Shown here: in pieces, positions 1-60,829 of the stretch
Layout: every line of letters starts with the position of its first letter
How positions within the stretch are numbered: the first letter of the stretch is position 1
DNA from: Deltaproteobacteria bacterium
Lineage (GTDB): Bacteria; Desulfobacterota; GWC2-55-46
Reading direction: 5' to 3'
Assembly (NCBI GenBank): GCA_016234855.1
Contig: JACRNO010000057.1
Location: 1-60,829 of the forward strand
DNA: 60,829 bases
Notes under the pieces: generated by a model
What the model was told of the DNA's origin: nothing
Databases searched by the model: none
The model's input: the letters and a program-made list of their open reading frames with translations, nothing else
Translations under genes and position numbers: made by a program

Positions 1-26
1 GTATGTTCGTACCTGCCTCTGAACAT
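1..26 (-). CDS. mraZ: MraZ transcriptional regulator, 5' end only (runs off the window)
   Basis: Minus strand reads ATG TTC AGA GGC AGG TAC GAA CAT = MFRGRYEH, a typical MraZ N-terminus. AGAGGG SD upstream; MraZ boxes further upstream. Not in the ORF track. Confidence 0.85.
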
Positions 27-122
27 CTGTCCCTCTGAACCGGTTATATGCTATGAATAAAAGGTCTTGTTCTTGCTGAAAGGGGTTCACCGGCAACCAT
101 AAACCGCGGCTTATGCGCGGCC

Positions 123-170
123 ATACCACAAACCGATACTCCTATACCACTTTATACCACTTCATACCAC
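123..170 (-). promoter_or_regulatory. MraZ (dcw) binding boxes
   Basis: GTGGTAT direct repeats (ataccac on +) at 144-150, 154-160 and 164-170 with 10-bp period, plus a fourth at 123-129, between the promoter and the mraZ start. Confidence 0.8.
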
Positions 171-176
171 GCTCTG

Positions 177-204
177 ATTATACGCCGTGACAGATATTTG
201 TCAA
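177..204 (-). promoter_or_regulatory. sigma70 promoter of the mraZ/dcw operon
   Basis: TTGACA (199-204) - 16 nt - TATAAT (177-182) on the minus strand. Confidence 0.8.
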
Positions 205-411
205 GCGAAAAGATGGGTTTTTTTTCATTGAAATCAGCGTGTTAAACTGAGGTTTCGGACTGATGTAAGGCCAGCTTGAAAATGGGATTTGACAGAAGGG
301 TGATTCCAGAGAGGTATAACGGAGATTCTTTTGACTGCGAGTGGGTGTTTTTTATCAGGCGTGGAGAAAAAGGATGAGAGAGTTGACTAAAAAATCCGGC
401 AAGGCCTTGCA

Positions 412-843
412 TCAATACGGTCCTTCCGTTTGACCGGCATCAGCCACGACCATGGTCCCGGCCACACGGTCGCCGAGACGCGCGCCGCCTGCCTCGTCGG
501 TTATTATGCCGCCTACCTCCACCACGGTAAGGGCAATGGCGGCCAGACCGACGAGCAGCTTGCCGATGTAAGGGACCCAACCGAGGATGACGTAGATGAG
601 TATCAGCACGCCGAACTCAGCATTGCGCGCTATCGACCTTCTGATATCGCCGGATATGAGGATGTATAACGCGCCTGCAAGCACGCCGACGAACGAAGGA
701 AACGCGAAAAACGCGCCCACGATGAGCGCGTCAATGAGCTTGGCGATGAAGCGCTCGAGCAGTTCAGCCCGGACAAGGCCTGCCTCGCCTCCGTCCGTCG
801 CCGCGCCCGGCTCCAGCGGCTTAAATGAAAAGCCTTCAAGCAT
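412..843 (-). CDS. RDD-family membrane protein, apparently with an in-frame internal deletion
   Basis: RFIAKLID and RLGDRVAGTMVV motifs plus hydrophobic helices. The usual central GQSxGK segment is missing. Confidence 0.65.
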   Translation of the reverse strand: MLEGFSFKPLEPGAATDGGEAGLVRAELLERFIAKLIDALIVGAFFAFPSFVGVLAGALYILISGDIRRSIARNAEFGVLILIYVILGWVPYIGKLLVGLAAIALTVVEVGGIITDEAGGARLGDRVAGTMVVADAGQTEGPY

Positions 844-991
844 CAGGACTCCGTTATGCCGTTTGCACTACGCATACAAAGCCGCGCCTTTTTAATGAAA
901 GACCGACACCTGTTGTCAACGCCTTGTCGGCATCCACGCGCATGCCCGGCCTGTCGGTCTGAGATGCGCGGAATTTGCCCTTGTGTCTTTC

Positions 992-1065
992 GTAGCTCTG
1001 GGCTTCGGCCCTGAGATGAACGCCATTTCAACCGCCAACAAGACCAGACCTGAACCTCTGAACGC
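992..1065. repeat. Degenerate GTAG-type REP pair (REPIN)
   Basis: gtagctctgggcttcggccctgag ... cagacctgaacctctga; a decayed version of the 1345-1414 family. Confidence 0.55.
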
Positions 1066-1080
1066 ATCAGCCGCAAATTA

Positions 1081-1251
1081 CTACCCGCCGCTGACTTCCA
1101 TTATAAACAGGATAAACGCCATTGACGGACGCCGGGACGAGTCCCTCATGGCGAAGTGGATGCCCTCGAACTTCCAACCGTCCTTGACCGTAGCGTTGAT
1201 GGCAGCCTCCATATCAACGTCGGTCACGGTAGCCAGCTCAACGACCTTGTA
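1081..1251 (-). pseudogene. DUF4177-like small protein with no start codon at its conserved N-terminus
   Basis: Frame reads YKVVELATVTDVDMEAAINATVKDGWKFEGIHFAMRDSSRRPSMAFILFIMEVSGG*. An in-frame TAG lies four codons upstream of YKVV with no start codon between. Confidence 0.6.
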
Positions 1252-1344
1252 TAGGGCGGGCTATGCCCGCCAAAAGATAAACCTGCGCCGCCTGTAAACG
1301 GCTGGCGCACCCAGCCTACTCATGACATCACGAAATAGGTTTTT

Positions 1345-1414
1345 GTAGCTCAGGCCTTCAGGCCTGATGTCTCGCGTCCCGCTGCCATTTATCAGGGCTA
1401 AAGCCCTGAGCTAC
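1345..1414. repeat. GTAG-type REPIN
   Basis: GTAGCTCAGGCCTTCAGGCCTGA - spacer - TCAGGGCTAAAGCCCTGAGCTAC: two palindromes in inverted orientation. Confidence 0.85.
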
Positions 1415-1497
1415 AGCTCGCTGGATGTGCCCGACCTACCAAACCCTGCCAATTAGACATCTGATATACAACGGGCGTCCAGCCCACGCAAAATCCC

Positions 1498-2721
1498 TTA
1501 GCGCCTGTGCTCCTTACCGCCGCCAGCGGCCTTTTTCTTCTCGTCGCGCGCTGCCTTTGCGGCATCAGTCGGCTGATAGGTGCAAAACGGCTCTTCGTCC
1601 ATATAGTTTGACGTAAACGCGAAGGCCCTTGCCCTGCAACCGCCGCAGACCTTCCTGTACTCGCAGTAGCCGCACCTGCCGTTGTAATCGTCCCAGTTGC
1701 GCATCTCCTGAAAGACCTTGGAATTGTCCCAGATATCGTGGAACTGCTCTTTTCTTATATCGCCGCACTCCACGTCGAGGAAGCCGCATATCTGCACCTT
1801 GCCGGTGTTCGAGACAAACGCGAACGACTGGCCGCCCATGCAACCCTTGCTCATGGCGTCCATGCCGTGCGTCTCCGGCGTGACGGTTATGCCCTTTTCG
1901 CGCTCCTGCTGACGGAAGATGCGATAATAATGCGGGGCGCAGGTCGGCTTGAACTGGAGCGGCACCTTGTCCCTCATGTCGTAGAACCACTTAAGCGTCC
2001 TCTCGTACTCCTCCGGCGGTATCTCCTGGTCTTTCAACGCCGCGCCCCTGCCGGTCGGCACGAGCAGGAACGGATGGTGGGCCTTGGCCCCGAGGCTTAT
2101 GACAAGCTCGAGTATCTTGGGCAGCTCGGCCAGGTTATGTTTGGTTATGGTCGTGTTGACCTGAAAGTCCAGCCCGACCTTCTTTACGTTTTCTATGGCG
2201 GTCATGACGGATGCGAACGCGCCCTTGACGCGGCGGAAGTTATCGTGGCTCTCGGCGGTTGCGCCGTCTATTGAGAACGAGACGCGCTGGATGCCCGAAT
2301 CTATCATCTTCTGCGCGGTCTCTTCGGTCACGAGAAAGCCGCACGGCGCCATGACCATGCGCAGCCCCAGGTCGGTGCCGTACTTGGCAAGCTCCCATAT
2401 ATCGTCGCGCAGCATCGGCTCGCCGCCCGTCATGATCATGATCGGGTTTGAAAAGGAGGCCACGTCATCGAGGAACGCCTTGCACTCGGCGGTTGTAAGC
2501 TCGTTGGGATACGGGCCGAAACGCGCCGCGGCCCTGCAATGGATGCAGTCGAGGTTGCATGAGCGCGTAAGTTCCCATGCTATGAGTTTGGGAAGCCACT
2601 TCCTGCCGCCTGATTTATCTTCGCCGGGCTTGGCGCCCGGATGTCCGCCGTGACCGCCGTGTCCGCCGGGGTGGCCTCCCGGATGTCCGCCCGGATGTCC
2701 CTTTGGTTTTTCTCCGTGCAT
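1498..2721 (-). CDS. ahbD: Radical SAM heme b synthase (AhbD type)
   Basis: CNLDCIHC radical SAM motif, HHPFLLVPTGRG, C-terminal SPASM cysteines (CGYCEYRKVCGGCRARA), N-terminal GHPG repeats; lies near hemB and cobA-hemD. Confidence 0.8.
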   Translation of the reverse strand: MHGEKPKGHPGGHPGGHPGGHGGHGGHPGAKPGEDKSGGRKWLPKLIAWELTRSCNLDCIHCRAAARFGPYPNELTTAECKAFLDDVASFSNPIMIMTGGEPMLRDDIWELAKYGTDLGLRMVMAPCGFLVTEETAQKMIDSGIQRVSFSIDGATAESHDNFRRVKGAFASVMTAIENVKKVGLDFQVNTTITKHNLAELPKILELVISLGAKAHHPFLLVPTGRGAALKDQEIPPEEYERTLKWFYDMRDKVPLQFKPTCAPHYYRIFRQQEREKGITVTPETHGMDAMSKGCMGGQSFAFVSNTGKVQICGFLDVECGDIRKEQFHDIWDNSKVFQEMRNWDDYNGRCGYCEYRKVCGGCRARAFAFTSNYMDEEPFCTYQPTDAAKAARDEKKKAAGGGKEHRR

Positions 2722-2959
2722 GATGAGTTCTCCTTTTATTGATGCGCCAGATGCGCTTGATTATGGCCTGACATAGAGCCTTGCCTTACTGCTTCACACC
2801 AGTCTACTAAGTATATTTTTCTTTCAATGCCTCGCGTTCGGGAGGCATTGTTTCTTTAGCCATTTACTCAATTCCGTTAGTCGTTCCGATTCTTTATTAT
2901 TCTCATCGGCCATTACTTCCATCTCCCACAACTGACATTATTGCTCTTGATGCGCATGA

Positions 2960-3379
2960 CTACAGAGCAAGATAGTCACGCGGCCTCAATATCCGCAAAT
3001 CAAAAGGCAGCACACCCATATCAAGGAGGTCTTTATCACCGGTGACCAGATAATCCGTCTTAGCGGCAAAACAACATTCAAGGAGCATATTATCCGCCTC
3101 ATCGCGACAGAGCATAAACTTCCTGACCGGGTAAACAGTCTTTGCCACAGCCACGAAAGCGGCAATGCCTGATATCAGCGTCTTCAATTGTCTATGATTG
3201 ATCTTGTCTTCCTCCTCAAGCGTCAAAGGGACTTCCCGATATTCCTTTAGAAGCTCCGGCGACACATATACGGAGGCCTCTGCCAGCACCTTCCTAACCG
3301 CCGTCGCAGGGACCCCGCCAAATACAAAGGCGGAGATTACCACGCCGGTGTCAACGACAACCCCGCGCCTTCTCTTCGT
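2960..3379 (-). CDS. PIN-domain toxin (VapC-like), probable ACG start at 3379
   Basis: VVVDTGVVISA ... CRDEADNMLLEC ... LVTGDKDLL. The first conserved Asp lies upstream of the listed GTG (3343). An AGGAG SD sits 8 nt before the in-frame ACG. Confidence 0.8.
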   Translation of the reverse strand, partial: TKRRRGVVVDTGVVISAFVFGGVPATAVRKVLAEASVYVSPELLKEYREVPLTLEEEDKINHRQLKTLISGIAAFVAVAKTVYPVRKFMLCRDEADNMLLECCFAAKTDYLVTGDKDLLDMGVLPFDLRILRPRDYLAL

Positions 3380-3548
3380 AGGCCTTTCTCCTTATCTTCT
3401 TAACAGCGTTGTCGATGTCTTTTAAAGTCAGTGCGGTATTTTTGAAGGATGCCCGCGCAATCGTAAAGGCCGCATCAAGCCTGTCTTCAGGCGAAAGCGC
3501 CGAGAGTATATAATCTTCAGGATTGATTGTTTTCGTTACCGTCCGCAT
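3351..3548 (-). CDS. Putative antitoxin of the PIN toxin
   Basis: 65 aa, GGAGG SD, overlaps the toxin start; typical TA layout. Confidence 0.6.
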   Translation of the reverse strand: MRTVTKTINPEDYILSALSPEDRLDAAFTIARASFKNTALTLKDIDNAVKKIRRKAYEEKARGCR

Positions 3549-3561
3549 CGTATCACCTCCC

Positions 3562-4542
3562 TTACCCAGCCTTCCTCATCACCTTTGCCGCCTCTTTGGC
3601 GAAGTATGTGATTATCATATCCGCTCCGGCGCGCCTTATTGACATGAGCGACTCCATCATCGCCCTGTCGTGGTCGAGCCAGCCCGCGGCCGCCGCGGCC
3701 TTTATCATCGAAAACTCGCCGCTTACGTTGTAGGCCGCCGTGGGATAGCCGAATTCCGTTTTGATGCGCCTTATTATATCGAGGTACGGCAGGGCCGGTT
3801 TGACCATCACGATATCCGCGCCCTCTTCTATGTCGAGCGCGACCTCGCGGAGCGCCTCTTCCGCATTCGCCGGGTCCATCTGATAGCTTCTCCTGTCCCC
3901 GAACTGCGGCGTCGACTCGGCAGCGTCGCGGAAAGGCCCGTAGAAGGCCGACGAATACTTTGCAGCGTAGCTCATTATCGGCGTGTCGTCATAACCCTCG
4001 TCGTCAAGCGCGCCCCTGATGGCGGCAACCCTGCCGTCCATCATATCGGAGGGCGCGACGATATCCGCGCCCGCCTTGACGTGCGAAAGCGCCTCCTCAC
4101 AGAGGAGCTCCAGCGTCGAGTCGTTGTCAACGTCGCCATCTTTTATGATACCACAGTGGCCGTGCGAAGTATATTCGCACATGCAGACGTCGGTTATGAC
4201 CTGCACCTGAGGATATTTATCCTTTATCGCGGCAATCGCCTCCTGCACCGGGCCGTGCGGGTCGTTCGCGCTCGAGCCGGTTGCGTCCTTATGCTCGGGT
4301 ATGCCGAAGAGGAGCACGGACGGTATGCCGAGCGAGACGACCTCTTTCATCTCCTTCCTGATGTTATCGACCGAGAGCTGCGCGTGCCCGGGCATCGACT
4401 TTATAGGCTTTGTAATGCCCTTGCCGTGCGTAACGAACAGGGGCAGTATCAGGTCGGAGACGTTCAGGTCCGTCTCCCTGACCATCTCCCTGATGGTTGG
4501 GTTCTTTCTGAGCCTGCGAAGCCGGTAGATTGGGAAGTTCAT
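3562..4542 (-). CDS. hemB: Porphobilinogen synthase (ALA dehydratase)
   Basis: [42 protein letters not shown]. Confidence 0.97.
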
Positions 4543-4582
4543 TACGTATTCTCCTTGAGGTAACGTTTGCCGAACCGATTAA

Positions 4583-5197
4583 CTACGGATAACGAAGAGG
4601 ATGTTTCATTTCTAACTCTTTCGACTCTGACATTTCACCGTTCTCATTATTAAGGTCATGAAAACGACACTGAAATTCGCACTCGGGTTTCGTGCTAACA
4701 CGGCGAATCTCTATAACGCCTACGGGGCGATTGTCCTTTCTGTTTTCCTTATAGAATTTCTTGATATTACTAACCGTTTTTTCGGCTTGTTTAATTCCGC
4801 GTCTACCATCAATACGAGTTTGAATAATCGCCAACCCCACCTTGGCTGCCACACTCTGACTCAGGAGTTTATTAAAGTCACCATACGGGAACTTCTTCTC
4901 GACCTTGTTACTATCCCATTCCCACTCAATGGCTAAATCCATCGGACCTTTTCTGTCTTTTTTATTTCTCCATATAGCCGCGTCAAGTCTGGGCGAGCGG
5001 CTTTCGTCCGACATAGGTAATTCGAAACAATATAGGTTATAATCCAATTTTTCCACGACCCATTCGGACAGATACTTACTCCATGCTGCACCAGCATGCT
5101 TATCCCCATTTTTTACTATGCGCGGCACTGACGGAGCAAACGATATCTCAAACTCCTTTACAAACTCATCAAGTATCTCTCGGCCTTGGTTGCTCAT
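4583..5197 (-). CDS. AT-rich hypothetical protein, possible PD-(D/E)XK nuclease fold
   Basis: 204 aa ORF visibly more AT-rich than its neighbours; E...RLDAAIW...DLAIEWEW acidic motif followed by GDFNKLL. Confidence 0.5.
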   Translation of the reverse strand: MSNQGREILDEFVKEFEISFAPSVPRIVKNGDKHAGAAWSKYLSEWVVEKLDYNLYCFELPMSDESRSPRLDAAIWRNKKDRKGPMDLAIEWEWDSNKVEKKFPYGDFNKLLSQSVAAKVGLAIIQTRIDGRRGIKQAEKTVSNIKKFYKENRKDNRPVGVIEIRRVSTKPECEFQCRFHDLNNENGEMSESKELEMKHPLRYP

Positions 5198-5216
5198 ACA
5201 GGATGCCCCCTATTCT

Positions 5217-5286
5217 GTGGCGTCAGGAGTTTCCTCCTGACGCCCTGCCAAGCCGTATGCAGTAGGGAGGAAACTCCCGACTGCAC
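5217..5286. repeat. REP-like inverted palindrome pair
   Basis: gtggcgtcaggagtttcctcctgacgcc ... gtagggaggaaactcccgactgcac. Confidence 0.6.
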
Positions 5287-5300
5287 GAAAACCAGCCACC

Positions 5301-6833
5301 TCACCGCCCTCTGTAATACTCCGCCATCGCCTCTGCAAGCGCGGGCACGGTGTACGCCTTTGGCATCACGTCCACGTTAAGGCCGAGCTCACGGGCGGTG
5401 TCGGCGGTTATGGGGCCTATGCAGGCGACTTTGACTCCGGCCATCAATCGGGAAAGCTCCTGCTTTGTAAAATTCTTCGCAAAGTTCGTGACGGTCGAAG
5501 ACGAGGTAAACGTCACCATGTCGATTAAGCCGTCAGCCAACTCTTTCTTCAAGACCCCGGCCTCTTTGCGCGGACGTATCGTCTTATATGCCGGGCATAC
5601 GTCTATCTTTCCGCCGAGCCGCTTTATCTCAACAGGCAATATCTCGCGCGCCTGCATGGCGCGGGCAAGGAGAAAGCGCCTGCCCTTTATCGACTTCTTG
5701 CCAAGCGCCGAGATTATCGCCTCTGCCCGGTACTCCTTTGGCGTAAGGCTGACGTTAAGCCCGAGGGCTACTATCGCCTCTTCGGTGCGCGGCCCGATAG
5801 CACAGAGCTTTACGCCTTTTAACTCCCTTAAATCATAACCAAGAAAACGCAGCCGCTCAAAGAAATATTTTACACCGTTTACGCTTGTAAATATAGCCCA
5901 GTCATAAGACGAAAGCCTCTTTATGGCCGCGTCAAGCGGCTTCCACGCGGGCGGGGCAACAGTCTTAATCGTCGGAAATGTCACAGGCTCCGCCCCCTCT
6001 GCCTCAAGGAGCGCGGTAAACGCGCCTGCCTGCTCAAGTGCGCGCGTTACAACGATGCGCCTGCCGAAGAGCGGCTTGGTCTCGAACCAGTTGAGCCTCT
6101 CGCGCAGCCCCACCACGTCCCCGACCACGGTAATGACCGGCGGCTTTATGCCTGCCGTCTCGGCAAGCGATATGATGTTGTCCAGCCTGCCAACGACGCA
6201 CTCCTGCTTGGTGAGCGTGCCCCAACGAACAAGGGCGACCGGCGTTGCGACGTCCCAGCCGTTGGCCATGAGCTTGGTCATGATAAACGGCAGGTTCTTC
6301 CACCCCATAAGGAAGACGAGCGTGCCGCGCCCGGTCGAGAGCTTGTCCCACGCGATGTTTGAACGCTCCTTCAGAGGGTCTTCCTGCCCGGTTACGAAGG
6401 TAACGGACGAGGCAAGGTCCCTGTGCGTAAGGGGTATACCGGCGTAAGCGGGCGCGGCCACCGCCGAGGTCACGCCCGGGACTATCTCGAACATAAGCCC
6501 GGCCTTGCGTATCTCCTCAGCCTCCTCCGCGCCCCTGCCGAAGACAAACGGGTCGCCGCCCTTTAGCCGGACGACCAGCTTGCCCGCCTTTGCCTTCTTT
6601 ATAATGAGGGCGGTTATCTCGTCCTGCGCTATCGTTTTGGCAGAGCCTTTCTTGCCGACGTAAATGTGTTCGCTGCCCGGCTTTGCATATTCAAGCAGAC
6701 GCGCATTGGCGAGGAAATCATATATTACGCAATCGGCGCGGTTCAAGACCGCGACGGCCTTTACCGTTATAAGACCGGGGTCGCCCGGCCCTGCCCCGAC
6801 CAGATATACCTTTACGCCCTTCTTCTCAGCCAT
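5301..6833 (-). CDS. cobA: Fused uroporphyrinogen-III C-methyltransferase / uroporphyrinogen-III synthase (CobA-HemD)
   Basis: VYLVGAGPGDPGL and RLKGGDPFVFGRG, then a HemD domain (FTSVNGV, TFTSSSTV, CIGPITA). Confidence 0.95.
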   Translation of the reverse strand: MAEKKGVKVYLVGAGPGDPGLITVKAVAVLNRADCVIYDFLANARLLEYAKPGSEHIYVGKKGSAKTIAQDEITALIIKKAKAGKLVVRLKGGDPFVFGRGAEEAEEIRKAGLMFEIVPGVTSAVAAPAYAGIPLTHRDLASSVTFVTGQEDPLKERSNIAWDKLSTGRGTLVFLMGWKNLPFIMTKLMANGWDVATPVALVRWGTLTKQECVVGRLDNIISLAETAGIKPPVITVVGDVVGLRERLNWFETKPLFGRRIVVTRALEQAGAFTALLEAEGAEPVTFPTIKTVAPPAWKPLDAAIKRLSSYDWAIFTSVNGVKYFFERLRFLGYDLRELKGVKLCAIGPRTEEAIVALGLNVSLTPKEYRAEAIISALGKKSIKGRRFLLARAMQAREILPVEIKRLGGKIDVCPAYKTIRPRKEAGVLKKELADGLIDMVTFTSSSTVTNFAKNFTKQELSRLMAGVKVACIGPITADTARELGLNVDVMPKAYTVPALAEAMAEYYRGR

Positions 6834-6964
6834 GTGCCTCCCCTGCTAAAAAAATACCAGACCATGATTAATAAACCCGTAACAGGTTCGTTATAAAAAG
6901 ATTAAAAAGACAAGTTCCGGCATTATAACAGAACCGGCACGGTCATGGCAATCAGACTCTCATG

Positions 6965-7015
6965 TTGACAATCACCCCTTGACAAGTTGACAAAGACAAG
7001 ATAAATTGTTGTCAA
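6965..7015 (+). promoter_or_regulatory. Leaderless sigma70 promoter with repeated TTGACAA operator-like boxes
   Basis: TTGACA (6979-84) - 17 nt - TAAATT (7002-07) - 7 nt - ATG 7015, no SD. TTGACAA at 6965, 6979 and 6987; inverted TTGTCAA at 7009-7015. Confidence 0.65.
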
Positions 7016-8058
7016 TGGGAACGCACTCAACAACAGAAGAGATAAAAAGGTTTATAATAAACAATGTCGAGGCGCATCCGGCTGACCTGACCGCTATTAC
7101 GGCAAAGACCTTCGGGATTTCCAGACAGGCGGTCAACCGTCATCTGCAAGGGATGCTCAAAGAGGGCGCGCTGCGCGCCGAAGGCGCGACCCGCAACAGA
7201 AAATATTTTCTAAAACCGGTTATTGAAGAGACGTTTATAATATCTATAAAGCCCGGACTTCAAGAAGACAAGGTCTGGCGCGAGATGATAGAGCCGTTGC
7301 TGAAGGGCGTTAAAGAAAACGTATTGAATATCTGCTATTACGGTTTTACAGAGATGCTTAATAATGTATTTGACCATGCCGAGGCGAAGAAAGCCGTCAT
7401 TCATTTTGAGAGATATCTGAACGGGATATACATCTGGGTGATTGATAACGGCGTTGGTATCTTCAACAAGATTGCCGGAAAATTCCACCTTGATGACCAG
7501 AGACACGCGATACTGGAGCTCTCGAAAGGCAAATTGACCACAGACCCAAAGCAACATACAGGCCAGGGTATTTTTTTCACATCAAGGGCGTTTGACGCCT
7601 TCGACATCTTGTCAGGGAGACTGATATTAGCCACCCGGCAAGAGAAAGACTGGTTACTGGAAGAACCTTCCGATGGGACAGATATCAAAGGCACTGAAAT
7701 AGTCATGAAAATAAGCACAGGCTCTGAAAGGACGCTCAAAGACGTCTTCGACAGATTCGTCGACGTTGACTATGGATTTACAAAGACCATCGTGCCGGTT
7801 GACCTCGTCAGATATGGCGCAGAAACCCTTGTCTCGCGCTCACAGGCCAAGCGACTGATGGCGCGGCTCGAACTCTTCAAAGAAGCACTGCTTGATTTTG
7901 AGGGTGTGCCATCAATCGGGCAGGCGTTTACCGACGAAATCTTCAGGGTCTATCAGAACGCGCACCCCGAGATCAAGATTCAATATTGCAACGCGACCGA
8001 AGAAGTGGAGAAGATGATAAAGATGGTAAAGACGGAAGCAACGCGCAAGGCTGAATAA
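7015..8058 (+). CDS. Winged-HTH + HATPase (GHKL) + STAS-like (DUF4325) protein
   Basis: FGISRQAVNRHL HTH; TEMLNNVFDH (N box), IDNGVGI (G1), GQGIFFTS (G2); C-terminal LVSRSQAKRL...LDFEGVPSIGQAFTDEIFR. Confidence 0.8.
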   Translation: MGTHSTTEEIKRFIINNVEAHPADLTAITAKTFGISRQAVNRHLQGMLKEGALRAEGATRNRKYFLKPVIEETFIISIKPGLQEDKVWREMIEPLLKGVKENVLNICYYGFTEMLNNVFDHAEAKKAVIHFERYLNGIYIWVIDNGVGIFNKIAGKFHLDDQRHAILELSKGKLTTDPKQHTGQGIFFTSRAFDAFDILSGRLILATRQEKDWLLEEPSDGTDIKGTEIVMKISTGSERTLKDVFDRFVDVDYGFTKTIVPVDLVRYGAETLVSRSQAKRLMARLELFKEALLDFEGVPSIGQAFTDEIFRVYQNAHPEIKIQYCNATEEVEKMIKMVKTEATRKAE

Positions 8059-8073
8059 GGAGAACTTACACAA

Positions 8074-9183
8074 ATGATTATCGGCGTCCCAAAAGAGATC
8101 AAAGAAGCTGAATTCCGCGTGGCAGTTGTTCCTGCGGGCGTAAAGGCCTTGACCAATGCGGGGCATACCGTGCTAGTTGAGAAGGGCGCGGGACTTGCCA
8201 GCGCCATACCGGACGCGGAATACGAGAACGCCGGTGCAACGGTCTGCGCAACCGCCGAAGAGGTATGGCAGCGCTCAGCCCTCATATTAAAAGTGAAAGA
8301 GCCGAGGCCGGAGGAGTATCGCTACTTCCGCGAAGGCCTTTGCATATTCACCTTCTTTCACCTGGCCGCAAACCCGGCCCTGGCCGATGAAATGTTAAAG
8401 ACCGGGGTGACCGGCATCGCTTACGAGACTATCGTGCTCAACGACGGCTCGCTCCCCATACTCTCGCCCATGAGCGAGGTCGCGGGAAGGCTCGCCATAC
8501 TCGCGGGCAGCCATCATCTGATGAAGCCGTACGGCGGCAGGGGCGTGCTACTGCCCGGAGTACCCGGGGTCGAGGCGGGCCGCGTCGTGATACTCGGCGC
8601 AGGCGTGGTCGGCCAAAACGCGCTTAAGATGGCCGTGGGCCTGGGCGGCCAGGTAACGGTAATCGACGCAAAGATTCAGGCGCTTCGTCGAATAGACGAC
8701 ATCTACGCAGGGCGCGTTACGACGCTCGTCTCCAACCCTCACAATATCGAAGAGACCGTCACCAGGGCCGACCTGGTGGTCGGCGCGGTCCACATACCAG
8801 GCGCGCGCACCCCGGCCCTTGTAACGCGAAAGCTGGTCTCGGCCATGAAAAAAGGAGCGGTCATAGTGGACGTCTCCATCGACCAGGGCGGGTGCATCGA
8901 GACCATCCGCCCGACCACGCACACGGAGCCGGTATATGAGGTAGACGGCGTAATACACTACGGAGTGACCAATATGCCAGGGGCCGTGCCACGCACGTCA
9001 ACCTTCGCGCTTACGAATGCGACCCTGCCATACGTCATGAGCCTTATTGCCAACGGCCCGCTCAAGGCCGCAACGGGAAACCCGGCCATTGAAAGGGGCG
9101 TCAACATCCATAACCACAAGGTCACTCACGCCACGGTCGCCTCTGCCCTCAATACGGCTTACACCCCGCTGCACAAGACGTAG
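8074..9183 (+). CDS. ald: Alanine dehydrogenase
   Basis: [46 protein letters not shown]. Confidence 0.95.
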
Positions 9184-9214
9184 AGGCAATCTCGCAGTAT
9201 GGGCTGTACCCACT

Positions 9215-9283
9215 GTAGCTCAGGGCTTTAGCCCTGAAAATGGCCACTGGACGCGTGATATCAGGCCTAAAGGCATGAGCTAC
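9215..9283. repeat. GTAG-type REPIN
   Basis: GTAGCTCAGGGCTTTAGCCCTGA...TCAGGCCTAAAGGCATGAGCTAC; spacer resembles the reverse complement of the 1345-1414 spacer. Confidence 0.85.
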
Positions 9284-9402
9284 TGTTTTCAATATATAAT
9301 GGCTGGCGCAGCCACCCTACTAAAGACCGGCCGCGCATTTTTCTTGCCAATCCCGGCATGATACGGTAAATTTTCAGAAAATACCCTCTTGGAGCCGAAC
9401 CG

Positions 9403-9654
9403 ATGGTAAAAAAATACTACAACCTTACCGTGATATGCGAAGGGGCCATGCCTGACTTTACGGTCGACGAAAAGACCGTGGACACGTTTGAAAAGGCGTT
9501 TGGCGGCGAAGAAGGGCTAATACAGTTCATAGACATGGAGGACAAGGGAGAGGTCAGACTCAGAAATAAGAAATTAGTAGGCTACAAAAAGACCCGGATG
9601 ACCCATCTGCCCGCTGAATTAAAGGCTCAGGAAGGTTCGCAAGATAAAAAGTAG
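9403..9654 (+). CDS. Hypothetical protein (83 aa)
   Basis: GGAG SD and a TTGCCA-17-TAAATT promoter-like sequence upstream; no recognisable family. Confidence 0.6.
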   Translation: MVKKYYNLTVICEGAMPDFTVDEKTVDTFEKAFGGEEGLIQFIDMEDKGEVRLRNKKLVGYKKTRMTHLPAELKAQEGSQDKK

Positions 9655-9887
9655 AATATCGGCATGGATATTCCAATGATGGGCGCCCCTTCTCGAGCAT
9701 GCCGCTCTTCACCCCATCCCCAAAACAGATACGCGTCAAACCGCATTGCCCCGGACCCGGCCTTTCCAGTGACGTTAGAACCCCGCGAAAAACCGTGCTT
9801 TTATCTTGACTGGCAGCTTCAAATAGGCTAATTTAAAATATTCGCCGAAACCGAACAAGTCTGTCCGGCTTGCAAGCGGCCGAAGTT

Positions 9888-11396
9888 ATGACAATACTCG
9901 ATAAGGAAAAGGTCAGGCCAGTGGAAGGCACAAGCGTTGAATTCAAGGACAGGCTCGCAAAGCTCCAATCGCTAAGGGATGCGGGTATAAACCCGTATCC
10001 CAACGACTTCAAGGCGGCCGATACCTGCGGCAAGGTAGGCAACGATTGCGGCAACGCGACAAAAGAAGAGCTTGAGGCAAAGGAGATAAGGGTCTCGATA
10101 GCCGGAAGGATCATGGCCATACGCGACTTTGGCAAGGCCTCGTTCGTGCACGTGCAGGACAGGAGCGGCAGGCTCCAGGGATATATCAAAAAGGACATCC
10201 TCGGGGAAGAGGGCTACGCCCTCTTCAAGAAGCTCGACACGGGCGACATCATAGGCTTCGAGGGGCGCCTTTTCAGGACGCGCACGGGCGAGCTTACGGC
10301 TGAGATATCAAGACTCAGGCTCCTTGGCAAGGGGCTTCATCCCCTGCCCGAAAAATGGCACGGGCTGGTCGACGTGGAGGCGCGCTACAGACAGCGCTAC
10401 CTCGACCTGATGGTCAACCCGGATGTGCGCGAGGTCTTCCTCAAGAGGACGGCCATAGTAAGGTTCATCAGGGAGTTCCTCTCAGGCCGTGAGTTCATCG
10501 AGGTCGAGACCCCGATGCTCCAGCCCATAGCGGGCGGCGCGGCGGCAAAACCGTTTACGACCTTTCATAACGCGTTGGGCCAGGAACTCTACCTGCGCAT
10601 CGCGCCGGAGCTATATCTCAAAAGGCTCATAGTGGCGGGGCTTGAGCGCGTCTTTGAAATAAACAGGAACTTCAGGAACGAAGGTGTCTCCACCCAGCAC
10701 AACCCCGAGTTCACGATGCTGGAGTTCTACCAGGCATACGCCACGTTCGAAGACATGATGGACCTTACGGAAGAGATGATAAGCTCGCTTGCGATGCAGC
10801 TCCACGGCTCGATGAAGGTCGATTATCAGGGCACGACACTCGACTTCACCCCGCCCTGGAAGAGGATTACCGTAAGGGACGCCGTCCTTGAATACTCGAA
10901 CGCGGACAAGGCGATATTCGACGACAAGGCCGCGGCCCTGGCCTTTTCAAAGACCCTCGGGCTTACCGTGCCCAAAGGGCTGAGCCACGGCAAGGTCATT
11001 CAGGAGATATTCGAGAAGACGGCCGAGCACGAGTTCATCCAGCCGACCTTCGTCACGCACTATCCGCTGGAGATCTCCCCTCTGGCGCGCAAGAACGAAA
11101 AAGACCCGTCGCTCGTCGACAGGTTCGAGCTGCTCGTCAACGGCAAGGAGATCGCCAACGCCTTTTCCGAGCTCAACGACCCGGTCGACCAGCGCGACCG
11201 CTTCGAGGGTCAGCTTAAGGAGCGCGCCGCGGGCGACGTCGAGGCGCACGAGATGGACGAGGACTACTGCCGCGCCCTTGAATACGGCATGCCGCCGACC
11301 GCCGGAGAAGGCATAGGCATCGACAGGCTTGTAATGATAATGACGAACAGCCCGTCGATAAGGGACGTGATACTCTTTCCGCTCCTGAAAAAATAG
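9888..11396 (+). CDS. lysS: Lysine--tRNA ligase (class II)
   Basis: RYRQRYLDL, YLRIAPELYLKRL, HNPEFTMLEFY, GIGIDRL. Start moved to ATG 9888. Confidence 0.97.
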   Translation: MTILDKEKVRPVEGTSVEFKDRLAKLQSLRDAGINPYPNDFKAADTCGKVGNDCGNATKEELEAKEIRVSIAGRIMAIRDFGKASFVHVQDRSGRLQGYIKKDILGEEGYALFKKLDTGDIIGFEGRLFRTRTGELTAEISRLRLLGKGLHPLPEKWHGLVDVEARYRQRYLDLMVNPDVREVFLKRTAIVRFIREFLSGREFIEVETPMLQPIAGGAAAKPFTTFHNALGQELYLRIAPELYLKRLIVAGLERVFEINRNFRNEGVSTQHNPEFTMLEFYQAYATFEDMMDLTEEMISSLAMQLHGSMKVDYQGTTLDFTPPWKRITVRDAVLEYSNADKAIFDDKAAALAFSKTLGLTVPKGLSHGKVIQEIFEKTAEHEFIQPTFVTHYPLEISPLARKNEKDPSLVDRFELLVNGKEIANAFSELNDPVDQRDRFEGQLKERAAGDVEAHEMDEDYCRALEYGMPPTAGEGIGIDRLVMIMTNSPSIRDVILFPLLKK

Positions 11397-11426
11397 ACCT
11401 CTGGGCTACATAAGGCGTAGTTTTTT

Positions 11427-11506
11427 GTAGTTCAGGGCTTTAGCCCTGAACATAATGGCTGAGCGTAACGCATGTGTCAAAAGACTCAGGCCTGAGGGCC
11501 TGATAC
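11427..11506. repeat. GTAG-type REPIN
   Basis: gtagttcagggctttagccctga...tcaggcctgagggcctga; TACATAAGGC repeated at 11407-16 and 11504-13. Confidence 0.75.
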
Positions 11507-11522
11507 ATAAGGCATCATCATA

Positions 11523-12809
11523 ATGTCCTACGAGCTATTCATCGGCCTTCGCTATCTCAAGGCCAAGAGAAAACAGACCTTCATATCGGTCATATCCTTC
11601 ATCTCGATACTCGGCATAACCGTCGGGGTGATGGCGTTGATAATAGTCCTCTCGGTGATGAACGGGTTTGAGGAGAACCTCAAGGAGAAGATCCTCGGCG
11701 TAAACGCCCACGTCGTTGTAACCGGTTTTACGGGCGGACTGCGTAATTACGCGGACGTGGCCGAGAAGGTCAGGCACGTAAAGGGCGTCGTGGGCGCCAC
11801 GCCCTTCACGTACAACCAGGCGATGATCTCCGGCGGCACCGGCGTGGTGGGGGCCGTGATACGCGGCATAGATACCGCCTCCGCGGGCACGGTCACGATA
11901 CTGCCCGATCGCATAAAGTCCGGGACGCTGGCGGGCCTTGCCGTGCCGTTCCCCGAAGGCGCGGCGCAGACGGACGCCGCCGCTGATGCGAAGCTGCCCG
12001 GCATAATGATAGGCCGCGAGCTTGCCAGAAACCTCGGCCTTGACGTGGGCGACACGCTGCGCGTTATCTCGCCCATGGGTGCGATGACCCCTGCGGGCAC
12101 GGTGCCGAGGATGGCGGCGTTCAGGGTCTCCGGCGTCTTCGAAATGGGGATGTACGAATACGATTCCTCGCTGGCCTTCATCTCCATCGACTCGGCCAGA
12201 CGTTTCTTCCGCCTGGGTGACGCCGTCTCAGGGGTGGAGGTCAAGGTGGCCGACATATACGCAGCCGAGAAGACGGCTGATGAAATCATGGGCGCGCTCA
12301 AAGGCTCATACTGGACGCGGACGTGGATGGAGATGAACAGGAACCTCTTCTCCGCGCTCAAGCTCGAGAAGGCGGCCATGTTCATCATCCTCACGCTCAT
12401 CATAATCGTCGCCGCGCTGAACATCATCTCGACGCTCATAATGGTCGTGATGGAAAAGGGAAAAGACATTGCCATTTTAAAAAGCCTCGGGGCCACGCCG
12501 GGCGGCATAATGCGGATATTCATGATAGAGGGCGCGATAATAGGCGTCATCGGCACCACGCTGGGCACCGTGCTCGGCACCGTGACGGCGATAAACCTCG
12601 AGGCGCTTATAGCGGCCATAGAAAAGCTCTTTCACTTCAAGGTGCTGCCTGCGAGCGTATACTACATAGACAAGTTCCCGTCGAAGGTGGAGCCGTCCTT
12701 CGTCATAGCCATCGCCCTCATCTCCCTGGGCATCAGTTTTCTTGCAACGCTCTACCCGTCTTACCAGGCGTCGCGTTTCGACCCCGTAGAGGGGCTCAGA
12801 TACGAATAA
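11523..12809 (+). CDS. lolE: Lipoprotein-releasing ABC transporter permease LolC/E
   Basis: IGLRYLKAKRKQTFISVIS, LSVMNGFE, NRNLFSALKLEK, DIAILKSLGA, DPVEGLRYE. Confidence 0.93.
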   Translation: MSYELFIGLRYLKAKRKQTFISVISFISILGITVGVMALIIVLSVMNGFEENLKEKILGVNAHVVVTGFTGGLRNYADVAEKVRHVKGVVGATPFTYNQAMISGGTGVVGAVIRGIDTASAGTVTILPDRIKSGTLAGLAVPFPEGAAQTDAAADAKLPGIMIGRELARNLGLDVGDTLRVISPMGAMTPAGTVPRMAAFRVSGVFEMGMYEYDSSLAFISIDSARRFFRLGDAVSGVEVKVADIYAAEKTADEIMGALKGSYWTRTWMEMNRNLFSALKLEKAAMFIILTLIIIVAALNIISTLIMVVMEKGKDIAILKSLGATPGGIMRIFMIEGAIIGVIGTTLGTVLGTVTAINLEALIAAIEKLFHFKVLPASVYYIDKFPSKVEPSFVIAIALISLGISFLATLYPSYQASRFDPVEGLRYE

Positions 12810-12825
12810 AATGAGGCGATAAGAG

Positions 12826-14082
12826 ATGGCTCTGGACGCACAAACCGCATCCCGCGTCAAGGATAAGGCTGAAGACCTCTTCTCCAAGGGCAAGTTCTCG
12901 GAAGCCATCGAGACCTATGAGAAGATAAAGGCCTACGGCGTAAAAGACCCGCGCATCAACCTGCGTATGGGCGATATCGCGCGCAAGATGGGCAATAACG
13001 CCGGCGCAGTCGAATACTATAAAGACGCTGTAAGCAACTTCGTCAAGGCCGGCTTCATCATCAAAGCGGTCGCGGTCTGCAAGATAATCATAAGCATAGA
13101 CCCGGCCCAGCAGGAGATTCAAGCCAAGCTCGCGGAACTCTACGCCGGGCCGCAGGGCGCGGCAGGCGAAGCCCCGGCCAAACCAACGGCGCCCATAAAA
13201 CCTGAGGCCGCCGCACAACCGGGCGGGGCAACGGCCCCAAGCGCCGTTGCCCCGCTCAAGCTGCCGCGCGTCCCTCTCTTCTCGGACTTCAACGAAGTGG
13301 AATTCCTCGAAGTCGTCAAGAAGGTGCGGTCGAAGGACTACCCGGCGGGCTCATACCTCTTCCGCGAGGGAGACAGCGGGGATTCCATATTCATCATCTC
13401 CGACGGCGGCGTGGAGGTCACGGGACAGGCCAAAGACGGCAAGACCGTCGTACTGGCCACCCTGACCGAAGGCGCGATCTTCGGCGAGTACGGGTTCTTC
13501 TCTCAGGCAAAGCGCAGCACGGGGGTCAAGACCGTAAGCGACTCGACCATACTGGAGCTTACCAAGGCCGACCTCGACGACATCATATCGAGACACCAGC
13601 GCGTCTCCGACGTGCTGTTCAAGTTTTACAAGGAACGCGTCGTCGACAGGCTCATGGGACTGTCCGCGATATTCATGCCCATGTCAAAGGAAGACAGGGA
13701 GGAAATACTCAAGAGACTCACGCTCGTCAAGGCGGTCAAGGGCAGCCCCATCGTCAAGGAAGGCGAGATGGGCGACACCATGTACCTCATCAAGAACGGC
13801 CGGGTCGCGGTCTGGGTGCGCGACAAGGCCGGCAAGCCCCTGACGCTCAAGGAGATGTGCGAGGGGGACTTCTTCGGAGAGATAGCCCTTGCGACCTCGC
13901 GTCCGCGCGTCGCCAACGTATCCGCGGTGGAGGACGTCGAGCTTGTCGCCTTCTCCAGGCCCATGATAAAAGATATCCTTATCAAATACCCGGCGGTCAA
14001 GGATACGCTCGAACAGGTCATAAAGGAACGCGTCGTCGACACCGCAAAGGCAAAGGAGCGCCAGGACGCCACGCTTATCTGA
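12826..14082 (+). CDS. TPR-like N-terminus plus two cyclic-nucleotide-binding domains
   Basis: Helical TPR-like N-terminal region, Pro/Ala linker, two CNB cassettes ([14 protein letters not shown] and [17 protein letters not shown]); no output domain seen. Confidence 0.85.
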
Positions 14083-14194
14083 GCTATCGGTTATCAGTTA
14101 TCAGTTTATTATTATAGACGACTATTGCCGACAACCGATCTCAGATACCTGCTTTGCCTTTACTTATAACCGACAACCGGTAACCGATAACAGC
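14083..14194. repeat. Inverted arrays of 7-bp tandem repeats
   Basis: tatcggt-tatcagt-tatcagt ... accgaca-accggta-accgata; the two arrays are mutually complementary. Confidence 0.7.
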
Positions 14195-14869
14195 ATGGAA
14201 CTTATCACCATAAAAGACCTCTGCAAGAGCTACGGCAACGGCGGCAAGAAGATTGACGTGCTCAAGGGGATAAATCTCACCGTGAACAAGGGCGAGACCA
14301 TAGCCATAGTAGGGGCCTCGGGCGCGGGCAAGTCAACGCTCTTAAATATCATGGGCACGTTGGACAGGCCGACGAGCGGGGACGTGCGCTTCATGAACGA
14401 GCCGGTCTTCGATTACGACGGAAAACGGCTTGCGGCCTTCAGGAACAGGACGATAGGCTTCGTCTTTCAGTTTCACCACCTGCTGCCGGAGTTTACGGCG
14501 GTCGAGAACGTCATGCTCCCGGCGCTGATTAGCGGCGCGCCGTTCGATGCCGCGCGCTCGAGGGCCGCCGCGCTTCTCGGAGAGGTCGGGTTGAGCGAGC
14601 GGCTCGGGCACAAGCCGGGCGAACTATCCGGCGGCGAGCAACAGCGCTGCGCGATAGTGCGCGCCGTCATCCAGGACCCGGGCATGATATTGGCGGACGA
14701 GCCCACGGGCAACCTCGACGCCCGCACCGGCGACGAGGTCTTTGCACTCCTGCTCGGACTTAACAGGGACAGAGGCACGCCGCTGGTGGTCGTCACGCAC
14801 AACGAGCGGCTCGCCTCGCGCATGACGAGGCGCATTATGATGTCGGACGGGTCTCTGACCGAAGGATAG
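14195..14869 (+). CDS. lolD: Lipoprotein-releasing ABC transporter ATP-binding protein
   Basis: [22 protein letters not shown] LolD motif, [17 protein letters not shown]. Confidence 0.93.
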
Positions 14870-14881
14870 AACGCAGATATC

Positions 14882-14956
14882 GTAGCTCAGACCTTTAAGT
14901 CTGATTTTGTCAGCCGCTAAACGGGCGTTCATATCAAGGCTAAAGCCCTGAGCTAC
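14882..14956. repeat. GTAG-type REPIN
   Basis: GTAGCTCAGACCTTTAAGTCTGA...TCAAGGCTAAAGCCCTGAGCTAC. Confidence 0.85.
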
Positions 14957-15085
14957 GAAAAATCCGCTATGCGGCAGAAACATCATGAAAGGCCTTTGAC
15001 CTTTACGCAAGTCAAAGATTATCCGTCAGGCCAAAGCCCTTAAGGGCCGCACAGCCTGACGTTAGAAAAGGGGCTAACAGAGTTC

Positions 15086-17770
15086 GTGTTCCGTCGCTTT
15101 GGCATTCTCATCCTAATACTCTTCTGCGCCTTACAATTGCAGCCGGCCGCGGCGCGCGCGTTTGGCCCGCCGGTAAACGTGCTTGTCGTGCCGTTCGACG
15201 CCCAGGGCACGGGCGAGCTTACCTTGCTCCGCCGCCACGTCATGGACACGTTCGCAGTGCCGCTGCACGCGGCCGGCGCGGAACTGGTCGGCATGGAGGA
15301 ACTCCGCGACGCCATGCTCAAACGCGGTGTCGTGCGGTTCAGCGAGGCCGACGCGCTCGCGCTCGGCGCATCCGTAAAGGCAGACTACGTCATAATGGGC
15401 GCAATGGTGAAGGAGGGCGGAACCCTCGGCCTTGAGTGGCGCGTCATCGCGCTCGTTGACAAGGACGTTATAGCGGCTTACGCCAAGTCTTCCCAATCGG
15501 AGGCCGAGGTCCTCCGGACGCTGGGAGACTCGGCCCGCTCCATATACGATAAGATGGTCTCGACAACAGCGGCCCGGCCCGCGGTGCGCTCCGGCCTCGT
15601 CAACAGGGTCGAGGTCTCGGGCACGCTGAGGATCGACAAGGAGGCGGCCCTCAAGAAGGTCACGAGCAAGCCCGGCGCGCCCTTTTCCATCGACGACGTG
15701 CGCGAGGACATAAAGGCCATATACGCCACCGGCTACTTTGACGACGTATCCGCCGACCTCTCGGACACGGCCTCGGGCAAGGTGCTCACCTTTATCGTAA
15801 AGGAGATGCCGTTCATCAAGAAGATAGCCTTCAAGGGCAACAGCGCCCTCAAGGACGAGAAGCTCAACGAGGGCGTCACCATCAAGGAGAATACCGTCCT
15901 TGACCGCCAGCTCCTTGAGCTTAACGCGGAGAAGATAAAGGGGCTATACGCGGAAGAAGGCTATTACCTGACGAAGGTAAGGCCGGTCGTCAGTTCCGAC
16001 GGCGTCGAGGCAACCATCACGTTCGAAATAGACGAAGGCCCGGAGGTCAAGGTAAAGCGCATCGTCATAATCGGCGCCGACCATTTCAGCGAGGACAAGA
16101 TTAAAGGATTCATGACCACTGGAGAGAAAGGCATCTTCTCGGCGCTAAGCGGCAGCGGCAAGTTCAACGAGCAGAAGTTCGAGGACGACCTCTCCATCAT
16201 CATGGGCCGGTACTACGACGACGGCTACATCACCGCCGAAATCCTCGACCACAGGGTTACGCTCTCGGAAGACAAACAGTGGTTCTTCATCACCATCGCC
16301 CTGTCCGAAGGGCTGGAGTACCGGATAGGCAAAATAGCGGTTGCGGGGGAGATCATCACTACCGAGGAAGAGCTAATAGAGAAACTGAAGCTCGAGCCGG
16401 GCGACGTCTTCAACAGGACGCGGTTCTCCAAAGGGCTCGACGCGATAAACGACGTCTACGGCGACAAGGGCTACGCCTACGCGGATGTGCGGCCGATAAC
16501 CAACCTCAACGCCGAGACCAGGACGGTTGACATAACACTCGACATAAAGAAGAACGAGCTCGCATACATCGAGCGCGTGGACATATCAGGCAACGTCAAG
16601 ACGCTCGACAAGGTCATCCGGCGCGAGATCGAGCTCGGCGAAGGCGACCTCTTCTCGTCAAGCTCTCTGAAAAGGAGCCGCAACAACCTCAAGCGCCTGG
16701 GCTACTTCGAGGACGTCCAGATAAAGGACAACCAGGGCACCGGAGCGGACAAGATCAACCTCAACGTCGGCGTCAAGGAGAAGCCGACCGGCTCGGTCTC
16801 CGTCGGCGTCGGATACTCGTCTGTGGACAAGCTCCTTGGCACGGCGTCCGTGGCGCAGACCAACTTCATGGGCACGGGCATCAAGCTCGACCTGTCCGGC
16901 ACGGTGAGCGCATCGAGCTCAAAATACGTCCTCGGCTTCACCGAGCCGTGGCTCTTCGACACGCCGGTATCGGCCGGGTTCGACCTGTACAACTCGGATA
17001 AGGATTACCCCGACTTCAGGCTTGGCAAGAAGGGTTTCGACGTCAGACTGGGCTTCCCGGTCACGGACAGATACACCTACGGGTACCTGACATATAGACT
17101 TGAGGAGGCCAAGGTCAGCAACGTCGGAGGAACCGCCTCGACCTATATAAAGGAGCAGGAAGGCACGGCCACCGAGAGCAGCCTTACGGCGGCGCTCAAG
17201 CGCGACACGAGGGACGACGCCTTCTTCCCTACGGAAGGGGCGGTGCTCTCGCTCTCGACGACCGTGGCCGGCGGCATGTTCGGAGGCTCAAGCGACTTCA
17301 TAAAATACGAGACGGACAACATAAAATACTTCCCGCTCTTTTGGGATACGACATTCTCTATACGCGGCAACCTCGGCTACGTGCAGGGTTACGGCGGCAA
17401 ACAGGTGCCCGTCTACGAGAGATACTACCTCGGCGGCATAAATTCGCTGCGCGGGTTCAGGACGCGCTCGGTCGGCCCGAAGAGCCCCGGCTCGGACGAG
17501 ATAATAGGCGGCAAGGCCATGGCCCTTGCCAACTTCGAGTATCTCTTCCCCATCATTGAAGAACAACACTTGAAAGGGGTCTTGTTTTTTGATATCGGTA
17601 ATGCGTACGACAAGCGCATAGACCTGAACTACCTGCGCAAGAGCGCGGGCGCCGGGTTGCGCTGGTTCTCACCCATCGGCCCGCTCCGGCTCGAATACGG
17701 CGTTAACCTCGACCGCCGCGCGGGCGAGAAGGACGCGCAGTGGGAGTTTACCGTGGGGACAAACTTCTGA
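15086..17770 (+). CDS. bamA: Outer membrane protein assembly factor BamA with an extra N-terminal domain
   Basis: Signal peptide, POTRA repeats (DIKAIYATGYF, GNVKTLDKVIRRE), LRGF motif, SPIGPLRLEYG, terminal Phe. Confidence 0.95.
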   Translation: MFRRFGILILILFCALQLQPAAARAFGPPVNVLVVPFDAQGTGELTLLRRHVMDTFAVPLHAAGAELVGMEELRDAMLKRGVVRFSEADALALGASVKADYVIMGAMVKEGGTLGLEWRVIALVDKDVIAAYAKSSQSEAEVLRTLGDSARSIYDKMVSTTAARPAVRSGLVNRVEVSGTLRIDKEAALKKVTSKPGAPFSIDDVREDIKAIYATGYFDDVSADLSDTASGKVLTFIVKEMPFIKKIAFKGNSALKDEKLNEGVTIKENTVLDRQLLELNAEKIKGLYAEEGYYLTKVRPVVSSDGVEATITFEIDEGPEVKVKRIVIIGADHFSEDKIKGFMTTGEKGIFSALSGSGKFNEQKFEDDLSIIMGRYYDDGYITAEILDHRVTLSEDKQWFFITIALSEGLEYRIGKIAVAGEIITTEEELIEKLKLEPGDVFNRTRFSKGLDAINDVYGDKGYAYADVRPITNLNAETRTVDITLDIKKNELAYIERVDISGNVKTLDKVIRREIELGEGDLFSSSSLKRSRNNLKRLGYFEDVQIKDNQGTGADKINLNVGVKEKPTGSVSVGVGYSSVDKLLGTASVAQTNFMGTGIKLDLSGTVSASSSKYVLGFTEPWLFDTPVSAGFDLYNSDKDYPDFRLGKKGFDVRLGFPVTDRYTYGYLTYRLEEAKVSNVGGTASTYIKEQEGTATESSLTAALKRDTRDDAFFPTEGAVLSLSTTVAGGMFGGSSDFIKYETDNIKYFPLFWDTTFSIRGNLGYVQGYGGKQVPVYERYYLGGINSLRGFRTRSVGPKSPGSDEIIGGKAMALANFEYLFPIIEEQHLKGVLFFDIGNAYDKRIDLNYLRKSAGAGLRWFSPIGPLRLEYGVNLDRRAGEKDAQWEFTVGTNF

Positions 17771-17833
17771 GCATAACGCACAACGGGCCGTAAGGCCCGT
17801 CAGTTCACAAACCATAACAAAGGAGACGACGCA

Positions 17834-18382
17834 ATGATGAAGAAGATAAAGTTGTTGTTGGCGCTGGCAACGGTTTCCGTCATGGCTGCGGCCTCACCAA
17901 CGCTTGCAAAGGAAGCGAAGATCGGCCACGCGAACCTTCAACGCGCGCTCAATGAGTCCACCGCCGGCGCAAAGGCCAAAGACCAGCTCGAGGAAGAAGC
18001 GAAGAAGCTCGAGGACGAGCTCAACGTCGAACAGGAAGCCCTGAAGAAGATGAAGGAAGACATAGACAAGATGGGCTCCATCTGGAACAAGGAGACGAAA
18101 GAAAAGAATGAGAACGAGTTCAGGACGCGCAGCCAGGAGTTTCAGAAGAAGTTCATGGACTACGGCGACGAATTGAACAACAGGAAGCAGGAGCATGAGA
18201 ACGCGATAATCGAAGACCTGCGGAAGATTGTCGACGAGATAGCAAAGAAGAAAGGTTACTCGTACGTCTTTGAAAGGTCCATGGGCGGCATACTTTACGC
18301 GCCCGACTCCGACGACCTTACGGACGAGGTCATAAAGACCTACAACAAGCGCTGGACCGAAAAGAAGAAGGACGCGAAGTAA
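17834..18382 (+). CDS. skp: Periplasmic chaperone Skp/OmpH
   Basis: Signal peptide, [11 protein letters not shown], coiled coil, DLTDEVIK; between bamA and lpxD. Confidence 0.9.
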
Positions 18383-18386
18383 GGCC

Positions 18387-19418
18387 ATGGCCGTCAAAGC
18401 GACCCTCAAAGAGCTTGCCGGGGTAACGGGCGGGCGCGTCATAGGCGACGGGAACGCCGTCATAACGGGCGTAGCCCCGGTTGAAGAGGCGCGGACCGGG
18501 GATATCACCTTCATCACCGGAGCCAAACACCTCAAGGGTCTGGCCGCTGCAAAGGCCTCGGCCGTCATAGTGAAAGACGGCGAATACGACGCGCCCGGGG
18601 TAAACCTCCTCCTCGTCAAGAACCCGCGAATCGCCTTTGGCAAGGTCACCGACATCTTCAAACCCGCCTATGTGCCGCCTCCGGGTGTGCACCCGCGCGC
18701 CGAGGTGCATCCCGGCGCGCGCATCGGCGCGGGGGCGTCAGTCGGCGCGTTCGTGGTCATTGAGAACGGCGCGGTGATAGGCGAGCGGGCCGTCATCCAC
18801 CCGGGCGTATACATCGGCCTCAACGCGCAAGTCGGGCCTGACTCGACCCTCTATTCCGGGGTCGCGGTGCGCGAGGGCTGCGTCATCGGCTCGCGCGTCA
18901 TCATCCACTGCAACAGCGTCGTGGGGAGCGACGGCTTCGGCTATGAATTCGACGAAGGCAGGCACAACAAGCTCCCGCAGCGCGGCATAGTGAGGATAGA
19001 GGACGAGGTGGAACTCGGCGCCTGCGTCACCGTAGACCGCGCGGCCATTGGCGAGACGGTCATAGGCCGCGGCACCAAGATCGACAACCTCGTGCAGATC
19101 GCGCATAACGTCCGTATAGGGGCGAACTGCATCATCGTGGCGCAGGTGGGCGTGGCCGGCAGCACCGTCATCGGCAACGGGGTCGTCATAGGCGGCCAGG
19201 CCGGGCTTGTCGGGCACATCAGGATTGGCGACGGCGTCATGATAGGGGCGCAGACCGGCGTATCCGGCGACCTCGCGTCCGGCGTCTGGTCAGGCTCTCC
19301 GGCCATCCCGCATACGGAGTGGCTGCGGGCCTCAAGCGTCTTCGCAAGGCTACCTGAGCTTAAAAAGCGCATAGCCGAACTCGAAAGGCTCGTAGCCGAA
19401 TTGAAAGAGAAGAAATAG
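18387..19418 (+). CDS. lpxD: UDP-3-O-acylglucosamine N-acyltransferase
   Basis: Hexapeptide repeats, [20 protein letters not shown]. Confidence 0.96.
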
Positions 19419-19470
19419 TATCCTTAATATTGCAAGACACGAATAACGGGCTTTTAATCAAGGAGGCTAC

Positions 19471-19899
19471 ATGATAGAGATCAAGGAAATATTATCCATA
19501 CTCCCGCACCGTTATCCTTTCCTTCTGATAGACAAGATAATAGAGCTTGAGCCGAACACCTCGGCAAAGGGCATAAAGAACGTCACCATCAACGAGCCGT
19601 TCTTTCAGGGGCACTTCCCCGGCCACCCCATCATGCCGGGCGTCCTTATAATCGAAGCGATGGCCCAGGTCGGAGGGGTGCTGGCGTTCAAGAGCGCGGA
19701 CGTATCTAACAACGTCGTCTACTTCATGGGCATAGATAACGCCCGTTTCCGCAAACCCGTGCTTCCGGGAGACGTGCTTGAGCTTCAACTGACGGTAACG
19801 AAGACCAGGGGCACGATATGGGGATTCAACGGCAAGGCGTTCGTGGACGGCAAGCTCGCGGCAGAGGCCGACCTGCTGGCGACCATAGTGGCAAAGTAA
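19471..19899 (+). CDS. fabZ: 3-hydroxyacyl-ACP dehydratase
   Basis: [33 protein letters not shown]. Confidence 0.97.
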
Positions 19900-19916
19900 T
19901 CCCGGACGCATATCTA

Positions 19917-20000
19917 AGGAAGTTCTGATTAATTCTACCAAAATGTCATTCTGAGCGCGTGAGCCTTTAGCCCTGAGCGTAGCGAATGGGGAAGAATCTT
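19917..20000. mobile_element. Truncated MITE left end (CTGATTAATTC family) followed by a TGTC-type REP arm
   Basis: TA|aggaagttctgattaattc then tgtcattctgagcg...gaagaatct; same start as the 39140 element. Confidence 0.6.
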
Positions 20001-20043
20001 GTCTTTAAGAGAATCAAATAATTACGGGATGTCATTTATATTA

Positions 20044-20265
20044 GGGAACCTCTGATTATTGACATCTGCAAAAGCAATGCAATGACGGCGCTCATGCTTA
20101 AACGAAAACGAGTATTCGTCATGCCCGAATGCTTCTATCGGGCATCCAGCGTCTTTATCGGGGGCGATAAAAAGATAAAGACGCTGGATTCCCGCTTAAG
20201 ACACGCGGGAATGACGGGTTGATGGGCTGCATTACTTATACAAAAGTCAATAATCAGAGCTTCCC
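20044..20265. mobile_element. 222-bp MITE carrying a CGTC-type REPIN (20117-20216)
   Basis: TIRs GGGAACCTCTGATTATTGAC / GTCAATAATCAGAGCTTCCC (19/20 match), TA on both flanks; internal cgtcatgcccgaa...gcgggaatgacg. Confidence 0.85.
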
Positions 20266-20328
20266 TAAGAGAGTATCTTTTTCGCACAGCCTATTGTCAC
20301 GCATAACGCATAAGCGAGGTTTACATAG

Positions 20329-21168
20329 ATGGCCACCCAGTCAAAGAGCAGATTGACGATAGACCCAACCGCGATAATCCACCCGAGTGCCCGGCTTGCC
20401 GAAGGCGTCGAGGTAGGGGCATACAGCGTCATAGGCGAAGGCGTAGTCATAGGCGCGCACACGCGCGTCGGCCCGCACACGGTCATAGAGAAATGGACGA
20501 CCATAGGCAGGGGAAACGCCATATCCCAATTCGTCTCCATCGGGGCCGCTCCGCAGGATATCGGATACAAGGGCGAGAAGACCGAGGTGGTCATAGGCGA
20601 CAACAACGTCTTCCGCGAGTTCGTGACCGTACATCGCGCCACCACCAAGCAGAACAAGAAGACGGTCGTCGGCAACAACAACCTGTTCATGAACTACGTC
20701 CACGTCGCCCATGACTGCGTCCTGGGCGACAACATAATAATGGCGAACTCGGCCACGCTGGCCGGGCACGTCACCATAGACGCGAACGCCATCATCGGCG
20801 GGCTCGTGGCCATACACCAGCACGTGCGCATAGGCGCCTACTGCATCATAGGCGGCGCCTCGGCCGTGAGCAAGGACATCCCGCCCTACGTGCTTGCCGT
20901 GGGCAACCGCGCCAAGCTCTACGGGCTGAACAGCATAGGGCTTCGCAGGCAGGGTTTCTCAAAGGCGGCGCTCGACGAGATAAAAAGGGCGTATACCATA
21001 ATCTTCAGGTCTTCGCTCACGCTCAGCCAGGCCGCCGAGACGCTTGAGAAGGAACTGCCCTCTTCGGAGCACGCCGCAAGGTTCACAGCGTTCATAAAAG
21101 GCTCGAAGCGCGGCATAGCCCGCGAGAGGTCGAAGGCGAGGAAGAGCGATGCGGAAGACCAGGATTAA
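20329..21168 (+). CDS. lpxA: Acyl-ACP--UDP-N-acetylglucosamine O-acyltransferase
   Basis: IGAAPQD, REFVTVHRAT, HVAHDC, ATLAGHV, GLNSIGLRR. Confidence 0.96.
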   Translation: MATQSKSRLTIDPTAIIHPSARLAEGVEVGAYSVIGEGVVIGAHTRVGPHTVIEKWTTIGRGNAISQFVSIGAAPQDIGYKGEKTEVVIGDNNVFREFVTVHRATTKQNKKTVVGNNNLFMNYVHVAHDCVLGDNIIMANSATLAGHVTIDANAIIGGLVAIHQHVRIGAYCIIGGASAVSKDIPPYVLAVGNRAKLYGLNSIGLRRQGFSKAALDEIKRAYTIIFRSSLTLSQAAETLEKELPSSEHAARFTAFIKGSKRGIARERSKARKSDAEDQD

Positions 21169-22090
21169 GTGCGCGGTCATAGGCGTGGGCTACCTCGGAA
21201 GCCTTCACGCGCAAAAATACGCGATGCTCCCGGAAGCCGAGCTCATCGGCGTGGTTGACGCGGATTTTAAACGCGCCGAAGAAATCGCGGCCAGGCACAA
21301 TACCGTTGCCTTCAGGTCGTACGAAGAGCTTTTCGGCAAGGTGGACGCGGTCTCCATTGCCACGCCCACGGCCTATCACCACGAGGCCGGCATGGCCTTT
21401 CTGAAAAGGGGCGTCGACTGCCTCATAGAAAAACCCGTGGCAACGACAACGGCCGAGGCCCGCTCGCTCGTCGATGAGGCCGCCGCGAGCAAGGCCGTGC
21501 TGCAGGTCGGACACATCGAACGCTTCAACGCGGCCGTTGCCGCGCTCGCCGGGCGCCTCAATGACGTATCGTTCATCCATGCCAGGAGGCTGTCGCCCTT
21601 TCCAAACAGGAGCACGGACGTTGACGTAGTGCTCGACCTCATGATACACGATATCGACATCGTCCTCAGCATCGTAAGGTCGGAGGTGACCTCCGTCGAC
21701 GCCGCCGGCGTCCCGCTCGTATCGCGGATGACCGACTTCGCCTCGGCGCGAGTTGCCTTTGCCAACGGCTGCAAGGCCGATATCGTCGCAAGCAGGGTCT
21801 CGAACGAGCGCGAGCGCAAGCTCATCGTCTTCCAGCCCGGCCAATATTTCACCGTGGACTGCGCCACCCAGCGCCTGAGCGTATCGCGCGCGGCGCAAGG
21901 CGGCGCGCCGTCGGTAACCGAAGAGGACGTCTCCATCGAGAAGCGCGACGCGCTCCTCGAGGAGATACGCGCCTTCCTCCAATCCTCGGCCACAAGACAG
22001 CGCCCGCTGGTGACCGGCGAAGACGCCCTCGCCGCGCTCAGCGTGGCCGAGGCAATCGCCGCGTCCATCGCAAGGAACGCGGCCGGATAA
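21149..22090 (+). CDS. Gfo/Idh/MocA oxidoreductase (GnnA-like)
   Basis: GVGYLG Rossmann motif, IEKP, QVGHIERFN, DLMIHDID; between lpxA and lpxB. Confidence 0.85.
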   Translation: MRKTRIKCAVIGVGYLGSLHAQKYAMLPEAELIGVVDADFKRAEEIAARHNTVAFRSYEELFGKVDAVSIATPTAYHHEAGMAFLKRGVDCLIEKPVATTTAEARSLVDEAAASKAVLQVGHIERFNAAVAALAGRLNDVSFIHARRLSPFPNRSTDVDVVLDLMIHDIDIVLSIVRSEVTSVDAAGVPLVSRMTDFASARVAFANGCKADIVASRVSNERERKLIVFQPGQYFTVDCATQRLSVSRAAQGGAPSVTEEDVSIEKRDALLEEIRAFLQSSATRQRPLVTGEDALAALSVAEAIAASIARNAAG

Positions 22091-22111
22091 GACCGGCGCG
22101 CGCCCGTTTAT

Positions 22112-22445
22112 TCAGGGCTAATCCCCCGACCCACGCCAAGTGGCGTGGGTACCCCGCCCCCTTTTTCAAAGGGCGATGTTTTAAAAATCCCCACTTTGAA
22201 AAGGGGGGCAAGGGGGGATTTTGAGAGAGGTGCGGGGTCGTGAGCAATTGAAGGGCATTCGTAAAAGACCCACTTTAAAATCCCCCTTAGTCCCCCTTCT
22301 ACGAAGGGGGATGTTAAAAATCCCCTTTTTTTTCAAAGTGAGAGGTTTAAGCCCTGAGTCTTCTGTTAGACTTTGGTTAGAGGGTTGTCAGGGCTAAAGC
22401 CCTGAGCTACGGGTAATGACTTTGTATCTCAGACCTTCAGGTCTG
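22112..22445. repeat. Composite repeat: GTAG REP split by a 228-bp C/G-tract repeat insertion, plus further GTAG REPs
   Basis: tcagggcta|22121-22348|aagccctgag; intact tcagggctaaagccctgagctac at 22388-22410; gtatctcagaccttcaggtctg at 22424-22445. Confidence 0.75.
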
Positions 22446-22535
22446 TATCCTCGCGATGACAACCGTCGAATCGATCATAGATTCCCCAAGACGTGTGGCT
22501 GCGCAATAGCGGGCCGATCAAGCCGCAAACCAGAA

Positions 22536-23675
22536 ATGAACAAACGCGTCTTTATCATAGGCGGCGAAGAGTCCGGCGACGTGCACGGCGCCGCGCTCAT
22601 CAACGAGCTCAAGGCGGTCATGCCCGGAATCCAGGTCGAGGGCATGGGCGGCGGCCGCATGCGCGCCGCGGGCCTCACGGGCCTTGACTCGAAAGAGGTC
22701 TCGGTCGTCGGCATAGCCGAGGTCATCGAAAAGCTGCCAAGGCTGTGGCGCGCCTACAACTCGCTCAAGAGGCGGCTTGCCGACGGCGGCTTCGACGCGG
22801 TCGTGCTCATAGACTTCCCGGACTTCAACCTGCACATGGCGCGGGTGGCCGGAAGGCTCGGCATCCCGGTCATATATTACATAAGCCCGCAGGTCTGGGC
22901 GTGGAGGCGCGGCAGGATAAAGACGATTGCGCGCCTGGTCAGGAAGATGCTCGTCGTATTCCCGTTCGAGGCCGCGCTCTATGAAAAGGCGGGCGTGGAC
23001 GTGACCTATGTCGGCCATCCGCTCGTGGATATGGCGCGCACGGAAATAACCGGGGCCGACGCCCGGCGCTCGCTCGGCATAGACGAAGCCTCCACCGTGA
23101 TTTCACTCCTTCCCGGAAGCAGATCAGGCGAGATAAGCCGCATCCTTCCAATCATGCTCAACGCGGGCAAGGCCGTTAACAAGGCCCTTGGCAGGGACGT
23201 CGTCTATCTCCTTCCGGCTGCGGCATCCATAGAAGACGCCTTGCTCGCGCGCTTTATCGGGAATAGCCGGATAAGGCCGCGCATAGTGCGCGGCGCCATG
23301 TACGCGGCGCTGCGCGCCTCGGACGCCGCAATAGTGACCTCCGGCACCGCCACGCTCGAGACCGCCCTCATTGGCACGCCCATGGCCATCGTTTACAAGA
23401 TGTCGCCTCTGAGCGCGGTCTTCGGAAGGCTCCTTGTGCGGGGCAGGTTCGTGGGTCTGCCGAATATCGTGCTCAACAGGGCGGTCGTGCCGGAACTCCT
23501 CCAGGAAGCCGCAACCGCCGCCAATATCTCAAGAGAACTCGTCTCGCTCGTCAGCGACGTCGAAAGGCGCAAGGCCATGCTCAAGGGTTTTGACGAGGTA
23601 CGCGCCGCGCTCGGCGCTGGCGGGGCCGCGCATAGGGCCGCCGTCGCCGTAAAAGAGGTCATGACACAATCATAA
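22536..23675 (+). CDS. lpxB: Lipid-A-disaccharide synthase
   Basis: GEESGDVHG, IDFPDFN, YYISPQVWAWR, LLPGSR, SGTATLE. Start moved to ATG 22536. Confidence 0.96.
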   Translation: MNKRVFIIGGEESGDVHGAALINELKAVMPGIQVEGMGGGRMRAAGLTGLDSKEVSVVGIAEVIEKLPRLWRAYNSLKRRLADGGFDAVVLIDFPDFNLHMARVAGRLGIPVIYYISPQVWAWRRGRIKTIARLVRKMLVVFPFEAALYEKAGVDVTYVGHPLVDMARTEITGADARRSLGIDEASTVISLLPGSRSGEISRILPIMLNAGKAVNKALGRDVVYLLPAAASIEDALLARFIGNSRIRPRIVRGAMYAALRASDAAIVTSGTATLETALIGTPMAIVYKMSPLSAVFGRLLVRGRFVGLPNIVLNRAVVPELLQEAATAANISRELVSLVSDVERRKAMLKGFDEVRAALGAGGAAHRAAVAVKEVMTQS

Positions 23676-23904
23676 AACAGGTTACCCGTCAGCCTGACCC
23701 CTCAACCACCGTCCCCCGCTCCCTCGTTACTCCTCAATCCCTGACGCCATATCAAAAAAATGATTAAATTCCTCAAGGAATCATGCTAATATATTGTAGA
23801 TAATTTGTCTTTGATGTTTGATTTCTTCCAGACATCCCTCCTGCAACCCCAAATGCAGGAGGTCCGCGAGCAGATGATTATCCCGTAATCGCCGGAGCAT
23901 CACA

Positions 23905-26259
23905 ATGGCGCAAACCCAAAAGACCAAGGCCGCGCTCATGGAAGAATGCGCGGAGCTCAAGCAGAGGCTCGCGGCCCTCGAAGAAAAGGACCGGTTCATC
24001 AGATGCGCCTATGACCTGGCACGCATCGGCGTCTGGGAATACGACGTCAGCGCCGACAGGACGTCATGCTCCGACGGCACATACAAGATATTCGAATACA
24101 AACCGGAACAGACCAATCTCAATCCAGGAGCATTCCTCGACAGGGTTCATCCCGATGACAGAGAGCGGGTGCAGGCATTCCTTGGCGACGCCGCCGGCAA
24201 AAAAAACGCTACGGGGGAGATCGACTATCGCCTGCGCCTGCCCTCGGGCGCCGAACCTGTCGTTCACTCGAATATCAACTTCACCTACGACGAGAACGGC
24301 AACCTCATTAACATGCTGGGCACCACCCAGGACGTAACCGAGGCAAAACGCGCCGAGGAGTTTCTGCGCCGTTCCGAGGAGAACTTCCGAAGCCTCATGA
24401 TGAATAACCCGGTGGCGATTGCCGTTACGAACAGGGATGGCCAATGCATGACCGCCAACCCGGCTATGGTCAAGATCTTCGGGTACGACGACGAGGAAGA
24501 CTTCAAAAGGGTGCCTGTCTACCTGCACTACCACGATATCGAGGACAGAAAACAGCTCTATGCGGCGCTTGAACGCGACGGCATGGTCAGGGACTTTCCG
24601 GTCACCGCAAAGAGAAAGGACGGCACCCTCTACTACGGCGCGCTTACATCGGTATATATAAAGACGAAGAGCGGCGGCTACGAGATGCTCACCATGTTCG
24701 TTGACATCACCGAGCGCAAGCGTCACGAGGCGGAACTCAAGCAAACGATCGAATTCCTCAACGAGGCGCAGACGATGGCCCACATGGGCAGCTTTGATTG
24801 GGACCTCGTTACAAACGTAATCACCGGGTCTGACGAGGCCTACCGCATATTCGGCTACAATAAGGATGAGCTCACCGTCACTTACCCGGTCTTCCTTGAT
24901 TCCGTGCACACGAACGACAAAGATTGCGTCGTGAAGTCCCTGGAGAGCGCAATCCTCAATAAAAAATCCTTTGACATGGAATATCGCATCATACGCACGG
25001 ACGGAGAGGAACGCACCATACACGGACGCGGGGCGGTCGCATACGGCCACGAAGACAAGCCGGTAAGGATGTACGGCACGGTGCAGGACATAACCGAACG
25101 GAAGAGACTCGACGCCGAACTCCTGCGCGCGCAGAAACTCGAGACCATCGGCGGGCTCGCCGGAGGCATCGCCCACGACTTCAACAACCTCCTGCTCGGC
25201 ATAATCGGCAACGTCTCTCTCGCAAAGAACTTCGTAAGGCCGGACGACAAGGTCTTCAGTTTTCTCAACAACATCGAGAAGACGGCCATGCGCACCAAAG
25301 ACCTTACCCGCCAGCTCCTGACCTTCTCAAAGGGCGGAGAACCCATAAGGGAGGCCGCGCCGGTAAATCAACTGGTGAAGGACTGCGCCGCGCTCGTGCT
25401 GCGCGGCTCGAACATCGAATGCAAGTACGACTTTCCGGAAGACCTGCATAACGTCGATATCGACGAAGGCCAGATATCCCAGGTCTTCAACAACATCATC
25501 CTCAACGCGCGCCACGCCATGCTCGGCAACGGCGGCCGCGTAATAAACATAACCGCGAGAAACGTCCGGCTCGCCGAGACCAACGGCGTCCCGCTTCGCG
25601 ATGGCGACTACGTCAGGATTACCGTTAAGGACTCCGGCCCGGGCATAGCGCCGAATATCATCCACAAGATATTCGATCCGTTCTTCACCACCCAGGAGCG
25701 CGCGAGCGGACTCGGACTGGCCATATCATACTCCATCATCAAAAAACACGGCGGCCACGTCTGTGTCGAGTCCCGCGAGGGGCGCGGCGCGTCCTTTGAC
25801 GTCTATCTGCCCGCGGTTACCGTTGCCAACGCCGGACGCGCCATCCAGAGCGTTGTCGAGACCGGGCCCGCAGGTTCCGGCAAGGTGCTCGTGATGGACG
25901 ACGAAGAGGTGGTGCGCGACGTCTCAGGGGAAATGCTGAAACTCCTCGGATACGACGCGGACTTCGCAACCGACGGGGGCCAGGCCGTGGAGATGTACAG
26001 GAAGGCATGGGACGCGGGCGCGCCGTACGCGGCGGTCATCATGGACCTGTCCGTCCCCGGGGCCATGGGCGGCAAAGACGCCATAGGAAAACTCCTTGAG
26101 ATAGACCCCGGGGTCAAGACTATCGTGTCGAGCGGCTACTCAAAAGACCCGATAATGTCCGACTTCAAAAAATACGGGTTTACGGACGTCATAGCAAAGC
26201 CGTACAGGGTCTCGGAGTTCAGCCGGATAGTCAAGGGCGTAATTACGGGCAAATCATGA
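23905..26259 (+). CDS. Cytoplasmic hybrid histidine kinase (3 PAS, HisKA, HATPase, receiver)
   Basis: VHPDDRE-type PAS motifs, AHDFNNLL, NIILNARHAM, DSGPGI, GLGLA, VLVMDDE...IMDL...KPY. Confidence 0.93.
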   Translation: MAQTQKTKAALMEECAELKQRLAALEEKDRFIRCAYDLARIGVWEYDVSADRTSCSDGTYKIFEYKPEQTNLNPGAFLDRVHPDDRERVQAFLGDAAGKKNATGEIDYRLRLPSGAEPVVHSNINFTYDENGNLINMLGTTQDVTEAKRAEEFLRRSEENFRSLMMNNPVAIAVTNRDGQCMTANPAMVKIFGYDDEEDFKRVPVYLHYHDIEDRKQLYAALERDGMVRDFPVTAKRKDGTLYYGALTSVYIKTKSGGYEMLTMFVDITERKRHEAELKQTIEFLNEAQTMAHMGSFDWDLVTNVITGSDEAYRIFGYNKDELTVTYPVFLDSVHTNDKDCVVKSLESAILNKKSFDMEYRIIRTDGEERTIHGRGAVAYGHEDKPVRMYGTVQDITERKRLDAELLRAQKLETIGGLAGGIAHDFNNLLLGIIGNVSLAKNFVRPDDKVFSFLNNIEKTAMRTKDLTRQLLTFSKGGEPIREAAPVNQLVKDCAALVLRGSNIECKYDFPEDLHNVDIDEGQISQVFNNIILNARHAMLGNGGRVINITARNVRLAETNGVPLRDGDYVRITVKDSGPGIAPNIIHKIFDPFFTTQERASGLGLAISYSIIKKHGGHVCVESREGRGASFDVYLPAVTVANAGRAIQSVVETGPAGSGKVLVMDDEEVVRDVSGEMLKLLGYDADFATDGGQAVEMYRKAWDAGAPYAAVIMDLSVPGAMGGKDAIGKLLEIDPGVKTIVSSGYSKDPIMSDFKKYGFTDVIAKPYRVSEFSRIVKGVITGKS

Positions 26260-27395
26260 AACAGGCGCGCATATACCTCGATAACGCCGCCACGTCTTTC
26301 CCCAAACCGCAGTCCGTATACGCCCGCATAGACGAGATTTTGCGGGTGATAAGCGGCAACCCGGGCCGCGCCAGCCACAGGATGGCGCTTGAGGCCTCGC
26401 GCGTCATCTTCCGCGCGAGAGAGGCCGCGGCGCGGCTTATCAACGCGCCCGATTCGGCAAGGATCGCCTTTACAAAGAACACGACCGAGGCCATAAACAT
26501 AGGGCTTAAGGGCCTCTTAAAGCCGCAAGACCACATCGTCACGACCTCGTTCGAGCACAACTCGGTGGTAAAGACCCTGAGCCACCTCGAAACGCTCGGC
26601 GTCACGGTCACAAAGGTGCGGCCGGACGCCTTCGGCGTCATCAACCCGGCGGCCGTGGACAAGGCCGTCACCGCAAAGACGAAGGCCGTCTGCATGACGC
26701 ACGCATCCAACGTCTTCGGCGCCATAGAGCCGGTCGCGGAGGTCGGCGCGATCTGCAGGAAGCGCGGGGTAATCTTCATGGTCGACGGGGCGCAGACCCT
26801 CGGCGCGCTGCCGGTCGACGTCGAGGCCATGCACATCGACGTCCTCGCGGCGGCCGGGCACAAGTCCCTCTTCGGCCCGCAGGGCACCGGGTTCATCTAC
26901 GTAAGACAGGGGCTTGAACTGCCGCCCATCATCCACGGCGGCACCGGGGAGATAGACACCGTCCTTGAGATGCCGGAGCGGCTCGAGTGCGGCACCATGA
27001 ACACGCCCGGGGTCGGCGGACTCGGCGCGGGCATCGAGTTCATCCTCAACCAGGGGGTCAAGGAGATTCGCCGCCACGAGGAATCCATCATCCGCCAACT
27101 GCTCGAAGGCCTTGCCCCGGTCAAGGGCGTAAACATCCTCGGCCCGGCCACGGCCGGGGAACGCGTCTCGCTCGTCTCATTCAACATAAACGGCATCGCG
27201 CCAGCCGAGGTGGGCAGGCGCCTTGACGAAGACTACGGGGTAATGGTCAGGACGGGCGCGCACTGCGCGCCAGAGGCGCACCGCGAGGCGCTAACCTACC
27301 CTGACGGCGCGGTCAGGGTCAGCCCCGGGTACTTCAGCACACCCGCTGAGATAGACGAATTCCTGCGGGCGATAAGGGAGACGGCCAAAGGGTAA
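26256..27395 (+). CDS. Class V PLP enzyme, cysteine desulfurase family
   Basis: IYLDNAATSFPKP, DGAQ, GHKSLFGPQGTG, RTGAHCAP; ATGA overlap with the kinase gene. Confidence 0.9.
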   Translation: MKQARIYLDNAATSFPKPQSVYARIDEILRVISGNPGRASHRMALEASRVIFRAREAAARLINAPDSARIAFTKNTTEAINIGLKGLLKPQDHIVTTSFEHNSVVKTLSHLETLGVTVTKVRPDAFGVINPAAVDKAVTAKTKAVCMTHASNVFGAIEPVAEVGAICRKRGVIFMVDGAQTLGALPVDVEAMHIDVLAAAGHKSLFGPQGTGFIYVRQGLELPPIIHGGTGEIDTVLEMPERLECGTMNTPGVGGLGAGIEFILNQGVKEIRRHEESIIRQLLEGLAPVKGVNILGPATAGERVSLVSFNINGIAPAEVGRRLDEDYGVMVRTGAHCAPEAHREALTYPDGAVRVSPGYFSTPAEIDEFLRAIRETAKG

Positions 27396-27524
27396 GGCAC
27401 GCGCCTTTGCATAGGCACAAACATTGACCCGGCCCCTTTTTGTATTTGCCTGAATCTTCCGCGAGACGGGCATGGGCCTCTGAAAGACCCTCCGTTAACA
27501 TTACCAAGGTGAAAGAAGAAACGG

Positions 27525-28544
27525 ATGCTCATCCTCGGCATAGAGACATCATGCGACGACACGGCGGCTGCCGTGGTCGAAGACGGCGCGCTTGCGCGCT
27601 CTTCCGTGGTATCGTCCCAGGACTCCATACACGCCAGGTACGGCGGCATAGTGCCGGAGCTCGCCTCGCGCCGCCATATCGAGATGATAATACCGGTCGT
27701 TGACGAGGCGCTTGCCGCGGCAGGGGTGAAGATTAACGATATCGACGGCATAGCCGTCACGCAAGGCCCCGGACTCGTCGGCTCGATACTCGTCGGGCTC
27801 TCCTTTGCAAAGGCCGTATCCCTCTCGACCGGCATACCCATCACGGGCGTAAACCACATAACCGCGCACACTCACGCGGCGTTCCTGCGCGAGCCAGGCG
27901 CGCCGGACGCGCCGCCGGACCTGCCCTTTGTGGCGCTTATCGCCTCGGGCGGACATACGACCCTTCTCCTGCAGGAGACCCATACCGCATATCGCATACT
28001 CGGGCAGACCCGCGACGACGCGGCTGGCGAGGCCTTCGACAAGCTCGCAAAGCTCCTCGGCCTCGGATACCCCGGCGGCGCGATCATAGACAGGCTCGCT
28101 AAAGAAGGGCTGGCCACTGCCTTTCCGTTTACAAGGCCGTATCTGGCAAAGGGCAGCCTTGACTTCAGTTTTTCAGGCATCAAGACGGCCGCCATGACCG
28201 TCATCAAGGGGCTTGACCCCGCTCCCGACCATAAGACCGTATGCGACATCGCCGCCTCGTTCCAGGAGGCGGCTGTGGACGTGCTCGTAAAAAAGTCGCT
28301 CTGGGCGGTAAAGGCGACCGGAGCGCGCTCGCTCGTGGCCGCTGGCGGGGTGGCATGCAACTCGCGCCTGCGCGAACGCCTCGCCCAGGCCGCGACAGCG
28401 GAGGGGATAAACCTCTCCATCCCGCCACCGCGCTTTTGCAGCGACAACGGAGCAATGATAGCCGCCCTCGGCTATTATCAATTCAAGGACGGCCGCACGG
28501 CCGATATGACGTTGAACGCCGTGCCCGCGTGGGACGGATTTTAG
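27525..28544 (+). CDS. tsaD: tRNA N6-threonylcarbamoyltransferase
   Basis: LGIETSCDDT, GGIVPELASRRH, HITAH, SGGHT, DDAAGEAFDK, DNGAMIA. Confidence 0.97.
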   Translation: MLILGIETSCDDTAAAVVEDGALARSSVVSSQDSIHARYGGIVPELASRRHIEMIIPVVDEALAAAGVKINDIDGIAVTQGPGLVGSILVGLSFAKAVSLSTGIPITGVNHITAHTHAAFLREPGAPDAPPDLPFVALIASGGHTTLLLQETHTAYRILGQTRDDAAGEAFDKLAKLLGLGYPGGAIIDRLAKEGLATAFPFTRPYLAKGSLDFSFSGIKTAAMTVIKGLDPAPDHKTVCDIAASFQEAAVDVLVKKSLWAVKATGARSLVAAGGVACNSRLRERLAQAATAEGINLSIPPPRFCSDNGAMIAALGYYQFKDGRTADMTLNAVPAWDGF

Positions 28545-28573
28545 AGTCGGCACAAGTCCCTGCATCTATTTGT

Positions 28574-28636
28574 TCAGGGCTGAAGCCCTCCACTACTCAA
28601 GACAACGCCTGTGTAGCTCAGACCTTTAGGTCTGAG
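28574..28636. repeat. Two GTAG-type REPs in back-to-back arrangement
   Basis: tcagggctgaagccctccactac and gtagctcagacctttaggtctgag. Confidence 0.7.
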
Positions 28637-28707
28637 TCTTCACGCAATAAAGACTTTCAACAAGCCACTGAAACCGCTACCCAACACGCCATCGGCGCCA
28701 AGGACAG

Positions 28708-29553
28708 ATGAATATAAAGACCCCGCACCCGAAGAAACGGCTCGGCCAGCACTTTCTTATCGACAAGAGCGTCGTAAGGAGGATTGTCGCCGCAGCCGGA
28801 ATTGCCCCGGATGAATTAGTCGTCGAGATTGGCCCTGGCACGGGCGCGCTCACGGAAGGGTTATTGGAGGCAGGGACGCGCGTCATTGCCATAGAGACCG
28901 ACGCGGGGCTTGCAGCGCACCTCAAAGCGAAGTTCGTCAATGCGGTATCCACCGGACGCCTTGAGATAATCGCGGCGGATGCGCTCAAGGTCTCATTCAT
29001 CGATATCTGCAAGGCCGCCGGGACAAAGGCCAAGGCCGTCTCCAACCTCCCGTACAACATCTCCGGGCCCATAATGACCCGGCTGATAAACGAGCGGTCG
29101 GCGTTCAGCCTGATGGTGCTCATGCTCCAGAAGGAGGTCGCGGAAAGGCTCGTGGCCAAACCCGGCTCAAAGGCATACGGCATACTCTCGATACTCTCGC
29201 AACTCCACGCCGATATCAATATGGAATTCAATCTGCCCCCGTCGGTCTTCTTTCCGCAGCCGAAGGTCGAGTCTTCCGTGGTCAGGCTCGTGCCTTTAGC
29301 CGCGCCGCGCGTCCCCGTGCCGGACGAGGCGTTCTTCAGAAAGGTCGTCGTCTCGTCTTTCAGCACGCGGCGAAAGACCCTGCCTAATTCGCTCAAACCC
29401 CTCGGCATCGCTCCTGCCGGAGTCAAGGCCGCCATCGTAGGATGCAACATAGACCCCGGCAGGAGGGGCGAGACACTGTCGCTCGAAGAATGGGGAAAAC
29501 TGGCCTCGGCGCTCAAGGCGGTTGAGGGCGCAAACCGGGCAAGTCTGAATTAA
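28708..29553 (+). CDS. rsmA: 16S rRNA adenine dimethyltransferase
   Basis: KKRLGQHFL, EIGPGTG, NLPYNIS, LQKEVAERL. Confidence 0.96.
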   Translation: MNIKTPHPKKRLGQHFLIDKSVVRRIVAAAGIAPDELVVEIGPGTGALTEGLLEAGTRVIAIETDAGLAAHLKAKFVNAVSTGRLEIIAADALKVSFIDICKAAGTKAKAVSNLPYNISGPIMTRLINERSAFSLMVLMLQKEVAERLVAKPGSKAYGILSILSQLHADINMEFNLPPSVFFPQPKVESSVVRLVPLAAPRVPVPDEAFFRKVVVSSFSTRRKTLPNSLKPLGIAPAGVKAAIVGCNIDPGRRGETLSLEEWGKLASALKAVEGANRASLN

Positions 29554-29696
29554 ACGGCCTTTACGAAGGCAGGGTCTTCTGATATTATATGCTGTATATG
29601 CAACCGTAATCTCGTGGTTTATAAACCAAATAACTACACGCTGCAGGCTGCCGATTACCCGTCAACAGGCTGCGGATAACAACTGACAGCACTGTA

Positions 29697-30416
29697 ATGG
29701 AAAATCTTCGCTATATCACCATAGAAGGCCCCATAGGCGTCGGCAAGACGAGCCTCGTCGAGCTGCTTGCCTGTGAGTTCAACGGCAAGACGCTGATTGA
29801 AGACGCCGAAGGCAACCCATTTCTACCCAGATTTTACGGAGATACGCGCAAACACGCCCTTCAGACGCAGCTCTTCTTCCTCCTTAACCGATATCAGCAG
29901 CAAAAAGAGCTTGCGCAGCAGGACCTCTTCGACGGCGTTATAATTTCCGACTATCTTTTTGCCAAAGACCGGATATTCGCCTACCTGAACCTCGACGAGA
30001 ACGAACTGGCCCTGTACGAGCAGGTCTACAGGCTCCTTGACGCCAAGATACGCAAACCCGACCTCGTCATCTATCTTCAGGCGTCGACCGACGTGCTCCT
30101 CGACAGGATAAGGCAGCGCGCAAAGACATTTGAGAGGGATATAAAGGAAGAGTATCTCCTGCGGCTCATCGACTCGTACAACAGATACTTCTTCTACTAC
30201 AACGACACCCCGCTTCTCGTGGTCAACACAACCGAGATAGACTTCGTGAATAACGAGGCGGACCTCAAGGGGCTCGCCAAAAAGATAAAGTCCATGAAGG
30301 GCGGCAAGGAATATTTCATGCCGATGGCCTCCAGAGAGCCCTTATTCGAGGCCGTCGACTACCCAAAACCAACGGAGATCAAGCATGAAGAAGATAACGG
30401 TACCGGACATCGTTAA
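29697..30416 (+). CDS. Deoxynucleoside kinase
   Basis: IEGPIGVGKTS P-loop, TQLFFLLNR, SDYLFAKDRIFA, PDLVIYLQA. Confidence 0.92.
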   Translation: MENLRYITIEGPIGVGKTSLVELLACEFNGKTLIEDAEGNPFLPRFYGDTRKHALQTQLFFLLNRYQQQKELAQQDLFDGVIISDYLFAKDRIFAYLNLDENELALYEQVYRLLDAKIRKPDLVIYLQASTDVLLDRIRQRAKTFERDIKEEYLLRLIDSYNRYFFYYNDTPLLVVNTTEIDFVNNEADLKGLAKKIKSMKGGKEYFMPMASREPLFEAVDYPKPTEIKHEEDNGTGHR

Positions 30417-31185
30417 GATGAAGTCGGAGGGGAGGAAGATCCCCGTGCTGACCGCTTACGACTACCCGATGGCGAGGATACTCGACGACGCGGGCATCCC
30501 CATCCTCATGGTCGGAGACTCCTGCGGCATGGTAGAGGCCGGACGCGAGAATACCCTCACCGTCACGCTCGACGAGATAATATACCATACGCGCTCGGTA
30601 GCCAGGGGCAGGACCGCGGCCGTCGTGGTAAGCGACATGCCGTTCGGCTCATACCAGACGAGCGTAATCGAGGCGCGCAGGAACGCGGCAAGGCTCGTTG
30701 CCGAGGGCGGGGCCGAGGCCGTAAAGATTGAAGGCGGCAGAAGGTCGCTGCGGGCGATAAAGGCCGTCATCGAGATGGACATCCCGGTCATGGGGCATAT
30801 CGGCCTGACCCCGCAGTCCGTCCACGCAATGGGCGGCTACAGGGTCCAGGGCAAGAGCAGCGAGGCGGCCGAAAAAATCACCGAAGACGCGCGCGAACTG
30901 GAAAAGGCCGGGGTCTTCGCAATCGTGCTGGAAGGCATCCCCTCTCAACTCGCAGGGGATATCACCGCCGAGCTGGGCATACCTACCATCGGCATAGGCG
31001 CGGGCCCAAACTGCGACGGCCAGGTCCTCGTCCTGAACGACATGCTCGGGCTCGATTCGACCGTAAAGACGCCGAAGTACGTCAAACGGTACATGGACCT
31101 TAAGAATATCATCTCATCCGCGGTCGTTGAATACGTCATCGACGTGGAAGCGGGCAGGTTCCCGTCCAAGGAACAGTCGTATTAG
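30385..31185 (+). CDS. panB: 3-methyl-2-oxobutanoate hydroxymethyltransferase
   Basis: LTAYD, MVGDS, KIEGG, GHIGLTPQS, IGIGAG..CDGQVLV. Confidence 0.96.
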   Translation: MKKITVPDIVKMKSEGRKIPVLTAYDYPMARILDDAGIPILMVGDSCGMVEAGRENTLTVTLDEIIYHTRSVARGRTAAVVVSDMPFGSYQTSVIEARRNAARLVAEGGAEAVKIEGGRRSLRAIKAVIEMDIPVMGHIGLTPQSVHAMGGYRVQGKSSEAAEKITEDARELEKAGVFAIVLEGIPSQLAGDITAELGIPTIGIGAGPNCDGQVLVLNDMLGLDSTVKTPKYVKRYMDLKNIISSAVVEYVIDVEAGRFPSKEQSY

Positions 31186-31347
31186 CAGGCTGTTGAAAAA
31201 CTCTCAACACGTCATTCCCGAGGTCTCTGTCCCTGACTAATACATTCGGGGACGAATCCAGTCTCTGTAAAATCAACAACTTATGGATTCCCGCTTTCGC
31301 GGGAATGACGACATGGAGTGGCAACGCAGTGTTTTTCAACAACACGT
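31185..31347. mobile_element. MITE (TGTTGAAAAAC-type ends) carrying a CGTC-type REPIN (31210-31310)
   Basis: TA|gcaggctgttgaaaaac ... gtttttcaacaacacgt|TA; internal cgtcattcccg...gcgggaatgacg. Confidence 0.75.
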
Positions 31348-31371
31348 TAGGCAGGACTACGGATGAAAAAA

Positions 31372-31451
31372 CGGGTCGGTCTCAACGCCTGCCGTCCTAA
31401 ACGCCGCAGTCAGCAGGCTTGAGCCCGTTATCGGGACAGACCATTGACCCG
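31372..31451 (+). ncRNA. Structured leader upstream of panC, resembling the pan RNA motif
   Basis: Nested stems CGGGTC/GACCCG and GGTCT/AGACC with a GTCTC...GGACAGAC core, ending 9 nt before the panC ATG. Family match is from recollection only. Confidence 0.5.
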
Positions 31452-31460
31452 CCATAAAAG

Positions 31461-32336
31461 ATGAAACTCTTTAAAGACATCCAGGGGATGCGCCGCTACA
31501 CCAAGGAGGCCCGCGCCAGAGGCGCCATAGTGGCCTTTGTGCCCACCATGGGCCATCTCCACGCCGGACACGGCGAGCTTATGGCCGCGGCGAGCGCGGC
31601 AGGCGATATCACCGTCCTCAGCATATTCGTAAACCCCATGCAGTTCGGCCCTCACGAGGACTTCAATACATACCCAAGGACCCTTGAGCAGGACCTGAAA
31701 ACGGCCGAGGCCGCGGGCGTCGACGCCGTATACGTCCCGGATATCGCCCAGATATACCCGCGCGGCTATCAGACATTCGTTACCGTGGAAGAGCTTACCA
31801 AGACCCTGTGCGGCGAGGCCAGGCCCGGGCATTTTCGCGGCGTTACGACGGTGGTGCTAAAACTCTTCAATATCGTCGCCCCGCACAAGGCCGTCTTCGG
31901 CATTAAAGACTTTCAGCAGTACATCGTCGTAAGACGCATGGTGCAAGACCTCAACCTCGATATCGAGATAATAGGCGTCGAGACCGTACGGGAAAAAGAC
32001 GGTTTGGCCATGAGTTCCCGCAACTCCTACCTTGACAGGGACGAACGCAAGGCCGCGCGGTGCATACCCCGCGCCTTCGACGAGGTGAACGCGGCCTTTT
32101 TCGGCGAGATACGCGAGAGCGCGACCCTTATCAACATAGCTAAAAAAATCATAGAAAACGAACCCTTGGCCGTGGTAGAATATATAGCGGTGTGCGACAA
32201 TGAAACGCTCGCCGAGGTCGAACACATCGAAGGGGCGGCGCGGTTGATGCTCGCCGTCAGGATAGGCAGGACGCGGCTGATAGACAACTGTCTTCTGGAG
32301 AAGAAGGACTGGGTCGCCAGACTGGACAACATCTGA
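31461..32336 (+). CDS. panC: Pantoate--beta-alanine ligase
   Basis: VPTMGHLHAGH, SIFVNPMQF, RPGHFRGV, KDFQQ, GLAMSSRN, RLIDN. Confidence 0.96.
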   Translation: MKLFKDIQGMRRYTKEARARGAIVAFVPTMGHLHAGHGELMAAASAAGDITVLSIFVNPMQFGPHEDFNTYPRTLEQDLKTAEAAGVDAVYVPDIAQIYPRGYQTFVTVEELTKTLCGEARPGHFRGVTTVVLKLFNIVAPHKAVFGIKDFQQYIVVRRMVQDLNLDIEIIGVETVREKDGLAMSSRNSYLDRDERKAARCIPRAFDEVNAAFFGEIRESATLINIAKKIIENEPLAVVEYIAVCDNETLAEVEHIEGAARLMLAVRIGRTRLIDNCLLEKKDWVARLDNI

Positions 32337-32418
32337 TAACCGGGCGCGGGCCGCAAGGGCAGGATTCCGCCTTCACGCGCCCCGCCCCAATCCTTAAAAC
32401 CAGGCAAGGAGCAGCAAG

Positions 32419-32793
32419 ATGCAGCGAATAATGTTGAAAAGCAAGATTCACAGGGCCACTGTAACCGACGCAAACATAGACTACGAAGGCTCGGTCGCCA
32501 TAGACGAGGCCCTGATGGAAGCGGCGGGCATATACCCGTTCGAGCAGGTGCAGATATATGACATCAACAACGGCTCCCGCCTGACCACCTACGCCATAAA
32601 GGGCGAGCGCGGCAGCGGCGTCATCTCCGTCAACGGCGCGGCCGCTCACCTGGCCAGAAAAGGCGACCTGGTCATCATCGCCAGTTACTCGACGCTCGAC
32701 GAGGCCGAGGCCGCGTCCCACAACCCCATACTCGTCTACGTGGACAAGGCAAACGCCGTCAAAAAGATATCCTCCGAACTCGCGGGCGTATGA
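32419..32793 (+). CDS. panD: Aspartate 1-decarboxylase
   Basis: [14 protein letters not shown] cleavage site, NGAAAH. Confidence 0.96.
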
Positions 32794-33422
32794 GCAAAAA
32801 GATAAAGGGTTATTTTGTAACAGGGCTTCTTGTTGTCGTCCCGCTGTACATTACCGTTTACATCTTTACCCTTATCGTCGGGTTCATGGAAGGCGCGTAT
32901 CACCTGCTGCCGGACGCGCTGCGTCCTGACACGTACCTGCCCTTCCGCATCCCCGGCCTCGGCGTCCTCATCACGCTGACGACCGTCTTCGTGGCCGGGG
33001 TCATAACGCAGAACTTCATGGGCAAGTGGCTCCTGCACCTTGCCGAGAAGATATTGTCGAGGGTTCCCGTCGTCAGGATCGTCTATAACGCCTCGAAGCA
33101 GTTCATGGAGACCTTCTTCGCCAAGGAGCATGAAGGGTTCAGGAAGGTCGTGCTCGTGGAGTTCCCGAGCAAGGGTCTCTGGTCGCTCGGCTTTCTTACG
33201 GGCAGGGTCTGCGAAGAATTGCAGAAGAAGACGCCCGAGGAGATGCTCAACGTCTTTCTTCCCACGACCCCGAATCCGACCTCCGGCTATTACGCCATAA
33301 TCCCGAAAAGAGAGGTCATCCTGCTGGACATGTCCATAGAAGACGCCTTCAAGGTGATTATGACGGGCGGCATGATATCTCCTGAGATGAACGTCGCATC
33401 GACGATTGACAAGGGACACTGA
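32790..33422 (+). CDS. DUF502 membrane protein
   Basis: [37 protein letters not shown]. Confidence 0.9.
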
Positions 33423-33515
33423 AAAGCCTTTGCGGACCGTGGCACAATTCCCGTTGCCCGGCAGTACCATCTATCATCCGGATATCCATCTAAAATAATT
33501 AAAAAGGGGTCTTTA

Positions 33516-35534
33516 ATGTCCGACGCTCTCCATGCCTTCGACTCTACCGACGAGCTGTGCGTAAATACGATCCGATTCCTCGCCGTTGACGGCGTGGAGG
33601 CGGCCAACTCAGGACACCCGGGCATGCCCCTTGGCGACGCGCCAATGGCCTACGCCCTATGGGCAAGGCATATGCGCTTCGACCCCGAAGAACCCAAGTG
33701 GCCGGGCCGCGACCGTTTCGTGCTGTCCGCCGGGCACGGCTCCATGCTCCTCTACTCGCTCCTGCACCTGACGGGCTACGACATGCCGCTCGAACAATTG
33801 AAGAGCTTCAGACAATGGGGCAGCCACACGCCCGGACACCCTGAATACGATATCGAACGCGGCATAGAGATGACGACCGGGCCGCTCGGTCAGGGGTTCG
33901 CCACCGGGGTCGGCATGGCCATTGCAGAGCGTTACCTGGCCGAGCGCTACAACAAGCCCGGCTTCGCAATCTTCGATTACAATATCTACGCCATAACGAG
34001 CGACGGAGACCTGATGGAGGGCGTATCCAACGAGGCCGCCTCCATTGCCGGGCATCTCGGCCTGGGCAAGCTCGTCTACCTCTATTCGGACAACAGGATA
34101 ACCATAGAAGGCTCGACGGAGATCGCCTTTACCGAAGACGCAGGCAAGCGCTTCGAGGCCCTGGGCTGGCACGTGCAGGCCGTGGACGGCAACGACATGG
34201 CCGGGGTATCAAGGGCCATCGAGGCGGCAAAGGCCGAGTCAACGAGGCCATCCATCGTCATATCCCGCACGAATATCGGCTTCGGCAGCCCCGGCAAACA
34301 GGACTCTGCAGAGGCGCACGGCGCCCCCCTTGGTAAGGACGAGATGCGCCTTACAAAGGAAAAACTCGGCTGGCCGCTTGAGCCGGCATTCCACATCCCA
34401 GATGCAGCGCAAAAACACATAACGACCGCAACAAACAAGGGCCGCGCAGCCCACAAAGACTGGCAGAAGACATTCAAAGCCTACGCAAAGGCCCACCCGG
34501 AGCTTGCGGCCGAACTGACCGCGCTCTTTGAAGGCAGGCTCGACGGCCAATGGGAAAAATCAATGCCGGTCTTTGCGCCTGCGGAGCCGGCAATGGCCAC
34601 GCGCAGCGCATCCGGCAAGGTCTTGAACGCCATTGCAAAGGATATACCGAGGCTCATCGGCGGCTCGGCTGACCTCGCCCCGTCCAACAACACGTATCTG
34701 AAGGGCCTGGGCGATTTTCAGACCCGGCAATCGGGCAGGAACCTCCACTTCGGCGTGCGCGAGCATGCCATGGGCTCGCTCATGAACGGCATGGCCCTCT
34801 CAGGGCTCATACCATTCGGCGGGACGTTCCTCATCTTCTCCGATTACATGCGCCCTGCCATACGCCTTGCCGCGCTAATGAAGCTGCACGTCATCTATGT
34901 CTTTACGCACGACTCCATCGGCCTTGGAGAGGACGGCCCGACGCATCAACCCATAGAGCAGCTCGCATCCCTGCGCGCCATACCCGGTCTTACGGTCTTA
35001 AGGCCGGCTGACGCGTTTGAAACGGCCCTTGCATGGAAGAGCGCGCTCGCCAACACAAGCGGGCCTACGGCCCTTGTGCTTACGCGGCAGAACGTGGCTT
35101 CGATAGACAGGGAAAAGCTCAAGACAAAGGGAGACTTATCCAAGGGCGGATACGTCCTTGCGGACGCGGATGGCGGCAAGCCGCAGGTCATCCTCATAGC
35201 CACGGGCTCCGAGGTCGAGATCGCGCTCCAGGCCCGCGCCGAGCTTGCAAAGCGCGGCATCGGCTGCCGGGTAGTGGCTATGCCGTCTACCTGCATCTTC
35301 GACAGCCAGGAGAAGGCCTACAGGGACTCGGTGCTTCCTCCCGCCGTAACCGCTCGCATATCCATCGAGGCGGGCGCGACCATGGGCTGGCACCGCTACG
35401 TGGGCCTCGACGGCGCAACCATCGGCATCGACCACTTCGGGGCGTCCGCCCCGTACAAGACCATCTACGAGCGGTTCGGACTTACGGCAGCGGCCGTGGT
35501 CGAACAGGCCGTCAAGCTCCTTGAGCGCAAATAA
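33516..35534 (+). CDS. tkt: Transketolase
   Basis: [45 protein letters not shown]. Confidence 0.97.
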
Positions 35535-35616
35535 TGGCAGAAGGCGGCGGTAGACGCCTTCTACTCGACCCTACGATTACAGAGGCCGTCAAACCCTAAC
35601 CGGAGAGAAGACCCCC

Positions 35617-38535
35617 ATGAACCCATTACTGGAACTCAAGCGCGCCGGACAGAGCATCTGGTACGACAATCTCAGGCGGGCCATCGTCACGTCCGGCGAA
35701 CTCAAGCGGATGATAGACGAGTATGGGGTCACGGGCGTAACCTCAAACCCGTCCATCTTCGAGAAGGCGGTCTCCGGCGGAAAGGAATACGACGCCGCCA
35801 TAGCGGCGCTTACGGCGCGGGGCCAGAACGACTCGGACCTTCTCGACAGCATCATAGCCTCGGATATCCGCCTTGCCGCCGACACCTTCGCCCCGGTCTT
35901 CCGCTCGACAAACGGCGCGGACGGCTTTGTGAGCGTCGAGGTCGCCCCCGCTCTCGCCCGCAATACCGTGGCCACGGTGGCCGAGGCCAATCGGCTCCGC
36001 GACCTCGTGGACAGGCCCAACGTCATGATAAAGGTCCCCGGCACGATACAGGGGCTTTCGGCCATCGAGGAACTCGTCTACGAAGGCTTCAACATCAACG
36101 TCACCCTCCTCTTCTCGGTCAACAGATACGCGATGGTCGCCCTCGCCTACATCAAGGGGCTTGAGCAGAGGCTTGCCCAGGGCAGGCCCATAGACGGCAT
36201 ACGGGGCGTTGCCAGCTTCTTCGTAAGCCGCGTCGACACCCTTAGCGACAGGCTTATCTCCGAACGCCTGAAGTCAACAGCGTCCAACGACGAACACGCC
36301 CGCCTCAGCGCCATGCTCGGCAGGGTGGCCGCGGATAACGCCAAGCTCGCCTGGCTCAGGTATAAAGACATCTACGAATCGGAGCGCTTTGCGCCGTTAA
36401 AGCGCGCGGGCGCCCATCCCCAGCGGCTTTTGTGGGCCTCGACGGGCACAAAGAACCCGGCCTACTCGGACGTCAAATACGTAGAAGAGCTTATAGAGCC
36501 GGATACGGTCAACACCATGCCGCTCGCCACGCTCATGGCCTTTCACGAGCACGGCCGCGTAAGGCGCACCCTGCCCAACGGGATTGACGGGGCGCGCGGG
36601 CTTATCGCCGAGCTTGCCGCCCTCGGCATCGACTACGAGGCCATGACCTCCACCCTTGAGGAAGAGGGGATAAAGAGCTTTTCCGACGCGTTCGCCGCCC
36701 TTACCCGCTGCGTCAGCGAGAAGGCGGCCGATGCACGGCGAAACGGCCACGTCCAGGCAGCAGCCGCGTCAACCGCAACCGCTATTGCCGCGCCGGTTGC
36801 CAAGCCCTGCGCCGTTGCCGAATTTCTCCTTGGCAACTTGGGCAACACGGCTGACAAGGAGCTAAAGACCCTTGACAAGGCGCGGTTTTCAGAGAGGCTC
36901 TGGGAAAAAGACGCCGGGCTCTGGACAAAGAAACCTGCTCAGAAAAAGCAGATAAGAAACTCACTCGGCTGGCTAAACCTTGCCGCGTCAATGGACGCTC
37001 ACAAGGCCGATATAACGGCATTTGCAAAAGAGGTCAAGGACGCAGGATTCAAGCACGCCGTGCTGCTCGGCATGGGCGGGTCTTCCCTTGCCCCGCTCGT
37101 CATGGCAGGCTCCATACCGGGCCGCAAGGGGTATCCTGAGCTCATAGTCCTCGACTCGACCGACCCGGACTCCGTCACGAACGTCACAAAAAATGTCGAC
37201 CTTGAAAAGACCCTCTTTATCGTCTCAAGCAAGTCAGGCACCACCATCGAGCCCCTCTCGTTCTTCGAGTACTTCTACGACAGGCTTCGCGCCATAAAGG
37301 GCGAGGCCGCAGGAGAGAACTTCGTCGTCATCACCGACCCTGACACCCCGCTCGAAGGCTTCCACAGAAAATACCGCATGCGCCGCCTATTCACCAACCA
37401 GCCGGACATAGGCGGACGCTTCTCTGCGCTATCGTTCTTCGGCCTCGTGCCAGCGGCCGTTGCCGGCATCGATATCTCGAAACTCCTCTACTTCGGGGCG
37501 CGGGTCACGGTGGAGATGCTTCCTGAAGTCCCGCTATCCGAGAACCCCGGTGCCGTGCTCGGCGCAACGCTTGCCGCCCTTGCAAAGGCGGGCCGGGACA
37601 AACTCACCTTCTTTATCGCGGACGAGCTCAAGGCATTCGGCCTGTGGATAGAACAGCTTATCGCCGAATCCACCGGCAAGGACGGCGCGGGCATCGTGCC
37701 GATAAGCGCCGAACCCGCAGGCAAGGCCGCTGACTACGGCAACGACAGGGTCTTCGTGCAAATAACCTTCAAAGGCAAGGGCGGCGGTGACAGCCGCCTG
37801 CTTGCCGCGCTCTCCAAGGCCGGACATCCGGTAATCCGCTTCAACATCACGGACTGCCACGAGCTTGGCGGCGAGTTCCTCCGCTGGGAAGCCGCAACCG
37901 CCGCCGCTGGCATGCTCCTCAATATCAACCCGTTCGACCAGCCTGACGTCGAGCTGGCCAAGGTTCTGGCGCGCGACCGGCTTGGCAAGGCCGCCTCTGC
38001 CAAAGGCGCAAAGGCCCCGGGCGTCGAGTTCAAGTCCAAGGGCCTTACCGCATACTTCGGGAAGACGGCCATGAAAAAGATGGCCAGGGCGGGCCTTAAA
38101 GGCAAGGGGCTCAAGACGGCCATAAAGGCGTTTTGCGGTCTGGCCGCGCCGGGCGATTACGCGGGCCTTTTGGCCTACTACTCCACCTTTGACCCGGGCG
38201 TTGACAAGCTCCTTGCCCGCCTGCGTAAGGAGATACGCGACTCAACGGGCTGCGGCGTGCAGGCCGGATACGGCCCGCGCTACCTGCACTCGACAGGCCA
38301 GCTTCACAAGGGCGGGGCGAATAACGGGCTCTTTATAATACTCGCGCATAAAGCCGCAAAAGATATCCCGGTACCGGGCAGACCGTTCGGTTTTTCCGAC
38401 CTCGAACTGGCGCAGGTCTACGGAGATGCCGAGGCCCTCGACTCAAAAGGCCGCAGGGTCTGCCTGCTCGTGATGAAAGACTCAAAGGCAGGAACGCTCA
38501 AGGAAGCGGTTAACCTGATAAAGGGCGCGTTGTAG
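35617..38535 (+). CDS. Bifunctional transaldolase / glucose-6-phosphate isomerase
   Basis: GVTSNPSIF, VMIKVP and LLWASTGTKNP (Tal), then GMGGSSL, SSKSGTTIE, EQLIAESTGK and YLHSTGQLHKGG (Pgi). Confidence 0.93.
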   Translation: MNPLLELKRAGQSIWYDNLRRAIVTSGELKRMIDEYGVTGVTSNPSIFEKAVSGGKEYDAAIAALTARGQNDSDLLDSIIASDIRLAADTFAPVFRSTNGADGFVSVEVAPALARNTVATVAEANRLRDLVDRPNVMIKVPGTIQGLSAIEELVYEGFNINVTLLFSVNRYAMVALAYIKGLEQRLAQGRPIDGIRGVASFFVSRVDTLSDRLISERLKSTASNDEHARLSAMLGRVAADNAKLAWLRYKDIYESERFAPLKRAGAHPQRLLWASTGTKNPAYSDVKYVEELIEPDTVNTMPLATLMAFHEHGRVRRTLPNGIDGARGLIAELAALGIDYEAMTSTLEEEGIKSFSDAFAALTRCVSEKAADARRNGHVQAAAASTATAIAAPVAKPCAVAEFLLGNLGNTADKELKTLDKARFSERLWEKDAGLWTKKPAQKKQIRNSLGWLNLAASMDAHKADITAFAKEVKDAGFKHAVLLGMGGSSLAPLVMAGSIPGRKGYPELIVLDSTDPDSVTNVTKNVDLEKTLFIVSSKSGTTIEPLSFFEYFYDRLRAIKGEAAGENFVVITDPDTPLEGFHRKYRMRRLFTNQPDIGGRFSALSFFGLVPAAVAGIDISKLLYFGARVTVEMLPEVPLSENPGAVLGATLAALAKAGRDKLTFFIADELKAFGLWIEQLIAESTGKDGAGIVPISAEPAGKAADYGNDRVFVQITFKGKGGGDSRLLAALSKAGHPVIRFNITDCHELGGEFLRWEAATAAAGMLLNINPFDQPDVELAKVLARDRLGKAASAKGAKAPGVEFKSKGLTAYFGKTAMKKMARAGLKGKGLKTAIKAFCGLAAPGDYAGLLAYYSTFDPGVDKLLARLRKEIRDSTGCGVQAGYGPRYLHSTGQLHKGGANNGLFIILAHKAAKDIPVPGRPFGFSDLELAQVYGDAEALDSKGRRVCLLVMKDSKAGTLKEAVNLIKGAL

Positions 38536-38567
38536 AAAAAGCCGGGAAGGCGGCGCGTGCAACCAGA

Positions 38568-38596
38568 TTGACTCGGTGACGCACAAATGATACACT
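38568..38596 (+). promoter_or_regulatory. sigma70 promoter of the RelE-type TA pair
   Basis: TTGACT - 17 nt - TACACT, then a GGAGG SD. Confidence 0.65.
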
Positions 38597-38612
38597 TATT
38601 GCGGAGGTAATC

Positions 38613-38840
38613 ATGCCTACAAAAAACCCCAGAATAAACGTAGTAATGGAAAAGCCGCTCTATGAAGCGGTGGAGCGGTCTGCAAGGAAGGCCGGCGTCT
38701 CTCTCTCGTTGAAGGTCAGGGACCTCGTAATGGAGGCGCTTGAGATGGAGGAAGATATCGTGCTGGCGGCCTTTGCCGGACAAAGGGAACGGTCGTTCAA
38801 GAAAGCGAGCGCACTCAAGCACGAAGAGGTCTGGAAGTGA
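38613..38840 (+). CDS. Ribbon-helix-helix antitoxin
   Basis: PRINVVME strand, GVSLSLKVRDLV helix, acidic C-terminus; GTGA overlap with the toxin. Confidence 0.8.
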   Translation: MPTKNPRINVVMEKPLYEAVERSARKAGVSLSLKVRDLVMEALEMEEDIVLAAFAGQRERSFKKASALKHEEVWK

Positions 38841-39115
38841 CGTCCTTCATGGTCTTATACCACCCGTTGGTAAAGGCCGAAGACCTGCCCAGCATAGATG
38901 CAAAGAATAGAGATCGTCTCAGGAAGGCCATTGAAACGCGCCTTATGAACGAGCCGCAGCGATATGGAACTCCGCTCAGAAAAAATCTGAAAGGCTATTG
39001 GAAACTGAGGGTTGGAGACTACAGGGTCGTCTTTAAGATAGTTGATGAAGAGGTGCGGATATTAGGGATTATGCACAGAAAAGAAGTTTATGAGAAAATA
39101 AAGAAGAGGGTATAG
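38837..39115 (+). CDS. RelE/ParE-family toxin
   Basis: GTPLRKNLKGYWKLRVGDYRVVF...HRKEVY. Confidence 0.9.
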   Translation: MTSFMVLYHPLVKAEDLPSIDAKNRDRLRKAIETRLMNEPQRYGTPLRKNLKGYWKLRVGDYRVVFKIVDEEVRILGIMHRKEVYEKIKKRV

Positions 39116-39139
39116 ATGGCAACCGGCAAAATTCAGTTA

Positions 39140-39448
39140 AAGAAGCTCTGATTAATTCCACCGAGGTTGTCATTCTGAGCGCAGCGAAGAATCTCGTCTC
39201 TCGGCGAATCAACTACTCACGAGATGTAAATTATCCGTAAGAACGACGGATAATTTATAAGTAATGATAAAGCCGTTTATATTCGCTTGTTTTAACCCGC
39301 AAGAAGACGCGGGCTTAAACAAGCTGTGCTTAACTTCGTCGCTTGTGCGCTCGTGTGCGCTAACGTTATGTCTTCGGCGCAACGTTGTGTCTTTGGCGCC
39401 AAAAACGCTCATCAGAATGACAGAAAAAAGAATAAATCAGAGTTTCCT
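39140..39448. mobile_element. 309-bp MITE (CTCTGATTAATTC family) carrying a TGTC-type REP pair and extra hairpins
   Basis: TIRs aagaagctctgattaattc / gaataaatcagagtttcct (16/19); internal tgtcattctgagc (39168)...cagaatgaca (39422). Confidence 0.75.
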
Positions 39449-39521
39449 GAGATATCAGCCTTGCACACCAACGCCAGAAGTTACCATCCGGCCTTGCCAC
39501 GACTCTAATCGGAGGCACACA

Positions 39522-40427
39522 ATGCACATCGGAATGATAGGTCTCGGCAAGATGGGCATGAACATGTCCCGTCGGCTCATGCAGGCCGGACATAAGGTCT
39601 CGGCCTTTGACAGGTCTACGGACGCGGTAAAGGCCGCCGAGGCCGACGGCGCGCTTGCCGCGCAGACCATCGCCGGTCTGGTCTCCTCCCTCCCCTCGCC
39701 CCGACCCATTTGGATAATGCTACCGGCGGGCAACCCGGTTGAAGAGACGATTACGCTATTGAAGGCCTGCCTTTCTCCGGGCGACATCATCATCGACGGC
39801 GGCAACTCCTTTTACAAAGACGACCTGAGGCGCGATGAGGAACTTCGCTCCGTCGGGCTCAACTATATCGACGCGGGCGTAAGCGGCGGCGTCTGGGGGC
39901 TGAAGAACGGCTACGCGCTCATGCTCGGCGGCGACGAGACGGTCTATCGCCATCTCGAACCCGTATTTGCCGCGCTCGCGCCCAAAGAAGGTTACATGCG
40001 CTGCGGCCCTGCAGGCTCCGGCCACTTCGTCAAGATGATACACAACGGCATCGAGTACGGGTTGATGGAGGCGTATGCCGAAGGCTTTGAACTGTTAAAA
40101 GCCTCGCGTTTCGCCAACGGCCTCGACCTCGCCGCCATCGCGCACGTCTGGAACAACGGCAGCGTGGTGCGCTCGTGGCTCCTTGAACTGCTTGAAGACG
40201 CCCTTGTAAAAGACAAAGACCTCTCGACGCTATCCGGCTGGGTCGACGACTCAGGCGAAGGACGCTGGACCGTGATGGAGGCCATCGAGCGCGGGGTAAG
40301 CCTGCCCGTCATCACGGAGTCCCTGATGCGGAGGTTCCGCTCGCGCCAGCAAGACCCGTTCGCCGAAAAAGTGCTTGCAGCCATGCGCGCCGAGTTCGGC
40401 GGACATGCCGTAAAAAAGGGGGGTTGA
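39522..40427 (+). CDS. gnd: 6-phosphogluconate dehydrogenase (short type)
   Basis: IGMIGLGKMG, IIDGGNS, GVSGG, HFVKMIHNGIEYG, DSGEGRWT; GGAGG SD before ATG 39522. Confidence 0.94.
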   Translation: MHIGMIGLGKMGMNMSRRLMQAGHKVSAFDRSTDAVKAAEADGALAAQTIAGLVSSLPSPRPIWIMLPAGNPVEETITLLKACLSPGDIIIDGGNSFYKDDLRRDEELRSVGLNYIDAGVSGGVWGLKNGYALMLGGDETVYRHLEPVFAALAPKEGYMRCGPAGSGHFVKMIHNGIEYGLMEAYAEGFELLKASRFANGLDLAAIAHVWNNGSVVRSWLLELLEDALVKDKDLSTLSGWVDDSGEGRWTVMEAIERGVSLPVITESLMRRFRSRQQDPFAEKVLAAMRAEFGGHAVKKGG

Positions 40428-40434
40428 GGCGGTT

Positions 40435-42015
40435 ATGGCTGACCCCATAAATACAGAAAAAACGCCTGACGGCGCCGCCGCAACCACGGGCTTCACTACG
40501 CCCGCGTGCAGTCCGTGCGACGAGACTCAGCCGCCCGACTGCTGCATGGTCATCTTCGGGGCCTCCGGCGACCTCGTCAGGCGCAAGCTCATGCCCGCGC
40601 TCTACAAGCTCTTTCGCTGCAACCTCCTGCCAAAAGGGTTCTTCGTCATCGGCGCCGCGCGCACGGCCATGACAGACGACTCCTTCAGGGCCGAGACAGA
40701 GGCGTCTTTGCGCGCGGCCGGGGACTTTGACGAAGGACTGTGGGCCGAATTCTCGAAGTCGCTCTTTTACAGGAGCGTGACCTATGCCGACCATTCATCT
40801 TATTCAGGAATCAAGGGAGCGCTCGACGAGCTCGCGCCCGGACGCTCCAACGGCAACTGCGTCTTCTACCTCGCCACGCCGCCCGCGGTCTACGCCGAGA
40901 TATCGCGCGGCATCATCTACTCGGGGCTCCGCGGCAGCGGCTGGAGCCGCCTCATCATCGAAAAACCGTTCGGCAGCGACCTTAAGAGCGCCCTGGCCCT
41001 CAACTCGGAACTCTACACCAACTACAACGAAGACCAGATTTACAGGATAGACCATTACCTCGGCAAGGAGACGGTCCAGAACATATTGATGCTCCGCTTC
41101 GCCAACGCCATCTTCGAGCCCCTGTGGAACAGGCGTTACATAGACCACGTGCAGATAAGCGCGGCCGAGACCCTCGGAGTTGAGAAACGCTCCGGGTACT
41201 ACGAGCAGGCGGGCGTGCTGCGCGACATGTTCCAGAACCACATGCTCCAGGTCATGTGCCTTGCAGCCATGGAGCCGCCCTCGGTCTACGAGTCCGAGCT
41301 TGTGCGCGACGAGCGCGTAAAGGTCTTGCGCGCGCTTCGGCCTTTCAACGGGGACGACATCAACGACCACCTCGTCATCGGCCAGTACGGCGAGGGCGCG
41401 ATAGACGGCTCCTACGTCCGGGACTACCGCCGCGAAGAAGGCGTTGCGCAAAAGTCGCAAACCCCGACCTTCGCGGCCATGAAGCTCTACGTGGACAACT
41501 GGCGCTGGCAGGGCGTGCCGTTCTATCTCCGTTCCGGCAAGCGCATGAAAAAGCGGTTCACTCAGGTCACCATACAGTTCAAGGGCGTGCCGCACAGCCT
41601 CTTCAGGCGCGCCCTTCCCGGCGAGCCCGGCCCGAACGCCCTTATCCTGCGCATGCAGCCGGACGAGCGCGTGCAGTTGAAGTTCCACACCAAAAGCCCC
41701 GGCGGCAGGGTGTGCCTCCGCGACGTGGTAATGGACTTCCCGTATACGCTCGACTACATGGGCGTCACCCTCGACGCATACGAGAGGCTTCTGCTCGACT
41801 GCATGCTCGGCGACAAGATGCTCTTCGTCAGGAGCGACGGCATGGCCCTGAGCTGGTCGTTCCTGACCACGGTACTCAACCTCATTGAAGAGCGCACCGA
41901 GCACAGCCCGAAACTCTACAAATACACCGCCGGGAGCTACGGCCCTGCCGAGGCGGAAACGCTCATACAGAAAGACGGCAGGGACTGGGTTGACTACGGG
42001 GAAGACGATGCCTGA
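40435..42015 (+). CDS. zwf: Glucose-6-phosphate 1-dehydrogenase
   Basis: FGASGDL, EKPFG, RIDHYLGKE, RDMFQNH, WQGVPFYLRSGK. Confidence 0.97.
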   Translation: MADPINTEKTPDGAAATTGFTTPACSPCDETQPPDCCMVIFGASGDLVRRKLMPALYKLFRCNLLPKGFFVIGAARTAMTDDSFRAETEASLRAAGDFDEGLWAEFSKSLFYRSVTYADHSSYSGIKGALDELAPGRSNGNCVFYLATPPAVYAEISRGIIYSGLRGSGWSRLIIEKPFGSDLKSALALNSELYTNYNEDQIYRIDHYLGKETVQNILMLRFANAIFEPLWNRRYIDHVQISAAETLGVEKRSGYYEQAGVLRDMFQNHMLQVMCLAAMEPPSVYESELVRDERVKVLRALRPFNGDDINDHLVIGQYGEGAIDGSYVRDYRREEGVAQKSQTPTFAAMKLYVDNWRWQGVPFYLRSGKRMKKRFTQVTIQFKGVPHSLFRRALPGEPGPNALILRMQPDERVQLKFHTKSPGGRVCLRDVVMDFPYTLDYMGVTLDAYERLLLDCMLGDKMLFVRSDGMALSWSFLTTVLNLIEERTEHSPKLYKYTAGSYGPAEAETLIQKDGRDWVDYGEDDA

Positions 42016-42976
42016 GACCGGCCTCGTCATAGCGGGCGACATAGGCGGGACAAAATCCCTGCTCGGCGCGTTTACGCCCGCCCGTGCCGCGCACGTGCCT
42101 GTTTGCGAGGCGCGCTACGACAATGGCAAATATGCGGGGATTGAAGAAGTCCTCTCCGCGTTCATTAAAGATAACGCGCTCAAGGGCGTATCCGCGGCCT
42201 GCCTCGCCCTGGCCTGTCCCATAGAAGATAATCGCGGCACACTCACCAACCGTAACTGGCGCGTTGACGCGGAAACACTCGCAGAGAGGTTCGGCTTTGC
42301 CCGCGTAAGCCTGATAAACGACCTTGTCGCCACTGCCATAGGCTCGCTCTATCTCCAGCCCGGGGACGTCCACGTCCTGCAGCAAGGCCGGTCAAGACCG
42401 GGCAACCGCGCCCTTATCGCCGCAGGCACCGGACTCGGCGAGGCCGCGCTCTTCTGGGACGGCCATGCGCATATCCCCTCGGCCTCGGAAGGCGGGCATG
42501 CCGACTTCGCCGCGCGCACGGATATCGAGATGGAACTCCTCGCGCGCCTCACCGGCCGATACGGCCACGTAAGCTATGAGCGCGTCCTTTCGGGCGCCGG
42601 ACTCGAGGCCGTCTACTCGTTCCTCGCGTACCGTCACGACGGCAGCGACCAGGCGCTTACCGCATCCGTCATCGTGGACGAGGCGCTGAACAAGGGCAGC
42701 GTGCTCTGCTCCGAGGCTTTGGACCTCTTCGTATCCGTCTACGGGGCCGAGGCCGGCAACCTCGCGCTCAAGACAATGGCGGCCGGCGGCATCTACATCG
42801 GCGGGGGCATCGCACCGAAGATACTCAAGGCATTGCAAAATGGGGGTTTTATAAAGGCGTTCAGGGACAAGGGCAGGTTCGCGGGATGGCTCTCGGAGAT
42901 ACCCGTCAGCGTCATCATGAACGAAAAGACGGCGCTTCTCGGCGCGGCCCGGCATGCCGCCGGAATCAAAGGCTAA
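42008..42976 (+). CDS. glk: Glucokinase
   Basis: GDIGGTK, LINDL, GTGLG, SEGGH, ERVLSGAGL, DKGRF. Confidence 0.93.
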   Translation: MPETGLVIAGDIGGTKSLLGAFTPARAAHVPVCEARYDNGKYAGIEEVLSAFIKDNALKGVSAACLALACPIEDNRGTLTNRNWRVDAETLAERFGFARVSLINDLVATAIGSLYLQPGDVHVLQQGRSRPGNRALIAAGTGLGEAALFWDGHAHIPSASEGGHADFAARTDIEMELLARLTGRYGHVSYERVLSGAGLEAVYSFLAYRHDGSDQALTASVIVDEALNKGSVLCSEALDLFVSVYGAEAGNLALKTMAAGGIYIGGGIAPKILKALQNGGFIKAFRDKGRFAGWLSEIPVSVIMNEKTALLGAARHAAGIKG

Positions 42977-43011
42977 GCCGTGTTACAGCGCCTCGACCTC
43001 CGTAAGGACTC

Positions 43012-43761
43012 ATGAACAACCGCAGGGAAATCCATATACGCGAAGATGCGGCTGAAGTGGCAACCGATGCCGCCAGGCTCTTTTCCGAACTCTGTTTCGA
43101 CGCCATAGCGCGCGACGGGTCTTTTAGCGTCGCCCTGTCAGGCGGCGCGACGCCTGAGGCGCTCTTCAACCTGCTTGCCGGGCCTCCGTACGCCGATAAG
43201 ATACCCTGGGACAAGGTACACCTCTTCTGGGGAGACGAACGCTGCGTGTCACCTGACCACCCTGAGAGCAATTACAAGATGGCCTTTCAGAGCCTCGTGT
43301 CAAAATTGAATATACCGCGGGAGAACGTCCACCGCATGCAGGGCGAGGCCGAGCCGCAGGCTGCGGCAGCGGCATATGAGGACGAACTCCTGCTTCATCT
43401 CGCGATATCGGGCAAGCCAGGGCTCGACCTCGTATTCCTCGGCCTTGGCAGCGACGGTCACACCCTCTCATTATTCCCCGGCTCGCCGCTCCTTGCCCAT
43501 GGCGATGGCGGCAGGCTCGTTGCGGCGGGCTTTGTCGAGGCGGTCCGCGCCTATCGCATAAGCCTTACCCTTACCGCCGTAAATAACTCCGATACCGCCG
43601 TCTTTCTCGTCACGGGCCAGCCAAAGGCCGAAATCTTAAAAAAGGCGCTTGAGGCAGGCGTAGGACGGCGCAAATACCCGGCAACGCTGATAAGGCCGCG
43701 AGGCAGGCTCGTCTGGCTCGTTGACAAGGCGGCGGCCCGGCTGCTTTCAGGAGTTGCTTAA
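43012..43761 (+). CDS. pgl: 6-phosphogluconolactonase
   Basis: ALSGGATP, FWGDERCV, LGLGSDGHTLSLFPG. Confidence 0.94.
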   Translation: MNNRREIHIREDAAEVATDAARLFSELCFDAIARDGSFSVALSGGATPEALFNLLAGPPYADKIPWDKVHLFWGDERCVSPDHPESNYKMAFQSLVSKLNIPRENVHRMQGEAEPQAAAAAYEDELLLHLAISGKPGLDLVFLGLGSDGHTLSLFPGSPLLAHGDGGRLVAAGFVEAVRAYRISLTLTAVNNSDTAVFLVTGQPKAEILKKALEAGVGRRKYPATLIRPRGRLVWLVDKAAARLLSGVA

Positions 43762-43860
43762 AAACTTTCAACACGTCATTCCCGAGGTCTCTGTCAGGAA
43801 TCCAGTATGCCTGGAGACGCAAAAAGACTGGATTCCCGCTAAAAACACCCGGGAATGACG
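43750..43860. mobile_element. Second, degenerate copy of the 31185 MITE left end with a CGTC REPIN (43774-43860)
   Basis: aaaaactttcaacacgtcattcccgaggtctctgtc is nearly identical to the sequence at about 31196-31231. Confidence 0.7.
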
Positions 43861-43993
43861 TATAAGGGAATCTGACATTACTGAGGCCTGCCCTCGAATG
43901 GTTTAGTCGGGGATATTAATCTCCTCAATGACATACAGATAGCGAACCAGCCCAACCTCACCATAATCAGGCATGACACATCGTATCCCCCTC

Positions 43994-44028
43994 AAAAAAA
44001 AGAGGCGGCCCGTGCAAGGCCGCCTCTT
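43994..44028 (-). terminator. Rho-independent terminator of the cytochrome cluster
   Basis: AAGAGGCGGCC / GGCCGCCTCTT stem running into a U-tract on the minus strand. Confidence 0.85.
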
Positions 44029-44059
44029 GAAGAAATATACTTGTCGCGCGTCAAGCGCC

Positions 44060-44425
44060 CTACTTTGAGGCGCCCTTTACGTTCGTGTGGCAGTTGGCGC
44101 ATTGAAAGAGCGGGAAGGCGTTCGGGCTGTTATGACAGTTGGCCGAGCCGCAGAACTGACCGTCCATGTTCTTCTTCATCGAGATATCGTTCGCCTTGGC
44201 CTGGTCTTTGAATATCCCAGGGTGGCAGACCCCGCACTTGAATTTCTTCTTATGCTGGTCGTGCGGGAAGACAACGGGGCCCACCCCGGCCTTCTTCATC
44301 GAGGTCAGCTTCGAATCGAGGATGAATTTGCCCGGACCCGGCTCCTGGGCGGCATACGCCGCGCATGAGACCAACCCGAATAGAACGATAGCCGCCGCAA
44401 TCAAACCGATACGCATATCTCTCAT
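44060..44425 (-). CDS. c7-type triheme cytochrome c
   Basis: Signal peptide, FPHDQH, CGVCH, NDISM, CGSANCH (CX4CH), CANCH. Confidence 0.85.
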   Translation of the reverse strand: MRDMRIGLIAAAIVLFGLVSCAAYAAQEPGPGKFILDSKLTSMKKAGVGPVVFPHDQHKKKFKCGVCHPGIFKDQAKANDISMKKNMDGQFCGSANCHNSPNAFPLFQCANCHTNVKGASK

Positions 44426-44431
44426 GGCCGC

Positions 44432-45097
44432 CTACTTCTTTGCCTTCGGCTTCGGTGAAGAGTGGCAGCGCTTGCAATCGGTAAGCGGGAAGGCTACCTT
44501 GCTGTGACACCTGCCGCACCACTGGCCGTTGACGATGCCGACCATCGACATGTTGTTCGAGCCTGCGGACGGCTCGAATATCTGCGGATGGCAGACCTCA
44601 CACTTGAGCCAGTAGGTATGAATCTTATGCGGATAGATGACGTCGTCGACGAAGTCGCCCTTGGCCGGAATGAGGACGTCCATATCCATCGGCTCCATCT
44701 CCTCCTCGGCAGGGTCGAGCGACGGCTTCGGCTTGATGAGGTTCTCCTGGACTATCTTGGCCCAGTCGATGAGACCGTACCTGTCCCTCGGAAGCTTGGC
44801 CGAACCCAGAGCGGCCGGATGCCAGCCGCGTCCAGCCCTGTATGCGACTGACGGCGGCCTGTTCGGGTCGCCGACGCCCGCGGGCTTTCCTGACGTGTCG
44901 AGATATATGACGCTATTGATATCGGTCGGGTCTATGATACCGGTTTCCGCCTTTTTGGATGCGCTCTCGCCCTTATCCGCTTTCTTGGCGGTCGCCGATT
45001 CGGCCAAGCTGAACGTGCCTGACATCGTGATGCCGAAGACGGCCACAAGCGAGAGGAGGGCAACCTTCAAAAGACTCCTTGTTGAAGACGCTTTCAT
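44432..45097 (-). CDS. c7-type triheme cytochrome c with N-terminal extension
   Basis: Signal peptide, LPRDRYGLIDW segment, YPHKIH, CEVCH, NNMSM, CGRCH, CKRCH. Confidence 0.85.
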   Translation of the reverse strand: MKASSTRSLLKVALLSLVAVFGITMSGTFSLAESATAKKADKGESASKKAETGIIDPTDINSVIYLDTSGKPAGVGDPNRPPSVAYRAGRGWHPAALGSAKLPRDRYGLIDWAKIVQENLIKPKPSLDPAEEEMEPMDMDVLIPAKGDFVDDVIYPHKIHTYWLKCEVCHPQIFEPSAGSNNMSMVGIVNGQWCGRCHSKVAFPLTDCKRCHSSPKPKAKK

Positions 45098-45264
45098 TGT
45101 TTCCTCCTTTGGTATCCGCGCGCATGGACGGGTTTTAAACTCTTATGCCGCCCTCTTTGCCGCGCACAGCATGATTTTTTAATGCATCAGAACTTTCTTA
45201 TCCGCCCCGGGCCCGCAACCGTTGTCTATTGGCGCGGGGCAATCTACCGGACGTCCCTTGAATC

Positions 45265-45624
45265 CTAAGGAGTGGCAGCTTCAGGGTTGTACGAGTGGCA
45301 CCTGTCGCAATAGAGCGGTTCCCATGCAATCAGCCCGTTGTGGCACCTGCCGCAGAACTGACCGTCCATTATCTTGGACATGTTGATGTCGTTCGCGCCC
45401 TTCTTGATGATAAAGATGTCTTCGTGACAGACCTTGCATTTGAATCTTATCCTGTGGAACCAATGCGGGAAGACCACAGGGTTCACGCCCGCCTTTTGCA
45501 TGCTCTCAGACTTGCTGTTAAGGACAATGTCCGCGTATTCCGCGCTGCCTGACGACGCATAGAACAGGCCCGCGGCAACAGCGACACAAGTCATGAGGAG
45601 AATCAAGAAGCTTACTCTCTTCAT
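45265..45624 (-). CDS. c7-type triheme cytochrome c
   Basis: Signal peptide, FPHWFH, CKVCH, NDINM, CGRCH, CDRCH. Confidence 0.88.
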   Translation of the reverse strand: MKRVSFLILLMTCVAVAAGLFYASSGSAEYADIVLNSKSESMQKAGVNPVVFPHWFHRIRFKCKVCHEDIFIIKKGANDINMSKIMDGQFCGRCHNGLIAWEPLYCDRCHSYNPEAATP

Positions 45625-45969
45625 CGGTTGCCTCCTTAGAGATTTGGTAATTTGCCCGGCTGACCTTCAAATGTAGTGCTGATTGTGCTAATTATAGCCC
45701 GTATCATAGCCCTCCTGTCAAGTTAAAAATTAAAAAAACTTAATCTTTACAGATCGCGCCACCTGCCGCAGCAGCGGGAACCGATTGCAAGGTCTGCGCT
45801 ACAGGCACACGATTGCCCATGGCGCGCACCGTACCACCGAACCGCCATGCTTATTGAAAATGTGTAAAGAGCTGTGGTATAAATACTGGATTCGCTTTTT
45901 TCACCGCCTGTGCCATTACCAGGGGCGCAAGCGGGGCAAGAAATTTTTTGTATTTCAGGAGGTCTTGGA

Positions 45970-47772
45970 TTGACTGATTCCATCGTCATGGAGCCGCTCG
46001 GCGGCTTGAAAAGGACGTGCTACTGCGGCCAGGTGCGGCCATCTCACATGGGAACGCGCATAACGCTCATGGGCTGGGTGCAAAGGAGACGCGACCACGG
46101 CGGCCTGATATTCATTGATCTCCGCGACCGCGAGGGCGTAGTCCAACTCGTCTTCAGCCCGGACGCCCCGGCCGTGCACGCAAAGGCGCACGACATCAGG
46201 AGCGAATACGTCCTGGCCGTAACCGGAGACGTGCGCATGAGGCCGGACGGCACGCAGAACACGGGCCTTGCAACCGGGCTTGTGGAGGTGGCTGTAACCG
46301 AGCTAAAACTCCTTAACGATTCAGCGCCGCTGCCGTTCATGCTCGAGGACGATACAGACGTATCCGAGATGACGCGGCTTAAGTACCGCTATCTGGATCT
46401 GCGCCGGCCGTCACTGCAAAACAAGCTCGTCTTGCGCCACAAGGTGGCGATGTCCACGCGGAACTACCTCTCTGAGAACGGCTTCCTCGAAATAGAGACC
46501 CCGGTGCTCACAAAATCCACGCCCGAAGGCGCGCGCGACTTCCTCGTGCCGAGCAGGCTCAACCCCGGCGCCTTCTACGCTTTACCCCAGTCGCCGCAGA
46601 TCTTCAAACAGATACTCATGATTGGCGGCTTTGACAGGTATTTTCAGGTGGTCAGGTGCTTCCGCGACGAAGACCTGCGCGCCGACCGCCAGCCGGAATT
46701 CACGCAAATCGACGCGGAGATGAGCTTTGTCGAGGCAGAGGACGTGATAACCGTAATGGAAGGACTCATCAGGCGGCTCTTCAAGGACGGCATCGGCCTT
46801 GAATTGAAGACGCCCTTCCCGCGCCTTACATATAAGGAAGCGGTCGGCAGGTTCGGGCTCGACAACCCGGATGTGCGTTTCGGGCTTGAACTTGTCGACC
46901 TTACCGAGACCGTCCGCAACTGCGGTTTTAAGGTTTTCGATGATACCGTTGCAAAGGGCTGGCCTGTAAAGGCCGTCTGTGCCAAAGGCTGCGCCGAGTT
47001 CTCGCGCAAAGACCTCGACGACCTGACGGCGGTTGCCGTATCCTACGGCGCAAAAGGGCTTGCATGGGTAAAGCTCACAGCCGAAGGCTGGCAGTCTCCC
47101 ATAGCAAAGTTCCTCTCAGACGACGTCAAGGCCGCGATAACAAAGGCGCTCAACGCGGCCACCGGCGACCTCATCCTCTTTGCCGCTGACAAGCCCTCGG
47201 TTGCCAATACCGTCCTCGGCAGGGTCAGGCTCAACATCGGCAACCGCATGGGACTTATCCCTAAGCACGGCTTCAACTTCGTCTGGGTCACGGAATTCCC
47301 GATGCTCGACTATGACGAGACCGAGAAGCGTTACGTGGCCGTGCACCACCCGTTCACCGCGCCGATGGACGAAGACCTTGCAAGGCTCGATACCGACCCG
47401 CTGACTGTACGCGCGAAGGCGTACGACCTCGTGCTGAACGGGTCGGAAATCGGCGGCGGCTCGATAAGAATCCACCGGAGCGACGTTCAATCGAAGGTAT
47501 TCGGCAAACTCGGCATCAGCGAGGACGAGGCGCGGCTTCGTTTCGGCTTCCTGCTCGACGCCCTCTCATTCGGCACCCCGCCGCACGGCGGCATCGCATT
47601 CGGCCTGGACAGGGTCATGGCCATAATGACCGGGTCGGAGTCGATCCGCGACGTCATCGCCTTCCCCAAGACGCAGAAGGCCGCCGACGTGATGAGCGAG
47701 GCGCCATCGACCGTTGACCAGAAACAGCTTGACGAGATTTCGATAAGGGTGGTGAAGAAGAAGGCGGAGTAG
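45970..47772 (+). CDS. aspS: Aspartate--tRNA ligase, probably non-discriminating (Asp/Asn)
   Basis: [15 protein letters not shown] (His variant), [30 protein letters not shown]; AGGAGG SD before TTG 45970. Confidence 0.96.
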
Positions 47773-47805
47773 CGAGGTTGGGATTTACACATCCCCCTTT
47801 CCTAA

Positions 47806-47956
47806 GAGACCTTTGCATAAGTCAGATTTATGTAGCGCAGGCCTTCAGGCCTGCGTCTTTGTCGCAGCGTTCGCTAACGAATAGCAGGGCTAAAGCCCTG
47901 CGCTACGCGCACCGTATACTTCTTTTCTTGAGAAAACACAGTTATGCAAAGGTCTC
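47806..47956. mobile_element. 151-bp MITE carrying a GTAG REPIN (47832-47906), with an 8-bp target duplication
   Basis: TIRs GAGACCTTTGCATAA / TTATGCAAAGGTCTC (15/15); TTTCCTAA at 47798-47805 and 47957-47964. Confidence 0.88.
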
Positions 47957-48113
47957 TTTCCTAAAGGGGGATTGAGGGGAATTATCCCCCCCCTGACAAG
48001 GCGGGCAAGGGACTCCCCCCTTTCCTAAATGGGGGGGGGACTGAGGGGGATTATCCCCCTCCCCTGACAAGGCGGGCAAGGGACTCCCCCCTGATAAGGG
48101 GGGCAAGGGGGGT
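47957..48113. repeat. Tandem ~65-70 bp units of the CCCCCTTT/AAAGGGGG repeat family
   Basis: Two units sharing tttcctaaa...attatccccc...cccctgacaaggcgggcaagggactcccccc, plus a partial third. Confidence 0.85.
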
Positions 48114-48117
48114 TTGT

Positions 48118-48708
48118 TTGATACGCCAAGAAAAAATTGACATTGAACCTATACGATGCGGCTGGGTGAGCGACGACCCGCTCTATATCGCGTACCACGA
48201 CACCGAGTGGGGCGTGCCCGTGCATGACGACCGGCGGCTCTTCGAGTTCCTCATCCTTGAAGGCGCGCAAGCGGGCCTCAGTTGGCTTACCATCCTGAAA
48301 AAGAGGGAGAATTACAGAAAGGCCTTTTCCGGGTTCGACCCTGCGAAGGTGGCCCGATTCAGAGAGGAGAAGATTCAACGCCTCCTGCTCGACCCCGGCA
48401 TCATCCGCAACCGGTTGAAGGTCAGGGCGGCCATAAACAACGCGGCTGCGTTTTTAAAGATACAAGATGAGTTCGGCTCGTTCGCAGAGTACAGTTGGCA
48501 ATTCGTAGGCAACAAGCCCATAAAAAACACCTTCAAAACCATCAAACAAGTCCCCGCCACAACCCCTGAATCCGACTCATTCAGCAAGGACTTGAAAAAG
48601 AGGGGTTTTAAATTCGTCGGCTCGACCATCATCTATGCCCACATGCAGGCGGTGGGCATGGTCAACGACCATACGAAGGATTGTTTCAGATACAAGGAAT
48701 TGAAGTGA
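48118..48708 (+). CDS. tag: DNA-3-methyladenine glycosylase I
   Basis: RCGW, YHDTEWGVP, LEGAQAGLSW, IIRNRLK, GFKFVG, GMVNDH..C. Start uncertain. Confidence 0.95.
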   Translation: MIRQEKIDIEPIRCGWVSDDPLYIAYHDTEWGVPVHDDRRLFEFLILEGAQAGLSWLTILKKRENYRKAFSGFDPAKVARFREEKIQRLLLDPGIIRNRLKVRAAINNAAAFLKIQDEFGSFAEYSWQFVGNKPIKNTFKTIKQVPATTPESDSFSKDLKKRGFKFVGSTIIYAHMQAVGMVNDHTKDCFRYKELK

Positions 48709-48775
48709 AACCTGTAGGTTGACGCAGTGTAACCCGCCAATCGTAATTACAGGACGCGGTGCCTCCCGGAGGCGC

Positions 48776-48795
48776 TCCCACGCCAGAGCGTGGGA
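48776..48795. repeat. Isolated REP-like palindrome
   Basis: tcccacgc-caga-gcgtggga. Confidence 0.5.
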
Positions 48796-48816
48796 ACAAG
48801 GAATTAGGAAAACATC

Positions 48817-49377
48817 GTGATTTACAAGACAAGACAAAACAGATTTTTGTGCACAATTCTCATATTAGCCACATGTATGGGAATTTTCTTTTCACAGTCC
48901 GCAGCAGCATCCGATACCATTGAGAAATCCGGAGATGCCCTTGTGGTGTTAATACCGGCAATCGCATACGGCACAACATTCTACCTGGATGACGACGAGG
49001 GGCGCACGCAGTTTTACAAATCATTTTTTACAAATTTAGCCGTAACGCAAGGCTTGAAATCCACAATTAAAAAAGAACGTCCTGACGGATCAGACAAGTC
49101 ATCATTTCCATCCGGTCATACTTCAATAGCATTTCAAGGCGCGACATTTCTTTATAAAAGATATGGGTTTAAATACGGCATCCCTGCATATATCGGAGCG
49201 GCTTTTGTTGGTTATAGCAGAGTTCAAGCGGACAAACACTACATTGAAGATGTTCTTGCGGGAGCGGCAATAGGCACGATTAGCAGTCTTTATTTTACTG
49301 AACCATATAAGGGGGTTACGGTAACTCCAACTGCCAATAACGGTTATTACGGCATAACCGTAAGTAAAAATTGGTAG
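48817..49377 (+). CDS. PAP2-family phosphatase (AT-rich)
   Basis: KSTIKKERP, FPSGH and SRVQADKHYIED motifs; signal-peptide-like N-terminus. Confidence 0.9.
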   Translation: MIYKTRQNRFLCTILILATCMGIFFSQSAAASDTIEKSGDALVVLIPAIAYGTTFYLDDDEGRTQFYKSFFTNLAVTQGLKSTIKKERPDGSDKSSFPSGHTSIAFQGATFLYKRYGFKYGIPAYIGAAFVGYSRVQADKHYIEDVLAGAAIGTISSLYFTEPYKGVTVTPTANNGYYGITVSKNW

Positions 49378-49414
49378 CAATACATAGCGATAACATCAAC
49401 TGAGGCTGACTCCT

Positions 49415-49556
49415 GCGGGTTCAAGTTTGCAACTTGAACCAAAAAGTTAGTATCAGCGACGCAGATATTCGCAACCACAATCATTTTTATAATTACGAAT
49501 CAAAAAGGAGCAGGTTACAAAACTGCTCCCACCGTAGGTTACAAACCTGCTCCCGC
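49415..49556. repeat. REP-like inverted pair with a locally duplicated right arm
   Basis: gcgggttcaagtttgcaacttgaacc ... ggagcaggttacaaaactgctccc ... aggttacaaacctgctcccgc. Confidence 0.65.
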
Positions 49557-49639
49557 TGTAGAAGAAGAGACCGGAGAAGGCCGCCGCAACCATTGGCCGC
49601 ACCGCGCCGCCCACCCCGTCTTACCGCGCATATCTCTGA

Positions 49640-49858
49640 TTATTGCGCGTGCTTCCACTGTAAGGTAAGTTTTTTATGTGAAGCGGCGCAGTCCCGGAGA
49701 TAGAGATTTATTAGCGTCTGGTAAGGGACACCGACCTCTTTAGCAAGCCCCTTGAAGTAGCTGATGGTCTCCTCGTCCATACGCAAAGTAACCTGCCGCT
49801 TGAGCCTGCCGGCATAAGGGTTTTTCTGCGCCTTGGAAAAATCGTACTCTTTTCTCAT
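49640..49858 (-). CDS. BrnA-family antitoxin
   Basis: MRKEYDFSKA..NPY, QVTLRMDE, PYQTLINLYLRDC. Confidence 0.88.
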   Translation of the reverse strand: MRKEYDFSKAQKNPYAGRLKRQVTLRMDEETISYFKGLAKEVGVPYQTLINLYLRDCAASHKKLTLQWKHAQ

Positions 49859-49863
49859 TTCAA

Positions 49864-50151
49864 TCACCTTTCCTTATAACATTTCTGCTCGGCCCTGGCA
49901 GCCTTTCGGGCGGAAATGATCCTGATCACCTCATCGCTCTCCCGATAACAGTGACAAACCACCAATATTTGAAGGTTTGCGCTTAGACCAAGAAGAATAA
50001 AACGGTCTTCTTCGCCGGAGTGATCCGGGTCATGTATCAGCAAGGCATTTTCATCAACGAAGACCGTGCGGGCTTCGTCAAACGATATTCCATGCTTCTT
50101 TTGATTTGACGAGTCCTTTCCCTTGTCCCAGTCAAAGGCGATGTCTGCCAT
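49864..50151 (-). CDS. BrnT-family toxin
   Basis: FDWDKGKDSSNQKKHGISFDEA, EDRFILLG, IRIISARKA. Confidence 0.92.
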   Translation of the reverse strand: MADIAFDWDKGKDSSNQKKHGISFDEARTVFVDENALLIHDPDHSGEEDRFILLGLSANLQILVVCHCYRESDEVIRIISARKAARAEQKCYKER

Positions 50152-50186
50152 ATTTACATTGTAAATATATAATACTTATTTGTCAA
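50150..50186 (-). promoter_or_regulatory. Leaderless brnTA promoter with a palindromic operator
   Basis: TTGACA - 17 nt - TACAAT - 6 nt - ATG; perfect ATATTTACA-N-TGTAAATAT palindrome at 50150-50168. Confidence 0.8.
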
Positions 50187-50209
50187 TCCCTTATCGTTTC
50201 TACGCCAAA

Positions 50210-50470
50210 GCCCCCCTCACCCTGCCCTCTCTCCGAGGGGAGAGGGGGTTTTCTCCTCCCCTTATTTAAGGGGCGGGGCCCCCGTTGCGCGCGCAGCGCA
50301 ATGCAACGGGGAGTGGGGAGGGGTTAATCTTTGCAGCCACAATGCTTGCTTGTTGCTTCGCGCACGCCCAGCTTAACTCCCCCTGCCCCCTCTTTTACAA
50401 AGAGGGGGGAGTTTCGCGCCCCTTGACAACACAGTTGCTCTCCCCGAGGGGAGAGGGTTCTTTCCCCCTT
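50210..50470. repeat. Cluster of C/G-tract palindromic repeats
   Basis: ccctctctccgaggggagaggg, ccccttatttaagggg, cccctcttttacaaagagggg, ctctccccgaggggagaggg. Confidence 0.75.
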
Positions 50471-50496
50471 GTATAATGCTTGAGAAGTATCTTACG

Positions 50497-51457
50497 TTAA
50501 TAGATACTGATAATCATGCGCAACAGGATGTGACAGCCCGATTCCCCCTTGGTCGCACGAGCCGAGCGCATGACCGCGAAGACGACCCAGAAGCTGAAGG
50601 CTATGACAATACTGAGGCCGATGCCGGCGGCTATGCCGCCGTGCCTGCCCGTCTTCAGGGCAAACGGGATGCCCACGAGTATCATTATGAAGTTGACGAG
50701 CGGGAAGGTAATCTTGCCGTAGAGGTCGATCTTGAACCGGGCCGCGTTATAGCCCTCGCTAACGAGCCTGTTGACGTAATTCCTAAGCTCGAAAAAGCCC
50801 ATGTTCCTGTATGCGCTCTCTGCCGAGGCAAGCTCGTCCGGCGGCATGACCCCGGGCAGGACAACGTCCTTGCCTTGCGTCTTATCAGCCTTTCCATCCG
50901 GCGTAAAACTCCAGACCTCGGCCGCATCAGCCTTCCATGCGCCGTCCTTCCAAACGGCAACGCGCGCGTTCACCCTGCCTGTGACGGCAAACGGCTTGCC
51001 GACGATATAGAGCGTCACGCCGTTAAGCGCGTTCTTTTGCGTATCCATCTGCCGCACGTTCAGCAACCCGCCCTCGGTGCGCATCCAGATGCCGGATGCG
51101 CCAAAGCCCTGACCGTGCACGCCCATACGCTGACGCCGGAAGGCGTCCACCCTGGCCTGCGCCGCTGGCACGACCAGCTCGTTCATCAGGATAACGGCAA
51201 CGCTCAAGACAAGCCCGGCCGCAAGCATGGGCATGAGCGCGCGCAAGAGGCGCACGCCGCCGGATTTAAGGGCCGTGATTTCGCCGTGCCTCGACAGGCT
51301 GCCGAGCGTAAGGAGCGTTGCGAGGAGCGTTATGCTTCATCAGGCCGCCCATGTTCTCGAAGACGTCTATCATGAGAAAGAGGACGACGAACGCGGCCAT
51401 AGCCATCGCCAGAAGCTTGGCAAACTCCGTCAATATGTAGCGCTCAAGTCTTTTCAT
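50497..51457 (-). pseudogene. lptG: LPS export permease LptG, frameshifted by an internal deletion and 3'-truncated
   Basis: MKRLERYILTEF...MKHNAP, then a frame change near 51325 into LATLLTLGSLSRHGEITALKSGG...KITFPL...GIPFAL. Family resemblance is lost after FAVMRS (about 50562). Confidence 0.8.
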
Positions 51458-51506
51458 GGTTTGCCTGATGGCCCGGCGGATGTGTGCAACTTGTTCTGCG
51501 CATCTT

Positions 51507-51647
51507 GTAGCCCAGGGCTTCGGACTTCCCCCTTTGAAAAAGGCGCTAAAGACACAATGTTAGCGCACAAGGGGGCGTGGTACCCACGCCAAGCGGCGTG
51601 GGTCAGGGGATTAGCCCTGATAAGTCAGACTTAAAGGTCTGAGCTAC
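51507..51647. repeat. GTAG REPIN whose left palindrome is split by a 91-bp C/G-tract insertion
   Basis: gtagcccagggctt|51521-51611|tagccctga...tcagacttaaaggtctgagctac. Confidence 0.78.
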
Positions 51648-51681
51648 AGTCTAACAGAGGAGCCTGAATGTCACCGTTGTG

Positions 51682-51700
51682 GAATTAATCAGAGATTCCT
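51682..51700. mobile_element. Orphan MITE right end (CTCTGATTAATTC family)
   Basis: gaattaatcagagattcct|TA. Confidence 0.6.
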
Positions 51701-51727
51701 TAAATTCCCCCAACCGTCCGCCCGTCT

Positions 51728-52390
51728 TCAACTACCCCTGATGCCGGGTCTGCGCCCCCTGTCAGCCCAGCCCCCGAATATTATCAGGAGCGCCTGCGCC
51801 AGGCCCACATAGGCGACGACCGTTGCGTTCGGCGGCACGGAGCCTGCAAACTGTACTGCGTAAATAATGACGAGCACCCCGGCGAACGCCCATATCCCGT
51901 ACCTGCCGATAGCGTTAATCGGCCGCGTCGTGCCAAGATAAAGCGACAACCCGACCGCGAAAATCAGACCCTCGACAAGGGCCGTTGCCCATGGATGGTT
52001 CCACAGCCCCATGCCGGCAAAGCTCGCGTTGGAGATGCCGATTGGCAGGTCCGGCTTATGGACTATGGCGTCAAGTAGCCAGTGACTGAGAACCCCGGCT
52101 CCCAACGCGAGCGCCGTATAAAAACGCCCCTTTAAAAGGCGGCAGATTACAAAAAGAGATACTGCCCAGAATACCGTTGCAAGGAGGCTGTGCGTAAACG
52201 GATAATACTCGAATACCAGCGGCGTAACCCTTGTCGCGCCCGGCGTTATCGTCACCCGCTCGATGCCGAGGAGTATGAAGACCGGCCAGATGATATCGAG
52301 CCAGAGCGCGGCGAGAAGGAGCGTGCCAAGGGATGTATTGGGCGCAAACCGCTTCAAGGCAAGCCCTGCGCCGTAGTGACCTATGAACAT
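51728..52390 (-). CDS. Membrane protein, metal-dependent hydrolase-like
   Basis: MFIGH, LDIIWP, PFTHSL, SHWLLDAIVHKPDLP, GLWN; multiple TM helices. Start moved to ATG 52390. Confidence 0.8.
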   Translation of the reverse strand: MFIGHYGAGLALKRFAPNTSLGTLLLAALWLDIIWPVFILLGIERVTITPGATRVTPLVFEYYPFTHSLLATVFWAVSLFVICRLLKGRFYTALALGAGVLSHWLLDAIVHKPDLPIGISNASFAGMGLWNHPWATALVEGLIFAVGLSLYLGTTRPINAIGRYGIWAFAGVLVIIYAVQFAGSVPPNATVVAYVGLAQALLIIFGGWADRGRRPGIRGS

Positions 52391-52455
52391 GAGATTCGTC
52401 CCCTGAGATGATATCCCGGCCGTGTTATTTAACTGCGCCCGTGGCAATGGCAAAG

Positions 52456-53586
52456 CTAACGTCCTGAAATAAACCTCGGCAAGAGCGGCGCGTCCTTTGC
52501 CGCCCTGAAGAATATATACGCGCCAGCCAGGAAAAAGATAATCGTCGAGGCCCAGACGGCAAGCACCGGGTTTATACTCGAATGCTCGCCAAGCGCCTCG
52601 AACGCGGTCGAGGCGACATAATAGAGGAGCACCACGCCGAGCGCGATGGTAAAGCCGGTAAACCTCGTGCCGCGCACCTTCTGTATGCCGAGCGGCACGC
52701 CCATGAGCGCGAAAAGGAGGACCGAGACCGGCAGGACGAAACGCTTATGCATATCGATGATTATGCCTGCAGGGTCTTCCCCGCGCGAGCGCATATCAGC
52801 CGCCTTCATCGCAAGCTCTCCTGCGTAGAGTTCGCGGTTCGTCCTTGAGGCCAGCATGGTCTCCGGACTTCCCGTATCGAGTTCGACCATATAGGTCGAG
52901 AAGGCGGCGATGTTATAATAGCCTTTCTCCGCGCTCTGCCTGTGCACGGCCCCGTCGTAGAGCTTCAGGTATACCGAAGAGCCGTTCTCGGGCGCGGCCA
53001 TGACCCCGCGCGCGGCAAAAAAGGTATTCGGCTCGCCGCCCTTCGTCTCCTCGGCGATGAATATGCCCTCCATCTCCCCGGTGCCCGGGGTCACGTGGTC
53101 GACATAGAGCGTCAGCCCCTTGAACCTGTCGTAGAAGGTCTTCTCCTCTACGCCGGAGACGAGCGCCTGCTTTGATGCGTCAAAAACCAGCCTCTTGAGG
53201 CTCAGATTGCCCCACGGAAAGGCATACAGGGTCACGAACAGGGCGCAGACGCTCACGACCGCGGCAACGGCCATAACCGGCTTCATCAGGGTAAAGAGGC
53301 TCATGCCAGAGGCCTTCATCGCGGTCAGCTCGCTGTCAGACGAAAGGCGCGTAAACGCGGCGAGCACCGCCACAAGAAAGGAAATCGGTATCGTATAGAT
53401 GAGAAACGACGGAATGACCGAGGCCACAAAGCGGGCGAGGAAGGGCACACCGGCCCCGTAGACCACGGCGAGCTCGACGAGCTTGACGACCTTGCTGAGG
53501 AGGGCGGTAGCCGTGAAGATGCCAAGGCTTAAAAGGAAAGGGACAATGATTTCTTTAAAGACGTATCGCGTCAGGATACCCGGCAT
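52456..53586 (-). CDS. lptF: LPS export permease LptF
   Basis: ILTRYVFKEI, RLSSDSELTAMKASG, HKRFVLP, GVPLG; six-TM pattern. Confidence 0.92.
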   Translation of the reverse strand: MPGILTRYVFKEIIVPFLLSLGIFTATALLSKVVKLVELAVVYGAGVPFLARFVASVIPSFLIYTIPISFLVAVLAAFTRLSSDSELTAMKASGMSLFTLMKPVMAVAAVVSVCALFVTLYAFPWGNLSLKRLVFDASKQALVSGVEEKTFYDRFKGLTLYVDHVTPGTGEMEGIFIAEETKGGEPNTFFAARGVMAAPENGSSVYLKLYDGAVHRQSAEKGYYNIAAFSTYMVELDTGSPETMLASRTNRELYAGELAMKAADMRSRGEDPAGIIIDMHKRFVLPVSVLLFALMGVPLGIQKVRGTRFTGFTIALGVVLLYYVASTAFEALGEHSSINPVLAVWASTIIFFLAGAYIFFRAAKDAPLLPRFISGR

Positions 53587-53805
53587 TTGATAATCATACT
53601 ATAAAGCCGGGGCTCTCACAACATGGTTTTACATCTATCTGTCCTGCTATCCCTGTGAGACCCGCCTTGCCCATAGCGTGTGCGCTGCCGCCTCAGCCTT
53701 TGCCGCCAAAGGCTCGCATCCCGCGTCATCAGTTTGTCAGTAATACGAAAAATAATCACGGGGAATTGCGTTTAACTATCCATCCTGTTAACTTAAATTT
53801 TATAG

Positions 53806-53841
53806 TTGCCAATTTATGTAGTCAGGTATATACTACGTGAA
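53806..53841 (+). promoter_or_regulatory. Leaderless promoter of the XRE gene with an inverted-repeat operator
   Basis: TTGCCA - 17 nt - TATACT - 6 nt - ATG; ATGTAGT-N9-ACTACGT overlapping the -10. Confidence 0.65.
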
Positions 53842-54203
53842 TGCTAAGCAAAGAAGAGATACTCGGCCGCCTGAGGACGCTGCGAGAGGCACGGTCGCTC
53901 CTTCAGGAACACGTGGCCAGAAGCCTCGGCATAGACCGCACCACATACGTCCGCAAGGAGAAGGGGCATATCCCGATAACCACCGAAGAATGGTTAAAGC
54001 TCGCGCAGGCGATGCAGGCCGATCCGGCGTACTTCTTCGGCACACCGGAGGCGATTGAAAAGGATAGCAAGGACGCCTTTGACGAAGATGACCTGTTGAG
54101 GCTCTACAGGTCGTTGAACCACGAAGAACGCTTGAGGTTCGTCTGCGGCATAAGAGAGGCCGTCCGGAAGATGCGGCAGCAGACGGCGCAGGACGCCCTT
54201 TGA
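53841..54203 (+). CDS. XRE/HTH_3 transcriptional regulator
   Basis: RLRTLREARSLLQEHVARSLGIDRTTYVRKEKG; C-terminal LLRLYRSL helix. Confidence 0.85.
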   Translation: MLSKEEILGRLRTLREARSLLQEHVARSLGIDRTTYVRKEKGHIPITTEEWLKLAQAMQADPAYFFGTPEAIEKDSKDAFDEDDLLRLYRSLNHEERLRFVCGIREAVRKMRQQTAQDAL

Positions 54204-54323
54204 GAGCGGCGGGCCGCGCCGCTTGCAAGGCCCGGCTCTACACAGAGCAGCTATCTTACGCCGAGAGGTCTTGACATTTGCACTCCGGTCTGTTACTTCT
54301 TAATGTGTACGGAGGTAACGTCC

Positions 54324-54632
54324 ATGAAACCTCGAATGAAGAGATACGCCGTTGGCGCAGTCGCCCTGGGCCTCGCCATTTACGGGGTCTTCGGCAGCGG
54401 CGAGCTGCTTGACCTCTTGCGCGCGCAGAAAGAGCGCGACACCGTCCTCGACGAGATAAAACGCATCGAGGCGGACAACTCCGGCCTTGACGAGAAGGTT
54501 CGCCTCCTTAAGACCGACAGACGTTACATCGCCCACGTGGCGAGGGTCGAACTCGGCATGATAGGCAAAGACGAGATAGTCTACAGGGTCAAGACCCCCG
54601 GCGGCGACGCCGGCCAGAAGCCCGCACGCTAA
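54324..54632 (+). CDS. ftsB: Septum formation initiator FtsB/DivIC
   Basis: One TM helix, coiled coil, ARVELGMIGKDEIVY; GGAGG SD; TTGACA-17-TACTTC upstream. Confidence 0.85.
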   Translation: MKPRMKRYAVGAVALGLAIYGVFGSGELLDLLRAQKERDTVLDEIKRIEADNSGLDEKVRLLKTDRRYIAHVARVELGMIGKDEIVYRVKTPGGDAGQKPAR

Positions 54633-54674
54633 CCCGCACCGGCGCAACGACTCTCAACGCACACCCTGCGAGAT

Positions 54675-55508
54675 ATGATGAAAAAGGCCCTTAAGCTTGC
54701 CGGCATACAGATGACCTGCGCGCCCGAGACCGGGAAGAACCTTGCAAAGGCCGCAAGCCTCATCGAGATAGCAGCCGGCGAGGGCGCAGGGCTCGTTGCC
54801 ATGCCGCAACTATTCTCCACCCAATGGTTTCCCGCCACCATCGACAAGGCCCGCTTCTCGCTTGCCGAGACCGGGGACGGCCCCACCGTCACAGCGCTGC
54901 GCGAGTTGGCCGCAAGGCTCGGCGTGGTCGTCGTCGCGCCCATATACGAGGAAGACCGCGGCACACGCTTTAACACCGCGTTTGTCATAGACGCCGACGG
55001 TACGATTGCGGGCAAGTACAGGAAGATGCACGTCCCTGCGCTCCCCCTGTGGGAAGAGAAGACCTACTTCAGCCCCGGAGACCTCGGCTTTCAGGTCTTC
55101 AAGACCAGGGTGGCGAATATCGGCGTGCAGATATGCTGGGACGTCTTCTTCCCCGAGGGCGCGCGCATACTGGCCCTCGGCGGGGCGGAAATCATCGTCG
55201 CGCCCACTGCCTCGGCCTTCATGCACTCTGCAGCGCGATGGGAGCGCGCCATAGCCGCCTCGGCGCAGAGTAACGGCCTCTTTATCCTGCGCGTCAACCG
55301 CACGGGCGCGGAGGCGCATCAGGAGTTCTACGGCAGGAGTTTTTGCATGGGGCCTGACGGCGAACTCGTCTCTCCACCGTCCGGCGGACAGGACGGGGTC
55401 GTGCTCGTGGACATCGACCTCGGCGCCATCGCGGATGCGCGATGCGACTGGACGTTTTTAAAGGACAGAAGGCCTGAAGAATACACGGAGATAACGCAGA
55501 AAAAATGA
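54675..55508 (+). CDS. Carbon-nitrogen hydrolase (amidase/N-carbamoylase-like), catalytic Glu replaced by Gln
   Basis: YRKMHVP, EKTYFSPGD, ICWDVFFPE; PQLF in place of PELF. Confidence 0.88.
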   Translation: MMKKALKLAGIQMTCAPETGKNLAKAASLIEIAAGEGAGLVAMPQLFSTQWFPATIDKARFSLAETGDGPTVTALRELAARLGVVVVAPIYEEDRGTRFNTAFVIDADGTIAGKYRKMHVPALPLWEEKTYFSPGDLGFQVFKTRVANIGVQICWDVFFPEGARILALGGAEIIVAPTASAFMHSAARWERAIAASAQSNGLFILRVNRTGAEAHQEFYGRSFCMGPDGELVSPPSGGQDGVVLVDIDLGAIADARCDWTFLKDRRPEEYTEITQKK

Positions 55509-57223
55509 AATCGCGCCACAACATCAAGGAGATCATAAACTCGGCGGTTCAGGCCGCCAGGGCCGAAGGCCTTATCAAGATCGGGACGCTGCCGGATATC
55601 GTAATCGAAAAATCACGCAAGGACGAGTTCGGGGACTTTGCCACGAATATCGCCATGGTCCTCGCCCCGCTTGAAAAACGCCCGCCGCGCGAGGTCGCCG
55701 CCATTATCGCCGCTAAGATTCAGGATGCGAAAGAGACCACCGGAGTCCCGCTCGTGAAAAAGTGCGAGGTCGCGGGCCCCGGGTTCATAAATATATTTCT
55801 CATGGAGACCTACTGGCTCTCCATACTCAGGGATATACTCGATAAGGGCGAGGCGTTCGGCAGGTCTGAGGCAGGCGCAGGCAAGAAGGTCTTGCTTGAG
55901 TTCGTCAGCGCCAACCCCACCGGACCGCTCCACATAGGCCACGGCAGGGGCGCGGCAGTGGGAGACGCAACCGCCCGCATAATGGCCGCGGCCGGATATG
56001 CAGTAACAAAAGAATTTTACATAAACGACATCGGCAAGCAGGTCTTGACGCTCGGCAGATCGGTCTATATCCGCTACCTTCAACTGCTTGGCAAAAAGAT
56101 TGAGCTGCCAGAAGACTCTTACAAGGGCGAGTATATAAAAGACGTTGCCATTGAATTCCGCAAAGAGAACGGCGACAATTTCAATAACGGGATATTGGAT
56201 ATTCAGGGTAATAACCGGCAGATTGAGCTTCTTCAGCCTTTCATAGATTTCGCAAAGAAACGTCTGCTTGACGATATCAAGACCGACCTTGCCGCATTCG
56301 GCGTAGCCTTCGACAACTGGTTCAGCGAGGCCTCACTTTACAAGCCTGAAAACATCGTAGACAAAGCCATCGAGACGCTGAAAAAGGACGGGTTCGCGCG
56401 CGAGGAAGACGGCGCACTCTGGCTGAAGACCATGGAGCTTGCGAACGACGACAAGGACAGGGTCTTAGTCAAGGCGGACGGGTCAAAGACCTATCTGGCC
56501 TCTGACGTGGCTTATCATAATGAAAAGGCCAAACGCGGGTTTGACATCCTCATAAACGTCTGGGGCGCGGACCACCACGGGTACGAGGCGCGGATACGCG
56601 CGGCTCTGAAGGCATTCGGCCATGACCCCACCATCCTGAAGATAATCTTCATCCAACTCGTCGCGCTCCTGCGTAACGGCGCTCCCGTTGCCATGGGCAA
56701 ACGCGAGGGCGAGTTCGTCACTCTCAGGCAGGTCATGGACGAGGTCGGCGCGGACGCCTGCCGTTTCTTCTTCCTCATGCGTAAGGCGGACGCGCAACTC
56801 GACTTCGATCTTGAATTGGCCAAAAGCCAGGCCCCTGAAAACCCGGTCTACTACGTCCAGTACTGCCATGCGCGCATCAGGTCGATTATAGACTATGCGA
56901 AAGAGCAAGGCGTGAACGTGCCCGCAGACACCGAGGACGAGGCGCTTGCGCTGCTCACGAGCAAGGACGATATCGACCTTATAAAACACCTTGCGCTCTT
57001 TGAGGAGGTCGTCGAGAAGAGCGCCTTAGCCATGGAGCCGCACCGCGTGACATATTACCTCACCGAGCTTGCGGGCATCTTCCACCCGTACTACAACCGT
57101 AACCGCATCGTCACGGACGACGCCGGGCTTACGGCCGGCCGCCTCTTATTGTGCACGGCAACCGCACAGGTCATCAAAAACGGGCTGGGCCTGCTCGGGG
57201 TATCCGCACCGGACAAAATGTAG
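55505..57223 (+). CDS. argS: Arginine--tRNA ligase
   Basis: AGPGFIN, EFVSANPTGPLHIGHGRG, WGADHHGY, NPVYYVQYCHAR, LLGVSAPDKM. Confidence 0.97.
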   Translation: MKSRHNIKEIINSAVQAARAEGLIKIGTLPDIVIEKSRKDEFGDFATNIAMVLAPLEKRPPREVAAIIAAKIQDAKETTGVPLVKKCEVAGPGFINIFLMETYWLSILRDILDKGEAFGRSEAGAGKKVLLEFVSANPTGPLHIGHGRGAAVGDATARIMAAAGYAVTKEFYINDIGKQVLTLGRSVYIRYLQLLGKKIELPEDSYKGEYIKDVAIEFRKENGDNFNNGILDIQGNNRQIELLQPFIDFAKKRLLDDIKTDLAAFGVAFDNWFSEASLYKPENIVDKAIETLKKDGFAREEDGALWLKTMELANDDKDRVLVKADGSKTYLASDVAYHNEKAKRGFDILINVWGADHHGYEARIRAALKAFGHDPTILKIIFIQLVALLRNGAPVAMGKREGEFVTLRQVMDEVGADACRFFFLMRKADAQLDFDLELAKSQAPENPVYYVQYCHARIRSIIDYAKEQGVNVPADTEDEALALLTSKDDIDLIKHLALFEEVVEKSALAMEPHRVTYYLTELAGIFHPYYNRNRIVTDDAGLTAGRLLLCTATAQVIKNGLGLLGVSAPDKM

Positions 57224-57265
57224 GGAAGGTTTTTGCGCCGCGCCCAAATCCATTTCCAAGACTTC

Positions 57266-57346
57266 GTAGCGCAGACCTTCAGGTCTGCATTCCTGCCGCA
57301 GCCTGCCGTTGCAAAAAAGGGCTGCAGGGCTAACGCCCTGCGCTAC
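57266..57346. repeat. GTAG-type REPIN
   Basis: GTAGCGCAGACCTTCAGGTCTGC...GCAGGGCTAACGCCCTGCGCTAC. Confidence 0.85.
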
Positions 57347-57384
57347 CCGTCATTATCCGGCACGCGCCGTTTGCGGAGAAAAAA

Positions 57385-57813
57385 ATGAGCAAAGAATCCA
57401 TACTCGCCCTTGTCACGGCCATTGTCTGGGGGGTTGCCCCTGCCCTTGAAAAGACCGGGCTAAACGGCAGAATCGAGCCGTTTACCGGCGTGGTCGTCCG
57501 CACCATACCCATCGTTATACTGGCGGTCGTGGGCATGTTCACTATCGGCAAGGTGAGCGACCTTCAGAATATCGACCTGCGGAGCGCCGCTTTCGTGGCC
57601 GGTGGCGGCATTGCCGCCGGGTTCGTCGGTCAGTTCGCCTTCTACTCGGCCCTGAAGACCGGGCAGGCCTCTGTGGTCGTGCCTCTGGCCGCGACCTATC
57701 CGCTCTTTGCGCTCCTCATCTCCATCTTCTTCCTCGGCGAGACGATTACATGGCCAAAGGCCGTTGGCGCATGCCTCGTGGTCGGCGGCGTGGTGCTGCT
57801 TTCCAGGGTATAG
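57385..57813 (+). CDS. EamA/DMT-family transporter (single repeat)
   Basis: Five TM helices, YSALKTGQASVVVPL, FLGETIT. Confidence 0.88.
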   Translation: MSKESILALVTAIVWGVAPALEKTGLNGRIEPFTGVVVRTIPIVILAVVGMFTIGKVSDLQNIDLRSAAFVAGGGIAAGFVGQFAFYSALKTGQASVVVPLAATYPLFALLISIFFLGETITWPKAVGACLVVGGVVLLSRV

Positions 57814-57824
57814 ACCCTGGCCTG

Positions 57825-58943
57825 CTATCCTTTAAGCCCGGCCTTGAACTCCATCATCTTCATTATGTCCCTTCGCGATATCACCCCTACGAGCAGGCCC
57901 GCCTCCACCACCAAAAGCCTGCCTGCGCCTTCATTGAACATCCTCAGGAGCGCGTCGAGCGCCGGAGAGTCAGGCGCAAGCATCTTCTCAGGGTCGATAC
58001 TCATCATCACGTCGGCCACGCGCGTCGAAGGCCACCTGTCTCTGGGCAGCTCGCGTATGGGCGCAAGCATCAGAAGCCCCTTAGGCCGGCCCATTGAAAC
58101 GACCGGAAAGCTCGCATAGTGGTGCGTCAGGAAATACCCGTCAACCGCCTCGGCTACGCTTACGTTTTCGTCGATGGTCACCACGTCAGTCGACATGAGG
58201 TCTTTCACCTTCACGCCTTCGAGCGCCTGTTTGATGAGAAGCTGCTCATAGCCGGAGCCCGCTGCCTGCTGCAGAAAGACACCTATGAATATCGACCACA
58301 GGCCCGCGATGTTGCCCGTAAGTATCTGCACCGCGCCGAAGATAATCAGGAGCAAGGCAAAGCCCTTGCCCGCGGCGCTGGCCGCGCGCGTTGCGGCGGC
58401 GAGATTGCCGCTCATGCGCCACCAGACGGCGCGAAGCACCCTGCCACCGTCGAGCGGAAAGCCGGGTATCATGTTAAAGACGACGAGGACGATATTTATC
58501 ATCGCGAGATACGAGAGGATGGCCGCAACCAACGGGTTTACCGCATTGCCAACGAGGCGCGCGGCAAGCCAGAACGCCCCGGCGAGAACAACGCTTGCGA
58601 ACGGCCCGGCAAGCGCAATCTTGAGCTCCGCCATAGGGTCTTGCGGCTCGCCGGAAAGATGCGCCACGCCGCCGAAGATGAAGAGCGTTATCTCGTCAAC
58701 CCTGACCCCGAGCCTGTTGGAGACATACGAATGCGAGAGTTCGTGCGCGAGGACGCAGGCAAAAAGGAGAAAGGACGAAATCACCCCCATGACGACATAT
58801 GCGGCCCTGTCAAAGCCCGGATGCCTCGCAGGGAAGTATCCGAAGGCGAGGCTCCACGCAAAAAAGACGAATACGACAAACCACGTGTAGTCTATCGTTA
58901 TCCTTATCCCGAATATCGTTCCAACCCTGAATCCGCGCGCCAT
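57825..58943 (-). CDS. Site-2 protease (M50) with a CBS pair
   Basis: [24 protein letters not shown]; C-terminal CBS domains. Confidence 0.93.
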
Positions 58944-59164
58944 TGTCCACTCACCTCCGCATCCCCGCGATTCGCAGCGCGAGGATTAATCATCACCCAG
59001 GCTGCGCCAAACCCTCGCGCCGCCGTCTTCCTCCGCCATGCCGCCGTCTTTACGCCCGACGCCGGGACGGCCAATCAGTCCCCCCGTCTCCTATTCTGAT
59101 TTTAGCATAAGTCAGACCGGCGCGCGCGTTACCGGACTTGTCATAGGGCGCGTTACAGGATAAG

Positions 59165-59896
59165 ATGATTGATATGAAGCCTCTTGTGGAAGTGCGCGGA
59201 CTGACCAAGTCCTTTAACGGCATAAAGGCGGTGGACGATATCTCCTTCGAGGTCTACGAGGGCGAGATACTGGGGCTTATCGGGCCTAACGGCGCGGGCA
59301 AGACCACGACCCTGCAGATGCTCCTCGACCTGACCACACCGACCTCCGGGGAGATACGGATATTCGGACTGGAGCTTGCGTCGAACAGGGCGCTGATACT
59401 CGGCCAGGTCAACTTCTCGTCGTCGTATATCTCGCTCCCGCACTCCCTGACCGTGCGTGAGAACCTCAAGATATTCGCAAGGCTCTACGCCGTGGCCGAA
59501 CCCGGCGAGCGCATCGCCGAGCTTACAACGGCCTTTGAGATAACCGATCTGCTCGACGTGCCCGTACGAAGGCTCTCGTCCGGCCAGATAACCCGCGTCT
59601 GCCTTACCAAGGCCCTGCTCAACGACCCGCGGATACTCTTCCTCGACGAGCCCACGGCCTCGCTCGACCCGGACATAGCGGACAAGACTCGCGCGATGCT
59701 CAAGCGGATAAAGGCCGAACGCGGCCTGTCGATACTATACTCGTCGCACAATATGCAGGAGATGGAGGATATCTCCGACAGGGTCATATTCATGGACTCG
59801 GGCCGCATCATCGCCTCAGGGAGGCCGTCCGAGATAAAGGAAAAATTCGGCGGGGCCTCGCTTGAAGAGGTTTTTCTGAAGGTCGCGCGCAGATGA
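59165..59896 (+). CDS. ABC-2 exporter ATP-binding protein
   Basis: GPNGAGKTT, LSSGQ, LDEPTASLD. Confidence 0.92.
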   Translation: MIDMKPLVEVRGLTKSFNGIKAVDDISFEVYEGEILGLIGPNGAGKTTTLQMLLDLTTPTSGEIRIFGLELASNRALILGQVNFSSSYISLPHSLTVRENLKIFARLYAVAEPGERIAELTTAFEITDLLDVPVRRLSSGQITRVCLTKALLNDPRILFLDEPTASLDPDIADKTRAMLKRIKAERGLSILYSSHNMQEMEDISDRVIFMDSGRIIASGRPSEIKEKFGGASLEEVFLKVARR

Positions 59897-60678
59897 AACT
59901 ATCGAGGGTATTCGCATACGCGATACGGCACATATACCTCTACAAGCGGAGCTTCCCGAGGCTCATGGAGGTCTTCTACTGGCCGCTCCTCGACCTCCTG
60001 CTCTGGGGGTTCGTCACCGTCTACCTTGCAAAAAACGCCGTGCCGGGCTTCGTCGCCTTCTTTGTCGGCGCGCTGATACTGTGGGACATGCTCTTTCGGA
60101 GCCAGCAGGGCATCTCCGTCTCGTTCCTCGAGGACGTCTGGTCGCGTAACCTCCTGAACATCTTCGTAAGCCCCATGAGCGCGGTCGAATACGTCGCATC
60201 CCTCATGGTCATAAGCGTCGTAAAGCTCCTGCTCACCTCGACCGTGATGATAACCCTTGCGTGGGTATTGTATTCGTACAACATCTTCCACTTCGGCATC
60301 CTGCTCGTCCCGTTCATCGCCAACCTCGTCATAATGGGCTGGGCCATCGGCATAGTCACCACCGCTCTGATACTCAGGTTCGGCCAGGAGACCGAGGTCC
60401 TTGCATGGGGTGTGGCGCTCTTCTTCCAGCCCATATCAGCGGTCTTCTACCCGGTCTCGGTCCTACCGCCGCCGCTTAACACCATCGCCCGGTTTACGCC
60501 CTCGGCCCACGTCTTCGAGGGGATGCGCGCCGTAATCAACACAGGGACGTTCCCGGCCAACGAACTCATCTGGGCCGCCTGCCTCAACCTCGCCTACGTC
60601 ACCTTTGCCGTCGCATTCTTCTCATGGAACTTCCGCGTGGTGAAAAGAAAAGGTCTGCTGGTAAAGATAGGCGAGTAA
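59893..60678 (+). CDS. ABC-2 exporter permease
   Basis: Six TM helices, AVFYPVSVLP, VFEGMR; ATGA overlap with the ATPase gene. Confidence 0.9.
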   Translation: MKLSRVFAYAIRHIYLYKRSFPRLMEVFYWPLLDLLLWGFVTVYLAKNAVPGFVAFFVGALILWDMLFRSQQGISVSFLEDVWSRNLLNIFVSPMSAVEYVASLMVISVVKLLLTSTVMITLAWVLYSYNIFHFGILLVPFIANLVIMGWAIGIVTTALILRFGQETEVLAWGVALFFQPISAVFYPVSVLPPPLNTIARFTPSAHVFEGMRAVINTGTFPANELIWAACLNLAYVTFAVAFFSWNFRVVKRKGLLVKIGE

Positions 60679-60692
60679 GACGGCGCATCCGT

Positions 60693-60829
60693 TGTACATG
60701 CTCAGTAATTAGGTAACTCTTTTGGTAGAATGAAGCAAGCCAAAGGAGGTATTCATGCAGTATTCGTATCAGGTTATTGTAAAGCGTTGGCTTCCGATAC
60801 TCAGAGAATACGAGCGCACAAAGAGCAAG
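60693..60829 (+). mobile_element. Probable left end of an IS481-like element with the 5' end of its transposase (ATG 60755)
   Basis: Switch to AT-richer sequence at TGTACA..., AGGAGG SD, ORF MQYSYQVIVKRWLPILREYERTKSK running off the window. Confidence 0.5.

Follow-up and report, generated by a model that had tools for sequence, protein, structure and literature searches.

Short repeats nested in one another's hairpins in the intergenic spacers of a groundwater bacterium

The spacers of the genome studied here are crowded with small selfish repeats of largely known element kinds, nested in one another's hairpins to a depth of up to four. We consider it probable that in the window at least four different kinds of short non-coding repeat have been deposited in layers, and that the nesting stems from a few guest-to-host preferences and not from a coupling of RAYT- and DDE-type transposition. 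The window (the whole stretch analysed, 60,829 nt), contig C51, belongs to a metagenome-assembled genome (MAG) of 2.3 Mb from a groundwater bacterium, obtained as a short-read assembly of 95 contigs. Repeats account for 23% of the intergenic DNA of this genome, whose intergenic length we derived from a crude gene calling of our own (1,963 genes, 82% coding).

A preliminary description of the window had listed three palindrome families (GTAG, CGTC/TGTC and CCCCCTTT/AAAGGGGG) and three MITE end types. All of these are present (Table 1), the end types being real and multi-copy genome-wide, and the additional families F, P, W, E and T29 extend the list. No Rfam family matched in the window. To propose the whole as an undescribed system, as was done then, was too strong: the targeting of REPs by ISs, CGTC-tagged REPs and the occurrence of REP dimers within palindromes have all been published (parts of PMC1525189, PMC3733652 and PMC11893778).

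Table 1. Repeats located in the window
Positions	Strand	Feature
992-1014	+	Solitary GTAG-tagged REP, variant stem CTGGGC..GCCCTG
1345-1414		REPIN: CAGGCC-type REP and inverted G-type REP
5208-5303		W-type palindrome pair (CGTCAGGAG..CTCCTGACG); 14 genome copies at ≥80% length
9215-9283		REPIN
11427-11449	+	Solitary G-type REP
14882-14956		REPIN
19915-20040	+	MITE-A fragment: left TIR and TGTC-tagged (H2) hairpin, no right end
20044-20265		MITE-A1, TIR GGGAACCTCTGATTAT, CGTC-tagged H3+H1 doublet; SRM match ending 20216
22113-22356	-	G-type REP hairpin (degenerate head; arms CAGGGC 22113-22118, GCCCTG 22351-22356); loop filled by 232 nt made up of C5T3 units, a P palindrome and one other repeat
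22388-22446		Two REPs: intact G-type (22388-22410, minus), CAGACC-type (22424-22446, plus)
28574-28635		Two REPs, tail to tail
31183-31349		MITE-B, TIR TAGCAGGCTGTTGAAAAAC, CGTC-tagged H1/H4 doublet; SRM match ending 31310
39141-39447		MITE-A, 307 nt; its TIRs enclose an H2 hairpin, a D palindrome (TTATCCG..CGGATAA) and T29 units
43755-43870	+	MITE-B fragment, one TIR, CGTC-tagged doublet; SRM match ending 43860
45791-45802	-	GTAG REP head, additional to the preliminary description
47790-47983	+	C5T3 unit (CATCCCCCTTT..AAAGGGGGATTGAGGGGAATTA) split at apex by MITE-C; target duplication TTTCCTAA at 47798-47805 and 47957-47964
47806-47956		MITE-C, TIR GAGACCTTTGCATAA, 151 nt
47832-47906		Complete GTAG REPIN within MITE-C
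47984-48129	+	Array of more C5T3-like units (family D5)
50207-50480		Clustered palindromes: E-type (CCTCCCCTT..AAGGGGAGG) and related C/G-run types
51507-51647	+	REPIN; G-type REP (arms 51513-51518, 51614-51619) with 95-nt loop insert; partner REP ends 51647
51519-51613	+	The insert: C5T3 with one T29 unit and P palindrome (CCCACGCC..GGCGTGGG)
51666-51703	-	Solo MITE-A end (GGAATCTCTGATTAATTCC), then TTAA
57266-57346		REPIN, GTAGCGCAG subtype

GTAG repeats and a candidate transposase

The window has 26 occurrences of the GTAG REP head (GTAGCNCAGRSC, at most one mismatch) where 4.0 would be expected, a count reached by none of 100 shuffles. Genome-wide there are 195 intact GTAG-tagged REP hairpins, 84 of the G-type and 111 of the other type, and called genes contain just 2 of 127 G-type pattern matches, so that nearly all are intergenic.

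REP and REPIN elements are reportedly associated with RAYT (TnpA-REP), a Y1 HUH transposase. The window holds no cognate enzyme, as the preliminary description had stated, but the genome has three Y1_Tnp loci, all of which reach the 80-bit cut-off of NF047646, 'REP-associated tyrosine transposase' (99.5, 110.1 and 80.3 bits). The search for a RAYT succeeded with a gene on contig C88 that has GTAG REPs on both sides, at 23327-23392 and 23897-23919. Here and below, we infer which enzyme moves which repeat, and the C88 gene would supply the REP-associated tyrosine transposase of the GTAG REP/REPINs. The GTAG REP is present in 2 of 31 genomes; as a point against our reading, G005 carries 155 copies of the same REP, with a best match to the C88 RAYT of only 28% identity and no close homologue.

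The GTAG tag followed by a GC-rich hairpin, the inverted doublets, the roughly 200 extragenic copies and the single RAYT gene between flanking REPs all resemble REP/REPIN and RAYT systems as described in part of Di Nocera 2013 (PMC3733652). Unlike known REP/REPINs, a quarter of one REP subtype here holds a foreign mini-hairpin in its loop, a whole REPIN is also carried inside a TIR MITE, and the RAYT closest to the C88 gene is just 43% identical among the genomes scanned (one per species).

MITE frames and CGTC/TGTC hairpins

End type A (GGAAGCTCTGATTAAT) gave 119 TIR hits and 41 pairs, and end type C (GAGACCTTTGCATAA) 61 hits and 20 pairs; end type B (TGTTGAAAAACTC, really TAGCAGGCTGCTGAAAAAC) forms 19 pairs, its TIR hits being too unspecific for a count. 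Identical 4-nt flanks border 29 of the 41 MITE-A pairs (TTAA 12, TTAG 6, CTAA 6; control 0/41). Clean direct repeats of 8-10 bp, varying in sequence among copies, accompany 9 of 20 MITE-C pairs and are absent from the other 11; six of the nine are centred within 1.5 nt of a palindrome centre. IS5-group elements generate a 4-bp YTAR duplication and the IS903 group one of 9 bp. MITE-A (TIR of 16-18 bp, TTAA/TTAG/CTAA duplication) and MITE-C (TIR of 15 bp, 9-bp duplication) resemble IS5-family MITEs: MITE-A duplicates its 4-bp target in an IS5-like manner, and the 9 bp duplicated by MITE-C have the apex of CCCCCTTT..AAAGGGGG hairpins at their centre. They differ from that family in that the genome yielded no IS5-type transposase. 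The anticipated DDE transposase with matching ends did not turn up: profiles DDE_Tnp_1, DUF772, DDE_3, DDE_Tnp_1_5 and DDE_Tnp_1_2 found nothing in this genome, and among the 31 genomes the PF01609 matches were limited to G001, with two weak loci, and G029, with one, none having matching ends. The MITE enzymes are thus assumed, and the TIR MITEs would have been made by DDE transposases absent from the assembly.

All four complete MITEs of the window had been read as carrying a REP pair. This stands in so far as each holds an inverted hairpin pair, but a GTAG REPIN occurs only in 47806-47956; the elements at 20044 and 31183 carry CGTC-tagged doublets, and that at 39141 a TGTC-tagged doublet with other modules. 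In the window, CGTC/TGTC-tagged hairpins lie within these last three elements and the one at 43755. Genome-wide, the idea of MITE ends as vehicles for GTAG REPs suits 5 of 20 MITE-C pairs but 0/41 MITE-A and 0/19 MITE-B pairs. The true GTAG REPIN is limited to one MITE-C subfamily (8 BLAST copies at ≥80% length), and since the five REPIN-bearing pairs share one backbone, a single capture explains all five; one MITE-C lineage probably acquired a REPIN once and then spread it.

Paired CGTC/TGTC hairpins (H1, H2, H3) make up the palindromic core in MITE-A, in MITE-B and in most MITE-C. H1 is laid out as CGTC, ATTCCCGC, a 4-9-nt loop, GCGGGAAT and CCA, and so resembles CGTC-1, the Neisseria dRS3, which has a stem of 8-9 bp beginning with AT, and a CCA tail (Di Nocera 2013, PMC3733652, in part). 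NTS/SRM hairpins are associated with the GIY-YIG single-strand nuclease Ssn in the relevant part of PMC11893778. The published SRM motif has 75 matches genome-wide against 7 in a reversed control; 47 of the 75 are GTCATTCCCG hairpins (H1), a further likeness, and three matches lie in the window. As with NTS/Ssn, a 96-aa single-domain GIY-YIG ORF (C72:14536-14826) sits between related hairpins. Unlike in that part of PMC11893778, these neighbours belong to the H2 variant, which the published pattern misses, and hairpins of the H1 type were not seen beside any GIY-YIG gene. We assign the CGTC/TGTC hairpins to the dRS3/NTS-like superfamily. Their assignment to RAYT-type REPs was rejected, as H1 fits CGTC-1/dRS3 and the Ssn-related motif and H2 flanks a GIY-YIG gene.

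Hairpin dimers in inverted-repeat frames, mixed into mosaics, recall the published REP dimers inside palindromes, which the paper on them, by its own account, does not study in detail. The frames here differ in having target duplications, and are therefore true MITEs; moreover, one core occurs in several frames and the nesting reaches four levels. Unlike the CGTC REPs and NTS of the sections concerned in PMC3733652 and PMC11893778, the doublets lie mostly inside the terminal repeats of three MITE families.

Guests and hosts in nested hairpins

Nesting is real and pair-specific, not general. C5T3, a CCCCCTTT..AAAGGGGG mini-hairpin of 35-42 nt, has units in the window at 22119-22350, 47790-48129 and 51519-51613, and a reading of the sequence confirmed the three loop insertions described earlier (22113-22356, 47790-47983, 51507-51647). 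Of the 112 G-type REP hairpins of the genome, 28 are split by it in the loop and 84 are intact, the expected number of splits being 0.11-1.27 (P ≤ 1.8e-29), whereas no hairpin of the other REP type is split by it and 111 are intact. The insertion point is the apical loop (TT^TA), the junction is uniform (GGGC-TTAAA-CTTCCCCC) and the orientation is identical in 27/27 scored; no clean target duplication was seen at these insertions. Inserts form a graded series from 31 to 399 nt. A pattern of one REP subtype, one junction and one orientation would equally be expected from the copying of one founder composite.

By a strict hairpin-flank test, 7 of 20 MITE-C pairs lie in C5T3-type hairpins against 0.13 expected (P = 3.8e-11), while the same test gave 0/41 for MITE-A and 0/19 for MITE-B. 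In the window, MITE-C at 47806-47956 is enclosed together with its direct repeats TTTCCTAA by CCCCC..GGGGG. T29, a 29-nt unit located in C5T3 loops, forms tandem arrays and has 7 of 182 matches in called genes. Within other repeats of any kind lie 2/41 MITE-A and 0/19 MITE-B pairs, below the 23% repeat share of intergenic DNA. The F, P and W hairpins, of which 116 are intact, show four candidate splits, three of them without a recognised guest; a recognised element has thus entered no more than once. Hairpins are thus preferred targets, as had been proposed, where they are of G-type REP or C5T3 type but not in general, and nesting exceeds intergenic chance for C5T3 in REPs and MITE-C in C5T3 but not for MITE-A or MITE-B. 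C5T3 would enter the apical loop of G-type REPs only, in a single orientation, and would in turn be the site on which T29 units, P palindromes and MITE-C land. Sequential landings could have built the four levels, REP > C5T3 > MITE-C > REPIN, seen at C11:2785 and C12:968.

REP-targeting ISs include IS1397/ISKpn1 (IS3), IS621, ISPpu9/ISPpu10 (IS110), ISPsy8, ISPa11 and ISRm19/22 (Tobes & Pareja 2006, PMC1525189; Delihas 2011, PMC3184786; each in part). C5T3 shares with those treated there a precise landing inside the REP, which is restored when the flanks are rejoined, and the targeting of a single REP type. It is unlike them in being a 35-42-nt non-coding hairpin instead of a 1-2-kb IS, without the usual terminal inverted repeats or a clean duplication. 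The search for a transposase to match it found none; IS110-type matches comprise one ORF, which amounts to just some 50 C-terminal residues, and a second short match at the end of contig C72. C5T3 appears to move on its own, and the mechanism we prefer would be strand-specific, act on single-stranded DNA and be of the HUH-Y1 or Ssn kind.

Competing explanations

It is rather unlikely, in our estimate, that C5T3 is immobile, with one or very few entries into a G-type REP having given a composite that the RAYT then copied and recombination diversified. Such a history would account for the confinement to G-type REPs (28/112 vs 0/111), the uniform junction and orientation, and the presence of that junction in this genome alone (26 matches vs 0 in 30 relatives). 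Split REPINs are also mutually somewhat closer than by chance: the nearest neighbour (n = 21) is intact in 11 cases, split in 6 and tied in 4, giving 11-15/21 intact against about 17 expected with random labels. It sits poorly with the fact that the REPINs containing split REPs fall into six or more spacer classes, with the roughly 70 of 102 C5T3 ends that lie outside REPs in unrelated contexts, and with the several split REPINs closer to an unsplit sibling (34-41/45) than to the best split copy (21-26). Near-identical filled and empty siblings include C43:4805 and C49:1865 (41/45), and C75:75287 and the RAYT-adjacent REPIN. The functional link between RAYT-type and DDE-type transposition put forward in the preliminary description, with MITE ends carrying REPs and hairpins as generally safe targets, was not borne out and seems improbable: few MITEs carry a REPIN, the cargo is mostly CGTC-tagged and not RAYT-type, and no DDE enzyme was found in this genome. 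What speaks for it is the ride a REPIN gains on a DDE element in the MITE-C::REPIN subfamily, the hairpin doublet in every paired MITE of the window, and the sharing of one H3+H1 core by TIR-A1 frames (2) and a TIR-C frame (1), besides five copies alone. The common backbone makes one capture enough, however; GTAG REPs are missing from MITE-A and MITE-B, as is any excess of nesting, and the F, P and W hairpins are nearly untouched.

Guest-to-host preference among mobile repeats, the reading we prefer, also has to be set against retention of hairpin stacks for a cellular function (transcript ends, mRNA stability or DNA-uptake control), with growth by slippage and not transposition. The almost exclusively intergenic location and the T29 tandem arrays would agree with this, and such functions of REPs and NTS are described in parts of PMC3733652 and PMC11893778; the target duplications of MITE-A and MITE-C, the lack of Rfam matches in the window, the patchy distribution among relatives (C5T3 is abundant in 1 of 31 genomes) and the absence so far of the same composites at orthologous spacers of distant relatives make it very improbable. 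We give almost no credence to the composites being artefacts, chimeras that arose where the short-read metagenome assembly passed through short repeats, even though several contigs of this 95-contig MAG terminate within these repeats and the public contigs from the probable source run are likewise interrupted by them, collapsed high-depth pieces covering the repeats. MITE-C and MITE-A copies are bordered by direct repeats of unique sequence, the unique flanks differ among the 28 split REPs, and many composites measure only 31-160 nt. The junction at 51523, moreover, is crossed by a public contig at the organism's own depth (128.8).

GTAG repeats and RAYT genes

The window, which is the whole of contig C51, belongs to a metagenome-assembled genome of 2,304,927 bases in 95 contigs (56.9% G+C, 94.9% completeness, 1.5% contamination), and the sequencing runs containing this stretch are labelled as groundwater metagenomes. 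Intergenic space was taken from our own rough gene calls (1,963 genes, 82% coding, 412,126 intergenic bases); as these calls miss some genes, its length is probably overestimated. A total of 107,753 bases, equal to 23% of the intergenic space as called, consists of sequence present in three or more further copies. In the window, 29 segments have copies elsewhere in the genome and no Rfam family was matched. Genome-wide family counts were obtained by k-mer assembly and pattern scans, a strict scan for hairpins following a tetranucleotide being too low in specificity for use. Besides the families counted below, the genome has palindromes of four further kinds, designated F, P, W and E.

Reading of the sequence bore out each of the repeat families, MITE ends and three loop insertions listed for the window in the preliminary description. 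GTAG REP heads number 26 in the window against 4.0 expected, a count that none of 100 shuffles reached.

Repeat features of the window, read from the sequence, and inserts found in REP loops of the genome. Positions without a contig name refer to the window. G-type, GTAG REP with a CAGGGC stem; C5T3, mini-hairpin of 35-42 nt; T29, 29-nt unit; P, a palindrome family.
Feature	Position	Details
REPIN doublets (inverted REP pairs)	1345, 9215, 14882, 47832, 51507, 57266	sequence reading
MITE, ends GGGAACCTCTGATT	20044-20265	sequence reading
MITE, ends TGTTGAAAAAC	31183-31349	sequence reading
MITE, ends AGAAGCTCTGATTAAT	39141-39447	sequence reading
MITE, ends GAGACCTTTGCATAA	47806-47956	sequence reading
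Loop insertion 1, G-type REP hairpin	arms 22113-22118 / 22351-22356	232 nt between arms
Loop insertion 2, CCCCCTTT..AAAGGGGG hairpin split by MITE-C	direct repeats 47798-47805, 47957-47964	direct repeats TTTCCTAA
Loop insertion 3, G-type REP	arms 51513-51518 / 51614-51619	95 nt between arms
REP loop insert, 31-42 nt		C5T3 alone
REP loop insert, 70 nt		C5T3 + T29
REP loop insert, 95-158 nt		C5T3 + T29 + P palindrome
REP loop inserts, 194 and 209 nt	C11:2785, C12:968	MITE-C with REPIN added, four levels
Largest insert in the REP loop series, 399 nt		

Repeats on this scale (~23% of intergenic DNA) break assemblies and generate false ORFs. An ORF or ORF start at 983-1297, running through the REP at 992, is probably false and caused by the repeat, as is another at 39264-40427, where 39264-39447 is MITE-A interior. 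Just before that MITE-A, at 39141, the small overlapping ORFs 38613-38840 and 38837-39115 have a toxin-antitoxin-like layout.

Throughout the genome, 195 GTAG hairpins are intact, 84 with a CAGGGC stem (G-type) and 111 with a CAGRCC stem, and called genes contain just 2 of the 127 G-type pattern matches and 2 of the 108 C-type ones. The 75-nt REPIN doublet gave 51 BLAST matches at 80% or more of its length. The sequence features of the GTAG superfamily were found, namely a tetranucleotide-tagged GC-rich hairpin, high copy number, extragenic position, inverted doublets and a RAYT flanked by REPs; this superfamily and the CGTC superfamily are described in Di Nocera 2013 (PMC3733652).

The RAYT enzymes with which the preliminary description had associated the REPINs are present in the genome. 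Three Y1 transposase genes were identified, all passing the NCBIfam cut-off for REP-associated tyrosine transposases, and one of them, a 161-aa ORF at C88:23392-23874 (99.5 bits on NF047646, cut-off 80), has GTAG REPs on either side, which on sequence grounds is a classic RAYT arrangement. The second RAYT (177 aa, in the region C93:14940-15800) stands between inverted F hairpins (GTTCCCAAGC..GCTTGGGAAC), a family with 37 intact copies and 0 in the control, and the hairpin flanking the third Y1 gene, on contig C5, is low-copy. Just upstream of the C93 RAYT (~15075-15135) an F hairpin sits within the loop of an H1 (CGTC-tagged) hairpin, forming another guest-host pair.

The exact G-type REP has 110 matches in this genome and 155 in the relative G005, which belongs to another genus, and is essentially absent from the remaining 29 relatives. 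These include G001, the nearest genome and of the same genus (~79% identical in a conserved gene, directly after which its contig ends). The identical 23-nt REP is abundant in G005, the genus of which shows ~74% identity in a conserved gene. The C88 RAYT has no close homologue in G005, where its best match is 28% identical. Such a combination, with the REP abundant in G005 and absent from G001, may stem from spread by horizontal transfer, from loss or from genes that were not assembled. In a collection with one genome per species, the best homologue of the C88 RAYT was 43% identical, in other phyla, and the G-type REP was absent from the loci of 15 distant RAYT homologues. Co-occurrence of REP and RAYT across genomes fails on both sides, G005 carrying the REP without a close RAYT and the distant RAYTs lacking the REP.

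MITEs and CGTC/TGTC hairpins

Three MITE types, each with its own terminal inverted repeat (TIR-A, TIR-B, TIR-C), were counted genome-wide: MITE-A with 119 TIR matches and 41 pairs of modal size 141-142 nt, MITE-B with 19 pairs, and MITE-C with 61 TIR matches and 20 pairs of 148-418 nt. Paired elements overall measure 81-418 nt, have no coding capacity, and show target-site duplications at MITE-A and MITE-C; none was shown among the 19 MITE-B pairs. The same 4-nt flanks occur on both sides of 29 of the 41 MITE-A pairs (TTAA in 12, TTAG in 6, CTAA in 6), as compared with 0 of 41 for the next 4 nt outward, a duplication pattern that is presumably IS5-like. Clean direct repeats of 8-10 bp, seven of them 9 bp, flank 9 of the 20 MITE-C pairs; they vary between copies, and six of the nine are centred at most 1.5 nt from the centre of a C-run/G-run palindrome. 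The remaining 11 pairs have diverged flanks or no repeats.

The preliminary description had held that all four complete MITEs of the window carry a REP pair as cargo, and had inferred a coupling of RAYT and DDE machineries. GTAG REPs are contained in none of the 41 MITE-A pairs (H2 doublets in 36, H1+H3 in 2), none of the 19 MITE-B pairs (H1 in 8) and 5 of the 20 MITE-C pairs, the remainder of which contain H1, H2, H3 and T29. The first claim stands only for some MITE-C copies with a GTAG REPIN, as the SRM match described below and the cargo counts mark most of the cargo as CGTC/Ssn-type hairpins. The five REPIN-bearing MITE-C copies have one common backbone, so that a single capture suffices, and no sign of coupling was seen. 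A core of H3+H1 occurs alone five times; two more copies are framed by the TIR-A variant A1 and one by TIR-C, which indicates that cores and frames have been combined in several ways.

A cognate DDE transposase with matching ends, looked for in this genome and in the few PF01609 loci of the 30 relatives, was not found. Profile searches of this genome with PF01609, PF05598 and PF13358 and of 31 genomes with PF13737 and PF13586 gave no match, and TIR-A, TIR-B and TIR-C were absent near the PF01609 loci of G001 and G029. In this genome, which as a MAG is of a kind that often loses IS copies, no TIR pair at IS spacing enclosed a transposase. TIR-A gave 101 matches here, 54 in G001, 23 in G005, 4 in G006 and 303 in G010, and TIR-C gave 46, 5, 4, 0 and 19 in the same order. 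The MITE-A ends of G010 are, among the matches listed, mostly perfect copies, many at contig ends. No IS5-type transposase was detected in G010, and its MITE-A ends could be a recent burst of orphan MITEs or the remainder of IS copies lost from the bin.

The pattern of the Ssn-related motif (SRM) published in PMC11893778 matched the genome 75 times and a reversed control 7 times; 47 of the 75 matches are H1, and the three in the window (20216, 31310, 43860) lie within MITEs. H1, with the consensus CGTCATTCCCGcG..GGgA and the layout CGTC-ATTCCCGC-loop-GCGGGAAT-CCA, has the tag, the 8-9-bp stem starting AT, the CCA tail and the pattern match of a CGTC-tagged REP and SRM. It agrees with the CGTC-1 (dRS3-like) repeats as presented in Di Nocera 2013 (PMC3733652), according to which no dedicated transposase for CGTC repeats had been found as of 2013. 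H2 and H3 have a GTCAT head in common, yet the SRM pattern of PMC11893778 misses both.

Small GIY-YIG genes are linked to NTS and SRM hairpins in the Ssn paper (PMC11893778). A 96-aa single-domain GIY-YIG ORF on contig C72 (PF01541, 50.3 bits; no NCBIfam family at cut-off) has H2 (TGTC-tagged) hairpins directly upstream and several downstream, and no H1 hairpin adjoins it. At C72:14480-15060 the hairpins flank the gene and a MITE-A end follows, resembling the NTS-ssnA-NTS layout of Ssn nucleases. This apparent link between H2 and a GIY-YIG gene agrees, in a lineage that is distant, with what was proposed for Ssn in 2025. A second GIY-YIG gene in the genome is interrupted by a contig end. One small genome appears to hold three repeat-enzyme systems, namely GTAG REPs with RAYT, CGTC-SRM hairpins with an Ssn-like GIY-YIG protein, and orphan DDE MITEs, the landing rules of which can be read straight from the sequence.

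Nesting compared with chance

By the criterion of outer flanks, 2 of 41 MITE-A, 0 of 19 MITE-B and 5 of 20 MITE-C pairs are nested in other repeats, which does not exceed the prediction from the repeat share of 23%. Hairpins of the F, P and W families (116 intact) hold no more than one recognised inserted element. An excess of nesting over the expectation from intergenic space, for which the preliminary description had asked, and its view of hairpins as preferred targets are not upheld in general. They do hold for particular guest-host pairs (C5T3 in REPs, MITE-C in C5T3-type hairpins, T29 in C5), with C5T3 and MITE-C landing hairpin-specifically. With P values that presuppose independent events and use the rough intergenic estimate, C5T3 is found in G-type REP loops 28 times against 0.11 expected with loops as the target, or 1.27 with whole REPs (P <= 1.8e-29), and 7 of 20 MITE-C pairs have the flanks C-run..T and A..G-run against 0.13 expected (P = 3.8e-11). 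Fourteen of the 20 have such a hairpin flank on one side or both; the same test gave 0 of 41 for MITE-A and 0 of 19 for MITE-B. T29 (182 matches genome-wide, also as tandem arrays) follows a C5 arm 38 times, in a single orientation throughout, and of the 31 C5 hairpins that are candidates for a split, 16 have T29 as the guest.

Insertion sequences of five families specifically target REPs, according to Tobes & Pareja 2006 (PMC1525189), and IS1397 and IS621 are covered in Delihas 2011 (PMC3184786). REP dimers within longer palindromes are mentioned for three species in Di Nocera 2013 (PMC3733652), as a passing remark left unstudied there. A word search of open-access papers found no literature on mini-hairpins entering REP loops or on four-level nests. 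The components of the nests are of known kinds; the novelty lies in how they are combined and in how C5T3, and perhaps T29, behaves.

C5T3 in REP loops

C5T3 (CTTCCCCCTTTGAAAAAGG..GGGGGACTGAGGGGGATTT) has 102 ends genome-wide. Its C-run end lies next to the GTAG arm in 27 of 27 scored copies, five seemingly inverted copies being pattern artefacts, and the pattern missed the right arm in 6 of the 28 C5T3-split REPs. None of the CAGRCC-type hairpins is split, with 111 intact, and the one C5T3 among 185 CAGRCC-type pattern heads is at a mutated G-type. C5T3 matches number 103 in this genome, 4 in G001, 3 in G005, 19 in G006 and 1 in G010, and the REP::C5T3 junction has 26 matches here versus 0 in the 30 relatives.

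The REPINs holding split REPs have at least six kinds of spacer, and several have near-identical unsplit siblings elsewhere (41/45 for C43:4805 versus C49:1865). For the split REPIN at C75:75287 the closest match is the RAYT-adjacent REPIN, and both have an odd extra half-REP. In sibling pairs the empty loop reads GGGC-TTTA-GCCC and the filled one GGGC-TT-AAACTTCCCCC...GGGGGA-TT(T/A)-GCCC, which places insertion at the loop centre, with an ambiguity of at most 2 nt and no clean duplication. We interpret the split and unsplit siblings as the product of several gains that arose independently (or of losses that were precise), which, taken with the single orientation, points to a strand-specific mechanism. 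The sole case with clean TTAA on both sides of the guest is a 60-nt perfect palindrome at C60:218-277, composed of GTAG arm, TTAA, C5T3 hairpin, TTAA, arm and CTAC.

Copying of ready-made composites may add to the count of split REPs. When the 45 nt beyond the right arm were compared between 21 split REPs and 84 unsplit REPINs, the nearest neighbour of a split REP was unsplit in 11 cases, split in 6 and tied in 4, random labels giving ~81% unsplit. Repeats also limit the assembly, as many contigs begin or end at most 400 nt from a MITE end and contig C25 terminates exactly on TIR-C, and the nested composites might on this account be taken for artefacts of mis-assembly. We argue against such an artefact, which is countered by the target duplications at elements, the unique flanks of the composites and the shortness of many of them. 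As a read-level check, assembled contigs of public runs were aligned to 32001-52000 of the window. The probable source run has a depth of ~130-150 over the stretch; one public contig covers 41971-43910 with zero differences and another, at depth 128.8, passes through position 51523, the contigs of the probable source run being otherwise broken at repeats.

Compared with IS200/IS605-type elements (no TIR, no duplication, one orientation, end hairpins, Y1 transposase), C5T3 has the one orientation, lacks a clean duplication and has a hairpin at one end. Its upstream bases often end in AA, with no fixed tetranucleotide seen, and none of the three Y1 genes is tied to it. Its choice of target is like that of REP-targeting IS (IS1397/ISKpn1, IS110 group); however, being non-coding, 35-42 nt long and without an IS3/IS110-type transposase, it is not a member. 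An IS110 element as the source of C5T3 was rejected, the IS110-type match in one open frame on contig C54 (6990-7144) being a truncated C-terminal stretch of ~50 residues, a remnant joined in frame to an open frame of 407 aa with no relation to it. Contig C72 has a second short IS110-type match, at its end.

We propose, tentatively and as a rather unlikely reading, that C5T3 and T29 (25-29 nt) belong to a class, so far undescribed, of ultra-small hairpin modules that are mobile and driven by a nuclease or transposase. Such modules, lacking terminal inverted repeats and target duplication, would integrate strand-specifically at the apical loops of particular hairpins, in REP loops and then in one another. 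Encoded in the same genome, the driver would act on single-strand DNA and be either of the RAYT (Y1) or of the Ssn (GIY-YIG) type, and "Russian-doll" palindromes that assemble themselves would result. Sibling REPINs, some filled and some empty, provide a case in which the entry of a tiny element into a REP loop can be tested, which is relevant to how REP-like repeats arise and move.

A further repeat of the window, at 49410-49538, consists of a hairpin GGGTTCAAGTTTGCAACTTGAACC and GGAGCAGGTTACAAA units, and its first part has ~29 copies. Related strains of the public runs X3 and X4 have other sequence in place of 49445-49535.

What the first reader, a model, noticed from the sequence alone, without database searches (positions are those of the whole stretch)
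22112..22358. Same insertion family lands in the loop of a GTAG REP at two separate loci
Removing 22121-22348 restores TCAGGGCTAAAGCCCTGAG; removing 51521-51611 restores GTAGCCCAGGGCTTTAGCCCTGA. Both inserts are C/G-tract repeats that start, in the same orientation relative to the REP, with ATCCCC(C/T)G-ACCCACGCC..GGCGTGGGT-ACC(C/A)CGCCCCC, but differ in length and interior. Either the REP loop is a specific target, or a composite was copied and then diverged.
Basis: seen in the sequence. Interest (0 to 1): 0.7.

Follow-up and report, generated by a model that had tools for sequence, protein, structure and literature searches.

The report
Hairpin repeat invading REP loops
A small C/G-rich hairpin repeat sits in the loop of about 30 copies of a common bacterial repeat (a REP) in this genome, always the same way round, and has entered many separate REP lineages, likely by being copied from filled into empty copies; three related genomes carry a different hairpin family in the same loop.

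Summary
The insert is a C/G-tract (BoxC-like) repeat; all 28 matched GTAG-side junctions have one polarity. Filled REPs are scattered among empty sister REPINs (nearest neighbour empty in 19 of 23; one clade rejected, p-AU 3e-5), so whole-composite copying fails. Yet most share a junction that free copies lack (0 of 66), so fresh insertion each time is doubtful. Best reading: rare founder captures, then repeated transfer of the filled loop into empty REPs by recombination, plausibly through the REP's own tyrosine transposase. All three other genomes of the order rich in this REP carry a different BoxC-like insert in the same loop with the same polarity. The scan has noted the DUF559-hairpin link before on other DNA.

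The parts
22112..22120 (-). Locus 1: distal arm of the host GTAG-type REP
22121..22348 (-). Locus 1: 228-nt insert in the REP loop, a mosaic of C/G-tract (BoxC-like) units
22126..22156 (+). Locus 1: nested 31-nt hairpin element (stem-loop 22129-22150), a separate family of 78 copies
22183..22311 (.). Locus 1: nested inverted pair of C/G-tract units with spacer; the same pair stands outside REPs at C6, C7, C52
   Evidence: 71-82% identity over 133-266 nt
22316..22348 (-). Locus 1: decayed terminal C/G-tract hairpin and AAAC leader at the GTAG-side junction
22349..22362 (-). Locus 1: GTAG-side arm of the host REP, tail decayed
22388..22410 (-). Intact copy of the same REP next to locus 1
22424..22445 (+). 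Partner-type REP (CAGACC/GGTCTG stem) next to locus 1
21149..22090 (+). Upstream gene of locus 1: Gfo/Idh/MocA-type oxidoreductase after lpxA (best profile below its cut-off)
22536..23675 (+). Downstream gene of locus 1: lpxB (start codon inferred; the listed ORF begins at 22416)
51507..51520 (+). Locus 2: GTAG tail and proximal arm of the host REP
51521..51611 (+). Locus 2: 91-nt insert, one C/G-tract unit carrying two nested elements
51542..51570 (+). Locus 2: nested 29-nt element in the C/G-tract hairpin (160 matches genome-wide)
51576..51606 (-). Locus 2: nested 31-nt hairpin element (stem-loop 51582-51603)
51612..51620 (+). Locus 2: distal arm of the host REP
51626..51647 (-). Locus 2: inverted partner REP, completing a short-spacer REPIN whose closest sister (C65:25884) is empty

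Best explanation
A BoxC-like C/G-tract repeat occupies the loop of about 31 copies of a GTAG REP in one fixed polarity; it was likely captured there once or a few times and then likely copied, junctions included, from filled into empty REP copies by recombination between the shared REP arms, a homing-like spread. Shown: the anatomy, the polarity, the scatter of filled copies among empty sister REPINs, the private junction, the later nesting of 29-nt and 31-nt elements that makes interiors differ, and a REP-flanked RAYT gene in the genome. Inferred: the order of events and the transfer between copies. Inferred by analogy only: the enzyme. E. coli TnpA-REP binds a GTAG REP on single-stranded DNA, cuts at C^T and joins strands (PMC3333891); both junctions here abut the CT at the base of the loop on opposite strands, so this RAYT is the leading candidate, with host gene conversion as the alternative catalyst.
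For: Against copying of whole units: nearest flanking context is an empty REP in 19 of 23 filled copies, observed 4 filled neighbours against 4.5 under shuffled labels; 10 filled rows among 58 long-spacer REPINs need 8 changes and one clade is rejected, p-AU 3.45e-5; insert likeness does not track host likeness, rho 0.008, p 0.43, n 23. Against fresh insertion from free donors: the AAACT(T) leader is in 9 of 11 fully parsed filled REPs and 0 of 66 free type-A matches; 19 of 25 distal junctions share loss of the REP's A; each genome holds both hairpin families free (10 type-I loci in G005; 9 type-II copies in G000) yet only one family was found in its REP loops. Recombination between these hairpins is visible: C60:225-271 is a perfect palindrome of two GTAG-side junctions. 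C43 and C37 carry inserts 117 of 122 identical in different REPIN lineages. RAYT: C88:23392-23874 passes NF047646 (99.5 bits, cut-off 80) with these REPs on both sides. Contigs of a roughly 92%-identical relative in runs X3, X4, X5 (one study) align up to 22121 and break off there.
Against: Minor junction variants inside REPs (TGAACT, CAGACT, CGGACTT, the last at locus 2) have look-alikes among free copies, and the distal variants (AAAT, TAAT, AAAAT) mirror free element ends, which suggests several separate entries. The same element sits with nearly the same ends in the loop of another repeat family (4 type-A cases), so it may have real ends and a general taste for hairpin loops. The C43/C37 interior also stands outside a REP at C39, so interiors move on their own. 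In G441/G443 the distal junction comes as both C and T, mirroring the two host loop alleles. No close homologue of the G000 RAYT was found in 76 other genomes of the order at E 1e-20, and no Y1 hit in G005 or G441 is flanked by this REP on both sides; G443 gave none. The CT at both junctions is host sequence and is expected under any loop insertion. The tree rests on 94 columns and 10 of the 23 filled copies. The relative's letters beyond 22121 were not displayed, so an empty allele is not shown.
Confidence: 0.5

Rival explanations
1. Each filled REP is an independent, targeted insertion of a free C/G-tract element by that element's own enzyme (candidate: the DUF559 nuclease whose genes these hairpins flank), which recognises the REP hairpin tip and fixes the polarity.
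For: Scatter over REPIN lineages. Same loop and polarity for a different hairpin family in G005, G441, G443. Junction variants with free look-alikes. All 10 DUF559 loci inspected by eye have C/G-tract hairpins on at least one side, 8 on both.
Against: The commonest leader has no free donor (0 of 66); only one of two available families was found in the REP loops of each genome; shared loss of the A in 19 of 25; no fixed duplication at the junctions; no activity of DUF559 was tested and the DUF559-flanking hairpins in G000 are sister subfamilies, not the exact insert.
Confidence: 0.25
2. One founder composite was copied as a whole REPIN by the RAYT and later diverged; flanks and spacers were reshuffled afterwards.
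For: Shared junctions and single polarity; the G000 junction was not found in 40 relatives, in the species-wide scan (37 hits, none composite) or in the metagenome scan (0).
Against: Filled/empty sister pairs that share spacer, partner and outer flanks, e.g. C43:31379 with C49:7971; one clade rejected; no insert-host correlation; filled copies keep GTAG less often than intact ones, 17 of 28 against 66 of 79, p 0.018.
Confidence: 0.12
3. The loop is a passive hot spot: hairpin tips are broken by host nucleases and repaired with whatever abundant repeat fragment is at hand, with no dedicated enzyme.
For: Many repeat families in this genome land in each other's hairpins; junctions lose 0-2 host bases and show no fixed duplication.
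Against: Polarity 28 to 0 and one family per genome; random capture predicts both orientations and many donors. It may still explain the founder events.
Confidence: 0.1

Closest known systems
REP-targeting insertion sequences IS1397, ISKpn1 (IS3 family) and IS621 (IS110 family) (PMC1525189, passages read)
   Same: Repeated entry into REPs, with the REP rebuilt when the insert is removed; extragenic safe site.
   Different: The insert here is 35-400 nt, non-coding, has no transposase and no terminal inverted repeats; only 5 of 23 copies rebuild the REP exactly; spread looks REP-to-REP.
BoxC / PIT / TMECO intrastrand-triplex repeats of E. coli (PMC4666352, passages read); boxC insertions in or near BIMEs (Bachellier 1997, PMC1207841, not held, recalled)
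   Same: Pyrimidine tract, loop, purine tract, short loop, mirror purine tract; intergenic; often in inverted pairs. The G005 inserts match a relaxed TMECO pattern (3 of 3 tested).
   Different: The G000 insert fails both the printed consensus and the relaxed one; the G441/G443 inserts fail both too (0 of 7). Site-exact, polar occupation of the REP loop was not found in the passages read.
REPINs/BIMEs with RAYT (TnpA-REP) (PMC3116915, PMC3333891, PMC3733652; passages read)
   Same: [quoted passage not shown]
   Different: Here a foreign repeat sits inside the REP hairpin tip in roughly a quarter of the copies and changes state between sister REPINs.
Small dispersed repeats (SDR) of Nostoc (Elhai 2008, PMC2527708, not held; one passage on SDR5 inserting precisely into HIP1 read in PMC4390886; the rest recalled)
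   Same: Tiny non-coding elements that insert precisely into other repeats and into themselves; best analogue for the nested 29-nt and 31-nt elements.
   Different: Not cyanobacterial; sequence relationship untested; the 31-nt element replaces 7 nt at the site tested.
Ssn GIY-YIG nucleases with NTS/SRM repeats (PMC11893778, passages read)
   Same: Precedent for a small nuclease gene flanked by its own hairpin repeat family.
   Different: The C/G-tract family here flanks DUF559 genes, for which no activity was found in the papers searched.

Membership tests
GTAG REP / REPIN (host) | 5' GTAG followed by a short palindrome, high copy, extragenic | tested here: met
   79 exact hairpins, 66 with GTAG; both loci intergenic
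GTAG REP / REPIN (host) | Inverted doublets | tested here: met
   inverted partner within 90 nt for 96 of 135 intact matches (both REP types) and 20 of 25 filled
GTAG REP / REPIN (host) | RAYT gene flanked by the same REPs | tested here: met
   C88:23392-23874, NF047646 over cut-off; REPs on both sides
GTAG REP / REPIN (host) | RAYT cuts these REPs at C^T and transfers strands | not testable with these tools
   shown for E. coli only (PMC3333891)
BoxC / TMECO | Printed TMECO consensus | tested here: not met
   loci 1, 2 and the minimal insert fail strict and relaxed patterns; G005 inserts pass only the relaxed one
BoxC / TMECO | Y tract / R tract / mirror R tract layout | tested here: met
   6 of 6 minimal inserts parse this way
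BoxC / TMECO | Triplex formation in vitro | not testable with these tools
   needs CD or NMR
REP-targeting IS or its MITE | Transposase gene or IS-like terminal inverted repeats | tested here: not met
   minimal inserts of 35-41 nt with unlike ends
REP-targeting IS or its MITE | Fixed target-site duplication and clean rebuilding of the REP | tested here: not met
   clean in 5 of 23; junction overlap 1-2 nt and ambiguous
SDR elements (nested 29-nt and 31-nt pieces) | Under about 30 nt, dispersed, inserted in other repeats and in themselves | tested here: met
   the definition itself is recalled
SDR elements (nested 29-nt and 31-nt pieces) | Sequence or structure shared with SDR1-8 | not tested
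   paper not held

The most novel reading that the evidence does not exclude
BoxC-like hairpins are hyperparasites of REP-RAYT systems: once caught in a REP loop they home from filled to empty REPs using the RAYT's own cut-and-join activity, and this has happened at least twice, with different hairpin families, in every genome of this order where the REP is abundant.
Probability: 0.3. Interest if true: 0.72.

Novelty: new variant of a known kind. Interest (0 to 1): 0.47.

Why it matters
How REPs and other very small bacterial repeats multiply and stay alike is still argued from indirect evidence (transposition by RAYT versus gene conversion). A filled/empty loop is a natural marker on every REP copy: it separates movement of the whole REPIN from exchange between copies, and here it points to exchange. 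It also links two repeat-enzyme pairs (REP/RAYT and C/G-tract hairpin/DUF559) in one testable substrate. No effect on the neighbouring lpxB or lptG genes is shown.

Tried and rejected
Species-wide pattern scan for the composite: 37 single hits, none followed by a C/G hairpin; its gap of at most 12 could not see the longer-leader type of G005/G441/G443, so it only says the G000 junction was not found. Orthologous empty allele: named relatives are too distant (about 78% in genes) and show no such REP in the intergenic stretch where it was displayed; the protein-led metagenome scan gave only 41-51% relatives. Two read-laying runs showed a closer relative breaking off at 22121 but not its next letters. 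Phylum sample: 3 of 400 other genomes had one intact REP each, so no denominator. A first junction regex was too loose and a host classifier failed (part 1); both were redone. Locus 1 was offset by one base (fixed). Considered and dropped: a 3-4 bp duplication as for IS1397 (junction letters do not fit); filled state as ancestral (intact REP is the majority in all four genomes); common origin of type I and type II composites (alignment scores 1.5 and -3.5 against 21.5 within type II; unlikely, not excluded). PMC2884548, PMC2267715 and PMC3337134 passages added nothing on loop insertion. Paper searches returned no report of a BoxC-like repeat fixed in a REP loop; two key older papers (Elhai 2008, Bachellier 1997) are not held, and no supplements were read.

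Full report
Check of the observation. Both deletions rebuild the REP as stated, and the two inserts share a 52-nt start at 90%. Locus 1 lies between a Gfo/Idh-type oxidoreductase and lpxB, locus 2 between a small membrane gene and lptG. The junction pattern occurs 25 times in the 2.3-Mb genome and never in 10 shuffles.

The host. The REP has 79 exact intact hairpins, 66 with GTAG, mostly in inverted doublets. A gene at C88:23392-23874 passes the NCBIfam RAYT model and has these REPs on both sides. So the host is an ordinary REP/REPIN family with its transposase.

The insert. Genome-wide I found 27 GTAG-side junction matches (26 loci) and five further loci seen from the distal junction or by hand (C12, C72, locus 1, C4, C48): about 31 filled loci, 23 with both junctions. 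The minimal insert is 35-41 nt: a short leader, a CCCCCTTT/AAAGGGGG hairpin, a short spacer and a second G tract. This is one of a large family: 139 matches, 124 of them outside REPs (a few are weak). Its layout is that of BoxC/TMECO, though it fails the printed consensus (PMC4666352 passages). Sister subfamilies flank DUF559 genes: all 10 loci inspected by eye on at least one side, 8 on both, the other two near contig ends. Polarity is fixed: 28 junctions with the hairpin end at the GTAG arm, none reversed. The outer REP stem still folds at loci 1 and 2 and in the minimal insert, but not in the one G005 composite folded.

Why interiors differ. Other small elements nest inside. The ACCCACGCC hairpin has 78 copies: 43 in another repeat family, 19 in free C/G-tract units, 11 in filled REPs, 5 elsewhere. 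A 29-nt element has 160 matches in many hosts, in tandem and inside itself. Locus 2 carries both; locus 1 carries the hairpin and an inverted pair of C/G-tract units also seen outside REPs.

Target or copied composite. I removed the loop or insert and compared flanks (25 nt before, 65 nt after). For 19 of 23 filled REPs the closest context is an empty REP; 4 have a filled neighbour, against 4.5 with shuffled labels. In a tree of 58 long-spacer REPINs (10 of the 23 filled copies qualify; 94 columns) the filled state needs 8 changes and one clade is rejected at p-AU 3.45e-5. Insert likeness does not follow host likeness (rho 0.008). Whole-composite copying thus fails. But the commonest leader, AAACT(T), is in 9 of 11 fully parsed filled REPs and 0 of 66 free type-A matches (3 of 53 type-B), 19 of 25 distal junctions share loss of a REP base, and only 5 of 23 rebuild the REP exactly. 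Fresh insertion from free donors does not predict this. Transfer of the filled loop between REP copies does, and C60:225-271, a perfect palindrome of two GTAG-side junctions, shows that such exchange occurs. Against it: minor junction variants, including that of locus 2, resemble ends of free copies, the element sits with similar ends in a second host family, and a near copy of the C43/C37 interior stands outside a REP. Several founder entries are therefore likely. Filled copies keep GTAG less often (17 of 28 against 66 of 79, p 0.018), which fits copies that no longer move as units; this is a single weak test.

Relatives. The G000 junction was not found in 40 relatives, in the species-wide scan or in the metagenome scan. 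Among 77 genomes of the order, four carry the REP arm in number: G000 83, G443 79, G005 75, G441 17; G018 has 3 and the rest at most 1. All four have filled loops. In G005 (at least 19 distinct composites, one duplicate locus dropped and one row without its leader parsed; further partial ones), G443 (9 loci) and G441 (3 loci) the insert is a different, more BoxC-like family, in the same loop and with the same polarity. The G005 and G443 inserts are related to each other and hardly to that of G000, so there are probably two independent captures, and kin are not independent samples. G005 has 10 free loci of the G000 family and G000 has 9 free copies of the other, none found in a REP loop: one family per genome, as expected if founders are rare and spread is from filled copies. 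Contigs of a roughly 92%-identical relative in three runs of one study align to 22121 and stop matching there with 15, 30 and 92 letters left; the letters were not shown, so this says only that the relative differs from that point.

Mechanism. Shown: structure, polarity, scatter, private junction, nesting. Inferred: capture followed by REP-to-REP transfer (0.5). The enzyme is inferred by analogy: E. coli TnpA-REP needs a GTAG REP on single-stranded DNA, cuts at C^T beside the inverted REP and in linkers, and joins strands in vitro (PMC3333891 passages); both junctions abut a CT at the loop base, but that is host sequence and proves nothing, the E. coli sites described lie beside the palindrome rather than at its tip, and no matching RAYT was found in the other three genomes (all are fragmented assemblies). 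Rivals: targeted insertion by a DUF559-type enzyme (0.25), whole-composite copying (0.12), passive repair capture (0.1).

Comparison with what is known. REP-targeting IS elements (PMC1525189), REPINs inside REPINs (PMC3116915), REP dimers inside other palindromes (PMC3733652), SDR5 inside HIP1 (PMC4390886) and nuclease-repeat pairs (PMC11893778) are all in print; I read passages of each, no whole text and no supplement. From recall, Bachellier 1997 reported boxC insertions in or near BIMEs; that paper and Elhai 2008 were not held and could narrow the novelty. Nine searches found no account of a polar, loop-exact, non-coding insert changing state among sister REPINs. The name BoxC came to me as a lead from an earlier finding of this scan, and I then tested it.

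Verdict. Interest 0.47: mechanism untested and no phenotype, but the filled/empty marker makes an old question about REP spread testable.

Noticed in passing
window 22126-22156 and 51576-51606; genome-wide: The 31-nt hairpin element seems to replace 7 nt of target rather than simply insert: between fixed anchors in another repeat family, 14 empty copies have 7 nt and 23 filled copies have 31 nt; other target types look alike by eye. Also abundant in G002, G014, G023.
   Followed up: partly
window 51542-51570; genome-wide: A 29-nt element with 160 matches inserts just before a G in many unrelated hairpin families, forms tandem arrays and nests in itself; no duplication and no obvious partner gene. 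SDR-like behaviour outside cyanobacteria.
   Followed up: partly
G000 C17:21123, C55:2108, C80:23271, C95:24683; L209-L214: DUF559 genes are flanked by C/G-tract hairpin repeats in this genome and in four relatives; the C55 copy appears split in two.
   Followed up: partly
G000 C60:225-271: Perfect palindrome made of two GTAG-side junctions around one hairpin, a likely recombination or template-switch product.
   Followed up: partly
G000 C11:2792-2997 and C12:975-1195: A MITE-like element that itself carries an intact REPIN sits inside the C/G-tract insert inside a REP: four levels of nesting.
   Followed up: no
window about 51330-51340: lptG appears broken near its 5' end: the frame from ATG 51457 reads like LptG for about 43 codons, the rest lies in another frame and some codons seem missing. 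Real deletion or assembly error is not settled.
   Followed up: partly
G000 C72:14542-14766: Small GIY-YIG gene flanked on both sides by its own hairpin repeat family, Ssn-like arrangement.
   Followed up: no
G000 C93:15373-15570 and C5:15044-15379: Two more Y1-transposase genes, each with its own flanking inverted repeats.
   Followed up: no
G443 L216, L231, L229: In G443 the partner REP also carries loop inserts, one with a hairpin like the 31-nt element.
   Followed up: no

Follow-up and report, generated by a model that had tools for sequence, protein, structure and literature searches.

In REPIN/RAYT systems, doublets of REPs are mobilised by a Y1 transposase. REPs are also places into which other mobile elements insert, and the REP-targeting ISs treated by Tobes and Pareja (2006, PMC1525189) include ISRm22, ISPa11, ISPpu9/10 and ISPsy8, with IS3- and IS110-family elements among them. 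As described in the main text of that paper, ISRm22 (Transposase_11/DDE_Tnp_1) has a highly palindromic consensus, is inserted on the axis of palindromy and is flanked by direct repeats, and the IS5-family ISNm1106 is given a ‘type 2’ association only, lying near REPs with no broken REP at the junction. The tables of PMC4596501 list the ends of ISNme1 of Neisseria meningitidis (IS5 family) as GAGACCTTTGCAAAA/TTTTGCAAAGGTCTC and the end of the copies of BrickBuilt, a MITE of Porphyromonas gingivalis, as GAGACCTTTGCA (Table 2); the duplications of BrickBuilt are given there as unequal in length and sequence. Palindrome-aimed ISs are thus already well described, and the family reported here is an IS5-type case, one subfamily of which carries a REPIN. 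Literature searches with the end string and for IS5 subgroups and IS5/MITE/hairpin targets found no published description of this MITE family, and PMC3454330 held nothing on IS1106 targets; the supplements of PMC1525189 on the flanks of ISNm1106 may bear on the novelty of the target.

The locus lies in a window of 60,829 nucleotides (the whole stretch of DNA that was analysed) from a 2.30-Mb draft genome (G000; 95 contigs, 56.9% G+C, 94.9% complete). An aspartyl-tRNA synthetase-type gene (aspS; 45910..47772, plus strand, 620 aa; Pfam tRNA-synt_2 at 3.6e-123, GAD and anticodon OB fold) is followed by a DNA-3-methyladenine glycosylase I-type gene (48118..48708, plus strand, 196 aa; Pfam Adenine_glyco at 1.4e-87), and the 345-bp spacer between the two is rich in small repeats. 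A MITE of 151 bp (47806..47956, plus strand) is separated from the aspS stop by 33 nt; it is non-coding, and only mechanical ORFs traverse it. Its 15-nt terminal inverted repeats, which were also recovered in end-motif scans, are GAGACCTTTGCATAA on the left (47806..47820, plus strand) and, on the right, an inverted copy that reads TTATGCAAAGGTCTC on the plus strand (47942..47956). These ends are perfectly inverted over 15 nt, mismatched at position 16 (G vs C) and matching at position 17, and with up to 2 mismatches allowed the window contains the end 15-mer twice, where 0.09 occurrences are expected. Each end adjoins a copy of the 8-bp sequence TTTCCTAA, scored as a target duplication (left copy 47798..47805, or 9 bp counting the preceding C; right copy 47957..47964). 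A C-run, CCCCC, occupies positions 47793-47797, and an A at 47965 is followed by GGGGG up to 47970.

The arms of the palindrome that the MITE splits are CCCCCTTT on the left (47793..47800) and AAAGGGGG on the right (47963..47970), both read on the plus strand, and they appear in the repeat listing as inverted repeat I7 (ATCCCCCTTT/AAAGGGGGAT, 100% complementary). When the flanks are rejoined with one TTTCCTAA, they form a 19-nt perfect hairpin, CCCCCTTT-CCT-AAAGGGGG, with an 8-bp stem and a 3-nt loop (-7.1 kcal/mol, z -5.4, DNA parameters). An unsplit paralogue of this palindrome, C6-TTTCCTAAA-T-G9, is found at 48015..48039 (plus strand; direct repeat D5) and folds similarly (-6.9 kcal/mol), and a 13-nt direct repeat, CCCCCTTTCCTAA, occurs at 47793 and 48016. 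In all these respects the anatomy is that proposed in a sequence-only reading of the same DNA, which had named the 151-bp MITE with its perfect ends and 8-bp duplication, its insertion within a C/G-tract palindrome, the hairpin restored by removing the MITE and one TTTCCTAA, and the uninterrupted similar copy nearby; both the sequence itself and the folds bear it out. The rest of the spacer includes two head-to-tail repeat units of approximately 70 bp (47966..48085, plus strand) made of C/G-tract palindromes (repeat families D1, spacing 71 and 97%; D2, spacing 69 and 89%; and D4); the first palindrome in the first of these units is the one that holds the MITE. Tandem Repeats Finder returned no rows for the spacer repeats, Rfam gave no match above any gathering score between 47000 and 48800, and a promoter and terminator scan of the locus found nothing meaningful. 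By itself the locus is of little consequence, being a dead-looking mini-transposon that separates aspS from the glycosylase gene.

We consider it highly probable that this element is a MITE of an IS5-family IS, inserted in trans by a DDE transposase on the axis of the palindrome, and that its internal REP pair was inherited from the founder of its subfamily. A DDE transposase supplied in trans would recognise the 15-17-bp ends, GAGACCTTTGCATAA(S)T, and would cut the two strands with a stagger of nominally 9 bp about the axis of a CCCC-YTTTNAAAR-GGGG palindrome; repair of this stagger would leave the flanking direct repeat. The target palindrome would be one member of an abundant REP-like family, and would thereby offer many equivalent landing sites, and the inverted GTAG REP pair would already have been present in the founder and been copied along. 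That such a transposase moved the window copy, that the enzyme itself makes the target choice, and the order of these events are what we infer from the comparisons below.

The MITE belongs to a family within its own genome. The sequence-only reading had pointed to a genome search with the end sequence, and this recovered 24 + 22 matches to the end 15-mer with no more than 1 mismatch, where a reversed control gave 0 + 0. With up to 2 mismatches allowed, the ends fall into 21 head-to-tail pairs (148-2753 bp) and 19 single ends, and 20 of the 21 pairs span 148-418 bp. The 2753-bp pair, on contig C88, is probably due to chance, since it has two mismatches per end and the target features are absent. 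When the 20 short pairs were aligned, their common sequence was limited to approximately 17 nt per end, and the interiors were of several unrelated types. The window element belongs to subfamily A, which comprises 8-9 copies by blast, with 94-97% identity in C35, C12, C11, C77, C1 and C62 and weaker matches in C55 (84%) and C91 (two partial matches, 84% and 100%). Other interiors consist of ATTCCCG...CGGGAAT hairpins, GTCATT..GAGCG modules or GCGCTAACGTTATG repeats. The interior of the window MITE is assembled from host REP modules and its likeness to full-length ISs (described below) ends after approximately 17 nt per end, which is not the structure of a deletion derivative of a parent IS. 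It does have the remaining features of an IS5-family-derived MITE, namely IS5-family terminal inverted repeats, a small, non-coding and multi-copy body, and a flanking target-site duplication. The element is very probably a non-autonomous IS5-family derivative and is, by its sequence, a real, cleanly bounded and fairly ordinary MITE.

Inside the MITE are two GTAG-headed REPs in inverted orientation, each of which folds as a hairpin: REP 1, GTAGCGCAGGCCTTCAGGCCTGCG (47832..47855, plus strand; inverted repeat I10), and, after a spacer of 28 nt, REP 2, GTAGCGCAGGGCTTTAGCCCTGC on the minus strand (47884..47906; I15 and I2, the latter with 23-nt arms that are 87% complementary). Both kinds of REP are also found singly, at more than 20 further genomic sites, and doublets of the same build are found elsewhere, including at 1337-1414 and 57266-57349 of the window. 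A 166-aa ORF with a Y1_Tnp match (RAYT-like, 5.4e-9) on C88 has GTAG REPs on either side, one of which is identical to REP 1 (100% over 25 nt), and there is a second Y1_Tnp ORF on C5 (1.6e-16). Because the REPs are dispersed and a Y1_Tnp ORF is flanked by them, the label of ‘GTAG REPIN’ that had been given to positions 47832-47906 is a fair one. The doublet resembles REPIN/RAYT systems in its two inverted REPs, conserved GTAG, short spacer, many extragenic copies and REP-flanked Y1_Tnp gene, and differs from them in that it appears to be carried passively within a DDE-type MITE.

The REP pair occupies a constant position across subfamily A, as 75-nt matches of 97-99% in C77, C62, C12, C11 and C35 and a 70-nt match of 97% in C1, and blast found no REP-less version of subfamily A in the genome. 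The sequence-only reading had seen a clean three-level nest here, including a separate REPIN-into-MITE event, and a fresh sequence of three steps, in which the MITE entered the hairpin and a REPIN then entered this MITE copy, all recently, would account for the perfect ends and the intact duplication. Stand-alone REP singlets and doublets, together with RAYT-like genes, also make REP mobility plausible in principle. We nevertheless regard such a history as very unlikely. In all 8-9 copies the REP pair has one and the same position, between conserved stretches of the MITE, which contradicts its REPIN step; the non-REP parts of the MITE are confined to REP-bearing copies; and a similar REP pair adjoins the remnant of a MITE end in a genome of another genus (G005; L169, L170). 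The copies of subfamily A diverge by 3-6%, some substitutions are private to the window copy, and in the probable source run the MITE is collapsed into a single 151-nt contig, at approximately 5x the flank depth, that differs from the window copy at 4 positions. The nest at this locus is one of two levels and not three: the REP pair was probably acquired a single time, by the founder of the subfamily, and has been copied along since, with no separate event here. Perfect ends had been taken as a sign of a recent event. With approximately 4% divergence over 30 nt of ends they are unremarkable, and nothing in the divergence among copies, the window copy's own substitutions or the transposase survey described below indicates a recent jump. 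More generally, a MITE of the DDE type can carry REP pairs along as passengers, a point to bear in mind where RAYT activity is inferred from REPIN copy numbers.

An IS5-family source, as in the reading that we favour, can be approached through the ends. The end of the window MITE is identical at 13 of 15 positions to the end of ISNme1 as tabulated in PMC4596501, and a common end sequence links it with ISNme1/IS1106-type ISs and with the P. gingivalis elements BrickBuilt and MITEPgRS as presented in that source. We scanned one genome per species for the 17-nt end GAGACCTTTGCATAAST and recovered at least 125 loci, mostly in Dehalococcoidia/Chloroflexota, Nitrospina-type, Desulfobacterales and gammaproteobacterial MAGs. 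Among the loci listed were five full-length elements of 1173-1215 bp with perfect or near-perfect ends (L061, L058, L053, L052 and L079). Four of these have one intact ORF of 322-343 aa each, and the frame of L058 is broken into ORFs of 235 and 127 aa. The transposase profile scan covered the products of L061, L079 and L053 (314-325 aa), all three of which matched NCBIfam NF033581 ‘IS5 family transposase’ with 267-302 bits (cut-off 140) as well as Pfam DUF772 and DDE_Tnp_1. They are mutually 41-52% identical, and that of L061 has at most 42% identity to the nearest annotated plasmid-borne IS5-family transposases. L061 is flanked by a 9-bp duplication, CTCTCATGA, within CCTCCC...GGGGAGG. Since the same ends flank NF033581/DDE_Tnp_1 genes in full-length elements, the mobiliser would appear, as judged from sequence, to be an ordinary IS5-family DDE transposase, and the IS5-type (IS1106-like) character that had been suggested for the ends is supported both by the tabulated ISNme1 end and by these genes.

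A transposase between such ends was also sought in G000 itself, where none is assembled. PF01609 and PF05598 each had 0 matches, tblastn with the three transposases gave only E values above 0.4, and blastn with the IS interiors matched the ends alone, with no element running off a contig end; there is no autonomous partner in the assembled genome (94.9% complete). Multi-copy ISs often remain unassembled. A search with the L061 transposase of the 36 further genomes of the family gave 0 matches with an E value of 1e-10 or lower. In relatives, none of the five PF05598 loci (in G001, G010 and G018) had such ends, and 20 stretches adjoining unpaired ends in seven relatives contained partial or degenerate MITEs only. 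One contig end in G001 (L024) was considered as an IS5-type copy and rejected, as its open frame is a different one, unlike the IS5-type C-terminus. Another member of the family, G024, has a gene-start IS end on 4 contigs, and the opposite end leaves at least 3 more (L002, L005, L006). These bear an ATG and the peptide MHKRMGQMSLSD..., which resembles the N-terminus of the L079 transposase, MHRDMGQPSLAE..., and the interior of this IS was not assembled. These ends point to a putative multi-copy IS left unclosed by the assembler. With its transposase not assembled in G000, the window copy is an orphan as far as the assembly shows and is probably immobile now; its mobilising partner would be of the kind found in other lineages and suggested by the IS ends of G024.

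The length of the target duplication was scored for 15 pairs of ends in G000 (at up to 1 mismatch) and for 64 pairs among the loci listed in other genomes. In G000, five pairs have a duplication of 9 bp, one of 8 bp (the window copy) and one of 10 bp, none has 6 or 5 bp, and eight have 0-1 bp; the corresponding numbers in other genomes are seven of 9 bp, none of 8 or 10 bp, 16 of 6 bp, 22 of 5 bp and 19 of 0-1 bp. A perfect flanking repeat of at least 4 bp was present in 7 of the 15 G000 pairs, against 3.5% with randomly re-paired flanks. The sequence-only reading had asked whether other copies have duplications and REPIN cargo: seven pairs are duplicated and every copy of subfamily A carries the REP pair, and the other eight pairs lack a clean duplication. 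Relatives in the family of G000 have clean 9-bp repeats at L171, L173, L174 and L175 and imperfect ones at L176 and L172. Outside G000, each of the seven listed loci with 9 bp, among them the full-length L061, belongs to a Nitrospina, Nitrospinaceae or Nitrospinales MAG. A duplication of 9 bp is the norm in this lineage, from which the window copy departs by a single base without pointing to another kind of mobiliser; its 8 bp reflects either the loss of a base from a junctional homopolymer (CC or AAA) or a slip of one base in the stagger. Compared with BrickBuilt, as portrayed in PMC4596501, the 9-bp duplication and the defined palindromic site are features of the G000 lineage.

The 8-bp duplication had earlier suggested that the mobiliser might be unusual. 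If the ends resembled IS5-type ends by coincidence or convergence, an enzyme from some other transposase family, one producing duplications of 8 bp, would fit the window copy, and would also fit the lack of an assembled IS5-type transposase in G000 and its family. This alternative is nonetheless improbable in the extreme when set against the rest of the family: identical 15-17-nt ends bracket IS5-family transposase genes in the five full-length elements; the modal duplication in G000 is 9 bp (five of the seven clean cases), which is also what L061 makes in the same type of target; and the G024 ends, on at least four contigs, begin with the MHKRMGQMSLSD... peptide that is like MHRDMGQPSLAE... 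of L079. We therefore retain an ordinary IS5-family transposase as the probable mobiliser.

We also considered whether the nest could be absent from the organism, with the contig having been joined through a repeated MITE during assembly. The genome is a draft of 95 contigs, the MITE collapses to the 151-nt contig at approximately 5x flank depth, the left junction is covered by none of the listed contigs, and the relatives searched do not have the two flanking genes side by side. Among the records listed from public-run assemblies, there was no contig over the left junction and none that skips the MITE, which is no evidence either way. No orthologous empty site was found in relatives, in which only the aspS part of the query was conserved (11 relatives); G001, G006, G008 and G004 have an unrelated spacer downstream of aspS, and the contig of G005 ends there. 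Against an artefact, the right junction is bridged without differences by public contigs of the likely source sample (47932-48019), and the flanks share their 8 bp and together make up a single palindrome, a result that joining unrelated sequences would not give. The agreement of the duplicated bases and the restored palindrome speak for flanks that come from one site, and we give an assembly error hardly any weight.

The choice of target is the most useful and the clearest result of the analysis. The outward flanks of 45 ends in G000 have the consensus CCCC(C/T)TTTNAAA(A/G), with C at positions -13 to -10, C/T at -9, TTT at -8 to -6, any base at -5, AAA at -4 to -2 and A/G at -1, and a run of at least four C is present in 28 of the 45 flanks, against 3.8% of random positions. 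This consensus is present at both ends, so that the unsplit target is CCCC-YTTTNAAAR-GGGG, of which the central 9 bases are duplicated. Reconstructed sites with at least 8 of 10 complementary pairs about the centre of the duplication numbered 4 of 7 in G000, against 0.24% of random sites, and 20 of 45 among the loci listed in other genomes, against 0.24-0.36% of random sites overall, counts that represent non-independent trials, given the kinship among copies and the membership of the targets in repeat families. The strict pattern CCCC-Y-TT-N2-6-AA-R-GGGG is found unsplit at 139 places in G000, whereas the mirror pattern is found at 2 and a pattern with swapped inner arms at 0. On these counts, the ‘C/G-tract hairpin’ is a REP-like repeat family in its own right and a landing pad for MITEs. 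Bearing on the idea that the loop of the target hairpin sets the length of the duplication, the 9 bp in G000 stay centred on the axis whatever the spacer. That the C-run and G-run are instead the element's own long, imperfect inverted ends, with the direct repeat being no target duplication, is the least credible alternative and can be dismissed, for although 37-nt arms that include the tracts are 76% complementary (I1) and nearly all copies have the tracts, the 8-10 bases adjoining the ends are direct, not inverted, and vary by copy (CTATGGAAG, CTTTACAAA, CTTATGAGG, CTTTGAAAA), approximately 139 unsplit palindromes exist without an element, and full-length ISs in other phyla occupy quite different palindromes among the loci listed.

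Insertion of an IS5-family MITE on the axis of a palindrome, as we propose, resembles the REP-targeting ISs of PMC1525189, as set out in the main text, in that the element enters a repeated extragenic palindrome. The same position in the palindrome and a rebuildable consensus, by which ‘type 1’ REP targeting is recognised, are both seen in G000, with a fit of less than 100% (28 of 45 ends). Unlike ISNm1106 as characterised in that paper, the G000 family has a broken palindrome at the junction, and unlike the REP-targeting ISs described there, its elements are mostly MITEs and its target is a C-run/G-run palindrome and not a classical REP.

The family constitutes a natural data set on a DDE transposase that would choose a palindromic target, with dozens of insertions, a sharp consensus and approximately 139 unsplit sites, to which relatives add the same ends with other targets and duplication lengths. 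Its family-wide specificity merits follow-up, and for builders of site-directed insertion tools a transposase whose palindromic target spans 17-19 bp could be of interest. Tentatively, and as a reading that we hold to be somewhat short of probable, the elements could represent a deep IS5 subgroup that has kept a near-invariant 17-nt end, GAGACCTTTGCATAAST, while its transposases diverged (41-52% identity), and that lands, across several phyla, on the axis of whichever family of short GC-armed palindromic repeats its host has. Its MITEs would have been rebuilt from host repeats, the repeats and the IS would form a long-standing pair of target and parasite, and the length of the duplication would track the geometry of the target. 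Among the loci listed, gammaproteobacterial and Desulfobacterales MAGs have AT-rich sites with no palindrome, and the same-ended elements of Chloroflexota are found in CCCTCTCC-N5-GGAGAGGG, ATTCCCG-N6-CGGGAAT and GTCCCCG-N6-CGAGGAC. Each 5-bp case listed in the CCCTCTCC hairpin has a preceding C, which makes 5 and 6 bp indistinguishable there. Lineage by lineage, the targets under this reading would be CCCC-N9-GGGG in G000 and Nitrospina-labelled MAGs and CCCTCTCC-N5-GGAGAGGG or ATTCCCG-N6-CGGGAAT in Chloroflexota, and the duplications among the loci listed are of 9, 5 or 6 bp.

Across the whole draft genome that contains the window (G000), REP-like palindromes of the form CCCC-Y-TT-N2-6-AA-R-GGGG occur in 139 copies, as against two copies of the mirror pattern. 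Examples of this C-run/G-run family can be seen at positions 22292-22310 and 50258-50273 of the window. These palindromes are the landing site for the miniature inverted-repeat elements (MITEs) of G000.

The spacer to the right of the 151-bp MITE (window 47957-48120) consists of about 2.5 units of approximately 70 bp, arranged head-to-tail, each of which is built from three C/G-tract palindromes (CCCCCTTTCCTAAAGGGGG, GGGGGATTATCCCCC and CCCCTGACAAGG..GGG). The spacer module CCCCCTTTTCTAAAGGGGGAYTGAGGGGGATTAT is present again in two other genomes of the same family (L034 in G015 and L005 in G024). Downstream of the orthologue of aspS, the aspartyl-tRNA synthetase gene that is the upstream neighbour of the MITE, a different palindrome, GCGGGAGCGGGTTTGCAAACCTGCTCCCGC, or its right half only, was found in two relatives (L164 in G001 and L167 in G008).

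Three MITE ends in G000 (C12:1032, C26:2707 and C37:2838) adjoin not a C/G palindrome but one common 30-nt flank, aggcgccagatacataacgttagcgcacaa, which is part of a GCGCTAACGTTATG repeat that also occupies some MITE interiors; these ends may belong to nested or composite elements.

Two stand-alone REP doublets in the window (1337-1414 and 57266-57349) share the build of the doublet inside the MITE, with 73-76% identity. G000 also encodes two IS200-like, RAYT-like Y1_Tnp ORFs, one on contig C5 (15008-15676; L160 1465-2133) and the other on the minus strand of contig C88 (23392-23889; L161 1417-1914), and the latter has GTAG REPs on either side, which is the classical REP/RAYT layout.

In related genomes, contig ends of G024 (L001-L003, L005 and L006) revealed a multi-copy IS with MITE-type ends running off at least four contigs, or seven if both ends are counted. 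The transposase counts in these metagenome-assembled genomes (MAGs) are underestimates, since the interior of this IS is absent from the assembly. One MITE-type end at a contig end of G001 (C134, L024) is followed by an opposite-strand open frame with the terminus ...KYFKHPKISYAA*, which bears no resemblance to an IS5-type transposase and may represent a different passenger or element.

The same ends were also recovered from Chloroflexota. The Dehalococcoidia MAG OZ251500.1 has a cluster at about 606.5-616.9 kb (L050-L053) in which two or more full-length ISs are accompanied by several MITEs of 142 bp, with a separate CCCTCTCC-N5-GGAGAGGG palindrome for each element. Because each element occupies its own palindrome within about 10 kb, this palindrome array is a hot spot. 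In Chloroflexota MAGs (L054, L107, L108, L124, L128 and L159), ATTCCCG-N6-CGGGAAT palindromes house elements with a 6-bp duplication. In G000, such ATTCCCG...CGGGAAT hairpins, which are reminiscent of the dRS3 repeats of Neisseria, also occupy the interior of MITEs from a different subfamily.
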